Shown one piece after another: positions 1 through 55,424 of a DNA stretch of 55,424 nucleotides. The DNA is from Clostridia bacterium (GTDB lineage: Bacteria > Bacillota > Clostridia > TANB77 > UBA1234), in NCBI GenBank assembly GCA_016291695.1, contig JAEEYG010000092.1:1-55424 (forward strand), read 5' to 3'. Numbering within the stretch: position 1 is the stretch's first letter; each line of letters starts with the position of its first letter. The translations under genes were made by a program, and so were the position numbers. Below the pieces are notes generated by a model. It was not told the DNA's origin. It worked only from the letters and a program-made list of their open reading frames with translations, and did not search any database.

Positions 1-1752
1 GAAACTGGAGTTAGACTAAGATTTTTGTCAGCACTATCTAGACATTCCGATAAGCCTTGGAGCTTAGATGATGTTGATAGAACAATTAATATTGCTAAAA
101 GTCCATTTTTAGTTGGTGTTGACTTTATGGGTCAAGAAACAACTGCTTCACTTGATTTAAGGGAAGAATTAGAGATGTTTACCAGGTATGCTTGTACTCA
201 AGATCCAAATTTTGTTATTAGAGTTCATGCAGGTGAAAACCCGATTTTTAAGACTAATGTTTATGATGCGTTAAAAATTATTCAAGATGCACATGATAAA
301 TTGGAAGCTGAATTAGGGCATCCTGTTCCAATGCCACAGATTAGAATTGGACATGGACTGTACGGCTTAGACATTACAAGTGATGGTGAATGGCATGATG
401 TTCCACCTAATGGTGTTTTTGATTTAATAAAGAAAACTGGAGCAATTATTGAATTCAATATGAGCTCTAATCTTGCATTAAATAATATAAACGATATTTC
501 CAATATTCCTATAAAGAGATATGTGGATGCTGGTATACCTGTAGTTATTGGTACTGATGGTCACGGAATGTATTCTACGATTTCAGAGCAAGAGGTTTTG
601 CTTGCTAGTGCAGCGGGACTTGAGCCTGAGGATTTTGAAATTATTAGGCAAACAGAGGAAAGAGTTATTTCAAACGCGCTTGAAAGAGAACAAGAACATC
701 CTAGAATAGAAGATGTACCTGCATTGTATGAAGGCTTAAGGTATTCAACTCCAGAAGGTGGAAAAAGATTCACGGATAAGGTTGAAGAAAAGATTATAGC
801 TAGACAGGCCAGTATTGCTCATGAATTGCAACATAAAATAGCTTATACCGAAGCTATTACTGATGAAGGACAAATACTTGAAGATATTGAAGGAAAAGTT
901 CCTATACTAATTACTGGTGCATCCAAGAAATCTTGGCCGAATATTACACCCGACGATCAATTAAACATTGCAGTTGCTATGCAACTTTTAGCTGATACTT
1001 TAAATCCTGAGACTTCTTATGTTGTTACCGGTGGAACTAATTATGGTGCTGAGCGAACAATGCATGAAGCAGTACATAGGAGAAATCAAGAAGCGGAGTC
1101 AAAGCTACTTGTATTAGGAGCCTTTTCAAAGCTTATGTTACTAGGAACATTTACTATGGAAGCTGCACTTGAGGGTGAAGAGGGAATAGAAAAAGACACA
1201 ATTACTCATGCTATTGTTTTAAGATCAGAAGTTACTAAAAAGAAAGCAAAAACATGGAAAGACTTGCCAGATACGCAGTTAGACTTTGTTATAAAACGTG
1301 ATGGTCATATGATAGCAATAGGAGGAGGCTCTATTGTTAGTGATATGATACAAAGAGCTCATAATTTAGGCGTTGATATGCATTTGATGGATGGGCCTGA
1401 AGGAGCATCTACTGACAAGAGTAAAGCCTTAAGAGGAAATGATTACTCGTTTGTAACTCCTGAAGATTTGATAAGAAGACTATATAGTAGAAATCCGGCA
1501 TTATTTTTACCAGACTTTACTCTTGAAAAACTAGATGAATATCTAGCAAGGGCTAGAGAACAAGTTGGAAGCACAGAAATTCCTAATAATCCAGCAAACT
1601 TTGGCTTGGGTGCTATTTCAGAAATTGATAAATTAGTAACTGCAATCTTAAGAAACACTGGAAAAGAAAAGCTTGAGGGTGAAATTGCATCTGAATCAAA
1701 AGATGTTGATGATCCTGAAGTTAAACCCGAAGGGAGCGAGGTGACTGAATAA
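1..1752 (+). CDS. Adenosine/AMP-deaminase-like domain fused to a LOG/SLOG-like Rossmannoid domain (5' end cut by the window edge)
   Basis: Frame 1 is open from nt 1, with no stop before the TTG at 25, so the gene starts upstream of the window. The N-half has deaminase signature residues in canonical order: GVDFMGQE, VHAGE (nt 223-237), IGHG (nt 346-357), EFNMSSN and GTDGHG (nt 550-567). The N-terminal HxH metal motif would lie off-window. The C-half has Gly-rich Rossmannoid motifs VVTGGTNYGAERTM (nt 1021-1062) and IAIGGGSIVSDM (nt 1312-1347). The stop overlaps the next start (TAATG, 1750-1754). Confidence 0.6.
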   Translation, partial: ETGVRLRFLSALSRHSDKPWSLDDVDRTINIAKSPFLVGVDFMGQETTASLDLREELEMFTRYACTQDPNFVIRVHAGENPIFKTNVYDALKIIQDAHDKLEAELGHPVPMPQIRIGHGLYGLDITSDGEWHDVPPNGVFDLIKKTGAIIEFNMSSNLALNNINDISNIPIKRYVDAGIPVVIGTDGHGMYSTISEQEVLLASAAGLEPEDFEIIRQTEERVISNALEREQEHPRIEDVPALYEGLRYSTPEGGKRFTDKVEEKIIARQASIAHELQHKIAYTEAITDEGQILEDIEGKVPILITGASKKSWPNITPDDQLNIAVAMQLLADTLNPETSYVVTGGTNYGAERTMHEAVHRRNQEAESKLLVLGAFSKLMLLGTFTMEAALEGEEGIEKDTITHAIVLRSEVTKKKAKTWKDLPDTQLDFVIKRDGHMIAIGGGSIVSDMIQRAHNLGVDMHLMDGPEGASTDKSKALRGNDYSFVTPEDLIRRLYSRNPALFLPDFTLEKLDEYLARAREQVGSTEIPNNPANFGLGAISEIDKLVTAILRNTGKEKLEGEIASESKDVDDPEVKPEGSEVTE

Positions 1753-2198
1753 TGACGTTAGAATACAGACAATCTTTAACAGAGTTAGATAAAGTATTAT
1801 CTTATATGGATGAAGATAATATAAAAAAAGTTCCTAATAAGATTCTTGATTTTATTAAGAGGAATATGGATAAAAACTATTCCCCAAATATTGACAGAAA
1901 CATTCCTGTATATAAGCAACCGCTAAAAAAAGATACTAGAGTATTATTATCGTTATTATACAGACATTTCTGGTGTAGTAGCGAGAAAAAGGAAAGATTA
2001 TTAGCTGAAGACAAGGAAGAGTTGGATAAGTATTTTTCAGAGATTCAAAGACGTAGTACTTTTAATGCTTCAACTACTGATTCAAATAGTATTAACGAGG
2101 CTGTGACTGAGGAATGTAAAGAAATTGTAACGGTTGAAAAAATGAACTTCTTTAAAAGGATTCTTGATAGAATTATTAAATTCTTCAAGAGAAAATAA
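1752..2198 (+). CDS. Small partner protein, paralog A of a three-member family in this window
   Basis: Its ATG overlaps the upstream stop by 1 nt (translational coupling). It gives a gap-free alignment of about 30% identity to 40883..41170 and 3067..3561, with the pattern VL..(M/L)D....(K/R)(V/L)P..(I/V).(D/E)(F/Y)(I/L).(R/K)N ... P(N/D)I ... P(L/I).(K/R)(D/E)(T/A) ... F(W/F)C...(K/E)(E/K). It ends in a basic amphipathic tail, FFKRILDRIIKFFKRK. Confidence 0.75.
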   Translation: MTLEYRQSLTELDKVLSYMDEDNIKKVPNKILDFIKRNMDKNYSPNIDRNIPVYKQPLKKDTRVLLSLLYRHFWCSSEKKERLLAEDKEELDKYFSEIQRRSTFNASTTDSNSINEAVTEECKEIVTVEKMNFFKRILDRIIKFFKRK

Positions 2199-2210
2199 TT
2201 AAATGATTAT

Positions 2211-2241
2211 AAAAGAGCTTCCTATACTGAAGCTCTTTTTG
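2211..2241. terminator. Bidirectional rho-independent terminator between convergent genes
   Basis: The stem is agagcttc (2214-2221) / gaagctct (2229-2236), flanked by an A-run and a T-run. Confidence 0.7.
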
Positions 2242-2246
2242 ACTCT

Positions 2247-2882
2247 TTAATAATTTCTTGGACCAAATATTTTTGTTCCTATTCTTACATAAGAACTATT
2301 TTCTTGAACAGCTATTTTATAATCGTTACTCATACCCATAGAAAGTATTTCTAAATTATATTTATCTTTAAGATGGGCCATTTCATTAAAGTATTTTCTG
2401 TTTTCTTCTGGATTATCAGTTTTTGGAGCAACGCACATTAATCCTTTGACTTTAATATTAGGTAATTTACTTATACTATTTATTGCGCTATCTAATTCAT
2501 TTACATGAAAGCCATATTTTGTAGGTTCATCAGCGATATTGACTTCTAATAATGTGTTACTAATTATTCCTTTCTTATTTGCTTCTTTATCTATAGTTTC
2601 TGCTAGTTTAACCGAATCTATGGAATGAATAAGTGATACTTTACCAATAATATCTTTTACTTTATTTGTCTGCAAATGTCCTATTAGGTGCCAGTTAATA
2701 TCACTAGGTAACTTATCTATTTTGCTGAGTAACTCTTGAACTTTGTTTTCTCCAAAGTTTTTTACTCCGGCATCATATGCTTCTTTCATTTTTTCAATTG
2801 ATTGCGTTTTAGAAACAGCTATTAATTCAGCATTACTATCGTTTAAGTCATTATAAATACTATTGATATTTTCCTTTATCAT
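2247..2882 (-). CDS. yggS: YggS-family pyridoxal-phosphate homeostasis protein
   Basis: 211 aa with the hallmarks VSKTQSIE, FGENKVQE and HLIGHLQTNK, and a TIM-barrel alanine-racemase N-domain-like length. Confidence 0.85.
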   Translation of the reverse strand: MIKENINSIYNDLNDSNAELIAVSKTQSIEKMKEAYDAGVKNFGENKVQELLSKIDKLPSDINWHLIGHLQTNKVKDIIGKVSLIHSIDSVKLAETIDKEANKKGIISNTLLEVNIADEPTKYGFHVNELDSAINSISKLPNIKVKGLMCVAPKTDNPEENRKYFNEMAHLKDKYNLEILSMGMSNDYKIAVQENSSYVRIGTKIFGPRNY

Positions 2883-3066
2883 TAGTCATCACCAATTAGA
2901 TTATAGCATAAAAATCTTGTATTATTTGATATTTATTAAGTTTTTGTTACTAATTTGAACATTTTTAGAAGATTCTTGGCATCTATGATAAAATATGTAT
3001 GGTATTTGTAGGTATTAAGTACAGACGATTTTGAAATTGTTTGTTTCTTATAAAGAGGTGATTAGT

Positions 3067-3561
3067 TTGTTATCTATAGGAAAGGCAATGTATCAGGTCT
3101 GGCAAATTGTTGATAATTTGCCAGAAGATGAAAAAGCCTTTATATCTCAAGACTTAATAGATGAGATAAAAGGCACTATGGAAGTTGATGATAGTTTCAC
3201 AATTGATTTTGACATTCCGTTGGAAAAACAAAAATTAGATGATAAAGCCTGGAATATGCTTAAAAAAGTCCTTAAAAATGCTAAGAAGAATGGATATGGT
3301 AAAACTGATTCTGTAAATGTTGAAGCTCCTACCGAAGAAAAGGATATTAACCAGTTCAGGCTAGAGAATATAGAATTAAACCAAAAGCTTTCGCAATCAA
3401 AGAAGCTTATCATAGATATTAGTAAGTCTGTTGAAAAACTTCAAAATGAAAACAAAAAGCTAATGGAAGATAACGCTGAATTATTGTGTTGCATAAATAG
3501 AGTTCCAAAACTATTTAGAAAAATGTTTTTTAAAGATGCAACGACAAAGCTAATAAAGTAA
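3067..3561 (+). CDS. Small partner-family protein, paralog B, with a C-terminal coiled-coil extension
   Basis: The track ORF starts at 3031. The RBS aaagaggtg (3052-3060) favours TTG 3067, with ATG 3088 as an alternative. The segment ISQDLIDEIKGTMEVDDSFTIDFDIPLEKQKLDDKAWNML aligns gap-free with paralog A's VPNKILDFIKRNMDKNYSPNIDRNIPVYKQPLKKDTRVLL (13/40 identical by eye). The C-half is heptad-like (NQKLSQSKKLIIDISKSVEKLQNENKKLMEDNAELL) and ends in a basic tail, KLFRKMFFK. Confidence 0.65.
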   Translation: MLSIGKAMYQVWQIVDNLPEDEKAFISQDLIDEIKGTMEVDDSFTIDFDIPLEKQKLDDKAWNMLKKVLKNAKKNGYGKTDSVNVEAPTEEKDINQFRLENIELNQKLSQSKKLIIDISKSVEKLQNENKKLMEDNAELLCCINRVPKLFRKMFFKDATTKLIK

Positions 3562-3582
3562 ATGTGATATTAGGAGGTTTTT

Positions 3583-4683
3583 ATGAAAAAGTTGGGGTTT
3601 GGCTTAATGAGATTACCACGTCTTGATGGTTCAGATGAAATTGATATTGAACAAACGAAAAAAATGGTTGATTTGTTTTTAGATGCAGGTTTTACATATT
3701 TTGATACTGCTTTTGTATATAATGGAAGCGAAGAAGCAATTAAAAAAGCACTTGTTGAAAGACATCCTAGAGAATCTTATACTCTTGCTTCTAAAAATGC
3801 TGCCTGGGCTGGATGTAAATCAAGAGAAGATGCTATTAAGCAATTTGAAACTTCATTGGAAAGAACTGGAGCCGGATACTTTGATTACTATTTGCTTCAT
3901 AACTTAGGTAATGAAAGAACTAAGTATTTTGATGATTGGGATTTATGGAGATGGGCATTTGAAATGAAAGAACAGGGGAAGATAAAGCATGTTGGTTTTT
4001 CTTTCCATTCAACTCCAGAAGAGTTAGAGGAGATATTAACAAAGCATCCTGAAGCAGAATTTGTTCAACTTCAGATTAATTATGCTGATTGGGAAAGTGC
4101 AACTATTCAATCTAGAAAATGTTATGAGGTTGCTAGAAAACATGGAAAGCCTATAGTTGTTATGGAACCAGTAAAAGGTGGTATGCTTGCTACACCGCCT
4201 AAAACAGTCGAGAGTGTCCTTAAAGATGCTAATCCTAATTTATCCAATGCTTCTTGGGCTGTAAAGTATGCTGCAGACTTAGATGGAGTTATGGTTGTAT
4301 TATCTGGAATGAGTAATATTGAACAAATGCAGGATAACATTTCATATATGAAAGATTTTGAAGGCTTAAATGATAATGAAAGAAATGTTATTAAAAAAGC
4401 TCAAGAAGAATTAGATAAAATTCCCCTTATTCCATGCACATCATGCAACTATTGTGCAAAGGTATGCCCTATGAATATCGCCATATCAGCTTCTTTTAGT
4501 GCTATGAATATGTTAACTTTATATAATAATACAGAGGCTGCTAGAAGAGAAGTAGGATGGGATCTTCAAAAGGGAAAAGCTAGTGCTTCTGAATGCATCA
4601 AATGTGGAGCTTGTGAAGGTGTTTGTCCACAACATATACAAATCAGAGATGAGTTAGAAAATGTTGCTAAGCATTTGTGCTAG
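3583..4683 (+). CDS. Aldo/keto reductase with a C-terminal 4Fe-4S dicluster domain
   Basis: It has a typical AKR N-terminus (GFGLMRLP, FDTAFVYNGSEE) plus two ferredoxin Cys motifs, CTSCNYCAKVCP and CIKCGACEGVCP. The RBS is aggagg. Confidence 0.85.
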   Translation: MKKLGFGLMRLPRLDGSDEIDIEQTKKMVDLFLDAGFTYFDTAFVYNGSEEAIKKALVERHPRESYTLASKNAAWAGCKSREDAIKQFETSLERTGAGYFDYYLLHNLGNERTKYFDDWDLWRWAFEMKEQGKIKHVGFSFHSTPEELEEILTKHPEAEFVQLQINYADWESATIQSRKCYEVARKHGKPIVVMEPVKGGMLATPPKTVESVLKDANPNLSNASWAVKYAADLDGVMVVLSGMSNIEQMQDNISYMKDFEGLNDNERNVIKKAQEELDKIPLIPCTSCNYCAKVCPMNIAISASFSAMNMLTLYNNTEAARREVGWDLQKGKASASECIKCGACEGVCPQHIQIRDELENVAKHLC

Positions 4684-4836
4684 AGCTGGATTATTTTACA
4701 TAAATTATCCTTACTTGAATTTATGTTGAATAAAAATGTGCTTTTTATGTGAATTACAACAAATAATTGTTGCTCATATTGTATTAATATAGTATTATAA
4801 AAAGCAGTTGAATAATTACTCGAAAGGAGATTTTTT

Positions 4837-5643
4837 ATGAAAAATTTATTTAAGGTTTTAGCATTAGTTATGGTAATCTGCGTAGCAGTATTCGCCTTAA
4901 CTGGATGTGGAGAAGAAAAGAATGAGGGTGGTTCAACACCAGCTAATAATACAAATGTATCAAGCAACTCAATTGTTGGATATTGGAAGAATGATAGCTA
5001 TGGCGCTGACTTTATCTATACATTTAATGATGACGGAACAGGTAATTACTATGTAGCAGGTGCTGATATGCCATTTACTTATAAGACAAATGGTGATCAA
5101 TTATCTATTTTATTTGATGGTGATGATGCTTCTTTTGATACTACTTATGAAGTAAAAGGTAATGTTCTTAATGTTGCTGACTCTTTAGGTGAAGACACAT
5201 TATATGACAGAATAGATGCTAGTGAGCTTCCAAAGCCTGCTCAAATTGGAACAGCAGGGAGCAGCATGCCTCTTAAAGATAATCCAGATGAAGCTAGATC
5301 TCAGGTTGAATATTGTTTCCAAAACTGGATTGATAAAGCTTATGGTGATAAAATTACAGAGTCTAATGTTCATGTAGAAAAGATATATAGCTCAGAGGAT
5401 GAACAAAATGACGAAGCACTTAAAGCATTAAATCTTAATGAACAAGAAGTTGCTTTTGAAGTTAGATATGAACTTAAACCTGCTGAAGGCGTTGATGTAA
5501 ACGAACTTACAGCTGCAACTGGAGAGTATGACGAAGAAACTGGTTGGGTTATTGAGAAGTATAACTGCGGAGTTATTAGACCAACTGTAAATTCTGAAGA
5601 TCCTTATGAAGTTGATACTGAAAGATTAGGAACAGGCTGGTAA
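4837..5643 (+). CDS. Lipoprotein with a lipocalin-like N-domain
   Basis: It has a signal peptide with the lipobox LTGC, preceded by the RBS aaaggag. A Gly/Asp-rich beta segment is present (IVGYWKNDS...FNDDGTGNYY). Confidence 0.7.
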   Translation: MKNLFKVLALVMVICVAVFALTGCGEEKNEGGSTPANNTNVSSNSIVGYWKNDSYGADFIYTFNDDGTGNYYVAGADMPFTYKTNGDQLSILFDGDDASFDTTYEVKGNVLNVADSLGEDTLYDRIDASELPKPAQIGTAGSSMPLKDNPDEARSQVEYCFQNWIDKAYGDKITESNVHVEKIYSSEDEQNDEALKALNLNEQEVAFEVRYELKPAEGVDVNELTAATGEYDEETGWVIEKYNCGVIRPTVNSEDPYEVDTERLGTGW

Positions 5644-5663
5644 TAATATAATATTGCATGCTT

Positions 5664-5695
5664 AAAAGGGAAAGCTCAGCTTTCCCTTTATCATT
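5664..5695 (+). terminator. Rho-independent terminator
   Basis: The stem is gggaaagc (5668-5675) / gctttccc (5679-5686), followed by a T-rich tract. Confidence 0.7.
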
Positions 5696-5732
5696 ATTAT
5701 TTGATTTTATAATTTTTATGGGAGAACTATAA

Positions 5733-7208
5733 ATGAAGTCGAGAAATATGTTGAAAGGCCTTATTGCTGGTGTTATTTTATTTGTCATATGTTCCTTGGT
5801 CATAATTCTTAATGGCAATTCTTATACAATTAAAATGAAAAACACCTATGGCGCTGTAAGTTCTGAAGATGTAAATATTTCAATTGAACATGAAAATATT
5901 GCAAAACTATCTAATATAGTAGTAGATAAAGATACGGTATCTATTTCTTTTGATGCTATCTCTAAGGGGAAAACATATTTTAGTGTAATAATATCTGGCG
6001 AAGAAGTTGGAAGTCTTTATTGTATATTTGTACACAACTTTAACATTATTACACTAAATGAGTTTTTAGGTGACTGCTCTTATAGTTGGATTATACCGTT
6101 GTCATTAACAATCCTTATGGGATACATTTCTTTCTTATTAATTAAGTCTTTTTTGCAAAATTATAAAAAAGATATGTATCAATACAAAAACATTGCCTAT
6201 ATAGGTTTGATTATTATTATGGTAGCTTCAACAATTAGTCAGGCTTCACATATAGCTAATTATGGTGGGCTTATTCATACCGTTTATGACATATTAAAAA
6301 CTTTTTCATTAGCTATATTAATTTTTCCTTTGGCACTTGTTGTATCTTTTCTCGTCATTATTAGTAATGTGGTACTTATTAAGAAAGAAGGATTTAATGT
6401 AAAGAATACACTGGGTATTATTTTAGGAATTTCTCTTTGCTTCTTTACAGTACTTCCTGAGATTATGTACCTTCTATTATATGATTCTCCAATAATTGAC
6501 GTTCATAATTTAAATGGATACGGTGTATATGTATATGAGTTTATCGAAGCGATTATATATATTGGCGTTTCATATACGGAATGCATACTGCTAGGAACTA
6601 TTATTTTATCTATAAAGGTTGGTAGGCATATTCCAAGCTTTGATAAAGATGCGATTGTAATTTTGGGTTGTCAAGTAAAAAAAGATGGAAGTCTTACAAA
6701 TCTTTTAAAAGGTAGAGTAAATAGAGCAATTGAATTTGGAAAATTGCAAAAGGATAATACTGGAAAAGAATTATTGTATATTCCATCTGGTGGAAAGGGA
6801 AATGATGAAGTTGTTTCCGAAGCACAAGCTATGAAAAACTATCTTATTTCACAAGGGATTGATGAAAACCGTATTCTTATGGAGGATAACTCTAAAAATA
6901 CTGCTGAGAATATAGAGTTTTCAAATAAGCTAATCTGTGAAAGAACTAGTAATCCTAAAGTTGCGTTCTCAACTACTAATTATCATGTTTTTAGAGCTGG
7001 TAACTTAGCCTCAACTCTAGGATATAAATATGAAGGAATAGGAGCTAAGACAAAAAATTATTTTTGGATTAATGCTTTTATAAGAGAATTTGTAGCAACA
7101 ATGATTAATGAAAAGAAAAAGCATATGTTAGTAACTTTTTGCATCATAGTCGCAACAATTGTTTTAACAATACTAGAGTATTTGAATAATAATATTCAAT
7201 TTATATAA
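5733..7208 (+). CDS. Polytopic membrane protein with a C-terminal YdcF/ElyC (DUF218) domain
   Basis: It has several hydrophobic helices followed by DUF218-like motifs: IVILGCQVKKDGS, LKGRVNRAIEF, IPSGGKG...SEAQAM..YL and NSKNTAENI. Confidence 0.75.
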   Translation: MKSRNMLKGLIAGVILFVICSLVIILNGNSYTIKMKNTYGAVSSEDVNISIEHENIAKLSNIVVDKDTVSISFDAISKGKTYFSVIISGEEVGSLYCIFVHNFNIITLNEFLGDCSYSWIIPLSLTILMGYISFLLIKSFLQNYKKDMYQYKNIAYIGLIIIMVASTISQASHIANYGGLIHTVYDILKTFSLAILIFPLALVVSFLVIISNVVLIKKEGFNVKNTLGIILGISLCFFTVLPEIMYLLLYDSPIIDVHNLNGYGVYVYEFIEAIIYIGVSYTECILLGTIILSIKVGRHIPSFDKDAIVILGCQVKKDGSLTNLLKGRVNRAIEFGKLQKDNTGKELLYIPSGGKGNDEVVSEAQAMKNYLISQGIDENRILMEDNSKNTAENIEFSNKLICERTSNPKVAFSTTNYHVFRAGNLASTLGYKYEGIGAKTKNYFWINAFIREFVATMINEKKKHMLVTFCIIVATIVLTILEYLNNNIQFI

Positions 7209-7211
7209 TAC

Positions 7212-7243
7212 GAAAAAGACACCCTTTTGGGGTGCCTTTTTTG
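7212..7243. terminator. Bidirectional terminator between convergent genes
   Basis: The sequence aaaaagaCACCCttttgGGGTGcctttttt forms a short GC stem flanked by an A-run and a T-run. Confidence 0.6.
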
Positions 7244-7250
7244 TTCTTAA

Positions 7251-7934
7251 TTAGAGTTCATCGTCTGGTCCAAGCTGGAGATACTCTTCCAAAGTTAAGC
7301 CGTTGTCCATGATTTCATGAGCAACTTCCGGTGAGCCAACGTAGCGAAGATGCCAGGGTTCGTAACTATATCCAGTTATATCTTCTTTGCCCTGAGGATA
7401 TCTCAAGATAAAGCCATAATCGGCAATCTTAGCATGAATTCTTGCAAAGATTTCGGCTTCGGCAATCATCAGGTCATTGTCGTCAATGGTTACTCCATCT
7501 TTGACAATACAGATGTCAATCGCCAGGCCGGTCTGATGTTCACTAAAACCGGTGACTGCGACATATTGCCGGACATAGTCGATTCCGTACTCTTCCGTAA
7601 ACCGATCCCAGATGTCCTGTTGTTCTGCCACAGAGCGGTAGCAAGAGTCGAGCTCAATCTGGATTCCTTCTGAAAGCAGATCTTCACGAAGAAGTACGAA
7701 CATATCGTAGGCTTCGTATTCGACTCGATGGTCGTGTCCGCCTTCAAAGTCAGGAACGGTCACGAGAATCAGAATTTCTTCCCAATTCTCAGGAAGTTGG
7801 TTTTCCTTGTTAACAAGCACAAGGTAATCAATCATCCTCTTGATATCAGGAGAGGGGACACCGGCAGCGAAAGCAGTCACAGAAACGCTGGAAATGAGCA
7901 TGAGTGCGATGATGAGTGTAATGAACCGCTTCAT
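7251..7934 (-). CDS. VanY-like D-alanyl-D-alanine carboxypeptidase (peptidase M15B), secreted; high-GC cassette A
   Basis: It has a signal peptide (LIIALMLISSVSVTAFA) and M15 zinc-ligand motifs SEHQTGLAIDI and EPWHLRYVG. The RBS is aaggagg. G+C is clearly above that of the flanks. Confidence 0.8.
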   Translation of the reverse strand: MKRFITLIIALMLISSVSVTAFAAGVPSPDIKRMIDYLVLVNKENQLPENWEEILILVTVPDFEGGHDHRVEYEAYDMFVLLREDLLSEGIQIELDSCYRSVAEQQDIWDRFTEEYGIDYVRQYVAVTGFSEHQTGLAIDICIVKDGVTIDDNDLMIAEAEIFARIHAKIADYGFILRYPQGKEDITGYSYEPWHLRYVGSPEVAHEIMDNGLTLEEYLQLGPDDEL

Positions 7935-7963
7935 TTTTGTTTCCTCCTTACTTTTGACATGTC

Positions 7964-8023
7964 TTAGTAATTTGAGAGAAAATTGTGAGCAGGGCCATCC
8001 CGGACAGAGAACGCAAGACGCAT
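7964..8023 (-). CDS. 19-codon leader micro-ORF (MRLAFSVRDGPAHNFLSNY) upstream of the VanY-like gene
   Basis: The ATG at 8023-8021 is preceded by aaggagg at about 7 nt spacing, and the stop TAA is at 7966-7964. It lies between the cassette promoter and the VanY RBS. There is no homology evidence. Confidence 0.3.
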   Translation of the reverse strand: MRLAFSVRDGPAHNFLSNY

Positions 8024-8073
8024 CTTTACCTCCTTAATAAGTAGTAGGCAGTTTCGAGTTAGGTAACTCAGTC

Positions 8074-8102
8074 ATTTTAGCACAGCTTAACATAATTTGC
8101 AA
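8074..8102 (-). promoter_or_regulatory. Sigma-70-type promoter of cassette A
   Basis: The minus strand reads TTGCAA-17 nt-TAAAAT. Confidence 0.5.
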
Positions 8103-8130
8103 TATATAGTACAATTTTGTTAACATAAAA

Positions 8131-8165
8131 CAAAAACTCCCCGGTCGATTACTAGGGGAGTTTTA
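8131..8165 (-). terminator. pyrG terminator
   Basis: The minus strand reads aaaactcccc-tagtaatcgacc-ggggagttttt immediately after the pyrG stop. Confidence 0.8.
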
Positions 8166-8168
8166 TCA

Positions 8169-9770
8169 TTATTTATGCTTTATGCTTTCTCTTATAAATG
8201 AATTAAACAGAGGATGTGGTCTTGTTGGTCTTGACTTAAACTCTGGATGGAACTGACAGGCAATAAAATGTGGATGGTTTTTAAGCTCTATAATCTCTAC
8301 CAAGTCTGCTTTTTCATTTATACCAGAGAAGACCATACCTTTTGAAGCAAGTAGTTCTTTATATTTATTATTAAATTCATATCTATGTCTATGACGTTCT
8401 TTTATTTCTAAGATTTTGTAATCTTCAAAGGCAAGAGTTCCTTCTTTAATCTTACAATCGTAATTTCCTAGCCTTAATGTTCCACCTTTGTTAATTATTC
8501 CTTTTTGTTCAGCCATTAAGTCTATTATTGGATCTTTACAAACTTCATTAAACTCAGTAGAAGAAGCATTTGGAAGCCCACAAACATTTCTTGCAAATTC
8601 TATTACTGCAAGTTGCATTCCAAGGCAAATACCTAAAAATGGAATATTATGAGTTCTAGCATAATTGATTGCTTTTATTTTGCCTTCAATTCCTCTAGAA
8701 CCAAACCCACCAGGAACAAGTATTCCCGAAGTGGTCTTAAATACTTCATCTAGGCTATCCATTTTCTCTAAGTCTTCAGAATTTATCCAATTTACTTTTA
8801 CACGAACGTTATTTGCATATCCTGCATGTTTTAGGCTTTCATTAACAGATAAATATGCATCATGAAGCTCAACATATTTACCAACTAGAGCAATTTCAAC
8901 TTCTTCTTTAAGATTATCTACTTTATTAACTAAGTCTTGCCAATACTTTATTTTGCTTTCAGTTATAGGAAGTTTGAATTGCTTTAATACTAGTTCATCC
9001 ATACCTTGCTTTAAATAGTTCAGAGGAACCCAGAATATGTTTTTAACATCAATGCTATCTATTACATTTTCGGTAGGCACGCTACAAAATAGCGAAATCT
9101 TTTCTTTTAGGTGTTGATTTAGTTCCTCTGGACTTCTACATACAATTAAATCTGGCTGAATTCCCATACCTCTTAGTTCAATTACTGAATGTTGGGTTGG
9201 CTTTGTTTTTAGTTCATTTGAACCATATATATATGGAACTAAGGTTGCATGAACAAATAGGGTGTTTTCTTTTCCTAATTCGTTTCGCATCTGTCTTAAT
9301 GATTCAATAAATGCCTGAGACTCGATATCTCCAATAGTTCCACCAATTTCGGTAATAACAATATCAGCTCCACTAGTAGAGGCGGCGGCATAGATTTTTG
9401 ACTTAATTTCATCTGTAATGTGGGGAACTATTTGAACTGTAGCTCCTAAATAATCTCCTTTTCGTTCTTTTTCAATTACACTTTGGTAAATCTTGCCTGT
9501 TGTTATATTAGAAGTATAATTAAGTTCTTCATCAATAAATCTTTCGTAGTGGCCTAAATCTAAATCGGTTTCTGTTCCGTCAGCTGTAACATAAACTTCT
9601 CCATGTTGAAAAGGTGACATAGTACCGGGATCAACATTTATATAAGGATCAAACTTCTGCATGAAAACCTTATATCCACGAGCTTTTAAAAGTAGCGCTA
9701 AGCTAGATGCTGTTATTCCTTTTCCTAATCCTGAAACGACTCCGCCTGTAACGAAAACAAATTTTGACAT
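8169..9770 (-). CDS. pyrG: CTP synthase
   Basis: 533 aa. The N-terminus is [18 protein letters not shown], and the glutaminase domain has GICLGMQ and the HRHRYE motif. Confidence 0.97.
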
Positions 9771-9782
9771 ACTATTTCCTCC

Positions 9783-9822
9783 TAAAAAATGCCACTAAGA
9801 GAATCCCCTTAGTGGCTCTTTT
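9783..9822 (-). promoter_or_regulatory. pyrG 5'-leader terminator-like hairpin (candidate attenuator)
   Basis: On the minus strand there is a 9-bp perfect stem, gccactaag / cttagtggc (9791-9799 / 9808-9816), followed by aTTTTTT and running straight into the RBS aggagg. Confidence 0.55.
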
Positions 9823-9824
9823 AA

Positions 9825-9853
9825 ATTTTATCACTATAAAAAATGTAGGACAA
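9825..9853 (-). promoter_or_regulatory. pyrG promoter
   Basis: The minus strand reads TTGTCC-17 nt-TAAAAT with an upstream TG (extended -10). Confidence 0.5.
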
Positions 9854-10017
9854 CATTGTAAAATTCTTTTAATGATTCAGTCACTATTTTTTAACAAGGT
9901 GAACATAATTATCAAAACAGTGATTTTTAAATATTTTTTATTGTTATTTTATCATTAAAAATATATTACAAAAGCTTATTATGAAGCTATTTAGTATAAA
10001 ATAAAGGGGAAAATATT

Positions 10018-12321
10018 ATGTTTAATTTTGAGGTAAAAATGAATAAACTATCGAAAAATGTATGTTATATGAATAAATTTATATTATTAACATTATTTAT
10101 AGTCTTTTGCATGGGAATTTCCCTTAACACTTCGTATGCAGCTATTGATGAATCATCTGCATTAATTATGGAGTGGGACATTCCTGCAAATACAGAAATT
10201 AAGATTCCAATTAAAGGTACTGGAAATAATTACACAATAAATTGGGGAGACGGTAGTAGTGAAACTTCTGGGACTAGTTTATTTCCAACCCATACTTATA
10301 CTACCGCAGGAACATATACTATTAAAGTTGGTGGGAAAGTTAATAACTTTGGTTTTTATGATAACGTTGATGAAGTTTCACCTACTAGTGATTTGTACAC
10401 TTACACTCAATATCTAAAAAAGGTAACTCAAGTTGGAAATTTGGGTTACAATAGAATTGGCTTTGCTTCTTGTTATAATCTTACAACCGTTGATTTTAAA
10501 GGCGGTTTTAATTCATCTAATATGACAAGTATAGGTCTGATGTTTTGTAATTGCTTTTCTTTAACAAATGTTTATAATTTTGACGTGTTAGATACCTCTT
10601 CTGCTATCAGTATGGCCGGAATGTTTATTCACTGTGAAAACTTGGAAAGTATTGATGTCTCGCATTTTAATACTTCTAGTGTTACTGATATGCAATCTAT
10701 GTTTGGAGCTTGCTATAAATTAACATCCATAGATGTTTCTAATTTTGATACAAGAAATGTAACTACAATGTATAATATGTTTCATAATTGCAAGGCATTA
10801 GAGACGCTTGATGTTAGAAACTTTGACACATCCAAGGTTACAAGTATGTCTTACATGTTTAGATACTGCCAAGCACTTCCACACTTAGATCTTTCAAATT
10901 TTAATACTAGCAGTGTTACAACCATGGAAAGAATGTTTGAAGGTGATAGAGCTCTTACTTCATTAGATTTGTCTAGCTTTAATACAGCTAATGTTACTAA
11001 TATGTCACTTATGTTCAAGTCCTGTAGTGGTTTGACTTCTTTAAATGTTTCTAGCTTTAATACAACAAAAGTAACAACTATGAAGGATATCTTTTATGGT
11101 TGTGAATTATTAACAGATTTGGATGTTTCAAATTTTAGTGCTTCTAGTTTAACAAAGGCAGAAGATATGTTTCGTGAATGTTCTAAACTTAAAAGGATTG
11201 TATTTGGCGATGGTTTCAATACAAGTAAAGTAACATCAATGGAATACATGTTTTATAAGTGTTCAGAATTGGAAGAAATAGATTTTGGAAACTCATTTAA
11301 CACTTCAAAAGTAACTACAATGACGAGCATGTTTAGCAATTGTACTGCACTTAAAAAACTAGATTTAAGCAGATTTAGTACTATAAAAGCTACTACTATG
11401 AGTGCTATGTTTAATAAATGTGAAGCTTTAAGGTATCTTGACCTTAGCACATTTGATACTTCTTTAGTAACTGACATGCAAAATATGTTTAAGAATTGCA
11501 CAAATTTAGAGTTTATAATTATTGGTAATAGTTTTGATAAATTGAATGGAAGTACTATGTTTACAGGTTGCTCTTCTTTAAGATCTATTATCACTACATT
11601 AGTTATCGATGATCCTAATAATGCAATGGATGTAAGTACTTCTATTGGACTAAATTCAACTGCTGCTTTATATGTTCCTAATGTTGATACTGCGGAAGTA
11701 TATAGACAAGCAAATCTATATAGTAATGTTTTTGGTGCTTCACGAATTAGACCTATTCTTGAAGTAAATGGTACGCCGAAGGATATTACTATAGCTCAAG
11801 ATTCTGTTTATGGAACTGCTCAAGATAAGGGCGCTTCAATTGCAGGTTTCTCTTATAGAACAGAACGCGGAAATCCTATATATACTGAATTAGGCTATAG
11901 TATTACAGAAACTGGACTTCCTGTTGATACAACTACAACTGGTAATAAAACGGTTACTTATACTGGAAAGAAGGGTACTAATACTTTAATGACTGCTACC
12001 AGACAGGTAACAGTACAATTTGTTGATTCTGTCGCTCCATTCGGAAGTCTTACTATTCTTAATAAAATAACTGGTAATAGCAATAATGAATTTGTTAAAC
12101 GTAGATCTGTTACTTTGAAACTATTTGGACAAGATAATGTTGCAGTTACAAATTACGCATTGGCAAATGAGAACGCAAGAAGTTCTGTTTCGTGGCAATC
12201 ATTTACTGGACCAACTCTAGAACTTCCTTGGAGACTATCTGAAGGGGATGGAAGTAAGACAGTTTATTTAATGTTTAAGGATGGTGCAAATAATACTTCT
12301 GTGACTTTTGTAACACCATAA
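10018..12321 (+). CDS. BspA-type leucine-rich-repeat surface protein
   Basis: It has a signal/TM segment, then about 15 or more copies of a roughly 25-aa repeat of the form FNTSKVTSMxxMFxxCxxLxxLDLSN, and a C-terminal Ig-like region. The start could be ATG 10018 or ATG 10039. Confidence 0.85.
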   Translation: MFNFEVKMNKLSKNVCYMNKFILLTLFIVFCMGISLNTSYAAIDESSALIMEWDIPANTEIKIPIKGTGNNYTINWGDGSSETSGTSLFPTHTYTTAGTYTIKVGGKVNNFGFYDNVDEVSPTSDLYTYTQYLKKVTQVGNLGYNRIGFASCYNLTTVDFKGGFNSSNMTSIGLMFCNCFSLTNVYNFDVLDTSSAISMAGMFIHCENLESIDVSHFNTSSVTDMQSMFGACYKLTSIDVSNFDTRNVTTMYNMFHNCKALETLDVRNFDTSKVTSMSYMFRYCQALPHLDLSNFNTSSVTTMERMFEGDRALTSLDLSSFNTANVTNMSLMFKSCSGLTSLNVSSFNTTKVTTMKDIFYGCELLTDLDVSNFSASSLTKAEDMFRECSKLKRIVFGDGFNTSKVTSMEYMFYKCSELEEIDFGNSFNTSKVTTMTSMFSNCTALKKLDLSRFSTIKATTMSAMFNKCEALRYLDLSTFDTSLVTDMQNMFKNCTNLEFIIIGNSFDKLNGSTMFTGCSSLRSIITTLVIDDPNNAMDVSTSIGLNSTAALYVPNVDTAEVYRQANLYSNVFGASRIRPILEVNGTPKDITIAQDSVYGTAQDKGASIAGFSYRTERGNPIYTELGYSITETGLPVDTTTTGNKTVTYTGKKGTNTLMTATRQVTVQFVDSVAPFGSLTILNKITGNSNNEFVKRRSVTLKLFGQDNVAVTNYALANENARSSVSWQSFTGPTLELPWRLSEGDGSKTVYLMFKDGANNTSVTFVTP
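10470..11580 (+). repeat. In-frame tandem LRR-coding repeats (about 75-nt period)
   Basis: The motif (V/A)T(S/T/D)M..MF..C..L..(L/I)D(L/V)S.F recurs at a regular period in the translation. Confidence 0.8.
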
Positions 12322-12336
12322 ATTTGATATGAATAT

Positions 12337-12376
12337 AAAAGCACTTATTATTTTCAAATAATAGGTGCTTTTGTTT
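12337..12376 (+). terminator. Rho-independent terminator
   Basis: The stem is aaagcacttatt ... aataggtgcttt, followed by T-rich sequence. Confidence 0.7.
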
Positions 12377-12443
12377 ATTGACTATAAATTTTATGGTATA
12401 ATTATTTTGCAGTATTATTAAACTATTTAAGGCGGATTATTTA

Positions 12444-14807
12444 ATGGATAAAATTGATATTAATGTTGGTCTTAATAATAAACAAATTAAATATAGAATA
12501 GAGAACAACCTTTGCAATTATGATACAACCGCCAAAACAAAAAGCGTTAAGAGAATAATTGCAGAGAACTTTTTTACGTTGTTTAATATTATAAATCTGG
12601 CTTTTGGAATTACTATCTTTTCAATTGGTGCGTATAAGAATTTATTATTTTTGACTATTATCATAATTAATACATTGATAAGCACTATTCAAGAGATTCA
12701 TGCTAAAAGAATCACAGATAGACTTAAGATTATTGTATCTCCTAAGTTTGAAGTTCTTAGGAATGGAAGTACTTCAAAAATTGGTATAAATGAAATCGTA
12801 AGAGACGATATTTTGATATTGTCTACTGGGTCTCAAGTCGTTACAGACTCAGAAATAGTAGATGGAGAAGTTTTAGTTAATGAATCTTTCATTACGGGTG
12901 AATCTGATAGCATTACTAAAAAGGTTGGAGACAAGATTCTATCAGGAAGTTATATTGTAGGTGGTAAATGTAAGGCACAGGTAGAACATATTGGTGTTGA
13001 TAACTATACATATAAAATCTCTAATGATGCTAAGTATATCAAAAAGATTAATTCCGAAATCATGAAAACTCTTAAAGGAATTATAAGAGTGGTCAGCATC
13101 GTCATAATTCCAGTAGGTTTATTATTATTCCTAACTCAAGTTAGAATCGAGAATGTTGATACTAATACAGCTATTTTAAATGTTATTGCTGCCTTAATTG
13201 GTATGATTCCAGAAGGTTTAGTACTTCTTACTAGTACAGTTTTAGCTGTTAGTGTAAGAAGACTTTCTAAAGCAAATGTGCTGGTACAACAATTGTATTC
13301 TGTTGAGACATTGGCTAGGGTTGATACTCTATGTCTTGATAAGACAGGTACTATTACAGAAAATAAGATGAAAATAGTGGACGTTATACCACTCGATTAT
13401 GACAAGATTGCTTTTAATGAAATGTTATCAAAATATGCTAATTGTTCTGAAGACGAAAACTCAACTATGAATGCTCTTAGAGATTATTATAAGATTACAA
13501 ATAGGCAACCATTACGTTGTAATTACAAAATCTCTTTTAATTCTGAAACTAAATGGTCTGCTATTTCTATTGAAAATGACAAGACTTATGTTATGGGTGC
13601 TCCTAGTTTTCTTACTAAGGATAGTAAATACTTAAGTATTGCTGATAAGTATGCAGCGGACTATAGAGTAATCTTATTTGGAACTTCTAATAGTGATCTA
13701 AGAGGTACTCGAGTAGTAGAAGACATTGAAGTTCTTGGTTTTCTTATATTGACAGATGTTATTCGTCAAGACGCAAATATTGTTATCTCTTATTTTTATG
13801 ATCAAGGAATTGACTTAAAAGTAATTTCTGGAGATAATCCTAAAACTGTTTCGAAGATTGCTAAAAAAGCAGGAATTAAGAATTATGACCATTATATTGA
13901 CATGTCTAATGTTTCGGATGATGAAATAGATAGCATAGTTAATGAATACTCTATATTTGGAAGAGTATCACCACTTCAGAAAAAATTACTTGTCAGCTCT
14001 ATGCGAAAAACTGGTAGAACAGTTGCTATGACTGGTGATGGAGTAAATGATGTTCTTGCTTTAAAAGAAGCTGACACGGCAATAGCTCTTGCTAATGGTA
14101 GTGATGTTACAAAGAGTGTGTCTGAACTTATACTTTTAGACTCAAAGTTTTCTTCACTTCCAAAAGTTCTTTTAGAGGGCAGGAGAACTATTAACAATAT
14201 AGAACGTTCAGCAACATTGTTTATATCTAAAACTATATATTCATGCTTTCTTTCACTGCTTTTCGTTTTTTTGCTTACAGCTTATCCTTTCCAGCCAATA
14301 CAGCTAAGCCTTATAAGTGTTGTTACAATTGGGATACCTTCATTTTTGTTGGCCTTAGAGCCTAATTATAATAGAGTTAGAAAGCATTTCTTAAGAAATA
14401 TCATATCCAAGGCATTACCTTCTTCTATTACAAATATTCTTGCGATAGTAATGTGTGTATGTCAGTACAAGCTTGGACATATCAATTATGAAATGTATTC
14501 TACACTTTGTGTTTTAGTTACTGCAACAACAGGCTTCTGCTTACTATTTAAGTTATCGCTTAAAAGAAAAGGTGAAAGAACTCGCTTACCAGTATCGCTA
14601 TATAGATTTACAATTACGATTATAATGCTAGTTTTGTTTATTCTTGAAATTGTGTTCCTAGATAAACTATTTAATTTGGTTCCACTTGAATCAATTTCAA
14701 CTTATGTTTTCAGGACAATATTAGTTACTATAATTGTTTTCTGCGGACTTAACTTTATTGGTGACTTTATTTCAAAAGATAGCAATAAGAGCCAAAAGAC
14801 TGATTGA
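12444..14807 (+). CDS. Cation-translocating P-type ATPase
   Basis: It has the phosphorylation motif DKTGTIT, TGES, the hinge MTGDGVNDVLALKEADTAIAL, and multiple TM helices. Confidence 0.9.
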   Translation: MDKIDINVGLNNKQIKYRIENNLCNYDTTAKTKSVKRIIAENFFTLFNIINLAFGITIFSIGAYKNLLFLTIIIINTLISTIQEIHAKRITDRLKIIVSPKFEVLRNGSTSKIGINEIVRDDILILSTGSQVVTDSEIVDGEVLVNESFITGESDSITKKVGDKILSGSYIVGGKCKAQVEHIGVDNYTYKISNDAKYIKKINSEIMKTLKGIIRVVSIVIIPVGLLLFLTQVRIENVDTNTAILNVIAALIGMIPEGLVLLTSTVLAVSVRRLSKANVLVQQLYSVETLARVDTLCLDKTGTITENKMKIVDVIPLDYDKIAFNEMLSKYANCSEDENSTMNALRDYYKITNRQPLRCNYKISFNSETKWSAISIENDKTYVMGAPSFLTKDSKYLSIADKYAADYRVILFGTSNSDLRGTRVVEDIEVLGFLILTDVIRQDANIVISYFYDQGIDLKVISGDNPKTVSKIAKKAGIKNYDHYIDMSNVSDDEIDSIVNEYSIFGRVSPLQKKLLVSSMRKTGRTVAMTGDGVNDVLALKEADTAIALANGSDVTKSVSELILLDSKFSSLPKVLLEGRRTINNIERSATLFISKTIYSCFLSLLFVFLLTAYPFQPIQLSLISVVTIGIPSFLLALEPNYNRVRKHFLRNIISKALPSSITNILAIVMCVCQYKLGHINYEMYSTLCVLVTATTGFCLLFKLSLKRKGERTRLPVSLYRFTITIIMLVLFILEIVFLDKLFNLVPLESISTYVFRTILVTIIVFCGLNFIGDFISKDSNKSQKTD

Positions 14808-14814
14808 GGTGTTT

Positions 14815-15525
14815 ATGGATAAAAGATTTATTAGAGAAGAAATTCTTGTTGGAAAAGAAGCTATTAATAAACTTGCCAAGAGCAAAGTTTTGGTCTTTGG
14901 AGTTGGAGGAGTGGGCTCATACGTCTGTGAAGCCTTAGCTAGAGCTGGGGTAGGGAAATTTGTTATAGTAGATAATGACACAGTAGATATTAGTAACATT
15001 AATAGGCAATTAATTGCTACTTCTTCTACTATTGGTAAAAATAAAGTTGACGTTATGAGGGAGAGAATTTTAGATATTAATCCTAAAGCTAAGGTTGATA
15101 CCTATTGTACTTTTTTCTCACATGAAACTAAGGAACATATAATAAAAAAGCCTCTTACTTATGTTATAGATTGTATTGACTCTGTTCCTTCTAAGATAGA
15201 AATAATAAAACAATGTAAAAACTTAGATATACCTGTTATTTCTTCAATGGGGACTGGCAATAAACTATTTGCTAATAAATTTGAAATAAAGGATATTAAT
15301 CAAACTTCAGTTTGTCCACTTGCAAGGTCGGTAAGAAAACAACTAAAAGCTGAAGGAATAGACCATGTTAAAGTATTATTCTCGAAAGAGGAACCAATAA
15401 AGAATGATGTTTACATAAACGAAAACAGAAAGATTGTTCCTGGAAGTGTTTCATTTGTTCCATCAGTTGCTGGGCTTATGATTGCAGGTGAAGTAGTTAG
15501 AGATATTCTAGATATAAATCGTTGA
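14815..15525 (+). CDS. tcdA: tRNA threonylcarbamoyladenosine dehydratase (ThiF/E1-like)
   Basis: I take the start at ATG 14815, after the RBS gaggtg. The track's 14734 extension overlaps the ATPase. Motifs are VLVFGVGGVGSYVCEALARAGVG and IVDNDTVDISNINRQ. Confidence 0.8.
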   Translation: MDKRFIREEILVGKEAINKLAKSKVLVFGVGGVGSYVCEALARAGVGKFVIVDNDTVDISNINRQLIATSSTIGKNKVDVMRERILDINPKAKVDTYCTFFSHETKEHIIKKPLTYVIDCIDSVPSKIEIIKQCKNLDIPVISSMGTGNKLFANKFEIKDINQTSVCPLARSVRKQLKAEGIDHVKVLFSKEEPIKNDVYINENRKIVPGSVSFVPSVAGLMIAGEVVRDILDINR

Positions 15526-15583
15526 TATTTATAAACCATTACGATATAATTTACTTGTCTTAAGTTTGAAAGGAATTTTTGTT

Positions 15584-15802
15584 ATGTTGAAGGACAAGAA
15601 GTTAGTGTATAGTAGGGCTCTAGTTCCAAAATACTCTAAAGTTTATAAATATATTATTTCCGCTTTTGCTGTTGTTGCTATTTTGCTGTTTTTATTGTTT
15701 TCTTTGATTAATATGAGAATTGATGACTATGAGACAGATTCATATGGTAGTAATAATTATGAATTTGATAGTGTATTTGTTTTAAATGATAGATTGTTAT
15801 AA
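15584..15802 (+). CDS. Small single-pass membrane protein, unknown function
   Basis: The ORF has one hydrophobic helix (IISAFAVVAILLFLLFSLI). The start is uncertain and there is no homology clue. Confidence 0.35.
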   Translation: MLKDKKLVYSRALVPKYSKVYKYIISAFAVVAILLFLLFSLINMRIDDYETDSYGSNNYEFDSVFVLNDRLL

Positions 15803-15819
15803 CTTATTATATTGTATTT

Positions 15820-15862
15820 AAAACAGACAAAGAATCTTTATAAGATTATGTCTGTTTTTTAT
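15820..15862 (+). terminator. Rho-independent terminator
   Basis: A long hairpin aaacagaca...tgtctgttt is followed by a T-run. Confidence 0.7.
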
Positions 15863-15948
15863 TTAGAATTATTAGTTTGACTTCTTTTAGAACAACAGCT
15901 TCTTACAAAAGACTAAGATATTAAGTATTAATTGGAGGTTTCTTAAGA

Positions 15949-16971
15949 ATGTTTAGCTTTGGTCAATCAATTGGAATAGACTTAGGAACTGCGACAATTT
16001 TAGTATATGTTAAGGGTAAAGGTATTGTTTTGAGAGAACCATCGGTTGTTGCAGTTGATAAGAATACAAACGAAGTAGTTGCCGTTGGAGAAGATGCTAG
16101 AAGAATGCTCGGAAGAACACCTGGTAATATTGTTGCTATTAGGCCTTTAAAAGATGGTGTAATATCAAATTATACTGTTACTGAAAAGATGCTTAAATAC
16201 TTCATTAAGAAGGTTTGCGGTAGTTTTGTTTTTTCTCCTACATTAATGGTATGTATTCCTTCGGGAATTACCGAGGTTGAGAAAAAAGCAGTAGTTGATG
16301 CATCTATTCAAGCTGGTGCTGGTAAGATTTATTTAATAGAAGAGCCAATTGCAGCAGCGATTGGGGCTGGAATAGATATTACTAAACCTTGTGGAAGCAT
16401 GATTGTCGATATGGGTGGAGGCACAACTGATATTGCAGTTATTTCTTTAGGTGGTGCAGTAGTTTCTTCATCTATTAAAGTAGCAGGAGATAAGTTTGAC
16501 GAAGCGATAGTTAGGTATATCAAAAAGACATATAACGTAATTATCAGTGATAGGACAGCAGAAGAATTAAAGATAAATATTGGAAGTGTTTATCCTAGAG
16601 AAGATGCGCTTGAAATGGATGTTAGAGGGAGAGACGTTGCTACTGGCCTTCCGGTGAACCTTACTGTTAATTCTGATGACATTTTGGAGGCTTTATATGA
16701 GCCATCTGAGCTTGTTTTAGAAGCTGTTATAGATGTATTAGAGAAAACGCCTCCTGAGTTATGCTCTGATATTTCTGATAGGGGAATATTCATGACTGGT
16801 GGAGGATGTTTAGTATATGGTTTAGATAAACTAATTAGTGAAAGAACTGGAATACCTGTTATGATAGCAGACGAATCAGTATCTTGTGTTGCCATTGGAA
16901 CCGGAAAAGCATTAGATGATGAAAACTTGCTCTCTAAGCTTTCGTCTCCTCATAAGAAAACAAAATATTAA
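15949..16971 (+). CDS. mreB: Rod-shape-determining actin homologue MreB
   Basis: Motifs are IGIDLGTA, LEEPIAAAIGAG and DMGGGTTD; 340 aa; RBS ggagg. Confidence 0.95.
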   Translation: MFSFGQSIGIDLGTATILVYVKGKGIVLREPSVVAVDKNTNEVVAVGEDARRMLGRTPGNIVAIRPLKDGVISNYTVTEKMLKYFIKKVCGSFVFSPTLMVCIPSGITEVEKKAVVDASIQAGAGKIYLIEEPIAAAIGAGIDITKPCGSMIVDMGGGTTDIAVISLGGAVVSSSIKVAGDKFDEAIVRYIKKTYNVIISDRTAEELKINIGSVYPREDALEMDVRGRDVATGLPVNLTVNSDDILEALYEPSELVLEAVIDVLEKTPPELCSDISDRGIFMTGGGCLVYGLDKLISERTGIPVMIADESVSCVAIGTGKALDDENLLSKLSSPHKKTKY

Positions 16972-17008
16972 AAGCTGGAACATAAATTAATTTGTTCCAG
17001 CTTTTTCT
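16971..17008. terminator. Bidirectional terminator (mreB / murC)
   Basis: The stem is agctggaaca (16973-16982) / tgttccagct (16993-17002), flanked by A- and T-runs. Confidence 0.8.
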
Positions 17009-17009
17009 T

Positions 17010-18383
17010 TTACTTAGTAATTAAGTTTGAAATCTTTGTAACATCACCAGCACCAACAGTAATTACTATATCATCATTTTGAACGTTTTCTTTTAAGTAT
17101 TGAACACAACTGTCAAATGAATCTATATATAAGCAATTACCTGTATTTTCATTAATACTCTGTGCAAGTCCTTCTGAAGTAGTTTCACCATCAAATTGTT
17201 CTCTTGCTGCGTATATATCTAGTAATAAAAGGTTATCTACATCACTAAAACAAGTTGAGAATTCATCCCAAAGGCTTTTTGTTCTAGAATATGTATGAGG
17301 TTGAAATACAACCCAAATTTTGTTATGAGGTAATGTAAGTGCAGAAGATATAGTTGCCTTAATTTCAGTTGGGTGATGGGCATAGTCGTCAAATACTCTT
17401 GCACCATTTAATGTCCCTTTATATTCAAATCTCCTTGAAGCACCTCTAAAGTTAGCAATTGCAGAAATAATAGTATCATTATCTATTCCATAGTGCTTTG
17501 CAAGAACAACTACTGAAAGTGAATTCATTACATTATGGTATCCTACTACATTTAGTGAAATAGATAAACTCTCTTTTCCATTGGTAGCAACATAAGAGTA
17601 GAAACCAGTATCGTTTAACTTAATATCTGTTGCGACCCAATCTGCCATGTTATTGTTAATAGCAAAAGATATTTTATTTTTATCTACCTTATTCATAACA
17701 TCTATACAATTTTGATTATCCGCATTATATACGATTACGCCATCACTTGGCACTTTGGTTGCGAATTTTTCAAAAGCTGATTTAATATGATTTATATCTC
17801 TAAAGTAGTCTAAGTGATCTTCTTCAATATTTAGCATAATTATAGATTTTGGGAAGAACTTAAGGAAACTTTCAACATACTCGCATGATTCAATAATAAA
17901 GTATGGAGAATTTCCAACTCTGTAGTTTCCACCAATAGCATCAAAATTCGCACCAACTTGTACAGATGGATCTTTTCCTGCTTCTAAAAAGCATAGAGAA
18001 GCCATTGAAGTAGTAGTTGTTTTACCGTGTGTACCACAGATTCCGATTGTCTCAGAATAGTGTTTTGTAAGTTCGCCTAAAAACTCGCTTCTTTCCATAA
18101 CAGGGATATTCTTCTTTTTTGCTTCTACGAGTTCCGGATTATCTTCTTTAATTGCAGCTGTATACACTACTAAGTTAGCTCCGTCTACATTTTCTGCCTT
18201 ATGACCAATGAAAACATTAAAACCATCTTTTTTAAGTTTTTCTACCATATCATTATCATTACTGTCAGAGCCAGAGATAGAGTACCCCATTGAATTAGCT
18301 ATATATGCTAATCCACTCATTGAAACTCCACCAATACCAATAAAATGAATTCTTAAACCTTTTTCTAAATTACATAATTGCAT
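17010..18383 (-). CDS. murC: UDP-N-acetylmuramate--L-alanine ligase
   Basis: Motifs are IHFIGIGGVSMSGLA and GTHGKTTTTSM, in a Mur ligase architecture of 457 aa. Confidence 0.95.
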   Translation of the reverse strand: MQLCNLEKGLRIHFIGIGGVSMSGLAYIANSMGYSISGSDSNDNDMVEKLKKDGFNVFIGHKAENVDGANLVVYTAAIKEDNPELVEAKKKNIPVMERSEFLGELTKHYSETIGICGTHGKTTTTSMASLCFLEAGKDPSVQVGANFDAIGGNYRVGNSPYFIIESCEYVESFLKFFPKSIIMLNIEEDHLDYFRDINHIKSAFEKFATKVPSDGVIVYNADNQNCIDVMNKVDKNKISFAINNNMADWVATDIKLNDTGFYSYVATNGKESLSISLNVVGYHNVMNSLSVVVLAKHYGIDNDTIISAIANFRGASRRFEYKGTLNGARVFDDYAHHPTEIKATISSALTLPHNKIWVVFQPHTYSRTKSLWDEFSTCFSDVDNLLLLDIYAAREQFDGETTSEGLAQSINENTGNCLYIDSFDSCVQYLKENVQNDDIVITVGAGDVTKISNLITK

Positions 18384-18616
18384 TAATAATCATCCTTTAT
18401 TTTTTGACATCTAAATAGATTATATGTTCACTATTAGAATTATTCAATATCTATCTAAATAAAGTAAATTTCATTAGCTTAATAAATTGAAAGTAAAGTT
18501 AAATTTTTTTTAAATTTCTATTGCAGAAGTATTAAATATAAAGTACAATACAAATCGAGAGGGAAGAAGTGCAAAGGCTGAATTCCCTTAATACATTGAA
18601 AGGCGGTGCATTTTAA

Positions 18617-18913
18617 ATGCAAATAACAGAAGTTAGACTTAAGAAAATTAAATCAGATGGCAATATGAAAGCCGTTGCATCAATCACATTTGATGATTGC
18701 TTTGTAATTCATGATGTAAAAGTAATTGAAAGACAAGACAAACCACTTTTAGTAGTTATGCCTGAAACAAGAAGAAAAAACGGAACAAGAAGTGACGTAG
18801 CTCATCCAATCAAACAAGAAACTAGAGACATGATTACAGCTGAAGTTCTTAAGAAATATGAAGAGACTCCAGATGTAGATGATGCTGCAGAGTCTGCTCC
18901 AGTAGAAGAATAA
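18617..18913 (+). CDS. spoVG: Septation/regulatory protein SpoVG
   Basis: The N-terminus MQITEVRLKKI...ASITFDDCFVIHDVKVIE is typical SpoVG, and there is an acidic tail. Confidence 0.95.
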   Translation: MQITEVRLKKIKSDGNMKAVASITFDDCFVIHDVKVIERQDKPLLVVMPETRRKNGTRSDVAHPIKQETRDMITAEVLKKYEETPDVDDAAESAPVEE

Positions 18914-18918
18914 ATAAT

Positions 18919-18952
18919 AAAACACCTTGGTTTTAGCCAGGGTGTTTTTTAT
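18919..18952 (+). terminator. spoVG terminator
   Basis: The sequence is aacaccttgg-tttta-gccagggtgtttttt. Confidence 0.75.
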
Positions 18953-18958
18953 TTTCTA

Positions 18959-18987
18959 TTGACAGTTTACATAAGGTGATATATAAT
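18959..18987 (+). promoter_or_regulatory. Consensus promoter of cassette B
   Basis: TTGACA (18959-18964), a 17-nt spacer, then TATAAT (18982-18987). Confidence 0.6.
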
Positions 18988-19043
18988 TCGTTTGTTGTTA
19001 GTAAGCATATTCGACTATTGATATTTCATGAGGAGGAAAACGT

Positions 19044-19547
19044 ATGTACATGCCTGACCTGATGGGTATTCCTGCTTTTTTTCAGTCTTTCACCACTGAG
19101 AACGGAGAAACTGTGTCTGATATCTATGAGGCCATCAAACGGATGAATCGCAAAGAAAAGGTCACTGTTCACCTTAGACTATTCAATGGCTACCTTTCAC
19201 ACTTCGTTATATCCAAAATTGATATTGTCTCCAGCAAATTAGTGCTATTCTACAGAGACAATAAGGCATATTCTGTGAACAATATCCGCGTGGATATGAG
19301 ACCGCTTAAATCAAAGACTATGCGGTTTGAGCTCTCTCAAGACAAGGTTATCTCATTTGACCTTGCGAGGAAAAGTAACTTCAAAGAGATTACCGACTGG
19401 CTTTCGCAGGGCAAAGAGATGAAGGTCATCTACGCTGATGATGAGAACCCGGAGTTAAAGTGCACAATTATGGGTGTAAATCAGTTTGATCCTGAAAAGC
19501 TCATTTTTTCTAACACATACGGACTCAAATGCATTATTGTTGACTGA
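19044..19547 (+). CDS. Hypothetical protein, high-GC cassette B
   Basis: 167 aa with the RBS gaggagg. G+C and codon choice (ctg, atc, gac, ttc) are unlike the neighbours. I recognise no motif. Confidence 0.6.
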   Translation: MYMPDLMGIPAFFQSFTTENGETVSDIYEAIKRMNRKEKVTVHLRLFNGYLSHFVISKIDIVSSKLVLFYRDNKAYSVNNIRVDMRPLKSKTMRFELSQDKVISFDLARKSNFKEITDWLSQGKEMKVIYADDENPELKCTIMGVNQFDPEKLIFSNTYGLKCIIVD

Positions 19548-19557
19548 AACAATATAT

Positions 19558-19594
19558 AAAGGCTCATAGGGTATTCTATGGGCCTTTATTTTTA
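19558..19594 (+). terminator. Terminator of cassette B
   Basis: The sequence is aaaggctcatag-ggtatt-ctatgggcctttattttt. Confidence 0.7.
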
Positions 19595-19659
19595 TCCTAT
19601 ATAGTAAACTAGCTATAATTATTGTATAATCAAATAGACCAAAACGTTAGGAGATTAAA

Positions 19660-21471
19660 ATGTTCAATATAAAAGAAGAACTTAAAAAGCTTCCAGAAAA
19701 GCCTGGAGTATACATAATGAAAGATAAGGACGATAATATCATCTATGTTGGTAAAGCAGTTGTCCTTAAAAATAGAGTTAGACAATATTTCCAGAAGAAC
19801 AATAAGACTGAAAGAATTAAAAAGATGGTTTCATTGATTGACCATTTTGAATACATTGTTGTTGATACCGAAATGGAAGCACTAATTTTAGAATGTAATT
19901 TAATAAAGCTTCATAGGCCAAAATATAATGTCCTACTAAAGGACGATAAAATGTATCCGTTCATCAAAGTTGGACTAAACGAAACTTATCCCACAATTAG
20001 AATTGTAAGGCGCAGAATTAATGATGGAGCAAAATACTATGGTCCATTTACAAATGCTTATGCAGCAAAGGAAACGGTTGACTATTTGAACAAAAACTTT
20101 ATGTTAAAACACTGTCGAAAAGCCTTTAAAGAGGGTAAGTTTGAAAGTCCTTGTTTAAATTTTCATATTAAAAGATGTTTAGCTCCATGTGCTGGAAAAA
20201 TCTCTAAAGAAGAGTATTTAAATAGAGTTAAACAAGCTATGGCGATTTTAGACGGCAAAGGAAATGATGCAATTAATGCTCTTTATGATGAAATGGAAAC
20301 CGCTTCTCAACATTATGAATTTGAAAAAGCTGCAGAAATTAGAGATAGAATTGCTAACATTGAGAACCTTCTTGAAAAGCAAAAAATAGACATGTTTAAT
20401 GAAAATGATATCGATGTAATTGGAATTTGTAAGTGCCAAGATAAAGCAGCAATTGAAATTTTTAGCATTAGAAATAGCAAAATGCAAAAAGGCGAAAACT
20501 TTATATTTAGAGATGTCAAAGATATTAGTGAGGAAGAGCTCTTAGAGAACTTCATTAAGCAATACTATAATGCTGATAATGTTCCTGGAAAGATTCTGTT
20601 TAAATATGAGATTGAATCTCTAGAGCTTATTAAAGAATGGCTTTTAAATATAAGTGGCAGAAAGAGTATTGAAATAAAGATACCGAAAATAGGCGAGAAA
20701 ATGCGTTTTATTGAAATGGCAGAGAAAAACGCCGAGATTGCTCTTCAAAACAAAACTACAGTATTTGAAGAAAACGAAAATGTCTTGGAACTTATGAAAC
20801 TATTGTCATTAGATTCACTTCCAAAAAGAATTGAGAGCTATGATATCTCAAACATTTCTGGTACTGATACGGTTGCAGGTATAATTGTATTTGAAAATGG
20901 CAAGCCAAAGAAAAACGAGTATAGAAGAATAAAAATAAAAACGGTTAGTGGGCAAGATGATTTGGCGTCTCAAAGGGAAGCATTAGAAAGAAGATTAAAA
21001 TATCTTACCCCTGATGAAGAATTTGATAAAAATCCTTTCGGAGAGAAACCAGATTTAATATTGATGGATGGTGGAATAAACCAGATAAGAGTTGCAAAAG
21101 ACGTTGTTAATAGTTTAGGTCTAGATATAGAAGTATTTGGAATGGTTAAAAATGAAAAGCATAGAACTAGGGCAATTTTAGACGAAAACGGAAAAGAATA
21201 TGATATTTCTAAAAATACGAAACTATTCAACTTTATTACTTTTATACAAGATGAAGTTCATAATACTGCTATTAATTATCATAGAAAACTAAGAGAACAA
21301 AAAATGAAAAAATCAGCATTAGATGATATTCCTGGAATAGGTACGAAGAAAAAAGAACTTCTATTATCTAAATTTGGTTCAATTGAAAAAATGAAGAAGG
21401 CTGGAGTAGAAGAATTATGTAAAATTAAAGGTATAACTCGAGAACAAGCAGAAGAAATATGTAAACTATAA
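19660..21471 (+). CDS. uvrC: Excinuclease ABC subunit C
   Basis: It has a GIY-YIG N-terminus (PGVYIMKD..IIYVGKA..LKNRVRQYF), a UVR domain and a C-terminal HhH; 603 aa. Confidence 0.95.
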   Translation: MFNIKEELKKLPEKPGVYIMKDKDDNIIYVGKAVVLKNRVRQYFQKNNKTERIKKMVSLIDHFEYIVVDTEMEALILECNLIKLHRPKYNVLLKDDKMYPFIKVGLNETYPTIRIVRRRINDGAKYYGPFTNAYAAKETVDYLNKNFMLKHCRKAFKEGKFESPCLNFHIKRCLAPCAGKISKEEYLNRVKQAMAILDGKGNDAINALYDEMETASQHYEFEKAAEIRDRIANIENLLEKQKIDMFNENDIDVIGICKCQDKAAIEIFSIRNSKMQKGENFIFRDVKDISEEELLENFIKQYYNADNVPGKILFKYEIESLELIKEWLLNISGRKSIEIKIPKIGEKMRFIEMAEKNAEIALQNKTTVFEENENVLELMKLLSLDSLPKRIESYDISNISGTDTVAGIIVFENGKPKKNEYRRIKIKTVSGQDDLASQREALERRLKYLTPDEEFDKNPFGEKPDLILMDGGINQIRVAKDVVNSLGLDIEVFGMVKNEKHRTRAILDENGKEYDISKNTKLFNFITFIQDEVHNTAINYHRKLREQKMKKSALDDIPGIGTKKKELLLSKFGSIEKMKKAGVEELCKIKGITREQAEEICKL

Positions 21472-21480
21472 TGGTATTAA

Positions 21481-21514
21481 AAAAACAGCAACCAAAAATT
21501 AGTTGCTGTTTTAA
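21481..21514. terminator. Bidirectional terminator (uvrC / mscL)
   Basis: The sequence is aaaaacagcaac-caaaaatta-gttgctgtttt. Confidence 0.8.
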
Positions 21515-21519
21515 AATAC

Positions 21520-22017
21520 TTATTCTTCTTCTTTAAGTTCAGATGTACAATGAGGACATCTTGTTGCTTTTATTGGAATTACAGATAAGCAGTAAGGGCA
21601 TTTCTTTTCTGTTGGTGCTTCTTTTTCTGGCTCACCTTTTTTCTTTCCAAGGTTCATAAGCTTGTTAACAGCTTTTACCATAAGGAAAATGCATAGAGCC
21701 ATGATCAAGAAATTAACAATTGAAGTAATGAAGTCTCCCCAATTAATAGATAAAGCAGAAGCGGCTTCTGAATCAAGTCCTGTGTAGTCAACCCATGGGA
21801 GCTTTAATTGTCCTGCAATTTCAGCACCTCCAATAGACTTAATTAATGGGTTAATGAAATCATTTGTAAGAGCAGTAACAATGTTACCAAATGCAGCACC
21901 AATAATAACGCCGACTGCCATATCCATAACATTACCTTTTAGAGCAAATTCTTTGAATTCTTCCATGAATTTTTTTGACTTATTTTTTGCTTTAGAAATG
22001 TCAATTTTTTTATCCAT
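21520..22017 (-). CDS. mscL: Large-conductance mechanosensitive channel with a C-terminal zinc-ribbon tail
   Basis: The start is placed at ATG 22017 (MDKKIDIS...) behind the RBS aaggag. The MscL core is FKEFALKGNVMDMAVGVIIGAAFGNIV. There is an extra C-terminal CPYC...CPHC. Confidence 0.85.
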   Translation of the reverse strand: MDKKIDISKAKNKSKKFMEEFKEFALKGNVMDMAVGVIIGAAFGNIVTALTNDFINPLIKSIGGAEIAGQLKLPWVDYTGLDSEAASALSINWGDFITSIVNFLIMALCIFLMVKAVNKLMNLGKKKGEPEKEAPTEKKCPYCLSVIPIKATRCPHCTSELKEEE

Positions 22018-22221
22018 AATAATTCTCCTTTTCTTTAAATTATGCTTAAAATAGCATATTTGATTCATTTTTATATTATAAAATATACCTAGTATTGTCA
22101 ATAAACCGCTAAAAATTTAGTTCTCAAAATACATAAAAAAGTAATATTATTTGTAAAATTCATTTTATTATAGCGCTAAATGTGGTATAATTCCTTTTAA
22201 TAGTGTTTGTAGGTGGTGAAT

Positions 22222-24024
22222 ATGGCACTTTATAATGAAGATTTTATAGATACAGTAAAATCAACTTGTGATATTGTTGATGTTATATCTGGCTATGTTA
22301 ATTTAAAAAGACATGGCTCTACTTTCTTCGGAAATTGCCCGTTTCATAGAGAAAAGACCGCTTCTTTCGCTGTCACTCCAGAAAAGCAGATATACCATTG
22401 CTTTGGGTGCGGTGTAGGTGGAAACGTAATAAACTTTATAATGAAAATTGAAAACATAAACTTTAAAGAAGCCGTTGAATTCCTTGCTGAAAAGGCAAAT
22501 ATTCCTTTGCCAGTTGCAGATAACACATCTGAATCTCAAGAAGAAGCAAAAATTAAAGATTATCATAAGAATCAAATGTATTCTATTAATAAATCTGCAG
22601 GAAAGTTCTTTCACCAAAATATATATAATTCTAAGATTGCAAAGGATTACATTAATACAAGAAAACTTAGCATAAGCACTATTAGAAAGTTTGGAATTGG
22701 TTTTGCGACAGGCAATAATTCTTTATACAGATTCTTGAAATCAGAAGGATATAAAGATGACGATATGCTTGCAACAGGGCTTATTGGAAAGAATACTCGT
22801 GGCGAGTTATATGACAAGTTTAAAGATAGATTGATGTTTCCTATTTTTGATGTTAGAGGTAGGGTAATTGCTTTTGGCGGTAGAGCTATTTTACCATCAT
22901 CAGAGTTGAAAGCCAAAAATATACCTAAATATGTAAATTCACCTGAAAATCTAATTTATAAAAAGGGAAATCATTTATATGGTTTAAATATTGCAAAAGG
23001 CTCTAGTGGCAAACTTAAAAGAATTCTTGTTGTTGAAGGATATATGGATGTTGTTTCACCACAGTCATTTGGTGTAACAAATGTCGTAGCATCATTAGGA
23101 ACAGCGCTTACCGAAAATCAAGGAAAGCTATTAAGACAATATGCCGATGAAGTAATACTTTCATATGATTCAGATGAAGCAGGTCAAAACGCAATTCTAA
23201 GGGGTATTGATATTTTACAAAAACTTGATGTTATTTGTAAGGTTCTTATAATGGAAAATGCAAAAGATCCAGACGAGTACATTCTTAAGTATGGAGTAGA
23301 AAAGTTTAATGCTCTTATCGACAACAGTATTACAGCAACAGAATATAAAATTAAGGTATTAGAGAAGCAATATAATCTAAAAGATACTACAGAGAAAATA
23401 AAGTTTTTAAATAAGATGGCCATAGTTTTAGCAGGAGTTACTAACAACATCGAAAGAGATATATATGTTGAAAAGTTATCTAAGGAATTAGGTGTAGGAA
23501 AAGAAGCAATAATTGCTGAAATTGAAAAACACTTGTTTAAAGATAAAGCAAAGGAAAAACCTTTATTGATATCAGTAGTTAACAATAAATCTAAGAGTAG
23601 TGATACTACAAATTTAGAAGAAAGTATTATATATTTGCTAACTTTGAAGAATCAGGATGTTTATAATAAAATTAAAAGTCTTGTTGATATTCAAGATTTC
23701 AGCGATGAAGTAAACAGAGCATTATTAGGTAAGGTTTACAATGCCTATATGAAAAATAATTTTAATGAGATGGATTTTACATCCATTTGTGAAAACGAGG
23801 CAGAACTTAGTAAAATTACCAAAATAATGGTCAAAGATACTAACATTACTGATCTAGACAAGGCTACAGATGAGGTCCTTGGATTCTTTAAAAATGCAAA
23901 ACTGCAGCAAAGGAAAAATGACCTAGTTTCACTAATTAAAAACACTCAAGATACGGCTCTTAGAAGTACATACGAGAATGAATTAAATTCAATTATTCAA
24001 AGCTCTGGAACAAATACCTTATAA
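22222..24024 (+). CDS. dnaG: DNA primase
   Basis: It has a zinc finger ([11 protein letters not shown]...[10 protein letters not shown]) and Toprim motifs ([15 protein letters not shown]). The start may be ATG 22222 or GTG 22213. Confidence 0.95.
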
Positions 24025-24037
24025 AGGAGGACTTAAA

Positions 24038-26023
24038 TTGAAAAAGTCAAATAGCATTAAGTCAAAATCAACAAACAAACAAGTTAATAATTCAAAGAAA
24101 AAGGTTCAAGTTAAAAAGGCTGTTTCAAAAAAGCCAGTAAAGAATACAAAAAAAGTGACAAAACAAGTTTCTAGAATAAAAGTGCAACCTAAAAAGGTCA
24201 GCAAAAAAGCTACTAATTCAAAATCTAGAGTACCAGTTAAGAAGGTAAAAGAAGCTCCTAAAAAGACGAATTCAAAACTAAATAAAAATGTTAAGACTTC
24301 TTCTAAAAATCAAAAACTTAGCAAAAAAGTAACTAATGCTAAGTCTAAGGTTAATGTTAAGAAGTCTACTTCTAAAGCCGTAAAACCTATTAAAATAGAG
24401 AAGATATCAAAGAAGATGATTAAACCAGCATCTAAAAAACAGGTTATAAGCAAACAAACTAAAAATGTGCAACCAGTTAAAAAACAAAGTCTTCAAAAAT
24501 CTAAGGGAAAGGTTGCACCGAAAAATTCTATACCAATAAAGAAGAAGGTTGAAAAAAGTACTGTGGATAAAAAATCTAAAAAAATAGAGAAGGTGTCTCA
24601 AAAACCTGTTAAGAAAACGCCAGACACTAAGAAAGTTAAAGTTGAGAAAAAATCAACTACTGTAAAAGAAGAAAAGAAAGTAACGACTAAAAAGTCAAAT
24701 GAGATAAACAAAAAGAGTTCTCAAATTGCAAATGAGAAGAATTTGAAAAAGAAAGCATTAGAAGAAAAGCAAGAAAGCATTGATCTAGAATCAATTAATC
24801 AACAAGATAACGAAAATAAGTTACCTAACAAAGAAGTACAACCTAGTCAAAAGAATACTAAAGGCAAAAAAGAAAAATCATTAATCGATGCCGATCAAAT
24901 TTCATTTTTGAAAGGCGAAGATAGTAACGCTACAGTTGAAAACATTATTCAGGCATTTCAGAAAAAAGGCACTATTACTTTTAAAGAACTTGTAGAAACT
25001 CTTGAAAAATTACATCTAGACGTTGAAACAATCGAAAAAGTATATGAAGCACTAGAACAAGCCAATGTTGACGTTATTGAAGATATTGACGATATTAATG
25101 ATGATACATTAGAACCAGATATTGATGAATTAGACAAAATTGAAGAAGAGATTAATCTAGACACTGATTCTCAAGATTTAGATTTAATGGATCAAGTTAA
25201 TATCGAAGACCCAGTTAGACTATATCTAAAAGAAATTGGTAAGATTCCACTTCTTACAGCAGAAGAAGAGATTGAGTGTGCAAAAGCAATGCTTGCTGGT
25301 GATGAGAAAGCTAGAAAGAAGCTATCTGAATCAAACTTAAGATTAGTTGTAAGTATTGCAAAAAAATATGTTGGTAGAGGAATGTTATTCCTTGATTTAA
25401 TCCAAGAAGGAAACCTAGGATTAATCAAAGCAGTAGAAAAATTTGACTATAGAAAAGGATTTAAGTTCTCAACATATGCTACATGGTGGATAAGACAAGC
25501 TATTACAAGAGCTATAGCTGACCAAGCAAGAACAATTAGAATTCCTGTTCACATGGTTGAAACAATTAATAAACTAATTAGAACACAAAGACATTTACTT
25601 CAGTCTTTAGGTAGGGAACCAACTATTGAAGAAGTTGCTGAAGAGATGGAAATGCCAGTAGAAAGAGTTATGGAGATTAAGAAGGTTTCTCAAGAGCCTG
25701 TTTCTCTTGAAACTCCTATCGGTGAGGAAGAAGATAGTCACTTAGGCGATTTTATTCCTGATGATGATGCTCCATCACCATCTGAACTTGCAGCGTATAC
25801 ATTATTAAAAGAACAACTAAACGAGATTATCGAAACTCTTACTCCTAGAGAGGCAAAAGTATTAAGACTAAGATTTGGTTTAGATGATGGAAAAGCTCGT
25901 ACACTTGAAGAAGTTGGTAAGGAATTTAACGTTACAAGAGAGCGTATTCGTCAGATTGAAGCTAAAGCACTTCGTAAATTAAGACATCCAAGTAGAAGTA
26001 AGAAACTTAAGGATTACATGTAA
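24038..26023 (+). CDS. rpoD: Primary sigma factor (sigma-70/SigA) with a Lys-rich N-terminal extension of about 240 aa
   Basis: The TTG start follows aaggagg. Regions 1.2-4 are canonical ([60 protein letters not shown]). The N-terminus is K/V/S/T low-complexity sequence with internal repeats. Confidence 0.95.
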
Positions 26024-26083
26024 AATTTGCATTTACTTTTTAAATATTATATAATTGCTATGTAATATTAAGGAGGATAATAT

Positions 26084-26764
26084 ATGGGTAAATATAAAGG
26101 CTTGATTGTGACTATAATAATTGTCGCCGCTCCACTTGTTTGGCTTATTTTAAGACTTAGCGCAATAAAAGCTGAAGATGAGATCAATTATACAGACATT
26201 GAGAATTCAATTAATCAGATTTCTGAACAGTATATTTCAGATAGTAAACAATCAGGCGATACAGATACAGATGAAAAAGCTTCTGGTGAAAAGACTGGAA
26301 GTAAATATGGTACTCCTATTAGTAAAATAATAGAAAATGCGAAGATTAATGTTGCTTCTGCTAATGTTTATGCAGAACCAGATGAGACCTCGGGAGTAAT
26401 TGGATCAGCATATAAGGATATTCCTATTGCGGTTCAAGACTATCCAAATGGTTGGTCTATGATTAGAATAGACGAGTTATCTGGATGGGTTAAAACTGAA
26501 TACATAACAAAACCTGACGAGGCAAGTTCTACATCTGAAGTTCTAGGAACTGTTATTGGTAAGAGAGCAAAAGTTAAAGTAACTAACTTAAGAGTTAGAA
26601 GTTCTGCTTCTTCTGCATCAGACAATATAATCGATTCACTTAAAGATGGAGATGAAGTTAAGATTATAGGAGCTAATGATGATGAGTCATGGCTACAAGT
26701 CCAATACGGAACAAAATCTGGTTGGATTTCTGGTAACACAAATTATGTTACAATTTTAGATTAA
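26084..26764 (+). CDS. Membrane-anchored protein with two bacterial SH3 domains
   Basis: There is an N-terminal TM helix and two SH3b-like segments (ANVYAEPDETSGVIG...GWSMI...GWVKTEYI and LRVRSSAS...GDEVKII...WLQVQYG.KSGWISG). Confidence 0.75.
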   Translation: MGKYKGLIVTIIIVAAPLVWLILRLSAIKAEDEINYTDIENSINQISEQYISDSKQSGDTDTDEKASGEKTGSKYGTPISKIIENAKINVASANVYAEPDETSGVIGSAYKDIPIAVQDYPNGWSMIRIDELSGWVKTEYITKPDEASSTSEVLGTVIGKRAKVKVTNLRVRSSASSASDNIIDSLKDGDEVKIIGANDDESWLQVQYGTKSGWISGNTNYVTILD

Positions 26765-26797
26765 GTTTTGTAGTTTACTTAATAGAAAGATTGTTTT

Positions 26798-29099
26798 ATG
26801 AGATATTCTGTGCTTATATGTATTGCACTAGTTTTAGGAATATTGTGGGGGCTATATAATTTATATATAGCTCCCTTTTTTTTATTACTGACTATCATTT
26901 TATTGTATTTGACTAAGAGCAAGTTTAAAAATATAAAAAGAGTGATTATTACTTTTAGTGTGTTTTTTGTTGTAGCAGTTGCTTACATGTCTTATAAGAA
27001 CTCAATATTTGAAACAAAATATCAAAATAATTCTATTATAGAGGATACAGGTATTTTACTTGACTTATTATCTAGTGGAGATTATTACAATAAGTATATT
27101 TTTCAAAACTCTTATAACGATAGATATATTATATATATACCCAATATTATTAACGTAAATCCAATGGATGTTGTTAGTATAAAAGGAACCTTTGAAAAGC
27201 CTTCAAAAGCTCGAAATGTTAATTGTTTTGACTACTCAAAGTACTTGTATTCTCAGAATTTGTATGGTTCTATTTACGTTAAAAGCTCCAATGATATAAG
27301 CATTGTAGGTAAGAGTACTAACTTTTTTTATTTGCTGAAGCATAATATAGTAAATACTTTTAAGAGAAATCTACATGATAGAAATTTTAGCATTCTTTTA
27401 GGAATGATAATAGGCGATACAATCTATATAGATAGCGAAATTAAAGATAGTTTTAAAGCTTGTGGGATTACTCATATACTAGCAGTATCTGGAAGTAATA
27501 TATCTTATTTGATTTTATTCTCTAGGTTTTTATTAGAAAAACTATTTGGCAAAAAGCTTTCAAATTATCTTTCAATAATAATTATTATATGTTTTATCAT
27601 TATCTCCGGCTCATCCGCTTCTGTAATGAGGGCACGGCATAATGGCAATAATTATAATTCTATCTGATATTCTATTTAAAAAGGCAGATACTATTTCGTC
27701 GTTGTTTGTTTCAGCTATTGTTATAATTACACTTAATCCTTTTTCAATATTTGATATTGGTTTTATCCTTTCTTTCGGTGGAACTCTTGGAATAGTATTA
27801 TTAAACCCCAAAATTAATACATATCTTACTAGCAAATTTAATACGCTTAACAACTCGTTAAAGGCTTTTATAATAGAAACTTTAAGCGTAACAATTTCTG
27901 CACAAATTATAATTCTTCCAATTATGTGCTATTCATTTAATTCAGTTTCTGTTGTATCCTTACTAGCAAATCTAGTAATAGCCCCATTAATTCCTTTTAT
28001 CACAATTGTTGGAATACTAATGTATATATTTAGTATTTTTAGTTATAATCTTTCAATGTTATTTGCGTATCCACTTAATTTTTCTATTAGTTTACTAATC
28101 AGCATATCAATAGTCTTATCTAGTTTTCCTTATGCAATGATATTAGTTCCTAGCCCTACTTATCCAATGATTACAATATATTATTTATTGACATTCTATT
28201 TGTTTAAGCAAAGGTCTAACTATGACAAATATATAAAATATATCTTATATCTTGTATCTATAATAATTATTATTTCTTTAGTTATTCCCAAAAACCATGT
28301 TGGAGTTAATTTTATAGATATAGGGCAGGGTGATTCTACGTTAATTAGAACAACTAAGAACCATACTATTTTAATTGATGGTGGAGGCTCTGAACAAAGT
28401 GACTATGATGTTGGAGAGAAGGTATTACTACCTTTTCTATTAAAGAATGGCATTATTTCAATAGATGTTATGGTAATTTCTCATTTCCATGAAGACCATG
28501 TAGAAGGGCTTATAACAGTACTAGAAAAACTAAAAGTAAATAAGATTATAATTGGCTTGCAAGGTAAAAGTACAGAATTGCTGGACAAAGTTTTATCGAT
28601 TTCGAGTAAAAAGAACATACAAGTTTGTGTACTAAAGAAGGATGATAAAATAGTTATCGATGATATAATTTTAGATGTTCTTTTCCCAAACTCTAATTAT
28701 GAGCAGCCAAATAATCTAAACAACAACTCTTTAATTATAAAAGCCAAAGCATTTGATACTACAATACTTTTTACTGGAGACATGGAAGTTCCTGAAGAAG
28801 AGGCATTATTGCGAGAAGTAACTAAAGATACCTTAAAGTCAACAATACTAAAAGTAGGACACCACGGCTCAAAAACGTCCTCTTCTAAAGAATTTCTTTT
28901 AAAAGTATCACCTTCTATATCTATCATTAGCTGTGGTGTTAATAACAAATTCGGACATCCAAACAAAGAAGTGGTAGAAAGACTTAAAGAACTTGGCACA
29001 AGAATATATAGAACAGACCTTCTAGGACAGATAACAATTAAGGTTCAAAAAAATAATAAGATTTCTATTTCACATGTATTAGAACCTTCTGATTTGTGA
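26798..29099 (+). pseudogene. comEC: DNA internalisation competence protein ComEC/Rec2, split by an apparent 1-nt insertion near 27635
   Basis: The two track ORFs (26798..27667 and 27642..29099) are the N- and C-parts of one ComEC. Skipping one nt after gca (27632-27634) gives ...SASVMRA-GIMAIIIILSD..., which matches the conserved ComEC (S)V(L/M)RA.IM segment. The C-terminus is a metallo-beta-lactamase domain (ISHFHEDHVEG, GHHGS). Confidence 0.8.
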
Positions 29100-29201
29100 C
29101 ATTTTGGTGAACATATTGCTTTTTACAAAAATATATAGTATTATGAATTAGCAGACGGAAATTCAGAGTGCTAAATTCACATATAAAGGAGATGATACAA
29201 A

Positions 29202-31556
29202 ATGGCACTATGTATGGAATGTAAAAAGAATACGGCGGTAGTTTTTGTAAACAAGGTAATAAATGGCCAACCAAGTGTTGAAGGCTTATGCTTGGCTTGT
29301 GCAAAAAAGAGGGGTATTAATCCTTTGTCTTCATTAATGAAGCAATATGGAGCTTCTGACGAAGAAATTGAAAATATGAATAATCAATTTGATAATATTA
29401 TAGAGTCTATGGACAATGGAAATCTTGGCGATTTACTTGGTGAGATGCCTACTAGTGATGGTTTACCAAATGAAGGTGGAGATACGCCAGTAGATTCATT
29501 TACAAAAATGTTTGATAATATGATTTCTCAGCTTGGAAATGGTCCTAAGAATGCTAATTATTCGTCAAATGAAGAAGATACAAATGTTAAGACGAATCCA
29601 CGTAATAAGGAAAAAGTTGATAAATCTAAGAAGAAAAAATATTTAGATACATTTGGAACAAATCTTACTGTAAAAGCTAAAGAAGGAAAAATAGACAAAC
29701 TAATTGGCAGAGAGACTGAAATAGAAAGACTAACTCAGATTTTAAATAGACGTTCTAAGAATAATCCTTGCTTAATTGGAGAGCCAGGTGTTGGTAAAAC
29801 AGCAATCGCCAATGGTCTTGCAGTGAAGATTGCAAATAAAGACGTTCCAGAGAAGTTGATTAACAAAGAAGTATATCTTCTTGATATGACTTCTATGATT
29901 GCTGGAACTCAGTTTAGAGGCCAATTTGAAGCTAGAATGAAGGGCGTAATTGACGAGTGCACAAAATTTGGAAACATCATTTTAGTTATAGATGAAATTC
30001 ATAATATAGTTGGAACTGGTGATGCAGATCACTCAATGAATGCGGCAAACATTTTAAAGCCAGCACTTGCTAATGGAGATATTCAAATCATCGGTGCTAC
30101 AACTTTAAAAGAATATAGAAAATATATTGAAAAGGATAGTGCATTAGAAAGAAGATTTCAGCCTATAATAGTTGACGAACCTTCTGTTGAAGACACAATA
30201 GAGATATTAAAAGGCATTAAAGGCTACTATGAAGAATACCACAAGGTATCTATTTCAGAAGATTTAATAAGAAAAATAGTTATAATGTCTGAAAAATACA
30301 TTCATGACAGATTTTTACCAGATAAGGCTATAGATATCATGGATGAAGCTTGTTCAAAATTAAATCTTACAAACAAGGTTTTATCTAAACTTGCTACTTT
30401 GAAAGAAGAATTAGATGATATTAATGCTCAAAGAGAAGACTTAGAAACAATTGATGCTGAGCATGAAGAGCCAAATTATGAAAAGATTTTAGAGCTAAAA
30501 TCAAGACAAAGTGCTTTAGTTTCAGAAATTGCTGAGCTTTCACAGGGAAATTTAAACTTAACTTTAAATATAGAAGACGTTGCAAGAGTTATAGAGACTT
30601 GGACAAAGATTCCCGCTTCTAAGATAACAGAAACTGAGAGCAAAAAGCTATTAAATCTAGAAAACAATATTCATAAAAGACTTATTGGGCAAGAAGAAGC
30701 AGTAACTGCAGTATGTGATGCGATTAGAAGAAATAGGGCAGGCTTAAAGATTAGAAAATCGCCTCCATCATTTATATTTGTAGGTCCAACAGGAGTGGGT
30801 AAGACTGAGCTTGCAAAAGCGCTTGCTTCAGAGCTTTTTGGCACTGATGAATCAATCATAAGAGTTGATATGTCAGAGTATATGGAGAGTCACTCTGTAT
30901 CTAAACTTATTGGCTCACCTCCAGGATACGTAGGTTATGATGATGCCGGTCAATTAACGGAAAAAGTTAGGAGAAATCCTTATTCTATAATTCTTTTTGA
31001 TGAAATTGAAAAAGCACATCCTGACGTATTTAACATTCTATTACAAGTATTAGATGAGGGAAGACTTACAGACTCTCAAGGTAGAGTTGTAAACTTTGAA
31101 AACACTGTAATTATTATGACATCAAATGCTGGCTCAAACTTGAATAACAATGGAATTGGATTTAACAGAGAAGAACAAAAAGAAGTAGATGGAAGGGTAA
31201 AAGAAGCATTAAAAAATACTTTTAGGCCTGAATTTTTAAATAGAGTAGATGAAATTGCCATTTTCCATACTTTATCTAAAGCTGAGCTTCTAAAAATTGT
31301 TGATTTAAACCTTACAAAGCTTTCAAATGAGCTTAAAGAAAGAAATATATACGTTTCTTTTGATAATGACGTTAAAGAGTATATTTTGAATAATGGTTAT
31401 GAACCTCAATATGGGGCAAGGCCAATAAATAGAGCAATCGAGAAGTATATCGAAAATGTCCTAGCTGAAAGCATTCTAAAGGATGAAATTATCCCTAATG
31501 AAGAGGTTTTGTTGTTTATTAATCAAGATAACAAAGTAGCCGTTAAAAGCAATTAG
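29202..31556 (+). CDS. Two-NBD Clp/Hsp100 AAA+ ATPase (ClpC-like short middle domain) with an N-terminal Cys4 zinc-finger module
   Basis: Walker A motifs are GEPGVGKTA and [15 protein letters not shown], with a short coiled-coil M-domain. The N-terminus is CMEC...CLAC instead of Clp_N repeats. Confidence 0.85.
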
Positions 31557-31559
31557 AGG

Positions 31560-31588
31560 TTGACAGAATATGGCTTTTGAGGTAAAAT
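31560..31588 (+). promoter_or_regulatory. Consensus promoter of cassette C
   Basis: TTGACA (31560-31565), 17 nt, then TAAAAT (31583-31588). It begins 4 nt after the clp stop codon, with no intervening terminator. Confidence 0.55.
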
Positions 31589-31637
31589 ATGTAAGGTTAA
31601 GAATCTTTCAAAACGACAAACAAAGGAGGATTCCTGG

Positions 31638-32150
31638 ATGAAGAGCAAGATTGACATCCTGAGAAACGTCATTGTGATTCCACATCACGGCTGTGAAGTT
31701 TGTTGCATCCAGCGAGGTCGGATAATTCCACCTGGAGGAATCATTGCAAAGTCTAAGGACATCATCATTTTCCATGAATACACCACATATATCAAAGGGT
31801 ATATTGTGGTGGCACCCACGGACCACAAGACCTCGTTAACAACCGAAGAGAGGGAAATGTACCAGGATTACATCGAGGCTATCATAGCTTTCATGATGGA
31901 AAAAAATGTGGCAGAATCTTTTACCGTCAAAGAGTGCATTGAAGATGGACATATCCGCTTTCACATCCTTCCTGATTTTGAGGGTGTGGACTGGGACCAG
32001 TATGAGGTATCTCTGCTTTCCGAAATGGGACCTGCAAGCCTTGAGAGAAGGGGAATTCAAACCTCATCTCCCTATGAGATCCTTCTTCTCGTTCAGCACC
32101 TCAAGAACGAGATGAAAAAAAAGAACCGGGAACTTATGGTTACTGTTTGA
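31638..32150 (+). CDS. HIT-like (histidine triad-related) protein, high-GC cassette C
   Basis: 170 aa with the RBS aaaggagg. It has an N-terminal CxxC and a degenerate triad, GHIRFHILP, at the position expected for HxHxHxx. G+C is elevated. Confidence 0.45.
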   Translation: MKSKIDILRNVIVIPHHGCEVCCIQRGRIIPPGGIIAKSKDIIIFHEYTTYIKGYIVVAPTDHKTSLTTEEREMYQDYIEAIIAFMMEKNVAESFTVKECIEDGHIRFHILPDFEGVDWDQYEVSLLSEMGPASLERRGIQTSSPYEILLLVQHLKNEMKKKNRELMVTV

Positions 32151-32155
32151 ATTTT

Positions 32156-32197
32156 GGCAGGACTGCTTTATAATAGAAGCGGCCCTGCTATTTTTTT
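32156..32197 (+). terminator. Terminator of cassette C
   Basis: An imperfect GC-rich stem, ggcaggactgc...gcggccctgc, is followed by a T7 run. Confidence 0.65.
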
Positions 32198-32215
32198 ATA
32201 AGATTGGAGTTTTAT

Positions 32216-33394
32216 ATGAAATTAAAGAATAAATATCAACTAATCATAATTATTGCCTTAATTCTACTTATATTTGTCATTATCTTATTCAATATATTAA
32301 GCAATAATAATTCAACATATATATCATACAAAGAATTTAACAAGTACTTAATTAGTGGAGATATAGACTCAGCATCATTAGACGGAGAAAAGGTATTCTT
32401 CAATTTAAAGAGTGCGTCTGGAGAATACTACACTGATAATCCGAGTACAGAAAACTTTAAAGAAACCCTATTACTAAATGATGTAAAACTAGATGATTCC
32501 TTTAATAGCTTTACAGTAGAAGATGCTTTAGATATATTGTTCTATCTTGTCTTTTTTGTATTTATTGGATTTGCAATATATAAAATTACTGCTACATTTG
32601 GTGGTCAAAAGTTTAAAGTGGTAAGAAAGACAAATACAACTTTCAATGACATTTGCGGAATGGCAGATATTAAAAAGGATATGACAAAAACAATAGATAT
32701 TATTAAAAATCCACAAGAATATGAGCAAAAAGGAATTAGGGCACCAAAAGGAATAATCTTAGAAGGACCTCCTGGAAATGGCAAAACTCTATTTGCAAAG
32801 GCATTAGCAACAGAAGCGGGACTAAATTTCATTCCGGCAAAAGGAGCTGATTTTCAAAGCGCAATAATGTCTATTGGTCCACAAAAAATTAAAGCTCTAT
32901 TCAGAAAAGCAAGAAAAAATAAGCCATGCATATTGTTCATAGATGAGTTTGATAGCATAGGTGAAAGACGTTCATATACAGGTATGGGAATTGACAAAGA
33001 GAATAATAGGATTATTACAGCAATGCTAAACGAAATGGATGGATTTGAGGAAAAGGATGGAGTATTAGTTATTGGTGCAACTAATTCATATAGTTCACTC
33101 GATTCAGCTTTAATTAGGCCTGGTAGATTTGATAAAAAGTTTAATATTGGAAATCCAGATAAAAATACGCTTAAAGAACTGCTAGAAATGTATACGCCAA
33201 AGATTAAGCTTAGCCAGACTATAAACAAAGAATCATTAATAAAATGTCTAAGCGGTATATCTTGCTCAGCGATAGAAACACTTCTAAATGAGGCTACTTT
33301 AGAGGCGGTTTCAAAGAATAAGGACGAAATTAGCATAGAAGATATTATTATAGCAGGTAAAAAAACTAATATTATTAATATAAATAAGCTTTAA
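32216..33394 (+). CDS. Membrane-anchored FtsH-like AAA ATPase lacking the M41 protease domain
   Basis: It has an N-terminal TM, Walker A GPPGNGKT, Walker B ILFIDEFD and SRH GATNSYSSLDSALIRPGRFD. The protein ends after the AAA lid with no HExxH. Confidence 0.8.
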   Translation: MKLKNKYQLIIIIALILLIFVIILFNILSNNNSTYISYKEFNKYLISGDIDSASLDGEKVFFNLKSASGEYYTDNPSTENFKETLLLNDVKLDDSFNSFTVEDALDILFYLVFFVFIGFAIYKITATFGGQKFKVVRKTNTTFNDICGMADIKKDMTKTIDIIKNPQEYEQKGIRAPKGIILEGPPGNGKTLFAKALATEAGLNFIPAKGADFQSAIMSIGPQKIKALFRKARKNKPCILFIDEFDSIGERRSYTGMGIDKENNRIITAMLNEMDGFEEKDGVLVIGATNSYSSLDSALIRPGRFDKKFNIGNPDKNTLKELLEMYTPKIKLSQTINKESLIKCLSGISCSAIETLLNEATLEAVSKNKDEISIEDIIIAGKKTNIININKL

Positions 33395-33441
33395 ATAAGA
33401 CATTTTGAGCTCAAATTTATAAATTGTAATGGCAAAATATG

Positions 33442-33470
33442 TTGACATAATTCTATGTGAAAGATATAAT
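33442..33470 (+). promoter_or_regulatory. Consensus promoter of cassette D
   Basis: TTGACA (33442-33447), 17 nt, then TATAAT (33465-33470). Confidence 0.6.
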
Positions 33471-33526
33471 ATCAGCATGGTTTTCATGGTTTTTTCTCAA
33501 AAAAATAATTTTTGGAGGGATGATGT

Positions 33527-33997
33527 ATGGAAGACAGAGATCGCAAGGAAGCTCGAATCCAGCAGGTAATTGCAGAAATCAAGGCACTTCGGAAAATCTT
33601 AGTTAAGACACTACGAGCATACTACATGGGATATCGGGATGCCCAATTGGATCTTGCTGAAACCTGCAGAAACAAGTACACCAAAAGGGTTCGAATTCAG
33701 ATCATTTCAAATGATTACCTTCGTAAAATCCATCACTTAACTGAAGTGTTCGGGGAGTTCAAGATTTTAAGCCCAGGGTGCGTTGCATTTGGTTCTGCAG
33801 AACGGGGAAACTATAAAATCTGCCAGCTTGGGGACTATGACTACTTCAGGAACGCGCTGTGGATTCACGTTGCATTGGTGAAAGAAATTATCACTGACCT
33901 TCGTTTCCGTACAAATTGTGATTTTTCTGATTTTGACAGATATGAAAAACTGCTCAACGAGTATAAGAGACTCTCAAACGAGCTCTATTACAGTTGA
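33527..33997 (+). CDS. Hypothetical protein, high-GC cassette D
   Basis: 156 aa with the RBS ggaggg and elevated G+C. I recognise no motif. Confidence 0.55.
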   Translation: MEDRDRKEARIQQVIAEIKALRKILVKTLRAYYMGYRDAQLDLAETCRNKYTKRVRIQIISNDYLRKIHHLTEVFGEFKILSPGCVAFGSAERGNYKICQLGDYDYFRNALWIHVALVKEIITDLRFRTNCDFSDFDRYEKLLNEYKRLSNELYYS

Positions 33998-34008
33998 CGC
34001 GAAATCTA

Positions 34009-34037
34009 TAAGAGTGCATTTGCACTCTTATTTTTTA
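34009..34037 (+). terminator. Terminator of cassette D
   Basis: The sequence is agagtgc-attt-gcactct followed by tatttttt. Confidence 0.75.
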
Positions 34038-34084
34038 TGTGATAAACTCTAGTTGTTGTATTTATGAAGAGAGGATGAAAAAAT

Positions 34085-34718
34085 TTGGAAATAGATAGAT
34101 TAGTACCAGCAATAGAAGCGCTACTTTTCGTTAGCCGGAAGGCCTGTGACTAAAAAGACACTAGCCGAAATACTTGAAAATACTGAAGAAGAGATTGAAG
34201 AAGCGGCTCAAAAGCTAGAAAACAGGCTAACAGATGATAACTCTGGTATTCAGCTAATTAGAATAAATGATGGGTATGAGCTTTCTACAAAAGAAGCATA
34301 CTACGATATGGCAGTTAAATTATTAGATAATAGGCCTAAACCATCATTATCTCAAGCAGCAATGGAAACGCTAGCTATTATTGCTTATAACCAAAGGATT
34401 ACTAGAGCGGAGATTGAGCGAATTAGAGGTGTTTCTTCAGACAGTGCTATAAATAGGCTGTTAGAATACAATCTAATAGAAGAAGCGGGAAGAATAGACG
34501 CACCTGGAAGACCCATGACTTTTAAGACTTCAGACGAATTTTTAAGGCTATTTGGATATGAATCTATAAATGATATGCCGGAATTGCCTCAATTAAAAGA
34601 AGATGATGGTCAGATAGAGCTAAAATTAGATGAAACCACTACTGAAAGCGAAGAACCTAACATAGAAGAACCACAAAAAACAAATGAAGAATTTACTCCA
34701 GAAAATGTAGAAAATTAG
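34085..34718 (+). pseudogene. scpB: Segregation and condensation protein B with an apparent 1-nt insertion at about 34136
   Basis: TTG 34085 opens LEIDRLVPAIEALLFVS, the canonical ScpB N-terminus, and then hits a stop. Dropping c34136 joins it to GRPVTKKTLAEIL..., the frame of the track ORF at 34146..34718. The rest is typical ScpB (LSQAAMETLAIIAYNQRITRAEIERIRGV). Confidence 0.8.
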
Positions 34719-34729
34719 CATTTTTTTGT

Positions 34730-34758
34730 TTGACAAAGGCTATAAAACGATATATAAT
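34730..34758 (+). promoter_or_regulatory. rpmF promoter
   Basis: TTGACA (34730-34735), 17 nt, then TATAAT (34753-34758). Confidence 0.6.
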
Positions 34759-34822
34759 TTGGTCGTTGACTTTAAAGGGATTATTTTTAATTTATATAGA
34801 TATTCTAAGGAGGGAGATATAA

Positions 34823-35011
34823 ATGGCACAACCAAAAAGAAGATGGTCTAAAGCAAGAACCGGTTTAAGAAGATCTACATGGAAAGTAGAAGCTCCAGGT
34901 TATGTAGAATGTCCACATTGTCACGAGCCTGTTTTACCACATAGAGTTTGTAAGAATTGCGGATACTATGACGGAAAGCAAGTTATAAATAAAGAAGAAG
35001 CAGCTAAATAA
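34823..35011 (+). CDS. rpmF: 50S ribosomal protein L32 (zinc-ribbon form)
   Basis: MAQPKRRWSKARTGLRR... with CPHC...CKNC; 62 aa. Confidence 0.95.
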   Translation: MAQPKRRWSKARTGLRRSTWKVEAPGYVECPHCHEPVLPHRVCKNCGYYDGKQVINKEEAAK

Positions 35012-35025
35012 GGCTGCTTTTTTCT
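34998..35025 (+). terminator. rpmF terminator overlapping the stop codon
   Basis: The sequence is aagcagc-taaataag-gctgctttttt. Confidence 0.65.
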
Positions 35026-35046
35026 ATATTCAAAAGATATAAGGAG

Positions 35047-36360
35047 GTGATGGCCTTGAAAAAGCACTTGATTAAAGAAATAGTAAAAGGAAGTATTGCT
35101 GAGGAATTAGATATAAAAGCTGGTCGCTATTTAATTCTAGTAAATGATATTGAAATAAAGGATATTTTGGACTATAAATACCAAATGTTTGATTCTTTCG
35201 TTACTATTGTTATTCAAGATGAAGATGGTAATGAAGATGAATACGAAATTGAAAAAGAGGAAAATGAAGATATTGGCTTAATCTTTGAAGAAGAGCTAAT
35301 GGACACACCACGTAATTGTGCTAACAAATGCATTTTTTGCTTTATGGATCAATTGCCTCCAAATGTCAGAGACACACTAGTATTTAAAGATGATGATTTT
35401 AGACTATCATTTATGACTGGTAATTACGTAACACTTACAAATTCTGGATATAAAGACCTAGAAAGAATTGTAGGATATCACTTAAGCCCAATTAATGTTT
35501 CTATTCATGCTACAGATAAAGACGTAAGAGCTATGATGCTTAACAACAAAAATGCTGGTAAAATAATGGAATATATCGAATTTTTGACTAAAAATGGCAT
35601 TTACATCAATGCTCAAATCGTACTATGTCCTGAAATTAATGACGGCAAAATACTAGACAAAACAATTGAAGACCTCGCTAAATTTTTTCCTTATGTTCAG
35701 TGTATTGCTATAGTACCAGTTGGTTTAACAAAATTTAGAAAAGGGCTATTCCCATTAAAAAGATATAATAAAACAAGTGCTAGAAAAGTTATTAATCAGG
35801 TGGAAGGTTGGCAAAAAATCCTTAAAGACAAGTATGGTTCTAGAATAGTGTATGTTGCTGATGAGTTATATATTCTAGCAGAAAAAGAAATTCCACCTTA
35901 TGAAACGTACGAAGATTTTATGCAATTAGAAGACGGTATTGGAATGCTAGCTAAATTTAGAAAAGAATTTGAGGATAAGCTAAAACGTTTAAAACCTAAA
36001 AAGGTAAAAAGACAGGTGACTGTCGCAACGGGGAAATGTGCATATAAGTTTTTAGAATCGCTTTCAAAGAAGTTAGAGGACAAGTTTTCAGGCCTTAAAA
36101 TCAATGTTGTACCAATAGAAAACACATTTTTTGGTAAAAACATCACTGTTTCAGGGTTAATTACTGGAAATGACCTCATAAACCAGTTAAAAACAGCTGA
36201 TTTAGGTGATTTTCTCATATTAAACTATAATTGCCTAAGAGAGGATGAGCCTGTATTTTTGGATGATGTACACCTAGATGACGTAAAAAAGGCTCTAAAG
36301 GTCAAAATTAGGCTTTGTAATGGCACAGGAGGAGACTATATTACGAATATTATTAAATAA
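35047..36360 (+). CDS. DUF512-type radical SAM protein with an N-terminal PDZ-like domain
   Basis: It has the CxxxCxxC motif CANKCIFC and a length and architecture typical of this family. The start is ambiguous (GTG 35047, ATG 35050 or TTG 35056) behind aaggagg. Confidence 0.8.
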   Translation: MMALKKHLIKEIVKGSIAEELDIKAGRYLILVNDIEIKDILDYKYQMFDSFVTIVIQDEDGNEDEYEIEKEENEDIGLIFEEELMDTPRNCANKCIFCFMDQLPPNVRDTLVFKDDDFRLSFMTGNYVTLTNSGYKDLERIVGYHLSPINVSIHATDKDVRAMMLNNKNAGKIMEYIEFLTKNGIYINAQIVLCPEINDGKILDKTIEDLAKFFPYVQCIAIVPVGLTKFRKGLFPLKRYNKTSARKVINQVEGWQKILKDKYGSRIVYVADELYILAEKEIPPYETYEDFMQLEDGIGMLAKFRKEFEDKLKRLKPKKVKRQVTVATGKCAYKFLESLSKKLEDKFSGLKINVVPIENTFFGKNITVSGLITGNDLINQLKTADLGDFLILNYNCLREDEPVFLDDVHLDDVKKALKVKIRLCNGTGGDYITNIIK

Positions 36361-36398
36361 AACCAATCTTTACCATATCGGCTCATGATAAACAATTA

Positions 36399-36427
36399 TT
36401 GACATTTGCTAGTTTACATATTATAAT
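36399..36427 (+). promoter_or_regulatory. Consensus promoter of cassette E
   Basis: TTGACA (36399-36404), 17 nt, then TATAAT (36422-36427). Confidence 0.6.
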
Positions 36428-36460
36428 TTCTTATGCAAACTAAATTATAGGAGGGATTCC

Positions 36461-36712
36461 ATGGTAGTTCTTGCTGTGGTTCTTGGGCTTCTTCTTCTGG
36501 CATGCATCTACATCCGATTCTTCTACAACCCGTTTCACAAAATGGTGATTGACAACATCCGGCCGTCCAGAAGGCAAGTACGACAAGTAGCATCCTCAGA
36601 TGAACCTATCTGCTATCACACCATCATGGACTGCGAATCCTGTGGAGCCAGCTACAAATGTAAAAGGATATTTGGAGCAGGCTATATTAGGACAAAAAAT
36701 GACAATCCTTAA
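36461..36712 (+). CDS. Small membrane protein with a Cys-rich tail, high-GC cassette E
   Basis: 83 aa with the RBS aggaggg, an N-terminal TM (VVLAVVLGLLLLACIYI) and then CYH...CESCG...C. The first 60 nt are 47% G+C by hand count, against 17% for the first 60 nt of the next native gene. Confidence 0.55.
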   Translation: MVVLAVVLGLLLLACIYIRFFYNPFHKMVIDNIRPSRRQVRQVASSDEPICYHTIMDCESCGASYKCKRIFGAGYIRTKNDNP

Positions 36713-36736
36713 ACATATCAAATAATTTGATGATAT

Positions 36737-36775
36737 CAAAACAGCCACTGCACCTATGCGGTGGCTGTTTTAATT
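36737..36775 (+). terminator. Terminator of cassette E
   Basis: The sequence is cagccactgc-acctat-gcggtggctgtttt. Confidence 0.8.
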
Positions 36776-36858
36776 TTATTAGTTGTAAATTTATGTTTCC
36801 TGATTTATAATTAATATAGCAATTTTTGAAATTAAATCTATTTGGATGAGGGATTTAT

Positions 36859-37236
36859 ATGAAAAACTATCTAAGCAAAAATTGGAAAAAAATCTTATAT
36901 TTTGTAACAATTATAATTATTGTATTTAACACGGTTAGAACTGTTATGACACCAAATACCATTATAGATGACTACTACAAATACGGCCCAGAATACGTTC
37001 GTGTTAATGATTCAAATGGGAATTCAAATATTAATTCTGAGGAAGTTAAAGAAGGAGTAAATAATGGTATTGGAACCATTACTGATGGTATGACAAACGT
37101 TTTGGTTGACAATACAGGTATCCCACCTGAACTTGCAAGAGGAATTATCGTTTTTACATCCCTCTTTTTAGTAATACTAATACTAAGTAGTGTATTATCT
37201 GGAGGTAGCTCAGCTCAGCCGGCTAAGAAAAAATAA
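36859..37236 (+). CDS. Small two-TM membrane protein, unknown function
   Basis: 125 aa with hydrophobic segments at both ends, native AT-rich composition, and a position directly upstream of pta. Confidence 0.5.
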   Translation: MKNYLSKNWKKILYFVTIIIIVFNTVRTVMTPNTIIDDYYKYGPEYVRVNDSNGNSNINSEEVKEGVNNGIGTITDGMTNVLVDNTGIPPELARGIIVFTSLFLVILILSSVLSGGSSAQPAKKK

Positions 37237-37253
37237 TAATAAAGGAGTTTATT

Positions 37254-38246
37254 ATGGATTTCATTAAAAGTATCAAAGAAAAAGCAAAGAATAGTATAAA
37301 AACTATAGTTCTACCTGAGTCTTATGATATTAGAGTTTTAGAAGCTGCAAGAAAAGTAACTGATGAGGGCTTTGCAAAAGTTGTTTTGATAGGAAATAGA
37401 GAAGAAATCAATAATATTTCAAAGGGAATAAGATTAGATGATATAGAAATAATTGACCCTAAAAATTCAGAAAAACTTGATTTCTACACAAATACACTAT
37501 ACGAACTTCGTAAAGAAAAAGGCATGACTTATGAAAAAGCAGTAGAAACACTTAAGAATAATATATATTTTGGCACAATGATGATTAAATGTGGAGATGC
37601 TGATGGACTAGTTGCTGGAAGCATTTGTTCAACTTCTGATACATTAAGACCTTCTTTGCAAATAATAAAGACTGCACCTAATGTAAAACTAGTATCATCT
37701 TTCTTTGTAATAGATGTTCCAAATTGCGAATATGGGGATAATGGTCTATTTTTATTTTCTGATTGCGGTTTAAACGTTAACCCTAATGCAGAGGAACTTT
37801 CAGAAATAGCTATTTCTACCGCTAATACTTGGAAATCTTTATTTGGAACAGAGCCAAGAATTGCAATGCTTTCATATTCAACTTTAGGAAGTGCTCCGCA
37901 GGTTGAAGGAATGAATGTTAAAGTTCAGGAAGCAACTAAACTAGTTAGAGAAAAAAGACCTGATTTATTAGTTGAAGGAGAGGTTCAACTTGATGCTGCA
38001 ATAGTTCCTTCAGTTGCTTCTAAAAAAGCTCCAGAAAGTAGTGTTGCAGGAAAAGCAAATGTTTTAATCTTCCCTGATATTAACGCTGGAAATATTGGTT
38101 ACAAATTAACTCAAAGACTTGCTAAAGCAGAAGCTTATGGACCTATTACTCAAGGTATAGCGAGACCAGTCAATGACTTATCTAGAGGATGTTCTGCAGA
38201 AGATATTGTTGGTGTAATAGCAATTACTGCTTTTCAAGCTCAATAA
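37254..38246 (+). CDS. pta: Phosphate acetyltransferase
   Basis: 330 aa; motifs are IVLPES.D.RVLEAA and SRGCSAEDIV..IAITA. The RBS is aaggag. Confidence 0.93.
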   Translation: MDFIKSIKEKAKNSIKTIVLPESYDIRVLEAARKVTDEGFAKVVLIGNREEINNISKGIRLDDIEIIDPKNSEKLDFYTNTLYELRKEKGMTYEKAVETLKNNIYFGTMMIKCGDADGLVAGSICSTSDTLRPSLQIIKTAPNVKLVSSFFVIDVPNCEYGDNGLFLFSDCGLNVNPNAEELSEIAISTANTWKSLFGTEPRIAMLSYSTLGSAPQVEGMNVKVQEATKLVREKRPDLLVEGEVQLDAAIVPSVASKKAPESSVAGKANVLIFPDINAGNIGYKLTQRLAKAEAYGPITQGIARPVNDLSRGCSAEDIVGVIAITAFQAQ

Positions 38247-38255
38247 TTTTGATTT

Positions 38256-38283
38256 AAAGCCCTATTTATAGGGCTTTTTTTTA
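38256..38283 (+). terminator. Strong terminator directly after pta
   Basis: The stem is agcccta (38258-38264) / tagggct (38269-38275), followed by a T8 run. Confidence 0.85.
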
Positions 38284-38367
38284 ATGTAATCTTAATCTTA
38301 GATTAATACCTTTGAAACACATAATTGATATAATTTTAATAGATTATTATTATTATTAGGTGATAAT

Positions 38368-40872
38368 ATGAATTTTGAAGAACTTAAGGGAAAAATTCAA
38401 GAAGATGTAACGGCGCTTGAACAAGCTACTAATCGTCTTGAATTATTAATACAATTTTTATCTGAAAAATATAATGATTCAGCTTTACATTATTTAAATA
38501 TAGAATTTTTTATTCAAGAAACAGCTTCTATTAGAAATGAATTGTTTGTTCTAGATGACTTTTGTCAGCTTCATTCATTGGCGAAACCATTCAATCTCCA
38601 GGATTATTCTGGTCTAGATTTACCTTCGGATCCTATTCTTCTATCAGATGGCAGCGAACAAACAAATACTAGCACACAGAATGTTGGATATACTGATGAA
38701 GAAATAAGATTACTCTCGCCACTTAGCAATTATCTTTATAGCTTATTGTCAGACATCCGCGAACACCAATATCAATTGTCTAATTCTTTTACTTCATTGA
38801 CTTATCCCATCTTATCTAGTCTAGGGCAAACTGTCCAAGATTATCCGGAAAATATGAAGTTAACCGACTTTATTAATGAGTCTGGTGTTGATGTAAATGC
38901 TCTTGATTTTCAATTGTTGAGTTCTGACGAAGTTAACAAGCTATATGGTTTTATTACTATAAGTTATAATCCTGAAGATCAAGATTTATCTTCACCAGAA
39001 ACACCAAAGAAAACAGATGTTATACAAGAGGATATTATTCGTCCGTTTGGAAGGAATATATCACAAATGACTGCAGACTATACTAAACTCTGGGATGAAA
39101 GAAGAATACTAATTGACCTAATTCAAAATCATTTACCATTGGATTCTGGTGGTAAAAATACAATATTACAATTTCATGTAGTTGAAGGAACACATAAAGA
39201 AGGCTGGTATGACATATCTGAAATTGGAGGATTTACAGATCAAGAAATAGATGGATTTCAGATTATTGATGATGGAGTTGGATATCAAAAAGAATATCTT
39301 TACTATTATGCTTCAAATAAGAGTGAAGAAAGTGCTGGTAAATTTGGTGAAGGATTAAAAGTTGCTCTTGGAGCGGCGCTTGCAAGAGGATGCAAGGTTG
39401 AAGTTCAGTCGCACTATGAGCCAGAAGCGGGCTCACAAAATGAACCTCTTGATTGGAGTGCTACAGAAGAATTAGCAGAATCTGGTGCAATAAGACCAAT
39501 TATAGTTGATTATAGAGAGGGAGCTGATATTAAAAAAGGAAGTCTCACTCGAGTAATGAACATAAATCCTGCGTTTGTTAGACAGCTTAGAAATATTAGA
39601 GAAAGTGTATTGTATTTTCACCCTTCAAAACCAGTTGCAGAAACTATGTATGGTTCAATTTTAGAATTAGAGCCAGCTGATATAATGCAAGCATCAGGGA
39701 GAGTATATGTAAAGGGGCTTTTATGGCCTGACAATAAAGATACAATCTTTTCTTATAATTTTACTCATTTAGATGTTAAAAACAGAGATAGACTATGCCT
39801 TGAAAGATGGTCTGAATTAATACCTGCAATTGAATCCGTCCTTTCCGATTTGTCCGATAAAAAAGTAATAAAACAAATATTGCAAACAATTAGCAATTAT
39901 AGTTCAACCGAAAGAGAATATGCAGAATTAAGTGCTGTTATATTTCATGATTATAACATTTATCATCCTGATATTTTGCAAGCTTGGTTAGAATCATTTA
40001 AAGAAGTATTTGGTGAAAGGGCATGCGTTATTGCCAGAAACTCATCCAACCCAGCAGCATGTGACTATGCGAGACATATGGGGCTTATACCAATTGTTTT
40101 ACCAAATTCGTGGGCACTTGCTTTAAGTAGAGTTAGGGGCAAAGATGGTGAAAAAATCTTATCTTACGAAGAAGAACATGATTCTGCAATTCGTAATGCA
40201 GTACCTGTTCCAGCAAATGAGATAACTGAAGATGAGAAAATTGTAGTTGATTGGCTACTACACGATATAGTTACCTTGTTACCACATGAAAATGGCAAAC
40301 CAAGGATATCCAATATCGAAATATATGATTATCCTAAAGATTACTTTGGTTCAAAGGCTGCTGGCTTTGCAAAATTAGGAGATACTATACATATTTGCAG
40401 AGATACATTTACAAATATTTTTGATTTACTCCATGTTGTTTTCCACGAATCTGGTCATGCTTATACGGGTGCAGGTGACCCTGATAAAGAATTTAGAGAT
40501 TTCTTATCAAGAGTTCTTGCAATTCAAGCTGCAAATAATGTTCTTGGCCCTGAAAGGTTAAGTCAAATAAGAAGTCTAAGTCGATTTGCAACAAGACCAG
40601 AACCAAGTGCAATGGAAGAATTCTTTTATGATGCATTTAAACCTTTTCAAGATCCATATACTTTTCAGTTCTTATCTAAAACTGATTCTACACCATCTGA
40701 ATTAGGACCTTTTGCAAAATTGTTAAGTGAAATGGGCTATGGAAGTAAAATGGATGAGCTAAAAAGAGATATTGATTCTTTCATTTCTCGTCTCGAAGGT
40801 AAAGGTTATAATCTCGAACAAATCACGAGAGTATTAGAAATGCGTAAAAGAGAAGTAAATCCTGAAGAATGA
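38368..40872 (+). CDS. GHKL (Bergerat-fold) ATPase fused to a C-terminal HExxH zincin metallopeptidase-like domain, with an unassigned N-terminal region of about 240 aa
   Basis: The N-box-like motif is RILIDLIQNHLPLD (from nt 39103, N254), G1 is IIDDGVGY (nt 39262-39285), G2 is GKFGEGLK (nt 39337-39360) and the zincin motif is VVFHESGHAYTG (HESGH = nt 40444-40458). Composition is native AT-rich. Confidence 0.7.
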   Translation: MNFEELKGKIQEDVTALEQATNRLELLIQFLSEKYNDSALHYLNIEFFIQETASIRNELFVLDDFCQLHSLAKPFNLQDYSGLDLPSDPILLSDGSEQTNTSTQNVGYTDEEIRLLSPLSNYLYSLLSDIREHQYQLSNSFTSLTYPILSSLGQTVQDYPENMKLTDFINESGVDVNALDFQLLSSDEVNKLYGFITISYNPEDQDLSSPETPKKTDVIQEDIIRPFGRNISQMTADYTKLWDERRILIDLIQNHLPLDSGGKNTILQFHVVEGTHKEGWYDISEIGGFTDQEIDGFQIIDDGVGYQKEYLYYYASNKSEESAGKFGEGLKVALGAALARGCKVEVQSHYEPEAGSQNEPLDWSATEELAESGAIRPIIVDYREGADIKKGSLTRVMNINPAFVRQLRNIRESVLYFHPSKPVAETMYGSILELEPADIMQASGRVYVKGLLWPDNKDTIFSYNFTHLDVKNRDRLCLERWSELIPAIESVLSDLSDKKVIKQILQTISNYSSTEREYAELSAVIFHDYNIYHPDILQAWLESFKEVFGERACVIARNSSNPAACDYARHMGLIPIVLPNSWALALSRVRGKDGEKILSYEEEHDSAIRNAVPVPANEITEDEKIVVDWLLHDIVTLLPHENGKPRISNIEIYDYPKDYFGSKAAGFAKLGDTIHICRDTFTNIFDLLHVVFHESGHAYTGAGDPDKEFRDFLSRVLAIQAANNVLGPERLSQIRSLSRFATRPEPSAMEEFFYDAFKPFQDPYTFQFLSKTDSTPSELGPFAKLLSEMGYGSKMDELKRDIDSFISRLEGKGYNLEQITRVLEMRKREVNPEE

Positions 40873-40882
40873 GGTGAAAAAT

Positions 40883-41170
40883 ATGAATGATATAAAAGTT
40901 AATTCGGAAGTATTAGGTGTTTTAAAGATTCTAGACAAAGAAACTTTACATAGACTACCTGATGACGTCTATGAATACTTAGTAAAGAATTCAAAAGAAG
41001 ACTTAATACCAGACATTCCATACGGAACACCTCTAAATGAAATGCCAATTTCAAGAGAAGCACAGGCATTTGTTACGATGTTAAATCTGGCTTTCTTTTG
41101 TAAGGATGGTAAGGAAAAAGAGACAATTATGAAAAGAATAATACAAAACGAAAAGAAGTATAATAGCTAA
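40883..41170 (+). CDS. Small partner protein, paralog C
   Basis: The start is 11 nt after the upstream stop (TGA 40870-40872), behind the RBS tgaggtga; GTG 40874 is also possible. It aligns gap-free with paralog A (see findings). Confidence 0.75.
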   Translation: MNDIKVNSEVLGVLKILDKETLHRLPDDVYEYLVKNSKEDLIPDIPYGTPLNEMPISREAQAFVTMLNLAFFCKDGKEKETIMKRIIQNEKKYNS

Positions 41171-41186
41171 TTTTTTCCTTGAATTA

Positions 41187-41215
41187 TTGATTAAGCACGA
41201 ATTTTATGGTAGAAT
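41187..41215 (+). promoter_or_regulatory. ackA promoter
   Basis: TTGATT (41187-41192), 17 nt, then TAGAAT (41210-41215), with TG at -15/-14. Confidence 0.55.
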
Positions 41216-41251
41216 TCGACTTTGAAAATTGCAAATAAAGGAGTTTTATAT

Positions 41252-42466
41252 ATGAAAGTATTAGTTGTTAATTGTGGAAGTTCTTCACTTAAATATCAAT
41301 TAATTGATATGGAAAATGAAAAAGTTCTTTGCAAAGGAAAATGTGACAGAATAGGCGAGACTGGAGAAGGAGCTATAGGTAAGCCATTTATTGAATATAA
41401 AGGTAAATCTGGCAAAAAGATTATAGAAGAAATCCCTCTTCCAGATCATGTTGCAGCATTTAGAGCTGTAGTTAGATATATGACTGATGCTGAAGAAGGT
41501 GTTGTAGAAAACTTATCTGAGATTTCTGCAATAGGACATAGAATAGTTAATGCTGGTCCTTTCTTCTACAAGACAACACTAGTTACAGATGAAGTAATGA
41601 CAAAATTTAAAGAGAGTTCAATTCCTTATGCACCACTTCATAATCCTGCTGCACTTCAAGGTATTAATGCTTGTTTTGAAACAATGGAAGGAATTCCTCA
41701 AGTACTTGTATTTGATACAACATTCCATCAAACAATGCCTGATAAAGCATTTATGTATGGTGTACCATATGATTGGTATGCAAAATACGGAGTAAGACGT
41801 TATGGTGCTCACGGAATGTCACATCAATTTGTTACAGAAGAAGCTGCCAAACTATTAAATAAGCCTTTAAACGAATTAAATATGATTTCATGCCATTTAG
41901 GAAATGGTTCATCTATTACTGCTATTAGAAATGGTAAATGCGTAGATACATCAATGGGATTTACTCCATTAGAAGGACTTGTTATGGGTACTCGTAGTGG
42001 AGATATTGATCCAGCTATTATGGAATTTGTCATGGATAGAGAAAACATGGATATCCATGAAATGTTAAAGACTCTTAACAAAAAATCAGGTCTTCTTGCA
42101 CTTTCTGGAAAAACTGGAGATGTTCGTGATTTAAGAATGCTTAGAGATCAAGGCGATGAAAGAGCAAAAATGGCACTTGAAGTGTTGTCTTATAGAATAA
42201 GAAAGTACATCGGTGCTTATATGGCTGTTCTAGGACATGTGGATTGTATTACATTTGAAGGTGGTATTGGAGAACACAATCCTGACGTTGTTAAAGCTGC
42301 AGTAGATGGTTTAGAAGAATTTGGAATCAAATATGATGACTCACATATTAATGATGAAATGTATGAAGGAGTTGTTAGTACCGAAGATTCTAAAATCAAA
42401 ATGTTTGTTATAGCAACTAACGAAGAGATTGTTATTGCTAGAGAAACACTAAACGCAATTAAATAA
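41252..42466 (+). CDS. ackA: Acetate kinase
   Basis: The start is ATG 41252 behind aaaggag. Motifs are MKVLVVNCGSSSLKYQL, HRIVNAG, GAHGMSH and FEGGIGE. Confidence 0.95.
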   Translation: MKVLVVNCGSSSLKYQLIDMENEKVLCKGKCDRIGETGEGAIGKPFIEYKGKSGKKIIEEIPLPDHVAAFRAVVRYMTDAEEGVVENLSEISAIGHRIVNAGPFFYKTTLVTDEVMTKFKESSIPYAPLHNPAALQGINACFETMEGIPQVLVFDTTFHQTMPDKAFMYGVPYDWYAKYGVRRYGAHGMSHQFVTEEAAKLLNKPLNELNMISCHLGNGSSITAIRNGKCVDTSMGFTPLEGLVMGTRSGDIDPAIMEFVMDRENMDIHEMLKTLNKKSGLLALSGKTGDVRDLRMLRDQGDERAKMALEVLSYRIRKYIGAYMAVLGHVDCITFEGGIGEHNPDVVKAAVDGLEEFGIKYDDSHINDEMYEGVVSTEDSKIKMFVIATNEEIVIARETLNAIK

Positions 42467-42473
42467 ATATATA

Positions 42474-42527
42474 AAAAAGTCCTCAATAATCATGCTTTTT
42501 TAAAGCAATTATCTGAGGACTTTAACT
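42474..42527 (+). terminator. Long hairpin after ackA (probable terminator)
   Basis: The outer stem is agtcctca (42478-42485) / tgaggact (42514-42521), with an internally structured loop. The T-tract is weak. Confidence 0.5.
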
Positions 42528-42706
42528 TTATGATCAAAAGAATCCGAAACGTAGATTTTTCCTTTTTCGATTTTCATATCTAATTTACATAATTTTTATA
42601 CAGTATTTTTTTATCAATTCAATACAAACATGTTACATTTACATAATTTTATAGAATTTTTAGCCAAATATGGTATAATTTACATGAATATTTCTAGTTA
42701 AGGACG

Positions 42707-43570
42707 ATGAAAATGGTTATTTCAAACGAATTTAAAGACTACGAGATCCTAGATATGGCAAATGGCGAAAAGCTTGAAAGATGGGGAGATATATACCTAA
42801 TTAGGCCTGATCCACAAATAATCTGGCCTAATAAAACTAATCCAAAGCTATGGAAGTTGGCAAATGCTCATTATCATAGAAGCAATAAAGGTGGAGGAGT
42901 ATGGGAATACATAACGGAACTTCCTAAATCTTGGCAAATAAAATACAAGTCTTTGACTTTTAACTTGAAACCTATGGGTTTTAAACATACGGGCCTATTT
43001 CCAGAACAAGGCTATAACTGGGATTTTATGATGAAGAAAATTAAAGATAGTAATCGTAAAATCAAAGTATTAAACCTGTTTGCATATACGGGAGGAGCAA
43101 CATGTGCCTGCCTTAAAGCCGGAGCATCTGTTTGTCACGTTGATTCATCAAAAGGAATGACACAGTGGGCAAAAGAAAATGTAGAAAGCTGTGGACTTAA
43201 AAATGCAGAGGTTAGGTTTATTATAGATGACGTTAACAAATTCGTTCAAAGAGAAATAAGAAGAGGAAATAAATATGATGCTATTATAATGGATCCGCCA
43301 TCTTATGGTAGGGGCGCAAAAGGAGAGGTTTGGAATATAGAGACAGATTTATTTGATTTGGTTAAGCTATGTTCACAGGTTCTATCCGATGACCCATTAT
43401 TCTTTATAATAAATTCGTATACTACAGGACTTTCTCCATATATATTAGGAAATATACTTAGTATGCTAATTAAGCACAAAGGAACAATTACTTGTGATGA
43501 AATTGGACTACCAATGAAGAACTCCAATACGATTTTACCTTGCGGAATATTTGGTAGATGGGAAAAATAA
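42707..43570 (+). CDS. Class I SAM-dependent methyltransferase (RlmI/YwbD-like rRNA methyltransferase fold)
   Basis: The SAM-binding motif is VLNLFAYTGGAT and the catalytic-type motif is IIMDPPSYGRG; 287 aa. Confidence 0.75.
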   Translation: MKMVISNEFKDYEILDMANGEKLERWGDIYLIRPDPQIIWPNKTNPKLWKLANAHYHRSNKGGGVWEYITELPKSWQIKYKSLTFNLKPMGFKHTGLFPEQGYNWDFMMKKIKDSNRKIKVLNLFAYTGGATCACLKAGASVCHVDSSKGMTQWAKENVESCGLKNAEVRFIIDDVNKFVQREIRRGNKYDAIIMDPPSYGRGAKGEVWNIETDLFDLVKLCSQVLSDDPLFFIINSYTTGLSPYILGNILSMLIKHKGTITCDEIGLPMKNSNTILPCGIFGRWEK

Positions 43571-43597
43571 AAATACATAAGAAAAGAGGATATACTT

Positions 43598-44812
43598 ATG
43601 AAAAAGGTATTATTATTAGTCTGTGTTATATCAATAATTGTTTTAATTGCATCATATTTCATAATTACTAATGGCTCAAGAATTAAGCCAGAAGTTGGAT
43701 ACCCTACATATACTACTAATCCGACAGAGGAACCATTACCAACTGAGGATACAAGAATTGTAATTCCAGTTGTTACTGCAAATCCAAATCCAACAATAGC
43801 TGTAGTTACTCCTATTCCTCCGGTAGATAAACCTGAAGATATTAATACATCTGGAGAATCTGGTGACAATACTAGTGGCGAAGTTATTACAAATAAAGAA
43901 TTTGCTCAGGATAGTATTATTTTTATATTGGATAATAGGATACTTTGTGGTTTAAATAGTGGAAAATGGACTTTTGACACAAATTATAAGCCATCAGATA
44001 TTTTAAGTAGTTCATCTTATTACACTTATAACAATAAAGGCGTAAAAGGAATTACTACAAAACTATATGCAACATGTAGTCTAAAGTATAAAAACTTTAC
44101 TGGTGTATTTTCAGAAAACTTTATAAACTTATCTTCAAAGTATGATAATAGTACTCATATTGCTACTTTTAATTTACCAGTTTCAGTACCACAGGATTTA
44201 GACTATAGCTACAACTATAGAGATGGAGAATTAAAATTCGAAGACAAAGGATTCTTTGTAACAAATGCATCATATGCTATTAATTTTGCATCCGTTTATG
44301 CTAATTCATATGATCCTTTGAATCTAACAAATATAGTAGAGAATAACTACATTAGAAAAGTAATTAATCTATCAAATAATGTAAAAGCATACATTGGAGC
44401 CTTTATAGCGGAAAATGAAATATCTAGTGATTTAAGTTATGCTGTTCCATTTGCTTGTACAGCAGATATAGATAGAGATAATAAGGATGAAACATTATAC
44501 TTTATTACTTCATATATGGGAAATGGTGATGAGGTCGATACTGACTTCGTTGCAGAATATGGTCATTACACTATGCTTTTGGTAGAAGACAACAATGAAG
44601 TAAATCTAATCTATTGCGACTATATACCAGCACAAGCAGAAAAAGAAACAATTGAGTTAGAGAAGAAGTATGATAATGCTTTATATAGACCTATAATAGT
44701 TGACTTGAATGATGATGGTATTTATGAACTAATCTTCAAGCTAAGAAGCAGTTCAGGAAATGAAACCATAATTTATATTTATGATAATGGAGAATACATT
44801 AGAGTTAAATAA
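43598..44812 (+). CDS. Membrane-anchored extracytoplasmic protein with a Pro/Thr linker and FG-GAP/VCBS-like Asp-rich loops
   Basis: It has an N-terminal TM, a PT-rich linker, and the segments ADIDRDNKDE and VDLNDDGIYE. Function is unknown. Confidence 0.5.
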   Translation: MKKVLLLVCVISIIVLIASYFIITNGSRIKPEVGYPTYTTNPTEEPLPTEDTRIVIPVVTANPNPTIAVVTPIPPVDKPEDINTSGESGDNTSGEVITNKEFAQDSIIFILDNRILCGLNSGKWTFDTNYKPSDILSSSSYYTYNNKGVKGITTKLYATCSLKYKNFTGVFSENFINLSSKYDNSTHIATFNLPVSVPQDLDYSYNYRDGELKFEDKGFFVTNASYAINFASVYANSYDPLNLTNIVENNYIRKVINLSNNVKAYIGAFIAENEISSDLSYAVPFACTADIDRDNKDETLYFITSYMGNGDEVDTDFVAEYGHYTMLLVEDNNEVNLIYCDYIPAQAEKETIELEKKYDNALYRPIIVDLNDDGIYELIFKLRSSSGNETIIYIYDNGEYIRVK

Positions 44813-44825
44813 CCTAGGAGATTAT

Positions 44826-45509
44826 ATGTTAGAAGTAATTTATGAAGATAATCATGTGCTCGTTGTAAAAAAGCCTTGTAATGTCCCTACTCAAAGTGAC
44901 AAATCAGGCGATTTAGACTTACTTACAATGTGTAAGAATTATTTAAAAGAAAAATATAATAAACCTGGCAATGTATATGTTGGTCTTCTTCATAGATTAG
45001 ATAGACCTGTTGGAGGTATAGTTGTTTTTGCAAAAACTTCAAAGGCCGCTTCTAGACTATCCGAGTCTATTAGAGAAAATAACTTTCACAAAACATATAT
45101 TGCTATAGTTTATGATCAAGATAATAAACTACCAAATGAAGGTTCATTTGAAGACTATCTTGTTAAAAATGAAGCTTTAAACAAGAGCATGGTATGTTCA
45201 AAAACTAAAAAAGGCTCAAAACTTGCTAGATTAGATTATAAGGTATTACAAAAAGAAAAGATTGATAATAAAGACTTAAAGTTAGTAGAAATAGCATTGG
45301 AAACCGGAAGGCATCATCAAATTAGAGTTCAATTTTCATCACGTGGTTTTCCACTATATGGAGACCAAAGATACGGAATCGGCCCTACAAATAAGCAAAT
45401 AGCTCTATGGGCATATAAAATTAGCTTTAAACATCCTGTAAAAGATGAAGTATTAGATTTTACCTGCATACCTGATAATATAGGTATATGGAAAAGTTTT
45501 AAGCAGTAG
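44826..45509 (+). CDS. RluA-family pseudouridine synthase
   Basis: The start is ATG 44826 behind the RBS aggag. Motifs are VIYEDNHVLVVKKP, HRLDRPVGG and TGRHHQIRVQ. Confidence 0.88.
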   Translation: MLEVIYEDNHVLVVKKPCNVPTQSDKSGDLDLLTMCKNYLKEKYNKPGNVYVGLLHRLDRPVGGIVVFAKTSKAASRLSESIRENNFHKTYIAIVYDQDNKLPNEGSFEDYLVKNEALNKSMVCSKTKKGSKLARLDYKVLQKEKIDNKDLKLVEIALETGRHHQIRVQFSSRGFPLYGDQRYGIGPTNKQIALWAYKISFKHPVKDEVLDFTCIPDNIGIWKSFKQ

Positions 45510-45666
45510 ATCATTCTACTTAAATAAATAAAAATAAGGTAATTCATCTTTGGCTGTATTATTTTTGTTCGTTTATAGTATAAAATTGTAAAAAAGTAAT
45601 AACTAATCTGTTTTAACAATAGAAAGCTCATATAATTATGGAATAAATTAGGAAAGGAGAATACTT

Positions 45667-46083
45667 ATGGAAATAAAAGCCATCAGTTCAACTACAGAAT
45701 ATCCTGAAAAAAATAATAATAAAAAATACGAAGCAATCAAGAAGTTTGCTAATTTATTAACGATTAACCTAATTGTATCTTTAAAATCAATTTGCTTTGC
45801 TATTCCTCTAATTCCACCACCAGACATTCCATTTGAACAAATAGAGACTGAAACAAATTTCTTACCACTAATAAGATGGATATTTGCTGCTCTTTCAGTC
45901 GCTGCTTTAATATATGTAGGGTTATCAGTTGCTGAGTATAAATATAAACTTAAACACAAAGAAGGATTTGTTCCACTTTCTGAGGAAGCTATGAAAAAAC
46001 AACGTATACGAAGAATACTATTAGTGGCAATTCCTGCACTTATATCATTAGCTTCAACATTGATTTCAATATTTATACAATAA
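45667..46083 (+). CDS. Small multi-pass membrane protein, unknown function
   Basis: 138 aa with the RBS aaaggag and three hydrophobic segments. Confidence 0.5.
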   Translation: MEIKAISSTTEYPEKNNNKKYEAIKKFANLLTINLIVSLKSICFAIPLIPPPDIPFEQIETETNFLPLIRWIFAALSVAALIYVGLSVAEYKYKLKHKEGFVPLSEEAMKKQRIRRILLVAIPALISLASTLISIFIQ

Positions 46084-46223
46084 AAAAGAATATATTTAAA
46101 AGACGATAGAGAAAAATGTCACTTATGAATATAAAGAAATATAATACTTTATATAGTCTAATTAATAATGTTTATGAAAGACTAACAATGTAATTTGTGT
46201 AACAAAAATTTAATATTAAAGTT

Positions 46224-46258
46224 GAGCCCTAATGTTTGATTATTAGGGCTTTTTTTAT
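46224..46258 (+). terminator. Orphan intrinsic terminator about 140 nt downstream of the preceding CDS
   Basis: A perfect 9-bp stem, agccctaat (46225-46233) / attagggct (46242-46250), is followed by a T7 run. Confidence 0.7.
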
Positions 46259-46326
46259 ATAATGTTAGTAAGTATATTTATGTCAAAAGAAATAATAATA
46301 TAGAAGTACTAAGGAGGAAATATAAG

Positions 46327-47478
46327 ATGGCTTTAAAATTTGTATTGAACGAGACAGCTTATTTTGGAAAGAACGCAAGAGAAGTATTACCAGAAGAAAT
46401 TGTTAAAAGAGGCTTCAGTAAAGTTCTACTTGTTTCTGACAAATCATTAGTTGAAGCTGGCGTTACAAAAAAGGTTACAGACGTTTTAGATAGGGCGAGT
46501 ATTGATTATTCTATCTATGACGATATTAAACCAAATCCTACAATAGCAAATGTTCTAGGTGGTGTTGAAAAATGCAGAGCTGAGAAGGCTGATGTTATAG
46601 TTGCAGTCGGAGGGGGCTCATCAATTGATACCGCTAAAGGTATTTCAATTATAATGACAAATCCAGATAGAACATTAGAAAGCTTAAATGGATTATCTAA
46701 TACAATTAATAAAGGATTACCACTTATTGCTCTTCCTACCACACACGGAACAGCTGCAGAGGTTACAATTAATTACGTTATAACCGATGAAGAAAGAAAG
46801 ATAAAAATGGTTTGTGTAGATCCAAATGATATACCTTGTCTATCAATTGTTGATTCAGAATTAATGTATTCTATGACAAGAGGCTTAGCTGCCGCTACAG
46901 GAATGGACGCATTAACACATGCAGTTGAAGGATACATCACAAAGGCACACAATACTATGTCAGATATGTTCCACATGGAAGCAATTAAACTTATATTTAA
47001 ATATTTACCAGCTGCAGTTAATGATAAAAATGAAGAAGCCATCGAAAATATGGCGCTTGCACAATACATTGCAGGAATGGGATTTTCAAATGTTGGTCTA
47101 GGCTTAGTTCATTCTATGGCACACCAATTAGGAGCAGTTTATGACACTCCTCACGGACTTGCGAATGCAATACTTCTTCCAACTGTTATGAGATATAATG
47201 GAGAAGTATGTGCTCAAAGATTTAGAGAGATTCTATGCGAAATTGGACGTCCAGATGCTGCATACTTAAATGACCAAGATGTTATTAATACATTCTGTTG
47301 GATGATTTCTGAATTATCTAAATCAGTTGGAATAACAGAAACAGTTAGAGATACAGGATGTAAAGAAGAAGATTTAGAAATGCTTGCAGAAAAAGCTATG
47401 GAAGATCCATGTAAACCAGGAAATCCTAGAGAAGTTACAAAAGAAGATATCATTAATCTATATAGATATGCTATGTAG
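46327..47478 (+). CDS. Iron-containing (group III) alcohol dehydrogenase, lactaldehyde-reductase-like
   Basis: It has GGGSSIDTAKG and His-rich metal motifs (DALTHAVE, HSMAHQLG..YDTPHG); 383 aa. Confidence 0.88.
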   Translation: MALKFVLNETAYFGKNAREVLPEEIVKRGFSKVLLVSDKSLVEAGVTKKVTDVLDRASIDYSIYDDIKPNPTIANVLGGVEKCRAEKADVIVAVGGGSSIDTAKGISIIMTNPDRTLESLNGLSNTINKGLPLIALPTTHGTAAEVTINYVITDEERKIKMVCVDPNDIPCLSIVDSELMYSMTRGLAAATGMDALTHAVEGYITKAHNTMSDMFHMEAIKLIFKYLPAAVNDKNEEAIENMALAQYIAGMGFSNVGLGLVHSMAHQLGAVYDTPHGLANAILLPTVMRYNGEVCAQRFREILCEIGRPDAAYLNDQDVINTFCWMISELSKSVGITETVRDTGCKEEDLEMLAEKAMEDPCKPGNPREVTKEDIINLYRYAM

Positions 47479-47488
47479 TATCCTACTA

Positions 47489-47517
47489 TTGACAACTTAA
47501 TATTAATGATATATACT
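47489..47517 (+). promoter_or_regulatory. Consensus promoter of cassette F
   Basis: TTGACA (47489-47494), 17 nt, then TATACT (47512-47517). It starts 11 nt after the adh stop. Confidence 0.55.
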
Positions 47518-47550
47518 GGACGAACCGACAAATTTTTAAGGAGGGTCACC

Positions 47551-47895
47551 ATGGGAAAGTTCGCAATCAGTAATTTTTCCTACCTCGAGGATGTATTGGG
47601 ATTCAAACCATCCTCAAATCCCCGGAGATTTCAAGAATGTCTGCGGGTGATGGAAAGCTACACAAGGAGAGGCGACCAATGGTGGATCGAATTCCGAGGT
47701 AATCCAGTAGAACTTGCTGTAAGACAGCTTGCAGAGCCGGTGCTTCTGATTCCCATTTCAACATTCGAAAAGGGACTTAGAACTGTCCTGGAAAGACCAG
47801 TTGACCCCTGTGAGATTTCACATAAAAACAATGCTCTTTTCGTCGAGTTTTCAGAAAAATACAAGGCGTATAGGGCTGCAAATAGGCAAAAATAA
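47551..47895 (+). CDS. Hypothetical protein, high-GC cassette F
   Basis: The start is ATG 47551 behind aaggaggg; the track's 47506 start lies inside the promoter. It is 114 aa, Arg-rich, with elevated G+C, and I recognise no motif. Confidence 0.55.
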   Translation: MGKFAISNFSYLEDVLGFKPSSNPRRFQECLRVMESYTRRGDQWWIEFRGNPVELAVRQLAEPVLLIPISTFEKGLRTVLERPVDPCEISHKNNALFVEFSEKYKAYRAANRQK

Positions 47896-47904
47896 CTACA
47901 AAAT

Positions 47905-47940
47905 GAGGGATTTCTGTATGTATACAGGGATCCCTTTTTC
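47905..47940 (+). terminator. Terminator of cassette F
   Basis: The sequence is gggat-ttctgtat-g-tatacag-ggatccc followed by ttttt. Confidence 0.7.
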
Positions 47941-47941
47941 C

Positions 47942-47970
47942 TTGACTTTTAGGCAAATATTATGTAAAAT
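47942..47970 (+). promoter_or_regulatory. der promoter
   Basis: TTGACT (47942-47947), 17 nt, then TAAAAT (47965-47970). Confidence 0.55.
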
Positions 47971-47997
47971 TATAAGAAGTGAAAAGAGGTGATACAC

Positions 47998-49341
47998 ATG
48001 TCTAAACCAATTGTTGCAGTAGTTGGAAGACCTAATGTTGGTAAATCTACGTTTTTTAATTATATAATAGGCGAGCGTAAGTCAATCGTAAAGGATACTC
48101 CAGGTGTTACAAGAGACCGTATTTATGGTGATGCTACATGGAGAGGTAGAGAATTCACATTAATTGACACCGGCGGTATTGAGCCAAAGTCTAATGATGA
48201 CATACTTGTTCAAATGAGATATCAAGCTGAAATAGCTATAGAAACAGCTGATGTTATAGTGTTTTTAACAGATATTATGCAAGGAGTTACTTCTGATGAC
48301 ATGGATGTAGCCTCAATTTTGCGTAAGGCAAATAAGCCAGTTATACTAGTTTGTAATAAGTCAGATAAGGTTGGAGAAACTCCTTCTGAGCTTTATGAAT
48401 TCTATAATCTAGGCTTAGGAGATCCATTACCAGTATCATCACTTAATAAACTAGGCATGGGAGAAGTACTAGACGCAATTTATGATAAATTCCCAGAGAT
48501 TGATAATTCAGATGAAGATAGCGAATATATAAATGTTGCAGTTATCGGAAAACCAAATGTTGGTAAGTCATCATTAATTAATAGAATATTAGGTGAAAAG
48601 AGACTAATTGTATCTAATATTGCTGGAACAACAAGAGATGCTATTGATACAAAATTTGAGAATAAAGATGGAAAGTATGTTTTTATTGATACTGCTGGAA
48701 TTAGAAGGCACAGCAAAATTGAAGAAGATATCGAAAAATATAGCATAATTAGAGCTAAAGCTTCTATCGAAAAAGCAGATGTGTGTATTTTAGTTATAGA
48801 TGCTTGTGAAGGTGTTACAGATCAAGACGCCAAAATTGCTGGTGAAGCTCATGAAAGCGGAAAAGGCATTATTATATTAATCAACAAATGGGATGCAATA
48901 GAAAAAGAAACTGGTTCATTGGAAAACTACAAAAAGGAAGTTATTAATAAGCTCTCTTATCTAGATTATGCTCCAATGATATTTGTTTCTGCACTAACAG
49001 GCCAAAGAATCGATAAACTATTTCCATTAATTAATAAAGTATATGAAGCAAATAATAGAAGAGCATCAACATCTTTGATTAACGAAGTAATAAATGAGGC
49101 TATTACAATGGTACAACCGCCATCAGATAAGGGAAGAAGGCTAAAAATATACTACGCTACTCAAGTATCAACTAGACCACCTACATTTGTAGTGTTCTGC
49201 AACAGCCTAAAATTATTCCACTTTTCTTATCAAAGGTATATTGAAAATCAGCTAAGGAAGAGTTTTGACTTTGAAGGAACTCCTGTTCGCGTTATTCCTA
49301 GAGAAAAAGCAGCCAAAGACTTAGAAAAAGCCAAAAAATAG
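47998..49341 (+). CDS. der: Ribosome-biogenesis GTPase Der (EngA)
   Basis: It has tandem GTPase domains (GRPNVGKST and GKPNVGKSS, each with DTGG/DTAG and NK.D) plus a KH-like C-terminus. The start is ATG 47998. Confidence 0.95.
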   Translation: MSKPIVAVVGRPNVGKSTFFNYIIGERKSIVKDTPGVTRDRIYGDATWRGREFTLIDTGGIEPKSNDDILVQMRYQAEIAIETADVIVFLTDIMQGVTSDDMDVASILRKANKPVILVCNKSDKVGETPSELYEFYNLGLGDPLPVSSLNKLGMGEVLDAIYDKFPEIDNSDEDSEYINVAVIGKPNVGKSSLINRILGEKRLIVSNIAGTTRDAIDTKFENKDGKYVFIDTAGIRRHSKIEEDIEKYSIIRAKASIEKADVCILVIDACEGVTDQDAKIAGEAHESGKGIIILINKWDAIEKETGSLENYKKEVINKLSYLDYAPMIFVSALTGQRIDKLFPLINKVYEANNRRASTSLINEVINEAITMVQPPSDKGRRLKIYYATQVSTRPPTFVVFCNSLKLFHFSYQRYIENQLRKSFDFEGTPVRVIPREKAAKDLEKAKK

Positions 49342-49350
49342 AGGTTTAAA

Positions 49351-49506
49351 ATGAAAATAAAGGAATTTAAGCTTATTTATTTAATTGTTAGGGAAAATAA
49401 TAAGGTTATATATGAAGGAATGGCAGAAAGTGCCCCAGAAGACGTTATTTCTAGAGATATTTCAAAGATTAGACTAGAGAATGGCAAAGCAATTATTGAT
49501 TGTTGA
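49351..49506 (+). CDS. 51-aa ORF immediately downstream of der (not in the ORF track)
   Basis: ATG 49351 is 9 nt after the der stop, with an agagg RBS. The sequence is MKIKEFKLIYLIVRENNKVIYEGMAESAPEDVISRDISKIRLENGKAIIDC, in native composition. I cannot test conservation. Confidence 0.35.
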   Translation: MKIKEFKLIYLIVRENNKVIYEGMAESAPEDVISRDISKIRLENGKAIIDC

Positions 49507-49531
49507 CATAATTGCTCTTTTCTGGTAAAAT
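49503..49531 (+). promoter_or_regulatory. Consensus promoter of cassette G
   Basis: TTGACA (49503-49508, overlapping the TGA at 49504-49506), 17 nt, then TAAAAT (49526-49531). Confidence 0.55.
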
Positions 49532-49596
49532 AGACTGGCGAAAACCCCACAAATCACTCTATAAAAAATTTTATCAGAGAAAAAGGAGGAGCAGCA

Positions 49597-49725
49597 ATGC
49601 GTATCAGACCTTGTCCAGCCAAAAAGCGTCGAAACAAGACAAACAAAAAAACAAAGTTCATCATCAAGAAAAGACCCAAACCCGAAGATGAATATGAAAC
49701 CTCCCTTGAATACTACGAAGAATAA
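49597..49725 (+). CDS. 42-aa basic/acidic micro-protein, high-GC cassette G (not in the ORF track)
   Basis: The RBS is aaaggagg and the start is ATG 49597. The sequence is MRIRPCPAKKRRNKTNKKTKFIIKKRPKPEDEYETSLEYYEE, with the stop at 49723-49725. It is followed by its own GC-rich terminator. Confidence 0.4.
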   Translation: MRIRPCPAKKRRNKTNKKTKFIIKKRPKPEDEYETSLEYYEE

Positions 49726-49730
49726 TTATC

Positions 49731-49762
49731 AAGCCCTGCGGATTTTACCGCGGGGCTTTTCA
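49731..49762. terminator. Terminator of cassette G, possibly also serving the convergent recombinase gene
   Basis: The sequence is agccctgcgg-atttta-ccgcggggctttt. Confidence 0.75.
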
Positions 49763-49776
49763 GTTGTAAAAAATAA

Positions 49777-50802
49777 TTATTTCAGATTGGCAAGAGGATT
49801 GTTTTCCATTGCCTGCCTTATTTGGTAATTATCAACATGCGTATAGATTTCAGTTGTTCCAATATTTTCATGACCAAGGATTTCTTGAAGTGCTCTAACA
49901 TCTACACCATTTTGGTACATTAAAGTTGCCGCAGTATGTCTTAACTTATGGGTAGAATAGCCTTTTAATCCGGCCGCTTCTAAATATTCTGATATTGCAG
50001 TTTGAACCATTCTATTACTAATTCTCTTTTTACGATCACTCAAGAATAGCGCAGTACTATCTGTACCAGTAATATTAGGTCTTACATTCATATATTCATT
50101 AATAACGTTCATGCATGCTTTATTTAAGTATACCGTTCTTTCTTTGTTTCCTTTTCCAATAACTGTAAGAATTGCCTCATCAAATTTAATATGTTCCAAA
50201 TTAATCCCAACTAATTCTGAAAGACGCATTCCACAATTTAAGAATAGTGTAACCATAGCATGGTCTCTAATACCAAGGTACTTTTGATGCTCCGTCAGTT
50301 CTTTATCCGGATCTTTTAGCCTAGAAAGCTGATTTTTATTATCTTCTTTCGCTTTCTCTAAAAGCTTTTGACTTTCTGTAATAGAAAGGTACTTTGGTAA
50401 TCTTTTATTAATTTTTGGTGTTTCTATGTCTTTAGCAGGATTATTGTGGATAACATTAGCCTTAGTAGTTAAATACTTGAAAAATCCTTTAATTGCAGCT
50501 AACTTCCTAGCACGAGTTGCTGGACCAACTTCAAGATTTGTTGCCAAGAAAGACATATACTCATATATATCACTAGAATCAATTCTAGATATAAAATCGG
50601 AAGAAATATTGGAAATGTCTATTTTACTAAAGTCAATCGATTCAGGTTTAATTCCATTAGAAAGAGCTACCATAAACTTCAAAAACCTAGTTAAATCATA
50701 CTTATATTCTTTTATAGTATTTGGAGACTTATTTAGATTAGTATTATAGTTAATATAATCTCTAAGTAAGTAGGGAAGCCCTTCAGGATCTTTTTTAATC
50801 AT
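49777..50802 (-). CDS. XerC/XerD-family tyrosine recombinase
   Basis: It has a SAM-like N-domain (TIKEYKYDLTRFLKF, ARKLAAIKGFFKY) and catalytic motifs RDHAMVTLFLNCGMRLSELV, HKLRHTAAT and LGHENIGTTEIYTH. Confidence 0.88.
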   Translation of the reverse strand: MIKKDPEGLPYLLRDYINYNTNLNKSPNTIKEYKYDLTRFLKFMVALSNGIKPESIDFSKIDISNISSDFISRIDSSDIYEYMSFLATNLEVGPATRARKLAAIKGFFKYLTTKANVIHNNPAKDIETPKINKRLPKYLSITESQKLLEKAKEDNKNQLSRLKDPDKELTEHQKYLGIRDHAMVTLFLNCGMRLSELVGINLEHIKFDEAILTVIGKGNKERTVYLNKACMNVINEYMNVRPNITGTDSTALFLSDRKKRISNRMVQTAISEYLEAAGLKGYSTHKLRHTAATLMYQNGVDVRALQEILGHENIGTTEIYTHVDNYQIRQAMENNPLANLK

Positions 50803-51066
50803 TCTAAACTCCTTATCTGTTTCACATAATTCGTAGCGAAGCTATAAGATGTCAACTCACATTATCTCTCAGAGAAATTATATATTTAGTACAATACTCT
50901 AGTAAATAAATATTGCACAAAAGTTAGAGAGATGTAATATTACAGAAATATCAAAGGGGATAGTTCCTAGTAAAATAGATTACATTTCTGTAACTTTTAA
51001 AGCGTATATAAGTCCTTTATTGTATAATAATTAGGGAATTTATATTAATAAGGAAGTGATTTAAAA

Positions 51067-52443
51067 TTGATTAAATGTCCACATTGCGGTGGCGAAATGG
51101 AATTTGATGCTGAACATCAAATGGTTACATGTGAATACTGCGGTCGCACATTTAACCCAAATGAAACAATCGAGGAGGTTAAAGCTAGTAAAGAAGTGAA
51201 CGATTACTACAATGGTACAGCATTTCAATGTAGTCAATGCGGAGCTACGCTTATGACTTTCGATGATACTGCTATTACTTTTTGTAGTTATTGCGGATCA
51301 CAAGCTATGATTGAAACCAAGCTGAAAGACCAACTAAATCCAGATACAATTATTCCATTTAAAGTCACAAGAGAAGAATGTATTAAAAAGTACAACAATT
51401 TAGTTTCAGGCTTTTTCTTTGCTCCTAATTATTTAAAGGAACAAATGAATGTTGAAAAGTTTAGAGGCATATATATGCCTTATGTCGTTTATTCATTTAA
51501 AAACAAAGGCCAAATTACAAATAAAGGTGAAAAGTTTAATCATCATTCTGGGAACTATGATTATTACGATCAATACAATATCACAGCTGATATTGATTCT
51601 AGTTATGAAGGAATGTCATATGACTTATCATCTAAGTTTTATGATAAATTTAGCGATGCTATTCCTCATGACTATAACGGGGCTGTTCCATTTAACCATA
51701 ACTACTTAATTGGCTACTATGCCGATTCTAAAGATGTAAGTGAAGACTTATATATTGATGATGCTGTTAATGTAATTAAAGAAGATATTAAACAAAAGCT
51801 AAGACAAAATCCAACTTTCGCAAAGTATGGATGTCCTGAACCATCTTTTATGCCACAACTTCAAGAGAAAAAGACTGGACTATTTCCAATTTACTTTTTG
51901 GGAATAAGAGATAAAAATAATAATATGAATTACGCTGTAGTTAATGGCCAAACAGGTGCAATAGCAGCTGATTTACCAATTAGCTTTAAAAAATATCTTT
52001 TAACAGTTTTAGTATTTGCAATCTTAATCTACTTTTTAATTAATAATTTCATAATTTTAAATCCTATTGAAATTACTGTATTTTCTACAATATGTGCATT
52101 AATATCATTATTAATATCGAATAATCAGTTAACTAAATTAAGAGAAAAGCTATTTAATTTGAAAGATAAAGGTAAAAATAAAGGAAAAGCTGCTTCAGCT
52201 AAAAATTATAAAAAACTACCTGAGTTTAAAACTACAAAAGGATTTAGAATTAAACAGGTCTTAGGAGTAATTGCTGGCGATTTAATATTATTACTTCAGC
52301 CAACAGATGACATGTTCTATTATGGAGCATCTATATTAATTCTAGTTTTAATTGTCTTATCTTTTTATAGCTTGGTTAAAGAGCATAATATGTTATCATG
52401 TTCAAAACCACCTCAACTTGAAAAACGTGGAGGTGATCTATAA
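51067..52443 (+). CDS. Membrane protein with two N-terminal zinc ribbons
   Basis: The start is TTG. It has CPHCGG...CEYCG and CSQCGA...CSYCGS, with TM helices in the C-terminal third. The stop overlaps the next start (ATAATG). Confidence 0.6.
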   Translation: MIKCPHCGGEMEFDAEHQMVTCEYCGRTFNPNETIEEVKASKEVNDYYNGTAFQCSQCGATLMTFDDTAITFCSYCGSQAMIETKLKDQLNPDTIIPFKVTREECIKKYNNLVSGFFFAPNYLKEQMNVEKFRGIYMPYVVYSFKNKGQITNKGEKFNHHSGNYDYYDQYNITADIDSSYEGMSYDLSSKFYDKFSDAIPHDYNGAVPFNHNYLIGYYADSKDVSEDLYIDDAVNVIKEDIKQKLRQNPTFAKYGCPEPSFMPQLQEKKTGLFPIYFLGIRDKNNNMNYAVVNGQTGAIAADLPISFKKYLLTVLVFAILIYFLINNFIILNPIEITVFSTICALISLLISNNQLTKLREKLFNLKDKGKNKGKAASAKNYKKLPEFKTTKGFRIKQVLGVIAGDLILLLQPTDDMFYYGASILILVLIVLSFYSLVKEHNMLSCSKPPQLEKRGGDL

Positions 52444-53201
52444 TGCTTAAGAAATCAATTTTTGTTCTATTGATAATATTATTTAGTACAACAATTGCAT
52501 TTGCCTATGATTTAGTAATTGAAGATGATGCTTCGTTATTAACGCCAGATGAATTGCAAAGTTTAGAGCAAGATATGACACCTCTTAAAGAATATGGAAA
52601 TATTATATTTAAAAGTATTGATCGTAATAGCACGTCAACTTATGATTATGCAAAGAACTATTACTATAACAGATATGGAAATGAAAACGGAACAATACTA
52701 ATTATTGATATGCAAAATAGATATGTATATATCGTGTCAGCAGGCAGTAACTATGCAACTATTACAACTAAAAAAGCAGAAGTAATAACAGACAATATAT
52801 ATAGATATTTAACAAATCAGAATTATTACGAAGGGGTTAGCAAAGCATTTGGTCAGATTAACACTTTATTAAATGGTGGAAAAATATTTGAACCAATGAG
52901 ATATATTAGTAATGTTTTAATTTCTCTTATAGTTTCTGCATTTTTAGTATTTTTCTTTATAATGAGAAAGTCAGCATTTAAGAAGGTAACTAACAAAGAA
53001 TTAATTAGAGATTGCGTAATTGCATTTTCAGCAGCAAATGTAGTTGGTGCTGTTACAGGTACAAAAAAGGTATACAATCCGCCATCTAGTAGTTCGTCTG
53101 GAGGAGGGTCATTTGGAGGTGGCCGGAGGCCGGAGGCGGCGGTGGAGGCTTCTCTGGTGGTGGCGGAGGCCACGGATTTTAATGTAAAGTTTCGTGCCTA
53201 A
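52443..53201 (+). CDS. TPM-domain (YgcG-like) membrane protein with an out-of-frame Gly-rich tail
   Basis: It has a signal peptide, a TPM-like core (VIEDDASLLTPDEL...GTILIIDMQNRYVYIVSAG), a TM helix, and then SSSSGGGSFGGG. After about 53123 the annotated frame reads RRPEAAVEASLVV..., while another frame reads GGGGGGFSGGGGGHGF and stops at 53180-53182. Confidence 0.7.
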   Translation: MLKKSIFVLLIILFSTTIAFAYDLVIEDDASLLTPDELQSLEQDMTPLKEYGNIIFKSIDRNSTSTYDYAKNYYYNRYGNENGTILIIDMQNRYVYIVSAGSNYATITTKKAEVITDNIYRYLTNQNYYEGVSKAFGQINTLLNGGKIFEPMRYISNVLISLIVSAFLVFFFIMRKSAFKKVTNKELIRDCVIAFSAANVVGAVTGTKKVYNPPSSSSSGGGSFGGGRRPEAAVEASLVVAEATDFNVKFRA

Positions 53202-53213
53202 TATTGCGCAAAA
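53199..53213. repeat. Left copy of a perfect 15-bp inverted repeat (TAATATTGCGCAAAA)
   Basis: It is the exact reverse complement of 54650-54664. The core TTGCGCAA is itself palindromic. Confidence 0.85.
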
Positions 53214-53300
53214 CTTTATCATAAAAATAGAGGAGAGACACTGAGGGAAGAAAAGCGGCTACATTCTTAAATACTAATACAATTTGATACATGTTTTCAT

Positions 53301-53513
53301 ACAAGGACATTATATGTAAAATTTCATTCGTTCGAATGCTCCACGTTCGCAGAATGTCTAAAAAAGTAGTCGCACAAGCAATGGAAAATTTTTCAGGAAC
53401 CGGCGGAAAACGCACCTAAAAAATTTTCCTATTGCTTTGTAGCTTTAGAACTTTTTAAGACATTCTAACTCCGTTCCACGCGAACTCTAAAATTTTACAC
53501 ATAACGTCCTTGT
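53301..53513. mobile_element. 213-bp long imperfect palindrome (MITE-like or structured-RNA element)
   Basis: The left arm (53301-53393) and the reverse complement of the right arm (53418-53513) share acaaggacRttatRtgtaaaattt (22/24), agaatgtctNaaaaagt and gcaatNgaaaattttt. The centre is caggaaccggcggaaaacgcaccta. Confidence 0.6.
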
Positions 53514-53519
53514 ATTATT

Positions 53520-53561
53520 TTGTTATAATATTCTAAATATTTAGAATTTTAAATATAACAA
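53520..53561. repeat. AT-rich palindrome (operator- or hairpin-like)
   Basis: A perfect 18-bp palindrome, attctaaatatttagaat (53530-53547), is nested within ttgttata...tataacaa (53520-53527 / 53554-53561). Confidence 0.7.
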
Positions 53562-53623
53562 TTTTATTAAAAGCCATGAAAGCCAACTCCCACAAGCGTT
53601 TTTAGGCGCAAAGCGTGAGAATT

Positions 53624-53785
53624 GCCTAGAATCGATTTTTATGTTGTGAGGCATATAACTATATACCTCTAAATCGACTTAAATGCGTTTAATATAGTAT
53701 TTTTGTTTTAAATGATATTATATGAATAAGAATTAGAGAATAATTAGTTATATAATTATATTATTAGAAAGGAGATAAATTTATG
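53624..53785 (+). repeat. Copy 1 of a duplicated upstream module of about 162 bp (regulatory region + RBS + ATG)
   Basis: It aligns with 54198-54359 (offset 574) at high identity: gcctagaatcgatttttatg...aggYatataactatatRcctctaaatcRacttaaat...gttttaaatgRtattatatgaataagaattagagaatMattagttatataattata...aggaga...atg. Confidence 0.85.
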
Positions 53786-54100
53786 AAAATTCGTTTTACA
53801 AGAGATAGTGTATGTATGGCAGATGATGTAAATGACAATGACAGAGACTATGAATTCAATGAAAATGCAACTATAGAAGATATTATGCCTATAATTAAGT
53901 CTAGACATTTTCTCGCTTCTATAATTGGTAACGATGTCTTATGGATTTTATATAACATGTATGATGAAAAAATCCTATCATATTACACATTGAAAGATGA
54001 AATAATTTATCATACAACTAAAAAGACATTATCTGATGTTTGTGATGGCACATATCATTTACATTTTAGATATCTTGGTGATCCAAATTATACAGACTAA
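53783..54100 (+). CDS. Hypothetical 105-aa protein
   Basis: The RBS aaaggag belongs to repeat copy 1. I recognise no motif. Confidence 0.5.
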   Translation: MKIRFTRDSVCMADDVNDNDRDYEFNENATIEDIMPIIKSRHFLASIIGNDVLWILYNMYDEKILSYYTLKDEIIYHTTKKTLSDVCDGTYHLHFRYLGDPNYTD

Positions 54101-54197
54101 CAAATATAAGCTATTAAAAAATTTGTATAAGATTTATCATATTTTTTGTATCTAAATAATTCTTGAAAACCAGTTATAAATTTGACGCGCGAAAATC

Positions 54198-54359
54198 GCC
54201 TAGAATCGATTTTTATGATATAAGGTATATAACTATATGCCTCTAAATCAACTTAAATAAATTTTAAATAGTTTTTTTTGTTTTAAATGGTATTATATGA
54301 ATAAGAATTAGAGAATCATTAGTTATATAATTATAGTATAGGAAAGGAGAAATATTATG
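54198..54359 (+). repeat. Copy 2 of the duplicated upstream module
   Basis: See 53624-53785. Confidence 0.85.
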
Positions 54360-54566
54360 CCACAATATATTGTTTTACAAGTTACATTAAAGGAAAAACT
54401 AATTGGTACTGGATCTAGAAATCTTTCTGAACTTGAAAACATACTTAATGAACAAGCTGCAAAAGGATATAGATTACATACGATTACAACAGCATCAGCA
54501 CAAAGTGCAGGATTACTAGGCGGTGACAGAATTCAAGCAACATTAGTATTTGAGAAGATACACTAG
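54357..54566 (+). CDS. DUF4177-like small protein
   Basis: 69 aa. YIVLQV...LENILNEQAAKGYRLHTI...ATLVFEK resembles the DUF4177 pattern (Y.vv...LN..a.eGW.l..v...v.f.r). Confidence 0.55.
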   Translation: MPQYIVLQVTLKEKLIGTGSRNLSELENILNEQAAKGYRLHTITTASAQSAGLLGGDRIQATLVFEKIH

Positions 54567-54585
54567 AAGAGATATACCTAAATCA

Positions 54586-54621
54586 AAAAAAGCGCCTAAT
54601 TAGCTATTTTAGGCGCTTTTC
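54586..54621 (+). terminator. Rho-independent terminator
   Basis: The stem is agcgcctaa (54591-54599) / ttaggcgct (54609-54617), followed by tttt. Confidence 0.8.
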
Positions 54622-54649
54622 CTATATGCCGCATTTCACAAAACTTACA

Positions 54650-54664
54650 TTTTGCGCAATATTA
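54650..54664. repeat. Right copy of the perfect 15-bp inverted repeat
   Basis: The sequence is ttttgcgcaatatta, the reverse complement of 53199-53213. Confidence 0.85.
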
Positions 54665-54685
54665 TTTCTCTCTTTATATAGATGT

Positions 54686-54716
54686 TTAAAACACCCCTAT
54701 CGAATAAATAGGTGTA
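54686..54716 (-). terminator. Terminator of the kinase gene
   Basis: The minus strand reads acacctat-ttattcg-ataggggtgtttt. Confidence 0.6.
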
Positions 54717-54733
54717 AAATTAGAAGTATTATT

Positions 54734-55424
54734 CTAATCATTTATACTAGTAATATAATCTTCTAAATATAATTTATATTTTAATATTTCGTATATAGTT
54801 CTAATTATCTCCGACTCTCCTAAATGTTGTTCTTCATCATCTGTACATTCAATTCTACAAGCTCTTTTTAAGTTATATTCTAGCCATCCGAATTTATTCT
54901 TGAAGTTTACATAGTATGCTTCTTTAATACCATGTAAGCTATTTCCGTCTCTATAAGTATCAATAAACAGCTTAAACCTGTCTAGTTTAAAGTGATTTTG
55001 CCCACCACTCCAATTCCATGCTGTGTCAATAAGCTCAACTAATGGATTTGTCAAGCCAGCAGACTCCCAGTCAATTATTACAGGATTATTCTCTTCATCC
55101 CATAATACATTTTTTAAATCTAGATCTCTGTGGCTAATAGTCAAATTACTAGTAGCAAAATCATAATACTTTTCAGAAGTTTTATATAACAACGATAATT
55201 CTTCTTTTTTATTAATAAGTAGTTGCCTTACTTTATCATTCTCAATGTTAGAAATGTAATAATCAATATCAAAACTATTACAGCTATCTTTTTGACTATA
55301 CTCTTTCATTAATTCTCCATAATTAATATTATGTAAATTAGCAAGTGCCATTGCCATTTTTTCAATATGATAGTCTTCTACTTCTTCATCTTCTAATGCC
55401 TTGCCATTAAACCAGTCATAAATC
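54734..55424 (-). CDS. Aminoglycoside/choline-kinase-family phosphotransferase (APH fold), N-terminus beyond the window end
   Basis: The catalytic loop is HRDLDLKNVLW and the metal-binding motif is IIDWESAG. The reading frame stays open upstream of the track's ATG (55357) to the window edge (...IYDWFNGKALEDEEVEDYHIEK). Confidence 0.75.
   Translation of the reverse strand, partial: IYDWFNGKALEDEEVEDYHIEKMAMALANLHNINYGELMKEYSQKDSCNSFDIDYYISNIENDKVRQLLINKKEELSLLYKTSEKYYDFATSNLTISHRDLDLKNVLWDEENNPVIIDWESAGLTNPLVELIDTAWNWSGGQNHFKLDRFKLFIDTYRDGNSLHGIKEAYYVNFKNKFGWLEYNLKRACRIECTDDEEQHLGESEIIRTIYEILKYKLYLEDYITSIND

Follow-up and report, generated by a model that had tools for sequence, protein, structure and literature searches.

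A 5′-truncated deaminase-SLOG gene and its overlapping small partner in a Clostridia bacterium: a candidate ligand-gated adenine-nucleotide deaminase

The Clostridia contig analyzed here (the window, 55,424 nucleotides) begins inside a gene, ORF1, that joins an adenosine-deaminase-fold domain to a Rossmannoid segment and overlaps a small downstream gene. What might such an enzyme act on, what might control it, and what is its small partner for? The first frame is free of stop codons from base 1 until positions 1750–1752, the contig end cutting off ~240 codons of the N-terminus; the other contigs of this species, all short, added no sequence further upstream. The full protein is a cytoplasmic one of ~820–830 (about 825) amino acids, of which ORF1 encodes the C-terminal 70%. 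From its N-terminus, it comprises a domain of ~110 amino acids that falls outside the contig, a zinc-dependent domain of the adenosine-deaminase fold, a linker of helices, a SLOG domain of the TRPM type, and finally a tail of ~50 amino acids (Table 1).

Table 1. Positions of genes, domains, and motifs in the window.
Feature	Coordinates	Strand	Basis or remark
Deaminase-SLOG gene (ORF1), 3′ part	1..1752	+	583 codons plus stop; 5′-truncated by the contig end
Adenosine-deaminase-fold domain	1..690	+	Pfam PF00962, profile positions 122–305 of 330
VHAGE	223–237	+	ORF1 frame
IGHG	346–357	+	ORF1 frame
EFNMSSN	451–471	+	ORF1 frame
GTDGHG	550–567	+	ORF1 frame
Helical linker, deaminase to SLOG	691..903	+	AF2 model m023e2b7a5d4d
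TRPM-type (LSDAT-like) SLOG Rossmannoid domain	904..1587	+	AF2 model and Foldseek
Gly-rich loop ILITGASKK	904–930	+	SLOG domain
Gly-rich loop VVTGGTNYGAERTM	1021–1062	+	SLOG domain, ORF1 frame
Imperfect in-frame 27-nt tandem duplication (KLLVLGAFS / KLMLLGTFT)	1102..1155	+	Core SLOG strand
Gly-rich loop IAIGGGSIVSDM	1312–1347	+	SLOG domain, ORF1 frame
C-terminal tail (NPANFGLGAISEIDKLV..., then acidic end), proposed docking element	1588..1749	+	Tail HMM
Shine-Dalgarno-like GGGAGCGAGG, for the overlapping small gene	1731..1740	+	Read from sequence; inside the ORF1 end
Small partner, 148 aa	1752..2198	+	Start overlaps the ORF1 stop
Divergent third family member, 176 aa	3031..3561	+	Family HMM E 1.5e-05; BLASTP E 4e-04 vs the 148-aa protein
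834-aa protein, HExxH motif, similar tail (TPSELGPFAKLL...)	38368..40872	+	Between pta and ackA; large member of the second module
Small-partner paralog, 98 aa as listed	40874..41170	+	Family HMM 2.1e-25

The motifs VHAGE, IGHG, EFNMSSN, and GTDGHG, which the initial annotation had read in this order in the truncated frame, were all found in place, and the Pfam A_deaminase profile (PF00962) matched ORF1 amino acids 1–215 with an E-value of 1.1e-11 (44.8 bits against a cut-off of 27); a full-length homolog, P0001, scored 81.8 bits. As a sequence pattern, the ordered series of deaminase and Gly motifs in the ORF1 frame is far beyond chance. The part within the window contains HAGE, with a metal-binding His and the catalytic Glu, the His of GHG, and the metal-binding first Asp of TDD. 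HxH, HAGE, GHG, and the first Asp of TDD were at least 90% conserved in 67 relatives, and the HxH ligands were read as DLHTHxAG in all six full-length homologs inspected, with T-D-L-H-T-H also at least 90% conserved. As far as could be checked by alignment, then, the deaminase domain retains its metal ligands and acid/base residues.

The predicted nucleoside-holding residues of the domain differ from the classical ones. In a residue-by-residue alignment of a homolog with solved adenosine deaminases, IEFNMSSNL..GTDGHG fell on IESCLTSNL..NTDDPA, and TDLHTHFAG of the relatives fell on the HxH motif. Because GTDGHG aligns to NTDDPA, the second Asp of TDD is truly Gly in ORF1, as had been proposed, and TDG is a property of the whole deaminase-SLOG family, with D, G, and G each at least 90% conserved (67 sequences). 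In classical adenosine deaminases, this second Asp and the Asp that follows HxH hold the nucleoside. The deaminase-SLOG family has HTHFAG instead of HxHxDG and TDG instead of TDD, so that the two Asp residues are Ala and Gly. The annotation had named an ordinary housekeeping deaminase with conserved synteny as the outcome that would overturn its reading; what we found was 21–23% identity between ORF1 and housekeeping add genes and no conserved synteny across the loci compared, and a classical adenosine deaminase (Add) is ruled out by TDG, by HTHFAG, and by scores of 31–32 bits against NCBIfam equivalog cut-offs of 216–426.

An AF2 model of the C-terminal half of ORF1 had a pLDDT of 88.6, with linker helices at model residues 9–14, 29–53, and 59–66 (pLDDT 78–91). 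The 28 best Foldseek matches in the PDB were N-terminal domains of TRPM2/4/5/8 (E-values from 7e-8 to 7e-6, probability 1.0), ADPR- and ATP-bound entries among them, and the next match after TRPM was the Moco carrier protein 6y01 (target TM 0.72). At the sequence level, matches to TRPM2 were sub-threshold (family profile E 0.09–0.4), as was the match to Pfam LSDAT_euk, obtained with P0001 only (E 0.022; 14.6 bits against a cut-off of 25.7), while Pfam LSDAT_prok matched neither the ORF1 fragment nor the full-length homolog; assignment to the LSDAT branch is a structural match and not a Pfam sequence-profile one. Structure prediction thus shows the C-terminal half of ORF1 as a SLOG fold of the TRPM/LSDAT branch; a failure to find such a fold had been set in advance as a possible refutation. 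The loops TGGTN.G.E..H and GGG...Q are invariant in the deaminase-SLOG family, and therefore a conserved pocket is indicated. The segment had been described as LOG/SLOG-like. The TRPM MHR1/2 matches bear out the SLOG half of this description, and the LOG half has to be given up: Pfam Lysine_decarbox matched neither the fragment (at E up to 1) nor the full-length homolog (at E up to 0.1), and the LOG motif PGGxGTxxE is absent, the loop being TGGTN.G.E. One peculiarity of this copy is the 27-nt duplication listed in Table 1, which was present in three independent contigs of the same species and in none of 88 homologs. Model confidence falls to 73–78 at the duplicated nine residues, which lie in a core SLOG strand and might impair the ORF1 copy.

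The junction with the small gene reads GAA TAA TG, a one-base overlap of stop and start that confirms the TAATG noted before, and translational coupling of ORF1 to the small partner is supported at the sequence level. The 148-aa partner was modeled (AF2 pLDDT 84.1) as a helical N-domain (amino acids 1–108), a disordered linker, and a cationic amphipathic C-terminal helix (amino acids 132–146) with a net charge of +5 and a hydrophobic moment of 1.03 (0.75 against 0.43 in the comparison with shuffled sequences). Searches of PDB and BFVD by fold and by sequence found no relative of it, and it matched no Pfam family, DUF4065 included. A 42% identical ortholog occupies the same position in L001. 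The partner is a member (family HMM 8.6e-49) of a family that has no name and numbers at least 3,689 clusters at 50% identity; its hallmarks are a helical N-domain of ~80–108 amino acids (E11, P28, Y-W-C) and a position just after a larger gene, usually together with a linker, in which a motif resembles EKYNPDNIFK, and with a cationic amphipathic helix at the C-terminus. A co-directional upstream gene lay 60 nt or less away from 96 of 114 family members. The upstream proteins are highly diverse, comprising dozens of unrelated types, many without a known domain; besides the deaminase-SLOG protein, a small alarmone synthetase (RelA/SpoT-type), a dGTPase-like HD protein, and an amidoligase were found, and these three resemble known nucleotide-targeting effectors. 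Genomes carry several paralogous pairs of large gene and partner. The family was not found in the phage and plasmid collections, and IMG/VR yielded a single match.

What the partners appear to follow is the end of the upstream protein. They group by upstream type (same type for 21 of 25 nearest neighbors; mean scores of 127 versus 58 bits), and the subtype of the partner is predicted by the type of the ~50-aa tail, irrespective of the enzyme body. A tail HMM also matched unrelated proteins that precede partners, one of 340 amino acids at 4.5e-20 and one of 654 amino acids at 7.9e-10, and the tail is absent from deaminase-SLOG orthologs that lack the small partner. Over all partner families, a general C-terminal motif was in only modest excess (533 versus 482–494 in controls). 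Comparison of the sequences shows tail and small partner as jointly inherited and diversifying, and the short tail of ORF1 appears matched to its small helical partner.

The window holds further members of this arrangement. The pair at 38.4–41.2 kb and the ORF1 pair, which the annotation had suggested as a second module of the same type, indeed share one small-gene family and a common C-terminal tail on the large proteins, the likeness of the 834-aa protein's tail to that of ORF1 being judged by eye only. The 834-aa protein matched phrog_6077 (7.4e-10); its earlier “GHKL” label found no backing in Pfam, NCBIfam, or PDB sequence searches, all of which were empty, and only HExxH is visible. Its small neighbor had been called a clear paralog of the 148-aa protein. 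Paralogy holds (family HMM 2e-25), closeness does not (20% identity over 71 amino acids, E 1e-09). This paralog has neither the linker nor the C-terminal helix, and its sequence context makes ATG 40883, which follows GAGGTG and gives 95 amino acids, the likely start rather than GTG 40874. The divergent third member has no co-directional upstream gene, the gene upstream of it being yggS on the opposite strand. Both modules of the window are set among core genes (yggS, pyrG, mreB, murC, uvrC, pta, and ackA).

More than 600 deaminase-SLOG homologs were found, and the best 120 are mostly 780–860 amino acids long and 44–65% identical. They are patchily distributed over Clostridia, Bacilli, Saccharibacteria, Alphaproteobacteria, Gastranaerophilales, and Ignavibacteriales, with cross-phylum identities of 40–56%, about equal to those within Clostridia; a scan of 185,579 species confirmed at least 37 loci. 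This comparison of sequences shows the gene to be accessory and to have moved horizontally. Many orthologs, those in four other phyla among them, lack the small partner, which is thus no inherent part of the enzyme. Elsewhere the core is fused to a NUDIX, a PF15891-like deoxyribosyltransferase, or a PGDYG-like domain, and the same three domains also occur as its neighbors. The gene mostly stands alone. Its clostridial copies cluster with further tail-plus-partner modules, one of them with an alarmone synthetase; in Saccharibacteria the gene adjoins genes for ribosomal proteins, secE, and nusG, and in one alphaproteobacterium pyrG, tpiA, and secG.

Among 150 flanking genes at 39 loci, there was no recurrent defense or signal-generating neighbor and no enrichment of defense or mobile-element families, the commonest Pfam family accounting for three of the 150; apparent STAND neighbors turned out to be UvrA. 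Because no conserved partner that makes signaling nucleotides was found, a dedicated second messenger is unlikely. The regions upstream of 10 loci contained no riboswitch of the purine, ZTP, or ppGpp class and no further Rfam element. The deaminase-SLOG family had no representative in 50,697 phage and 72,556 plasmid records, and the window proteins matched no PADLOC system, save for a weak CARF_ADA match to the deaminase part. The immunity or conflict framing of the initial annotation is thereby left as an analogy, and the modules lie among core genes; by that analogy, an immune role for the deaminase-SLOG module is plausible, albeit without support from gene neighborhoods.

The reading we favor, tentatively and at a probability of roughly 0.4, is a ligand-gated adenine-nucleotide deaminase with a docked adaptor or regulator, acting as a nucleotide-depleting effector in stress or conflict. 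The deaminase domain would convert an adenine nucleotide (AMP, ATP, or dATP) to its inosine form; we infer a nucleotide rather than free adenosine because both nucleoside-holding Asp residues are replaced, by Ala and Gly. The SLOG domain would bind an adenine-derived ligand, ADP-ribose-like or ATP, and gate catalysis allosterically, as CARF does in Cad1 and SLOG in ThsA. The tail would serve as the docking site for the small, translationally coupled protein, which would bind through its N-domain; the cationic amphipathic helix of that protein may then tether the enzyme to the membrane or to a shared machine, or regulate it there, and the deaminase module would be one of three tail-plus-partner modules in the window. 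A broader proposal, which we consider doubtful, makes the small protein the cognate adaptor of a new system that would be very large among the low-GC Firmicutes of gut and rumen: it would read a transferable C-terminal “address tail”, through which dozens of unrelated nucleotide-targeting enzymes would gain a common cationic amphipathic helix, and the deaminase of the window, an adenine-nucleotide deaminase gated by ADP-ribose or ATP, would be an effector of the abortive-infection type under the adaptor's control. The enzymes so addressed would include the deaminase-SLOG protein, alarmone synthetase, a dNTPase-like protein, an amidoligase, the zincin-motif protein, and many proteins without a known domain; the helix would serve membrane tethering or delivery to a shared machine.

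The main rival to a gated, nucleotide-depleting effector is metabolic: an allosteric AMP/adenosine deaminase, a bacterial counterpart of eukaryotic AMP deaminase, which would balance adenine and guanine pools or feed purine salvage in streamlined host-associated bacteria, with SLOG reading the level of ATP, GTP, or ADPR, fusions to NUDIX and deoxyribosyltransferase-like domains adding catabolic steps, and the small partner acting as a lineage-specific scaffold. Such a role would suit the core chromosomal surroundings here and in several relatives (Saccharibacteria, the alphaproteobacterium), the small-genome host-associated carriers (Saccharibacteria, gut Bacilli and Alphaproteobacteria, Gastranaerophilales), a gene that is mostly alone with no signal generator nearby, the nucleotide-catabolic nature of the fused NUDIX and PF15891-like domains, and nearest solved sequences that are ordinary adenosine deaminases rather than Cad1. 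We nevertheless hold it to be possible but less probable than the gated effector: the family does not fill whole lineages but occurs rarely and in patches (at least 37 loci in 185,579 species), synteny is not conserved, the 10 upstream regions lack riboswitches and other Rfam elements, scores are far below the housekeeping equivalog cut-offs, and the extra N-terminal domain, docking tail, and clustering with tail-plus-partner modules are unusual for a salvage enzyme. The SLOG superfamily also contains true enzymes, LOG and PpnN, and ORF1 might accordingly be a two-enzyme fusion with a LOG/PpnN-like N-glycosidase as its second half, taking, for example, AMP to IMP and on to hypoxanthine and ribose-5-phosphate with no ligand gating. 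The invariant TGGTN.G.E..H loosely resembles the LOG PGGxGTxxE, and the core is fused elsewhere to other nucleotide-cleaving domains; the LOG motif itself is absent, however, Lysine_decarbox gives no Pfam match, and the nearest structures and sequences are TRPM domains, which bind ligands without catalysis, and a carrier protein for a cofactor; we consider this reading quite improbable.

The small gene invites another explanation, in which the deaminase-SLOG protein is a toxin freed by loss of a labile, promiscuous antitoxin that, like PanA, would neutralize many unrelated toxins by binding them directly. Here belong the overlapping bicistronic pair, the single small family accompanying dozens of unrelated large proteins, a RelA/SpoT-type synthetase included, the co-diversification of cognates, the several paralogous pairs per genome, and the precedent of hyperpromiscuous antitoxins (PMC8832971, PMC10440598). 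On the other hand, cells tolerate the enzyme by itself, as the orthologs in four other phyla, none of which has the small partner, indicate; the small protein follows a transferable tail and not the catalytic body, its conserved cationic amphipathic helix is no antitoxin feature, and it matches neither DUF4065 nor another Pfam family. The family is, moreover, absent from plasmids and phages, where toxin-antitoxin modules abound, and the large proteins are multidomain, at 300–830 amino acids, rather than small toxins. A toxin-antitoxin pair seems to us improbable. The lowest standing goes to the idea that the inosine-nucleotide product is itself a second messenger for a separate effector. The precedent is Kongming, where the products of KomA, a stand-alone adenosine-deaminase-domain protein, give rise to dITP, the activator of a SIR2 effector complex (10.1101/2024.12.20.629578); feedback control would be conceivable through the nucleotide-binding domain carried on the deaminase's own chain. 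With no KomB-, KomC-, SIR2-like, or other conserved effector neighbor at 39 loci and no PADLOC match of the Kongming type, we consider this very improbable.

If the gated-deaminase reading is correct, a TRPM-like SLOG domain would be the third sensor type among deaminases switched by nucleotide ligands. The bacterial protein being soluble, the ligand of a TRPM-type SLOG domain could be found by simple binding assays, and the NUDIX fusions, the same pairing as in TRPM2, bear on the origin of the two ADP-ribose sites of that channel. The small-partner family, for all its size (at least 3,689 clusters at 50% identity), has no name, Pfam model, or structural relative, and the co-variation of tail and partner turns its function into a concrete, testable hypothesis. 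Should the role be metabolic instead, the enzyme would be a regulated bacterial analog of AMP deaminase in poorly studied host-dependent lineages such as Saccharibacteria.

Several known systems share parts of this design. RADAR RdrB (PMC9994260) and Kongming KomA (10.1101/2024.12.20.629578) are defense-associated enzymes that act on adenine nucleotides, not adenosine; they have the adenosine-deaminase fold in common with the deaminase-SLOG protein, and their domain layout differs. There was no PADLOC match to RdrB, and the RdrA AAA+ ATPase was not among the 25 commonest PADLOC families listed for the 150 neighbors, so the locus is not assigned to RADAR. The small partner recalls Panacea (PanA, DUF4065), the hyperpromiscuous antitoxins (PMC8832971, PMC10440598), in that one small family stands beside dozens of unrelated larger proteins, RelA/SpoT-type ones included, and cognate pairs co-diversify. 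There is, however, no sequence, Pfam, or fold relationship between the two, the absence of DUF4065 speaks against a Panacea-like type II toxin-antitoxin system, and, unlike Panacea, the small partner lies downstream, follows a transferable C-terminal tail, has a cationic amphipathic helix, and was absent from the phage and plasmid collections.

The sensor half has its closest structural match in MHR1/2 (LSDAT SLOG) of TRPM2, TRPM4, and TRPM8, and the NUDIX domain of distant relatives echoes the TRPM2 pairing of SLOG with NUDT9-H; the TRPM domain sits on a channel, whereas the bacterial one is soluble and joined to an enzyme. In ThsA (SIR2-SLOG) of Thoeris, SLOG binds an ADPR-derived ligand and thereby activates the enzyme (PMC7272460, PMC11204291), which is likewise a SLOG sensor fused to a nucleotide-consuming enzyme, although that enzyme is SIR2 and not a deaminase, and the SLOG domain here is nearer to TRPM than to the ThsA type. 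The 25 commonest of the 122 Pfam families in the 150 neighbors do not include TIR (ThsB-like), the region upstream of ORF1 itself lying beyond the contig. A parallel in a single polypeptide is the type III CRISPR effector Cad1, a CARF-adenosine deaminase in which CARF gates catalysis (PMC11645235). Membership in Cad1 is ruled out: the PADLOC CARF_ADA match (E 5e-05) covers only amino acids 165–204 of the deaminase part, no CARF domain was found, and there is no type III association, the one cas gene beside 39 loci being a type II Cas9. The family profile scored Cad1 at E 0.42 and ordinary adenosine deaminases at 4e-13 among solved structures. The sensor of Cad1 is an N-terminal CARF, that of ORF1 a C-terminal SLOG of the TRPM/LSDAT branch outside any CRISPR context, and Cad1 lacks the extra N-terminal domain and docking tail of the deaminase-SLOG family. 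Both proteins nevertheless unite a nucleotide-sensing Rossmannoid domain with an adenosine-deaminase-fold domain in one chain, and by analogy with Cad1, ligand binding would be expected to turn on the deamination of adenine nucleotides.

All six motifs that the initial annotation had quoted for the ORF at the left edge of the window were found in its frame (see the table). Residues 1–215 match Pfam A_deaminase (E 1.1e-11) from profile position 122 of 330 onwards, so the window lacks roughly one third of the domain at its N-terminal side; some 240 codons of the gene are missing in all. The exact small protein encoded next to it is present on four other contigs, all of 2.4 kb or less, none of which extends 5′ of the window start. 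More than 600 relatives of the deaminase–SLOG protein were found. The best 120 of these are mostly 780–860 aa long and 44–65% identical, and their Pfam annotation is A_deaminase, in a few cases the related Amidohydro_1, and nothing else. Full-length members start with a conserved ~110-aa domain matching no known family, followed by TDLHTHFAG, which aligns with the metal-binding HxH of adenosine deaminases of solved structure. Alignment of 67 members showed at least 90% conservation of HxH, HAGEN, RIGHG, EFNM.SNL, and D-G-.-G, a sign that selection maintains both the zinc ligands and the catalytic residues Glu and His; the catalytic set of the domain appears to be intact. Throughout the family, the Asp after HxH is replaced with Ala and the second Asp of TDD with Gly. 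In classical adenosine deaminase (the mouse enzyme), these two Asp residues hold the nucleoside. The possibility that the protein is an ordinary housekeeping deaminase had been raised earlier; its score of ~32 bits, against equivalog cut-offs of 216–426, and its identity of only 21–23% to annotated add genes indicate that it is not a housekeeping Add.

The C-terminal half (window aa 231–583) was modeled from an input alignment of 67 sequences, with a mean pLDDT of 88.6 and a pTM of 0.79. The 28 best Foldseek matches in the PDB were N-terminal regions of TRPM2, TRPM8, TRPM4, and TRPM5 (E 7e-8 to 7e-6, probability 1.0), including ADP-ribose-bound TRPM2, ATP-bound TRPM4, and a local MHR1/2 map; a molybdenum-cofactor carrier protein (target TM-score 0.72) followed the TRPM entries. 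Sequence comparisons below threshold agree with this result (LSDAT_euk profile, E 0.022; family profile against TRPM2 chains, E 0.09–0.4), and the LOG family profile gave no match to the protein. The “SLOG-like” call of the initial annotation is thus correct, and the model predicts a SLOG fold with invariant Gly-rich loops that belongs to the TRPM/LSDAT branch, not to LOG. Known members of this branch bind ligands and are not catalysts. The core SLOG strand bearing the invariant Gly-Thr contains an imperfect 27-nt tandem duplication; three independent contigs from this species have it, and none of 88 homologs does. The duplication is fixed in the source species, and may alter or disable ligand binding of the window allele.

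The stop/start overlap noted previously could be seen at the junction GAA TAA TG, where the 148-aa gene, at 1752..2198, begins one base inside the ORF1 stop codon. The start of this gene is preceded by a GGGAGCGAGG stretch, and the two genes are translationally coupled. Searching 1.84 billion representative proteins with a profile of the small partner yielded 3,689 clusters at E ≤0.001 (1,757 at ≤1e-10), with members nearly all of ~150 aa. The partner matched no Pfam, NCBIfam, or PADLOC model, its sole PHROG match was weak (E 0.0037), and viral, phage, and plasmid collections contain essentially no members of the family. The structural model (pLDDT 84.1) consists of three parts; its fold matched nothing in the PDB or BFVD, nor did its sequence match the PDB. 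The last 20 residues of 130 partner representatives have a mean hydrophobic moment of 0.75 (0.43 ± 0.15 in shuffled sequences) and a mean net charge of +5; the hydrophobic moment of the window partner is 1.03. PANGU, which combines a nucleoid-protein sensor with diverse effectors, was weighed as a possible analogue of the small partner; its use of YejK-like proteins argued against a relationship.

Features of the deaminase–SLOG gene (window coordinates, nt) and of its small partner (residues)
Feature	Position	Strand	Remarks
Deaminase–SLOG ORF	1 to TAA at 1750-1752	+	frame open from base 1; 583 codons, 5′ end cut by contig edge
VHAGE	223-237	+	read in ORF1 frame
IGHG	346-357	+	read in ORF1 frame
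EFNMSSN	451-471	+	read in ORF1 frame
GTDGHG	550-567	+	read in ORF1 frame
VVTGGTNYGAERTM	1021-1062	+	read in ORF1 frame
Imperfect 27-nt tandem duplication	1102-1128 and 1129-1155	+	in-frame; KLLVLGAFS / KLMLLGTFT
IAIGGGSIVSDM	1312-1347	+	read in ORF1 frame
C-terminal tail	1588-1749	+	tail HMM
Partner N-domain	aa 1-108		compact, helical, pLDDT >90; model
Partner linker	between N-domain and terminal helix		disordered; model
Partner terminal helix	aa 132-146		model

Among 136 fetched loci, 96 of 114 partner copies had a co-directional upstream gene no more than 60 nt away, overlap being common, and 20 of 101 loci contained at least two copies. More than 30 unrelated groups can be distinguished among the upstream proteins, including the deaminase–SLOG protein, an 818-aa Amidoligase_2 protein, a protein similar to RelA/SpoT small alarmone synthetases, a dGTPase-like HD protein, the 834-aa HExxH protein of the window, a 296-aa family, and many proteins without a known domain. 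In locus L124 (1633-5189; also in L118 and L121), the Amidoligase_2 protein is followed by a partner and then by a Nudix-box gene, an order which indicates that NUDIX goes with more than one kind of tail-plus-partner module. The partner N-domain can also be part of larger proteins, since a 718-aa protein (P0139, L050 535-2691) carries two tandem copies of it between other regions; by eye, the N-terminal part of this protein looked vWA-like. In locus L004, the protein P0059 (8001-10514; GKWIENIRKKIQEIFINK) and a 404-aa protein (10686-11900; VKAFLENLRNKLQNLFKGK) each end with a basic amphipathic helix which, by eye, looks like the C-terminal helix of the partner supplied in cis; a short HMM was too insensitive to pick up such helices.

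Partners group by the type of the upstream gene, and not by genome. The nearest neighbor was of the same type in 21 of 25 cases, and the mean score was 127 bits for partners of the same type from different loci versus 58 bits for different types at the same locus. An HMM built from the last 75 residues of partner-linked deaminase–SLOG proteins also detects two proteins, one of 340 aa (4.5e-20) and one of 654 aa (7.9e-10), which are otherwise dissimilar to the deaminase and each of which precedes a small partner. In partnerless orthologs (Saccharibacteria, L004 type), the match to this HMM is confined to its first 20–35 positions, and the tail is thus lacking. On a model of deaminase-type partners, the partners of the 340-aa and 654-aa proteins score 185–193 bits, whereas those whose upstream protein has no deaminase-type tail score 151 bits at most. 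Together, these matches and scores show that the tail and the small gene move and diversify together. The most straightforward interpretation of these sequence data is that the tail would be the element recognized by the partner’s N-domain. The firm tail signal is confined to the deaminase-type tail. Support is weak for a motif shared by all proteins that precede a partner, the excess over controls in Gibbs sampling being modest; by eye, the tail of the 834-aa protein (TPSELGPFAKLL...) resembles that of the deaminase.

The window holds further copies of the partner. Homology of the 148-aa protein to the small gene at 40874..41170, claimed in the initial annotation, was borne out (20% pairwise identity, E 1e-09; family profile 2.1e-25). 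The GTG at 40874 probably belongs to a GAGGTG ribosome-binding site, the likely start being the ATG at 40883; this ~95-aa copy is without the linker and the amphipathic C-terminal helix found in most family members. The GHKL domain ascribed to the accompanying 834-aa HExxH protein was not detected. Within the stretch 37254-42466, this pair is inserted exactly between genes that we take, from sequence and without a profile search, to be pta (37254..38246) and ackA (41222..42466), which are usually neighbors. A third, divergent family member (3031..3561, + strand, 176 aa; HMM E 1.5e-05, weak homology) is unpaired: it has no co-directional upstream gene and lies 1 kb downstream of the deaminase module, past the oppositely oriented yggS. 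Located among core genes at 10018-12321 is a gene for a 767-aa protein of the surface-protein type, in which six DUF285 repeats accompany BspA-type leucine-rich repeats.

A one-genome-per-species scan confirmed at least 37 loci of the enzyme in Clostridia, Bacilli, Saccharibacteria, gut Alphaproteobacteria, Gastranaerophilales, and Ignavibacteriales; the same two-domain layout occurs at 23–33% identity in Myxococcota, Rickettsiales, and Phycisphaeraceae. Identity across phyla (40–56%) is about the same as inside Clostridia, which indicates horizontal transfer, and the gene is distributed as an accessory, horizontally transferred one. Its neighborhoods vary between loci, each Pfam family occurring at most three times among 150 flanking proteins of 39 loci, and no riboswitch was found upstream of the gene in 10 loci. 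A phage origin was rejected: PHROG matches were weak, the partner occurred in one IMG/VR locus, and there were no matches in phage or plasmid records. In locus L001 (2521-7698), the deaminase island follows a tRNA gene and contains genes for TnpV and for relaxase fragments, which suggests a remnant of an integrated element. A conserved ~165-aa protein, starting with MPGYIIHIAIGK and containing HLITDYLFY, sits between a 296-aa-plus-partner pair and the deaminase pair in three Clostridial loci (L001 5817-6326, L010 3097-3594, and L013 2541-2936); it matched nothing in Pfam, NCBIfam, or PHROG, and by eye looked phospholipase-C-like.

Fusions and adjacent genes place the enzyme in nucleotide processing. 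A PGDYG-like domain is fused at the C-terminus in three loci (L024, L025, and L026) and in four database proteins, is apparently fused N-terminally in L009 (an ORF call made in this analysis), and adjoins the gene in seven more distinct loci. NUDIX is fused in L029 and L030 (MutT/nudix, 1.4e-09), and Nudix-box genes adjoin in three loci. L035 has a fused PF15891-like deoxyribosyltransferase domain, and L001 encodes one nearby (1e-16).

We propose that the deaminase acts on an adenine nucleotide, that its SLOG domain would bind an ADP-ribose-like or ATP-like ligand and gate catalysis, for which Cad1 and ThsA are precedents, and that the partner would dock on the tail, its amphipathic helix tethering or regulating the enzyme. 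The least secure part of this explanation is the biological role. The protein may instead be a regulated purine-salvage enzyme, a serious rival that we nevertheless consider rather unlikely. Purine salvage would agree with the core-gene setting of the modules in the window (yggS, pyrG, mreB, murC, and uvrC, the second module lying between pta and ackA) and with the lack of defence-island association of the gene: defence-related neighbors turn up sporadically in the 39 loci (Cas9/Cas1 in one locus, SoFic and PDC-S04 twice each), apparent nSTAND1 neighbors are UvrA, and large myxobacterial neighbors are Ig-like repeat proteins. A conflict or stress function is favored by the other enzymes of the partner family, which resemble nucleotide-depleting or translation-blocking effectors, and by clustering of the modules, as in locus L056, where the deaminase pair is followed by a 211-aa gene and then by an alarmone-synthetase pair.

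No description of the deaminase–SLOG fusion or of the small-partner family was found in the literature searched; a 2015 SLOG survey may list the architecture, and a survey of NAD/ADPr from 2022 names neither LSDAT nor adenosine deaminase. Among known designs, the closest are Cad1, which joins CARF to a deaminase (PMC11645235), ThsA, which joins SIR2 to SLOG (PMC7272460, PMC11204291), and TRPM2, whose SLOG-plus-NUDIX pairing is mirrored by the NUDIX-fused relatives. For the small partner, the nearest concept is the promiscuous antitoxin Panacea (PMC8832971). Each of the four differs from the system described here in its defining feature. We place the enzyme with sensor-fused nucleotide deaminases, as a further variant, while the tail-and-partner arrangement, judged from comparative evidence, may be new in kind.

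Follow-up and report, generated by a model that had tools for sequence, protein, structure and literature searches.

An unnamed family of small proteins encoded behind unrelated upstream genes in Clostridia: candidate adaptors or neutralisers of accessory enzymes

The stretch of DNA analysed here (the window, 55,424 nucleotides) carries on its forward strand three small open reading frames, A (1752-2198), B (3067-3561) and C (40883-41170), each with a ribosome-binding site (RBS) upstream of its start, which a preliminary description had regarded as paralogs, A and C being translationally coupled to two different enzymes. Gene A encodes a family member of 148 amino acids, with an N-terminal domain (N-domain, residues 1-95), a degenerate form of the family linker motif and a basic, amphipathic C-terminal tail, MNFFKRILDRIIKFFKRK, for which a hydrophobic moment of 0.78 and a net charge of +6 were computed. 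Its ATG at 1752 has one base in common with the stop codon of the preceding gene (TAATG), and the RBS GGGAGCGAGGTG lies upstream of it. The preceding gene (1-1752, forward strand) is open from the first base of the window, whose edge cuts off its 5' end, leaving the C-terminal 583 residues of a protein of about 815-830 amino acids (814-830 in full-length homologues). The product is an adenosine deaminase, PF00962 being matched with 36.8 bits by the window fragment (cut-off 27) and with 82-87 bits by the full-length homologues, and it ends in a Rossmann-like domain followed by a charged C-terminal tail. It had been labelled deaminase-SLOG; the deaminase part of the label stands and the SLOG part was not confirmed, as the C-terminal region in the window has no SLOG or LSDAT match in Pfam or the PDB and the full-length homologues give weak LSDAT matches (E 0.02-0.05) under the cut-off. 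The sequence does show GGTNxGxE and GGG motifs, and the domain is possibly of the SLOG type. The PADLOC search showed a resemblance of this enzyme to the deaminase domain of CARF_ADA, at 1e-13 with a full-length homologue and at 3e-4 with the fragment in the window.

Gene C encodes 95 amino acids, the N-domain only, ending in EKKYNS, the beginning of the linker motif, without an amphipathic tail. Its RBS, GAGGTG, overlaps the TGA stop codon (40870-40872) of an 834-residue gene (38368-40872, forward strand); A and C each follow a different enzyme gene closely. ATG 40883 is the likely start of C; NCBI gene calling places the start of the orthologue P0008 at this residue too, and further orthologues are P0097 and a gene in locus L131. 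The 834-residue protein has a GHKL-type ATPase module and a C-terminal, zincin-like HExxH motif, and the earlier label GHKL-zincin is supported by its motifs (DLIQNH, DDGVGY, GKFGEGLK and HESGH) and by a homologue in locus L082 (E=1e-65), which matches HATPase_c_3 with 29.8 bits (cut-off 25) and has HEYAH in place of HESGH. The region in the window alone matches HATPase_c_3 at E=0.02, and profile searches gave no peptidase match. The genes pta and ackA are neighbours in 10 related species and are split by the GHKL-zincin gene and C both here and in L131; the two genes are a cassette inserted into an otherwise contiguous pta-ackA operon, and the same split at both loci indicates that the cassette moves as a unit. 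A terminator-like hairpin (38256-38277, forward strand; a 9-bp stem, then a T-run) lies directly 3' of pta, at the 5' edge of the cassette, and a promoter-like site (38325-38353, forward strand; TTGATA-17-TATTAT, 10 of 12 matches) precedes the 834-residue gene, both recognised by consensus match only. The cassette diverges faster than its flanks, with 42% and 60% identity against about 80% for pta.

Gene B (forward strand) encodes 164 amino acids from a TTG at 3067, which is preceded by the RBS AGAGGTGA; there is a promoter-like site just upstream and no tightly linked upstream partner gene. An aldo/keto reductase gene begins 21 nt downstream, and B was rejected as a conserved partner of this reductase, none of 80 orthologous loci having a B-like or family gene beside it. 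B is without the linker motif. Basic amphipathic tails had been ascribed to both A and B; that of A has both properties, that of B is basic (+5) but not amphipathic (hydrophobic moment 0.08).

The similarity of the three proteins, previously described as an ungapped alignment over about 85 residues, was recovered in part. BLASTP aligns A and C without gaps over 71 residues (E=1e-9, 20% identity, 59% positives) and A and B over 56 residues (E=4e-4), and finds no significant similarity between B and C. Membership of the family was defined as a significant match over the N-domain of about 95 residues, using two profiles (HMMs A2 and A3); among all window open reading frames of at least 40 amino acids these rank A first (E about 1e-52), C second (about 1e-27) and B third (2e-4 to 6e-4), the next match lying at 0.1-0.4. 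When a profile of 35 family sequences was aligned with B by hhalign, a probability of 75% and an E-value of 2.5e-5 were obtained. A and C are therefore solid members on the BLASTP and HMM results, and B, because of its HMM and hhalign values, is a borderline one, whose membership as a divergent copy is probable but marginal.

An exhaustive profile search recovered 3,673 clusters at 50% identity (1,732 at E<=1e-10), from AT-rich, mostly gut or animal-associated Clostridia/Bacillota, mostly as metagenome-assembled genomes, and collections of phage, plasmid and viral sequences contain hardly any members. The members are cytoplasmic proteins, nearly all of about 150 residues (138-166 in 133 of the 149 top matches, A itself left out). 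A typical one consists of a compact five-helix N-domain of about 95 residues, a linker whose motif, EKYNPDNIFKN, hardly varies, and a C-terminal helix that is basic and amphipathic (median hydrophobic moment 0.51 vs 0.20 in a linker control; net charge +3), the conserved positions being E11, P28, Y43, T62, L66 and C75 plus EKYNP..F. AlphaFold2 models the N-domain of A (residues 1-95) as all-helical, with five helices (pLDDT 95.8, pTM 0.83), and Foldseek found no neighbour of this model in the PDB. The family had been thought uncharacterised, and it has no match in Pfam, NCBIfam, PHROGs, PADLOC or the PDB, by sequence or by fold: the best E-value of A, B and C in any curated library is 0.0026, and none reaches the Pfam or NCBIfam curated cut-offs. 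No DNA-binding domain (HTH, RHH, AbrB and others) was matched in Pfam, nor was one found through the Foldseek search of the PDB. Ten longer members gave a single Pfam match, a weak, sub-threshold VWA on P0018, a natural fusion of a VWA domain with two copies of the N-domain.

A strongly amphipathic, cationic tail would also be expected if the small protein were a constant effector, its released helix damaging or permeabilising the membrane and the upstream proteins acting as sensors or activators in an abortive-infection-type two-gene system. The variable component does include sensor-like elements (LRR, a STAND-like winged helix, the possible SLOG domain), and the cassettes are accessory insertions, some of them on mobile elements; however, C, P0097 and P0038 (the C-type members) are entirely without the tail, many partners are enzymes that resemble effectors themselves, and the family lies outside recognised defence systems and is scarcely found in phage, plasmid or viral collections, so that we hold this reading to be quite unlikely.

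Gene context was analysed in 101 members from species-representative genomes and the window, coupling being called tight when a same-strand gene lies at most 40 nt upstream. Such a gene precedes 74 of the 101 members (73%), compared with 163 of 549 background genes of the same loci (30%; odds ratio 6.5, p=3e-16). Overlaps with the upstream gene are common (1, 4, 8, 14, 17 and 35 nt), and independent gene calls from public collections agree with this layout; the small gene is usually co-transcribed and translationally coupled with the gene immediately upstream. About a quarter of the members have no tight upstream partner, some of them preceding a large gene instead, and B and the copies in L024 and L061 are orphans. 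Intact small genes also stand beside decayed or split partners, a 50-residue remnant in L016 and split genes in L067, L097 and L125, and some cassettes are carried by integrative mobilisable elements.

The upstream partners differ almost from locus to locus: 91 of them fall into 49 unrelated clusters, at least 49 in about 130 loci, so that the pattern of a constant small module with variable partners, noted earlier for the window, is far more general. Small proteins that are 57-80% identical to each other are found behind unrelated partners. Most upstream partners have no Pfam match; the matches obtained include A_deaminase, RelA_SpoT, HATPase_c_3, HD, Amidoligase_2, HAD, Metallophos, LRR_5, mTERF and AAA_13, among others. 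Peptidases with HExxH occur in 7 of 45 partner representatives, against 10 of 555 background genes. This extreme heterogeneity, together with the orphan members and the many copies per region (three in the 55-kb window, two within 8 kb in 9 loci of a motif scan), is what would be expected if there were no specific partnership, the small gene being a selfish or neutral mobile frame that tends to land at gene 3' ends, or regulating its operon at the level of transcription or translation. Against this very unlikely explanation, it is the whole two-gene unit that was inserted between pta and ackA and kept as a pair in a sister species, the N-domain is also fused to a VWA protein, and searches with Pfam, NCBIfam, PHROGs, PADLOC and Foldseek against the PDB gave no sign of a nuclease, a transposase or a DNA-binding protein.

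The partner set is reminiscent of effectors: LRR_5/BspA, mTERF, zincin, deaminase and RelA/SpoT proteins, and among the downstream partners Sel1 proteins and one with a HopA1 domain (8e-8). The first 45 residues of one representative per cluster, by inspection, look cytoplasmic and without an obvious signal peptide. A small helical protein adjoining each such partner, and tails common to unrelated partners, could point to a secretion or delivery chaperone for non-Sec effectors, which would bind a conserved segment and pass the effector to an export machine. Yet a reading of locus gene tables brought no secretion-apparatus genes to notice, LXG, RHS, PAAR or similar trafficking domains are absent from the Pfam matches of 47 partner representatives, and one would not expect a pure chaperone to occur as an orphan or to stay intact beside a decayed partner; an export role is unlikely.

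Far more weight must be given to a possible role as hyperpromiscuous antitoxin or immunity-like neutraliser, in which the small protein would bind and inactivate toxic upstream effectors, with one fold against many toxins, as in Panacea (PanA, DUF4065), a hyperpromiscuous antitoxin domain that provides the precedent (Kurata et al. 2022, PMC8832971; NetFlax network, PMC10440598). The order of toxin followed by neutraliser, in overlapping genes, is typical of toxin-immunity pairs, and several partners belong to classes whose chemistry is known from toxins or effectors (RelA/SpoT, adenosine deaminase, HExxH peptidases, HD, amidoligase). In loci L001-L004 an HD_4 (SAH-like) gene, a RelA_SpoT gene and the small gene follow one another, a layout that copies the faRel toxSAS operon, which is flanked by an SAH antitoxin and a type II antitoxin (PMC11782079). 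The orphans, the intact small genes behind decayed or split partners, the presence of some cassettes on mobilisable elements and the fast divergence of the pta-ackA cassette relative to its flanks argue in the same direction. On the other side, upstream LRR, mTERF and HAD proteins and downstream Sel1 proteins are not obvious toxins, the RelA_SpoT partner is nearest in the PDB to housekeeping small alarmone synthetases of the RelP/RelQ type, and the small protein has no detectable DNA-binding domain. When PADLOC models were run against the 47 upstream partner representatives, the deaminase was the sole clear match, four further weak ones (E>=1.6e-4) being probably spurious; the earlier assignment to polymorphic conflict systems, considering also that some partners are repeat or HAD proteins, is circumstantial. 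In addition, the most conserved features of the family, the linker motif and the amphipathic tail, are independent of the partner, and a constant target therefore fits better than active-site inhibition of 49 different proteins. Neutralisation is possible, and nearly as likely as the adaptor or chaperone role to which we tentatively incline.

The latter role is suggested by the C-termini of the partners. Six of the nine BLAST matches between partner clusters are at the extreme C-terminus, and tails were compared across 861 pairs of unrelated partners: in the 27 pairs whose small proteins are most alike, the tail similarity score averages 52, and in the other pairs 27 (p=5e-8). An internal segment of the partners, taken as a control, showed no effect in the same comparison (23.4 vs 22.7, p=0.26). 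The last 60 or so residues of the upstream protein track the small-protein subfamily, and the remainder of that protein does not. No single tail motif common to all partners was found. Tail conservation is partly forced by the embedded RBS and by the gene overlap itself, and the co-variation could come from genetic linkage alone if recombination breakpoints fall within the upstream 3' end. Our preferred, still tentative, reading is that of a tail-docking adaptor or chaperone whose amphipathic tail is typical of membrane-binding helices. The N-domain would dock on the C-terminal tail of the partner, whereby one small-protein family could serve dozens of unrelated heads, and the linker motif and amphipathic helix would tie the complex to a constant cellular target, most likely the membrane. 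The small protein would thus be a chaperone or adaptor dedicated to the accessory enzyme encoded with it, which it would localise, stabilise or restrain. Against this, membrane targeting cannot hold for every member, since C is without an amphipathic tail and the tail of B is not amphipathic, and no constant cellular machine as an attachment point came to light. In the window, the clients would be the adenosine deaminase for A and the GHKL-zincin protein of the cassette between pta and ackA for C, with B as an orphan copy. It is rather doubtful, though conceivable, that the family defines a cassette system of gut Clostridia that has so far gone unrecognised, in which a universal docking domain of about 95 residues and new fold recognises a transferable C-terminal tail. 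Recombination within the tail could then connect any head (a deaminase, an alarmone synthetase, a GHKL-zincin or an LRR protein, among others) to one shared regulatory or delivery pathway. Accessory or conflict functions would in that case be assembled and diversified by a new general mechanism, different from the architectures of toxin-antitoxin, polymorphic-toxin and known defence systems.

The family comprises thousands of clusters with a confidently predicted fold, and it places in one functional context at least 49 gene families that are otherwise unrelated and mostly unannotated; for this context the window supplies two clean pairs, the deaminase with A and the GHKL-zincin protein with C. 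As a neutraliser, the small protein would be a second Panacea and a pointer to numerous new families of toxins or effectors; as an adaptor, it would reveal a modular system in which enzymes are localised or delivered through tail docking. In either case, accessory or conflict cassettes of poorly studied gut Firmicutes could be located with the family as a marker.

Compared with known systems, the family shares single traits with several. Unlike the defence systems of PADLOC-DB 2.0, the small proteins match no model there, and it is the deaminase alone that resembles the deaminase domain of CARF_ADA. In polymorphic toxin systems the immunity family changes with the toxin domain and orphan immunity genes occur (e.g. 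Zhang et al. 2012). Here too a small gene stands directly after a variable large gene, often overlapping it, with orphan, tandem and multiple, fast-diverging copies; however, the small protein is constant while the partner changes, and the partners have no recognisable trafficking or secretion domains (Pfam; N-termini by inspection). Effector-specific chaperones and adaptors include ShcA for HopA1, Eag and DUF4123 proteins of the T6SS, Lap1 and Lap2 of the T7SS and the class I chaperones of the T3SS. With these the family has in common a small protein encoded beside each variable effector, one downstream partner even having a HopA1 domain, but family and fold are different and no secretion machinery is linked.

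The tight bicistronic layout (74/101 vs 163/549) recalls type II toxin-antitoxin antitoxins, from which the small protein differs in having no DNA-binding domain by Pfam or by Foldseek against the PDB. With the faRel operon (PMC11782079) the similarity lies in the gene order of L001-L004, an arrangement absent from the window; the RelA_SpoT partner is closest to RelP/RelQ-type synthetases, its identity as a toxSAS being putative, and in the PDB the small protein has no match by the fold of its N-domain or by the family profile. In toxin-antitoxin-chaperone (TAC) systems, a SecB-like chaperone recognises a modular C-terminal extension (ChAD) on its client (PMC5105189, PMC6377645). The partner tails, common to unrelated proteins and co-varying with the small protein, are similar in this respect, binding being putative here, whereas TAC has three genes with a canonical toxin-antitoxin pair. 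Moreover, SecB is a mainly β-sheet tetramer, and the small protein has no SecB match in Pfam and an all-helical predicted fold. Panacea differs as well, since the family described here has no DUF4065 or other Pfam match at E<=1, its all-helical model has no PDB neighbour, it has a conserved linker motif and an amphipathic tail, and its partners include repeat proteins, their toxicity and its neutralisation being putative. Nevertheless, Panacea is likewise one small domain, widespread and fast-evolving, that is found next to dozens of unrelated partner domains in tight operons of two genes: the small-protein family is unnamed and new, and the kind of system to which it belongs, a promiscuous partner domain, is already known.

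The three small ORFs A, B and C are all present on the forward strand where the preliminary description had placed them. A (1752-2198, +; 148 aa) begins at an ATG overlapping the upstream ORF's stop codon by one base (TAATG), with the RBS GGGAGCGAGGTG upstream of it. For C (40883-41170, +) the start is most likely the ATG at 40883 originally proposed; its RBS, GAGGTG, overlaps the TGA that ends the preceding 834-aa gene, and an NCBI-called orthologue of C begins at the same residue. For B (3067-3561, +) the TTG at 3067 is the most likely start codon, with the RBS AGAGGTGA ahead, and a promoter-like site is found just upstream. BLASTP aligns A with C at E=1e-9 (20% identity, 59% positives over 71 gap-free aa) and A with B at E=4e-4 across 56 aa, and the pairwise comparison of B with C gives no significant similarity. 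When every window ORF of 40 aa or more was searched with family HMMs, the top three were A (~1e-52), C (~1e-27) and B (2e-4 to 5e-4), the fourth-ranked ORF reaching only 0.1-0.4; compared with a 35-sequence profile in hhalign, B scores 75% probability. On these comparisons A and C are judged certain homologues and B a probable, divergent one, so that the three-paralog family first claimed stands for A and C and is marginal for B. No close relatives of B were found in the species genomes searched. B as a conserved neighbour or partner of the adjacent aldo/keto reductase gene was considered and rejected, because none of 80 orthologous reductase loci carries a B-like or family gene.

Word-indexed searches returned few relatives of this family; with clustering at 50% identity, an exhaustive profile search returned 3,673 clusters at E<=1e-3, of which 1,732 also pass E<=1e-10. 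Among the 149 top family matches, A itself excluded, 133 are 138-166 aa long and share a common architecture: a typical member consists of an N-domain (conserved positions E11, P28, Y43, T62, L66 and C75), a near-invariant linker motif EKYNPDNIFKN, a variable spacer and a basic amphipathic C-terminal helix. No part of the protein is better conserved than the linker motif, which reaches at least 90% conservation family-wide in the alignments A2 and A3; A has a degenerate version (window 2040-2080), and C ends exactly at the motif (…EKKYNS; 41150-41170), as do the other C-type members (P0097 and P0038), which stop where the motif begins. The helix follows the pattern '…EYKE..W..KI..KI..FKK', carries a net charge of +3 and has a median hydrophobic moment of 0.51 vs 0.20 in a linker control; that the small protein is itself a membrane-active effector is one of the less likely explanations. 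Three relatives (P0012-P0014, 251-281 aa) carry two N-domains in tandem, and a 718-aa protein, P0018, is a natural fusion of a VWA domain with two N-domain copies.

Neither A, B and C nor the family members tested gave a usable match in Pfam, NCBIfam, PADLOC or PHROGs, and a profile search of the PDB by sequence with the family yielded chance matches only. AlphaFold2, run on residues 1-95 of A with a 53-sequence alignment, predicts with high confidence (pLDDT 95.8, pTM 0.83) an N-domain of five helices and a long conserved loop. Foldseek found no match for the full-length A model in the PDB or BFVD and no PDB neighbour for the N-domain-only model (best E=5.8, TM <=0.39). The family is thus huge and unannotated, and its fold, predicted with confidence, lacks a PDB neighbour. 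Where records name a host, it is nearly always an uncultured Clostridia/Bacillota MAG of animal or human gut origin. Phage, plasmid and viral collections contain almost no members: tblastn with one typical member found nothing in INPHARED phages or PLSDB plasmids, and a linker-motif scan gave one match in IMG/VR vs 107 in species genomes, the sole viral contig having the usual order, with a HELIH protein of 385 aa encoded ahead of the small gene.

In precomputed gene calls for several members, the small gene overlaps or abuts a different neighbour each time: a deaminase of 814-830 aa, a RelA_SpoT protein of 376 aa with an HD_4 hydrolase before it, a fragment of 177 aa, a protein of 259 aa and unknown function, or a remnant of 50 aa; one abundant lineage instead has its neighbour, a protein of 602 aa and unknown function, on the downstream side. 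For a wider sample, a degenerate DNA pattern encoding the linker motif (EKYNPDNIFK) was used to draw 107 loci from species-representative genomes, and their ORFs were called and searched with the family HMM; the sample is biased toward motif-carrying members, and the ORF caller is crude yet agrees with independent gene calls. Among the members from these loci and the window that have a scorable upstream neighbour, 74 of 101 have a same-strand upstream gene within 40 nt, vs 163 of 549 other genes of the same loci (odds ratio 6.5, p=3e-16). By BLAST, the 91 upstream partners with tight linkage, 47-1,062 aa long, form 49 clusters, and unrelated partners precede small proteins that are 57-80% identical to each other. 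The idea of a constant small module with variable partners is thereby strongly borne out; the coupling to extraordinarily diverse neighbours is strong and specific, and the alternative that a specific partnership is absent is among the less likely ones.

Only about one third of the partner representatives hold a Pfam domain of any kind, including A_deaminase, RelA_SpoT, HATPase_c_3, HD, Amidoligase_2, HAD, Metallophos, LRR_5, mTERF, AAA_13 and a STAND-type winged helix. Among the partners tightly linked on the downstream side are HopA1-like and Sel1-repeat proteins. Among 47 representatives the deaminase alone clearly matches a PADLOC defence model, four other matches being weak (E>=1.6e-4) and probably spurious. 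HExxH motifs are enriched in partners (7 of 45 representatives vs 10 of 555 background genes), although one of the seven (HEAVH, in the deaminase) stands outside a typical zincin context. The motif occurs in upstream partners, otherwise unrelated, at L043, L082, L091, L098, L100, L106 and L291 and in the window (38368-40872); no peptidase match was obtained in Pfam when four of them (L082, L106, L291 and the window protein) were scanned singly, nor any peptidase family in a pooled scan of all 47 representatives. These partner chemistries are effector-like, which, together with the gene order and the existence of orphan copies, favours a different explanation, in which the small protein would be an antitoxin- or immunity-like neutraliser.

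The ORF upstream of A, which extends past the window's left edge, is confirmed by its PF00962 match (36.8 bits vs a cut-off of 27) as an adenosine-deaminase-family protein, whose full-length homologues measure 814-830 aa; some ten orthologous deaminase-A pairs occur, in L001-L007, L027, L032 and the window. The deaminase half of the initial 'deaminase-SLOG' label thus holds; the SLOG half is tentative, its basis being the visible GGTNxGxE and GGG motifs and sub-threshold LSDAT matches in homologues, the putative domain searched alone giving no match in Pfam or the PDB. The 834-aa protein upstream of C (38368-40872, +) displays the GHKL-type motifs DLIQNH, DDGVGY and GKFGEGLK and, near its C-terminus, a zincin-like HESGH. 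It is homologous (E=1e-65) to the 1,062-aa protein of L082, which holds two such modules, one above the HATPase_c_3 cut-off, and HEYAH at the position equivalent to HESGH; the name 'GHKL-zincin' therefore appears reasonable. A close peptide-pattern scan found no relatives of the 834-aa protein, the L082 one coming to light only via the family loci. BLASTP finds no domain common to the two enzymes, which are therefore unrelated, as had been stated. Elsewhere in the window, reading of the translation alone suggests regions 2-4 of an RpoD/SigA-like primary sigma factor (24038-26023, +), whose unusually long (~290 aa), lysine-rich, low-complexity N-terminal extension stands out in the composition profile as a strong peak of AT skew (0.30).

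Several loci show the cassettes as accessory insertions. The genes pta and ackA, adjacent in ten related species, are separated by the GHKL-zincin gene and C in the window (37254-42466, with a two-gene insertion of 2.9 kb) and in a sister species (L131), and another sister species, L205, has an unrelated 224-aa gene at this site. Between window and L131 the two cassette proteins are 42% and 60% identical; in the flanks, pta and a methyltransferase show ~80% identity and ackA 97.5%. A terminator-like hairpin follows pta (38256-38277), and a promoter-like site stands ahead of the 834-aa gene and another ahead of ackA, all of these being consensus matches only. In four loci (L001-L004) a string of deaminase, small protein, HD_4, RelA_SpoT and second small protein (L001 5573-10718, for example) sits on an integrative mobilisable element with recombinase, TnpV, MobC and relaxase; a possible SLOG domain in this deaminase, beside an alarmone synthetase and hydrolase, could form part of a nucleotide-signal circuit. 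The faRel operon has an SAH antitoxin on one side and a type II antitoxin on the other (PMC11782079), and the order HD_4, RelA_SpoT, small protein is the same as that of SAH, toxSAS and antitoxin there, a matching layout which again speaks for a neutraliser.

Cassettes of L067, L097, L125 and L119 likewise lie on integrative mobilisable elements, flanked by integrase, relaxase or Xre-like genes. One partner gene is intact (382 aa) in L069, L092 and L119 and split into 258 + 108 aa in L067, L097 and L125, the downstream small gene being intact in all six. The 108-aa ORFs had been entertained as a tail kept with the small gene after enzyme loss; they are the 3' part of the split gene and were dropped as evidence of tail retention. 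Two lineages (L016-L019 and L020-L023) differ at one chromosomal site that follows an Amidohydro_1 and a PSP1 gene: one of them has 433-aa and 259-aa genes of unknown function before the small gene and the other only a 50-aa remnant ORF, which indicates cassette turnover with the small gene retained. The cassettes are accessory and sometimes mobile, and intact small genes beside decayed partners also favour neutralisation.

The first 45 residues of the partners, read in one representative per cluster, look cytoplasmic, with no obvious signal peptide. A role as secretion chaperone for a non-Sec effector repertoire is another of the less likely explanations. Partner C-termini are charged, and subsets whose bodies are unrelated share similar tails, six of nine inter-cluster BLAST matches falling at the extreme C-terminus. 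Across 861 pairs of unrelated partners, tail similarity increases with small-protein similarity (mean tail score 52 in the 27 closest small-protein pairs vs 27 in the remaining pairs, p=5e-8); this trend is absent from an internal control segment (p=0.26). The small protein thus co-varies with its neighbour's C-terminal tail, and the conserved, co-inherited unit is therefore partner tail plus small gene, the remainder of the partner protein being swapped. This unit fits a docking peptide, and also fits plain genetic linkage with embedded-RBS and overlap constraints. No tail motif universal to the partners was found, and since an HMM from four similar tails matched nothing beyond its seeds, tail sharing is claimed at subgroup level only.

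Taken together, the reading tentatively preferred is that the small protein may dock on its partner's tail as an adaptor or chaperone, the linker motif and amphipathic helix tying the complex to a component of the cell that stays constant, probably the membrane; it is favoured because the small protein's most conserved features are independent of the partner. A role as neutraliser is almost as likely as that of adaptor or chaperone. The family itself is new; as a kind of system, promiscuous small partners encoded in two-gene accessory cassettes have precedents. Panacea offers one, in which a single domain neutralises many toxins (PMC8832971); the likeness lies in one small domain with many partners, the neutralising role being putative here. 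SecB/ChAD offers the other, a chaperone that recognises a transferable C-terminal extension (PMC5105189, PMC6377645), to which the partner tails would correspond, their recognition by the small protein being likewise putative.

Follow-up and report, generated by a model that had tools for sequence, protein, structure and literature searches.

Single-gene units between core genes

The window (the whole 55,424-nt stretch analysed, contig JAEEYG010000092.1 of the Clostridia bacterium assembly GCA_016291695.1) has a GC content of 32% and holds seven short single-ORF cassettes, A–G, between core genes (Table 1). On the evidence of their signals, these are real single-gene units, each predicted to be independently transcribed from a sigma-A promoter, with a strong Shine–Dalgarno sequence and an intrinsic terminator. 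Each of B–G has a TTGACA-17 nt-TA(T/A)A(A/C)T promoter, and together they account for six of only eight matches to this pattern in the window; the other two belong to gene 21520–22101 (minus strand) and to rpmF, a native gene whose near-consensus promoter the initial annotation had already pointed out. The uniform promoter–RBS–ORF–terminator layout described there is real for all seven units, with the qualification that A departs from the TTGACA type, its promoter reading TTGCAA-17-TAAAAT. AGGAGG, GGAGG or GAGG precedes all seven ORFs, and all seven units end in a hairpin-plus-T-run terminator (−17 to −27 kcal/mol; −17.4 kcal/mol for A). As previously reported, three promoters crowd the upstream stop codon: the −35 box begins 4 nt past the clp stop in C and 11 nt past the adh stop in F, and overlaps the TGA of ORF 49351–49506 in G.

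The borders of the cassettes are simply promoter to terminator. Their flanks share no common k-mer of ≥9 nt, no repeats, target duplications, att sites or common border motifs were found at the borders, no mobility gene lies within any of the seven units and no tRNA gene was found in the window. The earlier statement that direct repeats, att sites and an integrase are lacking thus holds for the first two; a Xer-like tyrosine recombinase gene (49777–50802) adjoins G. Its best matches are XerC/XerD (232.7 and 218.9 bits), it scores 102.6 bits against the integron integrase model (cut-off 265), a relative has it in the corresponding position and it looks chromosomal.

Table 1. Coordinates, composition and product length of the cassettes (GC3, G+C at third codon positions; z, synonymous codon usage relative to a leave-one-out core table).
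Feature	Span	Strand	Promoter	ORF	Terminator	Product	GC3	Codon z
Cassette A	7213–8102	-	8074–8102	7251–7934	7213–7242	227 aa	0.48	−7.7
uORF in A leader, own AAGGAGG RBS	7964–8023	-				MRLAFSVRDGPAHNFLSNY, 19 codons
Cassette B	18959–19593	+	18959–18987	19044–19547	19558–19593	167 aa	0.50	−6.4
Cassette C	31560–32197	+	31560–31588	31638–32150	32156–32197	170 aa	0.51	−7.2
Cassette D	33442–34036	+	33442–33470	33527–33997	34008–34036	156 aa	0.45	−7.3
Cassette E	36399–36771	+	36399–36427	36461–36712	36738–36771	83 aa	0.48	−8.2
Cassette F	47489–47939	+	47489–47517	47551–47895	47905–47939	114 aa	0.42	−6.8
Cassette G	49503–49760	+	49503–49531	49597–49725	49731–49760	42 aa	0.42	−6.2

Predicted products

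Cassette A matches the Pfam VanY profile (PF02557) over 131 of its 132 positions (111.4 bits, gathering cut-off 25, E = 3.5e-32), in agreement with its first assignment as a VanY-like peptidase. Its translation contains SEHQTGLAID and EPWHLRY, and with them the H-x6-D ... H zinc-binding motif of VanY and the peptidase M15B family. Scores against the NCBIfam equivalogs VanXY (133.6, cut-off 250) and LdcB (102.9, cut-off 275) are both below threshold, and A is a predicted secreted VanY/LdcB-type M15 peptidase. Between the promoter and the ORF of A stands a GC-rich leader of ~150 nt with the 19-codon uORF; A homologues in loci L178 and L179 are likewise preceded by similar short uORFs, which end in RAGP or HAGP. 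The family is widespread and occurs in differing contexts in different species: homologues in loci L176 and L178 have surroundings unlike those in the window, and in one context the homologue stands beside resolvase and restriction–modification genes. Given these varied contexts, cassette A at least is mobile.

The single C sequence gives no Pfam match, and the precomputed Pfam HIT match of its homologue in locus L172 is only 'faint'; a profile from four clade homologues recovers HIT proteins in the PDB (3oj7, 4.5e-8; 3l7x, 3e-7; several more). Only the first histidine (H105) of the H-x-H-x-H-x-x triad is invariant, the region reading HIRFHIL in the window and HACLIIL, HFQFWVV or HMQLVCK in relatives. 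The label 'HIT-like' given earlier therefore fits the profile similarity and not the catalytic triad: C is a predicted divergent HIT-fold protein with a degenerate histidine triad, and probably not a canonical nucleotide hydrolase. Cassette B, of no known family, is flanked by the terminator of spoVG and the promoter of uvrC. For D, AF2 predicts a helical bundle plus a small sheet (pLDDT 94.4) that has no significant match in the PDB; a search of 1.84 billion proteins finds just 18 representatives of its family, all with an amino-acid make-up typical of AT-rich hosts. E combines an N-terminal hydrophobic segment (a probable transmembrane helix) with a C(Y/I)HTxxDCExC motif common to all its positional homologues (L001, L002, L088, L172 and L173), and the G peptide has a very basic N terminus and an acidic tail. 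The families of B–G are clade-restricted or without detectable relatives elsewhere: in databases of 5.8 billion or 1.84 billion proteins, all homologues found for C and D fall in a clade-like set, and searches of the cassettes against phage records, plasmids and IMG/VR (tblastn/pattern) and against Rfam gave no match. PADLOC defence models returned only a marginal Cmr3 match to C (E = 0.0013) and nothing for the others.

Codon usage of the cassettes

The sliding GC, GC3 and codon comparisons proposed in the initial annotation separate the cassettes clearly from neighbouring ORFs. GC3 is 0.42–0.51 in A–G and 0.14–0.28 in all ~45 remaining ORFs of the window, and synonymous codon usage deviates from the core in all seven, including G (z = −6.2 to −8.2). 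The sliding GC profile has bumps at the cassette positions first reported, and of the seven maximal-scoring GC-rich segments that rank highest in the window, six are A, C, F, D, E and B, each spanning roughly RBS to terminator; promoters and spacers are AT-rich. G, with a GC of only 0.38, ranks 16 among these segments by raw GC. GC1 and GC2 lie within overlap of the host range, and the anomaly is essentially synonymous.

The cassettes are poor in the A-ending codons favoured by the core (ATA, TTA, AGA, CTA and GTA) and rich in C- or G-ending ones, with C3 exceeding G3 on the coding strand. They include CGG, nearly absent from the core (13 of 65 arginine codons versus 2 of 547). The ORFs are also arginine-rich, as had been noted (6.8% versus 3.5% in the core). 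Strong transcription alone is insufficient to explain this pattern, because rpmF has an equally perfect promoter yet host-like codons (GC3 0.17).

Conservation across related species

We compared the window with ~190 kb of clade loci from roughly six lineages, orthology of very divergent pairs being assigned by position and regulatory-DNA conservation, not phylogeny. One related species, with core proteins ~70–97% identical to those of the window, has homologues of all seven cassettes, six of them in the same intergenic sites, which contradicts the proposed seven independent acquisitions. The cassette homologues are very divergent (30–69% amino acid identity). Counterparts of C, D and E occur in L001, of C and E in L088, of C, D, E, F and G in L172 and of D and E in L173, those of C, D and E being syntenic in these further relatives too. 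The syntenic homologue of B (L168:10486–10995) has 31% amino acid identity, a GC3 of 0.36 and a conserved promoter, that of F (L172:16009–16347) has 55% identity and a GC3 of 0.35, and that of G is a 43-aa basic peptide (L172:18095–18226) with conserved promoter and 5′ UTR motifs. Regulatory DNA (promoter, 5′ UTR, terminator) is conserved where compared (B, D and G), at nucleotide level for D and G, and for D this extends to promoter, UTR and terminator relative to L172. Clean empty sites occur in some relatives (L002, L169, L173 and L088), including L002 and L173 for C and L169/L170 for B, and presence or absence concerns whole promoter-to-terminator units. Related species thus carry the same genes, mostly at the same sites, with a composition that is not host-like.

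Synonymous divergence is high (pS 0.72–0.83 in cassettes, 0.45–0.77 in core genes). The cassette proteins evolve several-fold faster than their neighbours, yet under purifying selection, with pN (0.34–0.46) well below pS. At conserved residues, the third-position GC state in the window is independent of that in the related species (odds ratio 1.17, p = 0.5, n = 364), while GC3 at these residues is 0.45 and 0.33 in cassettes and 0.18 and 0.17 in the core. ATA fractions are 0.06, 0.06 and 0.13 in three cassette sets versus 0.38 in the core, and TTA fractions 0.09, 0.08 and 0.11 versus 0.42. The signature of the related species' cassettes is mainly a loss of A3 with T3 unchanged; few A-ending codons and raised GC3 are common to homologues in every species examined. 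About 10% of the genes in the ~190 kb of clade loci belong to this codon class, and several members in other species also have perfect TTGACA-17-TAnnnT promoters. Because the signature is shared despite saturated synonymous sites and an uncorrelated GC state, the composition appears to be maintained and not left over from recent transfer.

Possible origin and maintenance

The cassettes are part of the inherited repertoire of an uncultured low-GC lineage of rumen Clostridia. We consider it probable (roughly 0.6) that they form a class of inherited genes whose composition is kept apart from that of the core, and are not recent insertions. Active maintenance of the composition, in place of residual foreignness, is the weaker element of this interpretation; its most likely cause would be selection acting on codons or on features of the mRNA, which would set how or when these presumably strongly transcribed cassettes are translated, with consensus promoters and RBSs offsetting, or working with, codons poorly adapted to the host. 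A more specific and rather doubtful version is a regulon-like class with selected avoidance of ATA, TTA and AGA and use of otherwise shunned codons such as CGG, which would act as a codon-based expression channel. High output from the consensus sigma-A promoters would fill the cell with transcripts whose codon set would require a different tRNA subset, and the proteins would be made or withheld when decoding of core-proteome codons changes; candidate triggers are starvation, changes in tRNA modification and, under phage attack, nucleases that act on tRNA or mRNA.

The units may plausibly go back to ancient, moron-like horizontal transfer, and the earlier suggestion of domesticated, horizontally acquired orphans survives to that extent; it leaves unexplained why codon usage has not converged on that of the host after synonymous saturation. 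The alternative that builds on such an origin, in which homologous recombination with an unsampled higher-GC pool (plasmid, phage or mid-GC relatives) keeps re-importing or replacing the ORFs, would give foreign composition without codon selection and would fit the patchy presence with clean promoter-to-terminator borders, the very low identity of positional homologues, the varying contexts of A (once by resolvase and restriction–modification genes) and a codon usage like that of mid-GC Clostridia. We regard it as unlikely: the protein searches with C and D stay within a clade-like set, searches of phages, plasmids and IMG/VR gave no match, the D-family representatives all resemble proteins of AT-rich hosts, and any exchange would have to spare everything outside the ORF, because promoter, UTR and terminator are conserved as one unit with it. 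GC-biased gene conversion or a local mutational peculiarity, caused by frequent recombination or transcription and acting without codon selection, seems improbable. Raised GC3 persists as an equilibrium would, consensus promoters suggest heavy transcription and biased conversion has been proposed for bacteria (PMC4450053); yet the anomaly stops near the RBS and terminator with AT-rich promoters and spacers, rpmF has a low GC3 behind the same promoter, the relative's A3 loss with constant T3 is codon-specific and not a general push towards GC, and the excess of C3 over G3 is the opposite of transcription-associated deamination.

Recent, independent insertion of seven single genes by an unrecognised mechanism, one of the options first raised, is still less probable and largely refuted by synteny. 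Uniform architecture with foreign codon usage, three promoters abutting stop codons and the recombinase beside G all point in its direction; against it stand seven of seven homologues, six at the same site, in a species whose core synonymous sites are saturated relative to the window, the absence of repeats, target duplications and shared border motifs, so that positive evidence for such a mechanism is missing, and a recombinase that is itself syntenic in a relative. The designed-looking succession of consensus promoter, consensus RBS, ORF and clean terminator would speak for an engineered or chimeric sequence, also among the options first raised, to which GC-rich structured RNAs mistaken for ORFs can be added. 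These artefacts are refuted: because independent metagenome assemblies reproduce the junctions of A (L081–L083), F (L085) and G (L084–L087) at 98–100% identity, the cassettes are neither misassemblies nor engineering, and they have divergent homologues in other species with pN well below pS, a VanY match for A, a HIT profile for C, a high-confidence predicted fold for D and no Rfam match.

Genes of atypical composition are routinely taken for recent horizontal acquisitions. This reading and the amelioration clock fail here, because the same odd codons recur, mostly at the same sites, at synonymous saturation. If selection maintains them, the cassettes would point to codon-level control over a set of clade-specific, strongly transcribed genes of uncultured rumen bacteria and offer a test case for intragenomic GC3 heterogeneity (selection, biased conversion or gene flow); if they are continually imported, they would point to a hidden gene pool so far outside large databases. 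For the curation of metagenome-assembled genomes, they are a warning not to mark such genes as contaminants, chimeras or newly transferred DNA.

Comparison with known systems

Phage morons, by the Hendrix/Juhala definition as summarized in PMC3594210, are among the closest known systems: the cassettes, too, are one-gene units, each with its promoter and terminator, differ in composition from flanking genes and stand between genes that some relatives have side by side. Unlike morons, which spread horizontally among phages, they are located not in a prophage but among core genes of the chromosome (spoVG/uvrC, clp, scpB, rpmF–pta, adh/der), keep synteny from species to species, apparently through vertical inheritance, and have no phage relatives in phage records or IMG/VR. 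As single-ORF modules of which several share a short chromosomal stretch, they recall integron cassettes, from which they differ in lacking attC-like repeats and an integron integrase, in having a promoter and terminator in each unit, where integron ORFs usually have no promoter, and in being dispersed among core genes instead of arrayed beside intI/attI. Flanking repeats, a tRNA target and an in-unit mobility gene, as in genomic island, ICE or IS cargo, are absent.

The cassettes resemble ORFan genes of gut and rumen bacteria in being short, fast-evolving, without a detectable family and patchy in a narrow clade. In a large survey, orphan genes closely match host GC and GC3 (10.1101/2023.07.17.549306); the cassettes deviate by 6–8 SD and keep this deviation across species.

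Non-optimal codon usage is itself functional in cyanobacterial kaiBC, Neurospora frq and the TTA/bldA genes of Streptomyces. As in those systems, a defined subset of genes keeps a codon usage unlike that of the genome over evolutionary time, which would imply codon-level control of expression; here, the class is defined by composition and not by a known pathway. If such a codon channel operates in this low-GC Firmicute, its direction would be the reverse of bldA/TTA control in Streptomyces.

Composition and codon usage

Per-ORF composition separated A–G, the seven single-ORF cassettes lying between core genes, from the rest of the window (GC 32%; the metagenome contig is deposited in both NCBI and JGI): every other window ORF has a GC3 of 0.14–0.28 (table). 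Cassette GC1 and GC2 fall within the spread of host genes, so the anomaly is synonymous. When each ORF was scored against a leave-one-out core codon table, A–G lay 6.2–8.2 s.d. below the core mean, with no core gene near them; even for G, in which raw GC is a weak signal (0.38), codon usage is clearly deviant. ATA, TTA, CTA and AGA are avoided in the cassettes, which instead use CTC, CTG, ATC, ACC, CCC and CGG (13 of their 65 Arg codons are CGG, compared with 2 of 547 in core genes); at third positions of the cassette coding strand, C is commoner than G. Maximal-segment analysis showed GC-rich tracts that span approximately from the RBS to the terminator, and the promoters are AT-rich and host-like. 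GC3 and codon scores thus bear out the compositional distinctness that the initial annotation had reported, and this observation is solid.

Use of an alternative genetic code or reassignment of CGG was rejected: CGG falls at conserved Arg positions in alignments (such as PRRF in F and F′, the F homologue in contig JAEEHF010000065.1), and with code 11 the core ORFs show no interruption. Some of the public gene calls for cassettes B, C and D (P0004, P0006, P0009 and P0010) extend beyond TGA, with W in its place, and code 4 was apparently used to annotate those low-GC contigs; the intact core ORFs identify these extensions as annotation artefacts. Longer cluster members are TGA read-through gene calls and nothing else. 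The third strongest GC-rich segment in the window (58% GC) was rejected as an eighth cassette because it codes for a C-terminal tail, rich in Ser, Gly and Ala, of a TPM-domain ORF.

Cassettes, homologues in JAEEHF010000065.1 and other features
Feature	Location	Strand	GC3	Homologue identity (protein)	Homologue GC3	Remarks
A	7251-7934	-	0.48	69%	0.35	
B	19044-19547		0.50	31%	0.36	
C	31638-32150		0.51	38%	0.45	
D	33527-33997		0.45	48%	0.35	
E	36461-36712		0.48		0.34	
F	47551-47895		0.42	55%	0.35	
G	49597-49725		0.42	weak similarity	0.55	Homologue is a 43-aa basic peptide
XerC/XerD-like tyrosine recombinase	49777-50802	-				TIGR02224 5.7e-69, under equivalog cut-off
Recombinase, related species	L172:18265-19287					
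A-family uORF	7964-8023	-				MRLAFSVRDGPAHNFLSNY
A-family uORF	L178:7900-7938					MLHYNTRAGPYH
A-family uORF	L179:4797-4832					MHYYLVHAGPT
Gene with consensus promoter	21520-22101	-				
Promoter-like site	32147-32174					TTGAAT-16-TATAAT
scpB	34087-34718					Apparent frameshift near 34125-34135
GC-rich segment	53029-53175					
TPM-domain ORF	52443-53201					
Second small ORF after E homologue	L088:11065-11235					
Second small ORF after E homologue	L172:5228-5356					
Second small ORF after E homologue	L173:8091-8294					
Second small ORF after E homologue	L001:17903-18109					
Extra raised-GC3 gene	L168:2374-3636					
Extra raised-GC3 gene	L176:6605-7966					
Extra raised-GC3 gene	L178:7199-7726	-				
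Extra raised-GC3 gene	L088:15673-16038	-				
L numbers denote loci from related clade genomes or metagenomes; other coordinates are in the window.

Expression signals

The cassettes are autonomous monocistronic genes. Each of B–G has a TTGACA-17-TA(T/A)A(A/C)T promoter; only eight such sites occur in the 55 kb, the other two belonging to rpmF and to one further gene (table). Strong Shine–Dalgarno sequences and intrinsic terminators (−17 to −27 kcal/mol) are present in all seven. The uniform layout proposed initially is confirmed for Shine–Dalgarno sequence, ORF and terminator and for the promoters of B–G, and needs correction for A, which has TTGCAA-17-TAAAAT and a leader of ~150 nt with a small uORF inside. 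As had been claimed, C, F and G have promoters that lie up against or overlap the stop codon of the gene before them. Neither an Rfam match nor a tRNA gene turned up when the window was scanned. Immediately 5′ of an AAA-ATPase gene, a promoter-like site (TTGAAT-16-TATAAT) shares sequence with the stop codon of C and with the stem of its terminator; the interval between that terminator and the RBS of the AAA-ATPase gene leaves no space for any other promoter of the latter.

VanY-type genes of the A family are preceded by a short uORF that has its own strong RBS and encodes the peptide motif (R/H)(A/D)GP (table). Ribosome arrest is a known property of RAGP and RAPP-like sequences (SecM; PMC10987492, PMC12992588). 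Judging from the peptide sequence, the uORF may be an arrest-peptide leader controlling the cell-wall peptidase.

Encoded proteins

Pfam, NCBIfam, PHROGs and PADLOC searches with all seven proteins gave real matches for A alone, a secreted M15B VanY/LdcB-type peptidase (Pfam 3.5e-32; equivalog cut-offs missed) with over 7,900 relatives. C has a divergent HIT fold: a four-homologue clade profile matches PDB HIT proteins (E 4.5e-8), and the first histidine is the only member of the HIT triad conserved in the homologues. A set of 1.84 billion proteins contains just 18 representatives of the D family, whose amino-acid composition is in every case of the AT-rich-host type; the confident AF2 model of D (pLDDT 94.4) combines a helical bundle and a small sheet and had no significant structural neighbour in the PDB. 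The small protein E combines a conserved C(Y/I)HTxxDCExC motif with a hydrophobic segment at the N terminus, probably a membrane helix; the 42-aa peptide G is strongly basic at its N terminus and has an acidic tail. No relatives of known structure or family were detected for B and F, and single-sequence AF2 prediction gave a poor model of F (pLDDT 58).

Homologues and synteny

Among reference genomes, the closest are MAGs of uncultured Clostridia from the ruminant gut (Clp identity of 76–79%). Word-indexed homology searches with C and D recovered only the query's own cluster, the method being too insensitive for such fast-evolving proteins. Conserved neighbouring genes (SpoVG and AckA clusters) served to locate relatives by position, and a metagenome scan with Clp yielded just two further useful relatives (L088 and L089). 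The 128-kb contig JAEEHF010000065.1 (L168, L172 and L176) represents another species, is collinear with the window over ~40 kb and encodes homologues of all seven cassettes (A′–G′; table), against a core GC3 of ~0.19. B′–G′ occupy the window sites; the context of A′ differs. The B promoter is identical in the two species (TTGACAnTTTACATAAnGTG), the D promoter, 5′ UTR and terminator are alignable at the nucleotide level, and the G promoter and a UTR motif (AAACCCCACAA) are common to both. A further lineage (L169 and L173) has D and E and clean, empty B and C sites; at its empty B site, the spoVG terminator leads straight into the uvrC promoter. Weak C and D homologues occur at the same intergenic sites in L001 (GC of 0.41 and 0.34 versus 0.29), L088 has C (GC3 0.45) and E homologues in place and lacks D, and the C and D sites of L002 are short and empty. 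Taken together, clean empty sites and syntenic copies indicate that the units are gained and lost as whole promoter-to-terminator modules and that the set is older than the split of these species. The cassettes are thus inherited, six of the seven being syntenic across species.

Relatives also carry raised-GC3 genes absent from the window (table), including an ORF of 420 aa, a gene immediately 5′ of A′ that encodes an AAA_28 protein and, on the 3′ side of ackA, an ORF of 121 aa, so the compositional class exceeds the seven cassettes. It comprises ~10% of ORFs in ~190 kb of clade loci, and several members in other species likewise have perfect consensus promoters. E homologues in relatives are directly followed by a second small ORF (hydrophobic Trp-containing N terminus and extremely acidic tail); the window is without it, and the terminator lies directly 3′ of E. 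In the window, a 1-nt frameshift seems to divide scpB (one frame stops after LEIDRLVPAIEALLFVSRKACD, and ...AGRPVTKKTLAEILE... continues in the next). The gene is a single intact ORF in relatives, and the split reflects a sequencing error or else a real pseudogene or frameshift.

Divergence and persistence of the codon signature

In comparisons of the window with the 128-kb species, every gene has reached synonymous saturation (pS of 0.45–0.77 in the core and 0.72–0.83 in cassettes). Cassette pN (0.34–0.46) is far below pS, indicating that the cassettes are protein-coding and under purifying selection; they evolve fast yet constrained. At conserved residues of orthologues, third-base G/C state is independent between species (OR 1.17, p = 0.5, n = 364), and GC3 at these cassette residues is 0.45 and 0.33, compared with 0.18 and 0.17 in the core. 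After that much turnover, a gene under the host regime would be expected to have reached host composition already; on the basis of this simple two-state relaxation argument, rather than a fitted model, cassette composition would not be leftover foreignness. The class-specific codon usage outlasts saturating divergence. In three cassette sets, ATA accounts for 0.06, 0.06 and 0.13 of Ile codons (core, 0.38), and values for TTA are 0.09, 0.08 and 0.11 (core, 0.42) and for AGA 0.29, 0.19 and 0.34 (core, 0.70). Cassettes of the related species match the core in T3 (0.43 versus 0.41) but have half its A3 (0.20 versus 0.40). The signature is codon-specific and common to several species. Within-species variants were seen, in numbers below those needed for a substitution spectrum.

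Origin of the cassettes and probable maintenance of their composition

The initial annotation had proposed seven independent acquisitions in this genome, a proposal that fails because all seven have homologues in another species, those of B–G at the same sites. An engineered or chimeric sequence, also suggested, is contradicted by other samples and assemblies (JGI 3300041004, 3300041006, GCA_016295045.1 and GCA_016648415.1), in which contigs encode the exact A and G proteins and match the window at 98–100% identity over the A, F and G junctions. Target duplications and shared border motifs were not found at the cassettes, nor, in line with the earlier description, were direct repeats; its statement that no integrase lies alongside needs correction, as a XerC/XerD-like recombinase gene directly downstream adjoins G. 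The gene has the same place in the related species (table), and its product is probably a Xer-type enzyme of the chromosome rather than an integrase of the cassettes. This effectively rules out recent independent insertion, and likewise engineering and chimerism; the original interpretation was mostly wrong.

As a whole, the data are best explained by an inherited gene class whose composition is maintained (probability of roughly 0.6), which would involve a persistent force holding cassette codon usage apart from that of the host. Within this explanation we tentatively favour selection on codon or mRNA properties, which could tune translation of these strongly transcribed genes, because the signature is codon-specific, limited to the ORFs and coupled to conserved consensus promoters and RBSs; judged against all possibilities, such selection is still rather unlikely. 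Continual re-import of cassettes from an unsampled pool ranks next and is improbable; concatenated B–F had no match in phage and plasmid records (tblastn), and patterns drawn from the alignments of B, C, D and F matched nothing in IMG/VR. GC could also be raised by biased conversion or by mutation linked to transcription, an explanation that fits poorly, given that rpmF, with the same promoter, has a GC3 of 0.17 and that cassettes have the C3 excess over G3. In comparative-genomic terms, the pattern seen in the cassettes and their homologues is modestly surprising.

Comparison with known systems

The cassettes resemble phage morons (as defined in PMC3594210) in architecture and composition, and differ from them in being chromosomal and syntenic, with no phage relatives found. 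Orphan genes in a large survey normally match the GC and GC3 of their host (10.1101/2023.07.17.549306); the cassettes are orphan genes, yet they depart from their host in both. They are not integron cassettes, islands or IS cargo. Genes exist whose non-optimal codon usage is itself adaptive, and these may offer the closest functional analogy to the cassettes.

Follow-up and report, generated by a model that had tools for sequence, protein, structure and literature searches.

The described systems closest to the protein considered here fall into several groups. The Hsp90 family (HtpG, TRAP1 and Hsc82) has a Bergerat-fold ATPase with a G2 box of the GxFGxG type and, to our knowledge, is never fused to a protease. 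Tandem Hsp90-like modules are found in the chaperone sacsin (PMC3710099). The MORC and paraMORC proteins of restriction-modification (R-M) systems have a sporadic, horizontally mobile distribution and carry a GHKL ATPase followed by a C-terminal effector domain, for which nuclease and TIR fusions, and no peptidase fusion, have been described (PMC2292703). The minimal zincins, including the minigluzincins (proabylysin and selecase), the M48 and M56 cores and the YgjP/SprT-like proteins, share a backing helix, a three-stranded sheet and an HExxH helix; they stand alone or in the membrane, with Glu or His as the third metal ligand. The M85 peptidases (NleC and AIP56), with the signature HExxHxxTGxxD, are secreted effectors directed against eukaryotic NF-kB. 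The phage T4 rIIA-type proteins and the uncharacterised phage GHKL proteins of phrog_6077 have an N-terminal GHKL module and a variable C-terminus, in a conflict setting; rIIA is membrane-associated and has no zincin. Finally, the Lit protease of the e14 prophage is a zincin that, once triggered inside the cell, acts as an effector of abortive infection.

The DNA analysed here (hereafter referred to as the window, 55,424 nucleotides in length) contains a two-gene cassette, encoding a GHKL ATPase-zincin fusion (the large protein) and a small partner, between the phosphotransacetylase and acetate kinase genes. The features of the locus are as follows:

37254-38246, + strand: pta (phosphotransacetylase), upstream flank (PTA_PTB, PF01515, E 3.6e-124)
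38256-38283, + strand: terminator-like hairpin (38256-38277) and T-run 3' of pta
38325-38353, + strand: promoter-like site 5' of the large gene (TTGATA-17-TATTAT; consensus match only)
38368-40872, + strand: large gene, GHKL ATPase-zincin fusion (834-aa ORF; 44 homologues; AlphaFold model)
38368-39066, + strand: N-terminal region specific to this lineage, residues 1-233 (helices of low confidence; acidic)
39067-40032, + strand: Hsp90-like GHKL ATPase module and following alpha/beta domain, residues 234-555
40033-40593, + strand: helical linker and minimal zincin domain, residues 556-742
40594-40872, + strand: helical C-terminal tail specific to this lineage (residues 743-834), plus stop codon
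40883-41170, + strand: small partner gene, 95 aa from ATG (soluble product)
41187-41215, + strand: promoter-like site 5' of ackA (TTGATT-17-TAGAAT, TG-extended; consensus match only)
41252-42466, + strand: ackA (acetate kinase), downstream flank (Acetate_kinase, PF00871, E 4.9e-144)

The two ORFs, of 834 and 95 aa, are those described in an earlier note on this DNA, which gave the gap between them as 11 nt; it measures 10 nt. The ribosome-binding site proposed in the same note for the small gene is present (GAGGTGA) and shares bases with the large gene's stop codon. The terminator placed after pta was recovered as a terminator-like hairpin with a 9-bp stem, including four GC pairs, followed by TTTTTTT. 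The ackA promoter was found as described, with an upstream TG, and the site 5' of the large gene agrees with the consensus at 10 of 12 positions; both should be read as consensus matches only, because such sites are no more frequent than in shuffled sequence (23 found against 28.6 expected). The GC content of the cassette (~0.31-0.35) is the same as that of its flanks, consistent with the host-like composition reported previously. No tRNA or Rfam element was detected in the window, and direct or inverted repeats of the kind left by a mobile-element insertion were sought in the flanks, where only short, imperfect AT-rich matches were found.

Comparison of pta-ackA loci revealed the same pair at the same site in one sister species, and no other carrier among the loci compared. 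At nine loci from the next-closest genomes, pta and ackA are directly adjacent and the insert is absent; the pta-ackA spacing in the next relatives (ackA 65-84% identical) is 16-173 nt. Two metagenome scans for an empty site in the same species recovered just more distant relatives. The cassette is a lineage-specific accessory insertion, as had been proposed from the window, and the pair is variably present at this locus rather than universal. Given the short pta-ackA gap in relatives lacking the insert (16-57 nt), the hairpin 3' of pta probably arrived with the insertion or after it. Between the window and the sister species, amino-acid identity is 81% for pta, 98% for ackA, 42% for the large protein and 60% for the small protein encoded at the same position, and the flanking DNA is 70-81% identical. 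Some other syntenic proteins are 36-48% identical, placing the divergence of the cassette at the low end of the range and not as an outlier.

The large protein belongs to a large unstudied family. The clade of the window type is represented by 64 loci among 185,579 species representatives and is concentrated in CPR bacteria, DPANN archaea and reduced Clostridia; CPR bacteria, DPANN archaea and gut Clostridia have forms with two ATPase modules (970-1170 aa). The neighbours of this clade are housekeeping genes, not defence islands, with neither R-M genes nor SFII helicases near its loci. No neighbour is conserved beyond subclade synteny, and contexts differ among all homologues. Compact proteins of ~470 aa, linked to the family core by hhalign (probability 99%, E 9e-18), carry all the family motifs, zincin included. 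They were found at no fewer than 490 loci/species in Bacteria and Archaea (43-63% identity), including plasmids and some viral contigs, with about 12 full-length copies in IMG/VR contigs. Some lie beside pAgo-PLD and SIR2 genes, others beside OLD and exonuclease genes or GIY-YIG and DUF2220 genes, and their commonest immediate neighbours (n=143) encode OLD/ABC-type ATPases, RmuC and a Holliday-resolvase-like endonuclease. Defence-like neighbours were found at a minority of compact-form loci, just one of which is embedded in an R-M operon.

The earlier note could name no described system with this architecture, and our searches led to the same result. Scans of the large and small proteins with Pfam, NCBIfam and PADLOC gave nothing above threshold, PADLOC-DB v2 matched neither the window proteins (E cut-off 1) nor any of nine diverse family members (E cut-off 0.1), and no described GHKL-zincin system was found in the literature. 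A direct PDB sequence search with the large protein returned noise only, and tblastn gave no match in INPHARED phages. In precomputed annotation, PF25856 (MPN635_N) matches the window protein weakly and most of its homologues, and the local Pfam scan gave no such match. MPN635 is a non-essential chromosomal gene in Mycoplasma (PMC9825166).

In the AlphaFold model of the large protein, residues 240-740 have pLDDT values of 80-96. A GHKL ATPase fold spans residues ~235-555, for which the top Foldseek matches in the PDB were TRAP1 (9e-11), Hsc82, HtpG, TopoVI-B and MutL. The best of these matches, to the Hsp90 family, extend over the ATPase and the following domain, and the similarity is structural only (TM 0.2-0.3). 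The N-box residues D250 and N254 are encoded at 39115-39129, and further motifs are G1 (DDGVGY), G2 (GKFGEGLK, of the Hsp90 type) and NRDR (472-475). In an alignment of 25 sequences, columns D250, N254, H255, D259, G262, G303, G305, G324, G327, E328, G329 and K331 were invariant or nearly so; in the family alignment, N254, D301/G303/G305 and G324/G327/G329 were invariant or at least 90% conserved. Several homologues also pass the Pfam cut-offs for HATPase_c or HATPase_c_3. Together with the Foldseek matches of the confident model, these results bear out the GHKL assignment made earlier, and the columns of the 25 sequences that hold the ATPase and peptidase motifs then quoted are invariant or nearly so. 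The type of ATPase required revision: the module is structurally closest to Hsp90, not MORC, and no MORC structure, including those containing S5, was present among the top 50 Foldseek matches. Neither a DNA-binding domain nor an S5 transducer fold was detected in the large protein. Among phage proteins, the module matched the unnamed PHROGs family phrog_6077 (E 7e-10), and its best structural matches in BFVD were phage GHKL proteins, followed by rIIA (E 7e-17 to 1e-3).

There are also differences from Hsp90. The large protein has no match to the HSP90 family model in Pfam or NCBIfam and no Hsp90 C-terminal dimerisation domain, there is a 25-aa insert after the N-box, and the protein is fused to a protease. 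The position of the N-box catalytic Glu, four residues before the Asn, is occupied by an Asp (D250) that is invariant in the window-type clade, whereas the Glu is kept in the compact relatives (ELIANALDE). ATP hydrolysis, unlike ATP binding, is therefore uncertain.

A minimal zincin fold was identified at residues ~620-740, with helices at 621-637 and 684-700 and strands at 649-654, 666-668 and 673-677. The previously claimed zincin was supported: the C-terminal domain model has a pLDDT of 87.7, all 13 best PDB matches were zincins (probability up to 0.99, E ~1e-2), including 3c37, proabylysin (4jiu, probability 0.99), BlaR1, ZMPSTE24 and selecase, and the HExxH motif is invariant. H693-E694-x-x-H697 is encoded at 40444-40458 and D704 at 40477-40479; these residues, with T700 and R710, are invariant in family alignment A2 (HExxHxxTGxxD), and H693, E694 and H697 lie on invariant or nearly invariant columns of the 25-sequence alignment. 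The third ligand is Glu or His in minimal zincins, whereas here the candidate, by analogy with the AIP56/NleC motif, is the invariant D704, probably binding metal at +7 from H697. Minimal zincins also gave the best sequence-profile match, at marginal E-values, the profile matches as a whole being modest (E 0.12-0.9). The motif pattern is identical to that of AIP56 (HEIVHHVTGSSD; E 0.93) and one homologue (P0003) matched Pfam M85 below the cut-off (E 0.004-0.012), but the M85 match is limited to ~35 residues with E ~1, and common descent is not indicated. A weak SprT-like match was obtained for another homologue (P0042). A relationship between the fused zincin and the YgjP-like zincin of an R-M operon on pSR56 was considered and rejected (hhalign probability 9%). 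The residues predicted to bind nucleotide and metal are all intact in the large protein, which is predicted to be cytoplasmic and soluble.

Residues 1-233 (pLDDT <50) are common only to the window and sister-species proteins and are strongly acidic (38 D/E versus 14 K/R). They did not align with a family profile built without these two proteins, and they correspond to the N-terminal region of ~240 aa left without assignment in the earlier note. Their interpretation as a degenerate first ATPase module was rejected, there being no similarity to module 1 of other Clostridial homologues. The C-terminal tail (743-834), of low to medium pLDDT, is likewise found only in these two proteins. The first of two ATPase modules, both of which are present in all other Clostridial homologues, is missing here. 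The ancestral architecture had two ATPase modules, of which the window protein, as a derived form, has lost one.

The ATG start of the small gene agrees with its homologues, which begin MND.KVNSEV, and conserved residues of the product include E9, P26, N36, I56, L67, C73, E78, N89 and E90. No transmembrane segment was found in the small protein, and the family profile gave chance-level matches only against the PDB. Small-gene homologues lie directly 3' of the large gene in L004-L007, L147-L152 and L155, and the two genes adjoin in every Clostridial locus examined, so the proposed co-occurrence holds. The junction in relatives consists of overlapping stop and start codons, versus 10 nt in the window; no such partner accompanies the compact and CPR/DPANN forms. 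The small protein is one of a promiscuous family of 1545 members, also paired with unrelated large proteins, including the product of an adenosine-deaminase-like gene at the start of the window. A 542-aa protein encoded 5' of a distant member was compared with the large protein and rejected as a relative.

The reading that we prefer, and hold to be about as probable as all others combined, is that the cassette is an accessory insertion encoding a soluble metalloprotease gated by ATP, together with a small partner that regulates it, most likely for defence against phages or mobile elements. A conflict module is suggested because the nine nearest loci lack the insert, contexts are variable and the clade is rare (64 loci), and the family has a conflict flavour because compact relatives occur near R-M, pAgo and OLD genes and in viral contigs. 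In its behaviour the family resembles conflict genes that move horizontally, which makes defence its most likely role, although the case for this is circumstantial. In the manner of other GHKL proteins, the ATPase module would close or dimerise when it binds ATP, perhaps on a ligand, for example DNA or a foreign protein, and this conformational change would expose or activate the fused protease. The protein that the protease then cleaves might come from the invader or, as with Lit in abortive infection, from the host; Lit, which has no ATPase module, is a functional analogue only, with no sequence relationship claimed. The translationally coupled 95-aa partner could act as an inhibitor, adaptor or substrate. 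Counted against this reading were the lack of a match to defence-system models, the housekeeping neighbours of the window-type clade, the small share of compact-form loci with defence-like neighbours and the modest zincin matches, together with D250 in place of the catalytic Glu, the loss of one ATPase module, the non-essential nature of MPN635 and the unexceptional divergence of the cassette. A broader and more tentative proposal, which we are inclined to doubt, is that GHKL ATPase-zincin fusions are a widespread, so far unrecognised class of single-protein immune sensor-effectors, with a two-module, pseudo-dimeric version in CPR and DPANN, and a small adaptor added in gut Clostridia. The Hsp90-like module would close by ATP on an invader cue, unleashing the fused protease, and the adaptor family would also serve other effector enzymes, such as the adenosine-deaminase fusion.

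It is rather unlikely that the large protein is instead a proteostasis or stress factor, in which the Hsp90-like ATPase recognises misfolded or specific clients and the fused zincin degrades them, making it a functional analogue of FtsH with a GHKL rather than an AAA+ engine, kept mainly by small-genome organisms. Hsp90-family chaperones are the best structural matches, the tandem modules of most homologues (the 970-1170-aa forms) recall the repeated modules of sacsin (PMC3710099), the protein is predicted to be cytoplasmic and soluble, and the window-type clade is found in CPR, DPANN and reduced Clostridia among housekeeping genes. However, presence is patchy even between close relatives, few species representatives carry the family, its neighbourhood is not conserved, compact relatives lie on plasmids, in phages and in defence-like islands, and MPN635 is non-essential (PMC9825166).

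An accessory role in R-M or repair appears unlikely. In this reading, a SprT/YgjP-like protease would be delivered to proteins on DNA by an ATP-driven clamp of the MORC or MutL kind; its targets might be restriction complexes that have stalled, crosslinks between DNA and protein, or the replication proteins of an invader. R-M systems are known to include paraMORC GHKL proteins (PMC2292703), and these resemble the present family in their sporadic, mobile distribution and in having an effector C-terminal to the GHKL module. In a type I R-M operon on pSR56 that ends in a YgjP-like zincin gene, a single compact homologue is located between hsdS and hsdR; at 4 of 79 compact-form loci an R-M gene is found within 6 kb, RmuC and resolvase-like nucleases are recurrent neighbours, MutL and TopoVI-B are among the structural matches, and P0042 has its weak SprT-like match. 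The effector here is, however, a zincin peptidase and not a nuclease or TIR domain, and the family lacks a detected DNA-binding domain, S5 fold or SFII helicase linkage. MORC is absent from the top 50 structural matches, R-M linkage is rare, no R-M genes lie near the window cassette, and the comparison of the fused zincin with the YgjP-like protein of that operon reached an hhalign probability of just 9%.

Tight gene coupling (a 10-nt gap, or stop/start overlap in relatives), a promiscuous small partner paired with several different enzymes and the persistence of the pair at one site in two diverged species would suit a toxin-antitoxin-like addiction pair, with a protease toxin restrained by the small protein and self-stabilising at the locus. 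We nevertheless consider this very improbable: the small partner is absent from the compact and CPR/DPANN forms, the large-gene-first order and 834-aa size are atypical of type II pairs, and no toxin-antitoxin family model in Pfam, NCBIfam or PADLOC matches either protein. A decaying, functionless relic of a truncated two-module ancestor, persisting by chance, is scarcely credible, despite the replacement of the first ATPase module by a low-complexity, low-confidence N-terminus and the fast sequence divergence, as the 834-aa frame and all the invariant catalytic residues are intact in two species with flanking DNA just 70-81% identical, and the partner gene is intact too.

The locus shows that an accessory module is able to split a normally co-transcribed core operon, pta-ackA, bringing terminator-like and promoter-like sites of its own. 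The small-partner family, with about 1500 clusters and no Pfam model, may mark further systems in gut Clostridia. If the cassette does function in defence or abortive infection, as in our preferred reading, it would represent a new logic, with a protease gated by a GHKL ATPase and not by an AAA+, STAND or cyclic-nucleotide sensor. This would provide a function for several thousand genes currently annotated "ATP-binding protein" or "hypothetical", some of them among the small number of conflict-gene candidates in CPR bacteria and DPANN archaea.

The window contains an insert of two genes, a large gene encoding a GHKL ATPase-zincin fusion and a small partner gene, between pta and ackA:

37254-38246, + strand: pta (ORF and family match)
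38256-38283: terminator-like hairpin and T-run 3' of pta
38325-38353: promoter-like hexamers ahead of the large gene
38368-40872, + strand: large gene, 834 aa (ORF)
40883-41170, + strand: small partner gene (ORF; 95 aa counted from the ATG, or 98 aa if a GTG further upstream is taken as the start)
41187-41215: promoter-like hexamers ahead of ackA
41252-42466, + strand: ackA (ORF and family match)

The hairpin after pta and the ackA promoter hexamers described in the earlier note were thus located, but both sets of hexamers are consensus matches only, because shuffled sequence yields such hexamers at least as often. The homologues of the small gene agree with its ATG start. In line with the tight coupling claimed for this gene, it begins 10 nt, not 11 nt as claimed, after the large-gene stop codon, which a ribosome-binding-type GAGGTGA overlaps. 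The GC content of the cassette is the same as that of its flanks, in agreement with the host-like composition proposed previously. No meaningful flanking repeats were found at the insert, and no tRNA genes or Rfam elements were found in the window.

The order pta-large-small-ackA is shared with a sister species (MAG Tb.RUG.116, locus L001), with amino-acid identities of 42% for the large and 60% for the small gene product, and 70-81% identity in the flanking DNA. A scan of species representatives based on ackA returned 80 loci, in 36 of which pta ended no more than 200 nt upstream of ackA. In nine loci from the closest relatives whose contigs spanned both genes (four with ackA 81-84% identical, five with ackA 64-65% identical), the pta-ackA gap was 16-173 nt, and among relatives only the sister species had a 3.1-kb gap. 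It follows from this distribution that the pair entered the locus in the common ancestor of the two species and has been kept since; the insertion is lineage-specific, as expected for the accessory insertion into a core locus originally proposed. The 16-57-nt ancestral spacer has no room for the terminator that follows pta, which was probably acquired together with the insert or later. Orthologues in the syntenic block were 36% to 98% identical between the two species (median near 70%), placing the cassette at the fast-diverging end, with no status as a lone outlier.

Three further features of this region were observed. AckA is 98% identical to its sister orthologue (L001 10801-12015) at the protein level and only about 81% identical at the DNA level, and the adjacent Pta has 81% protein identity to its own (L001 6667-7659); AckA is therefore under exceptionally strong constraint, or possibly the cassette marks a recombination boundary. 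A 404-aa protein (43598-44812, + strand) with an N-terminal hydrophobic segment and no assigned family is 46% identical to its sister orthologue, diverging as fast as the large protein. By blastn, pta of a distant relative (L269, metagenome contig Ga0247609_10041710) appears to be followed by two ackA-like copies in tandem.

The curated family libraries (Pfam, NCBIfam, PADLOC) gave nothing above threshold for the large protein. A word-indexed search recovered 44 relatives; searching exhaustively with a profile gave 3563 cluster representatives (E up to 1e-3). In the family alignment, most relatives are 970-1170 aa long and consist of two tandem copies of one module, each with the motifs QNHLPxDSxG, DDGxGY, GxFGEGLK and NRDR, followed by a C-terminal HExxH domain. 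The window protein aligns over residues 232-723 only, corresponding to the second module and the HExxH domain (E 1e-100 with a profile built without it and its sister); residues 1-231 had no match to this profile, in keeping with the unassigned N-terminal region of about 240 aa noted earlier. Two modules are present in every other Clostridial homologue, so the form in the window lineage is a derived one, whose N-terminus is new and acidic and whose C-terminus bears an additional tail. No membrane segment was predicted in the large protein or its partner.

The GHKL assignment of the earlier note was upheld, with several homologues above the Pfam HATPase_c or HATPase_c_3 cut-offs, although the window protein itself fell below threshold. 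The AlphaFold model was confident for residues 240-740, and its best PDB matches were Hsp90-family ATPases (TRAP1, 9e-11; Hsc82; HtpG), followed by TopoVI-B and MutL; sacsin SR1 ranked lower. The Mg-binding Asn (N254) and the G1 and G2 boxes are invariant, and the usual catalytic Glu is replaced by an invariant Asp (D250) in the window-type clade. The zincin claim (H693/E694/H697) also held: the C-terminal domain modelled alone (pLDDT 87.7) showed the topology of a zincin, the top 13 PDB matches were without exception zincins, including 3c37, proabylysin, BlaR1, ZMPSTE24 and selecase (probabilities up to 0.99, E about 1e-2), and H693, E694, H697, T700, D704 and R710 are invariant. The pattern HExxHxxTGxxD is that of AIP56/NleC, in which the signature Asp is the third zinc ligand; the match is confined to the motif. 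The large protein is a fusion of a GHKL ATP-binding module with a minimal zincin, both of them intact.

The window-type clade comprised 64 species-representative loci. Patescibacteria and DPANN archaea account for most of them; gut Clostridia, Omnitrophota and Melainabacteria contribute a few. The Pfam name of the shared region, MPN635_N, derives from a non-essential Mycoplasma pneumoniae gene (PMC9825166). No conserved neighbourhood was found for the clade, the neighbours being ordinary housekeeping genes. Seven single-module loci from DPANN/archaeal MAGs (L033, L039, L040, L049, L050, L054 and L063) had a common local synteny: a small-domain methyltransferase upstream, an unrelated 84-aa ORF 33-131 nt downstream, a 184-aa protein and then an MgtC/DUF4010 protein on the opposite strand. 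Scatovivens-like contigs (L147-L152 and L004) carried a shuffled block, adhE, APH-type kinase, the pair, HD-domain genes and uvrB, with variable HD-gene order relative to the pair; in some contigs, genes for a lipase-like (Mbeg1-like) and an LRR protein come next. In the metagenomic relative L155, the two-module gene is split into a 251-aa ORF (2922-3677, first GHKL) and a 747-aa ORF (3758-6001), by either a frameshift or a true gene split.

The pairing of the large and small genes is tight in Clostridia: as anticipated, they co-occur elsewhere. At each of the Clostridial loci found (L001, L004-L007, L147-L152, L155), a small-family homologue stands directly 3' of the large gene, often with overlapping stop and start codons and sometimes followed by a second, longer paralogue. 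No small-partner gene was found at the CPR and DPANN loci. A profile search placed 1545 clusters (95-160 aa, no Pfam domain) in the small family, distant members of which stand after unrelated large proteins: one of 542 aa, one of 369 aa that has an HExxH motif, and a 490-aa plus 105-aa pair. The C-terminus of long members is a cationic amphipathic helix (muH 0.56-0.78), which the 95-aa cassette protein lacks. A second pair, of a large enzyme and a small-family partner, occupies window positions 1-2198:

1-1752, + strand: adenosine-deaminase-like ORF, running off the window start, at least 583 aa
1752-2198, + strand: 148-aa small-family paralogue (HMM E 1.7e-20)

The N-terminal part of the first ORF matches PDB adenosine deaminases (E 2e-5), a LOG/SLOG-like Rossmann part can be recognized by eye (VVTGGTNYGAERTMHEA...IGGGSIV), and its stop overlaps the start of the paralogue, which ends in the cationic amphipathic helix.

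A tblastn search of plasmids identified distant "ATP-binding proteins" of about 470 aa, linked to the large-protein family by hhalign (99% probability, E 9e-18). This compact form has a canonical N-box (ELIANALDE), the same G1 and G2, an NRER motif and the same C-terminal zincin (HExxHxxTxxxD). It was present in 490 species-representative loci from Bacteria and Archaea (43-63% identity) and had no fixed partner gene; the commonest of 143 immediate neighbours were OLD/ABC-type ATPases (6-7), RmuC (6) and a resolvase-like endonuclease (5). One compact gene is flanked by hsdS and hsdR inside a type I R-M operon that also ends in a YgjP-like zincin; others adjoin SIR2, pAgo and PLD genes, or OLD and exonuclease genes, or GIY-YIG and DUF2220 genes. 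Of 79 loci, 4 had R-M genes no more than 6 kb away. About 12 full-length copies were found in IMG/VR contigs, and the best BFVD structural matches were uncharacterised phage proteins (E 7e-17, TM 0.67), followed by rIIA proteins. No PADLOC model matched the two window proteins (E up to 1) or any of nine diverse family members (E up to 0.1), consistent with the earlier note having named no described defence system.

The family is accessory, patchy and horizontally mobile in its behaviour. We consider the chances even that the cassette is a conflict-type ATP-gated protease, a reading based on the contexts of distant relatives and on distribution, with no known-system match behind it. The fused protease would be gated by the GHKL module closing or dimerising on ATP; two-module forms may act as built-in pseudo-dimers, the window form would have to homodimerise, and the small protein could regulate the large one, serve as its adaptor or be its substrate. 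The cassette would serve in conflict with phages or mobile elements. The chief rival readings are a role in proteostasis, suggested by the housekeeping neighbours and by the Hsp90 and sacsin likeness, which is a structural match of the ATPase module, and a role linked to DNA or R-M. No described GHKL-zincin fusion was found in the searchable literature; the parts are familiar, and GHKL-plus-effector proteins such as paraMORCs and rIIA are a known theme. The value of the finding lies mainly in opening up two unstudied families, the large one to which the fusion belongs and that of the small partners.
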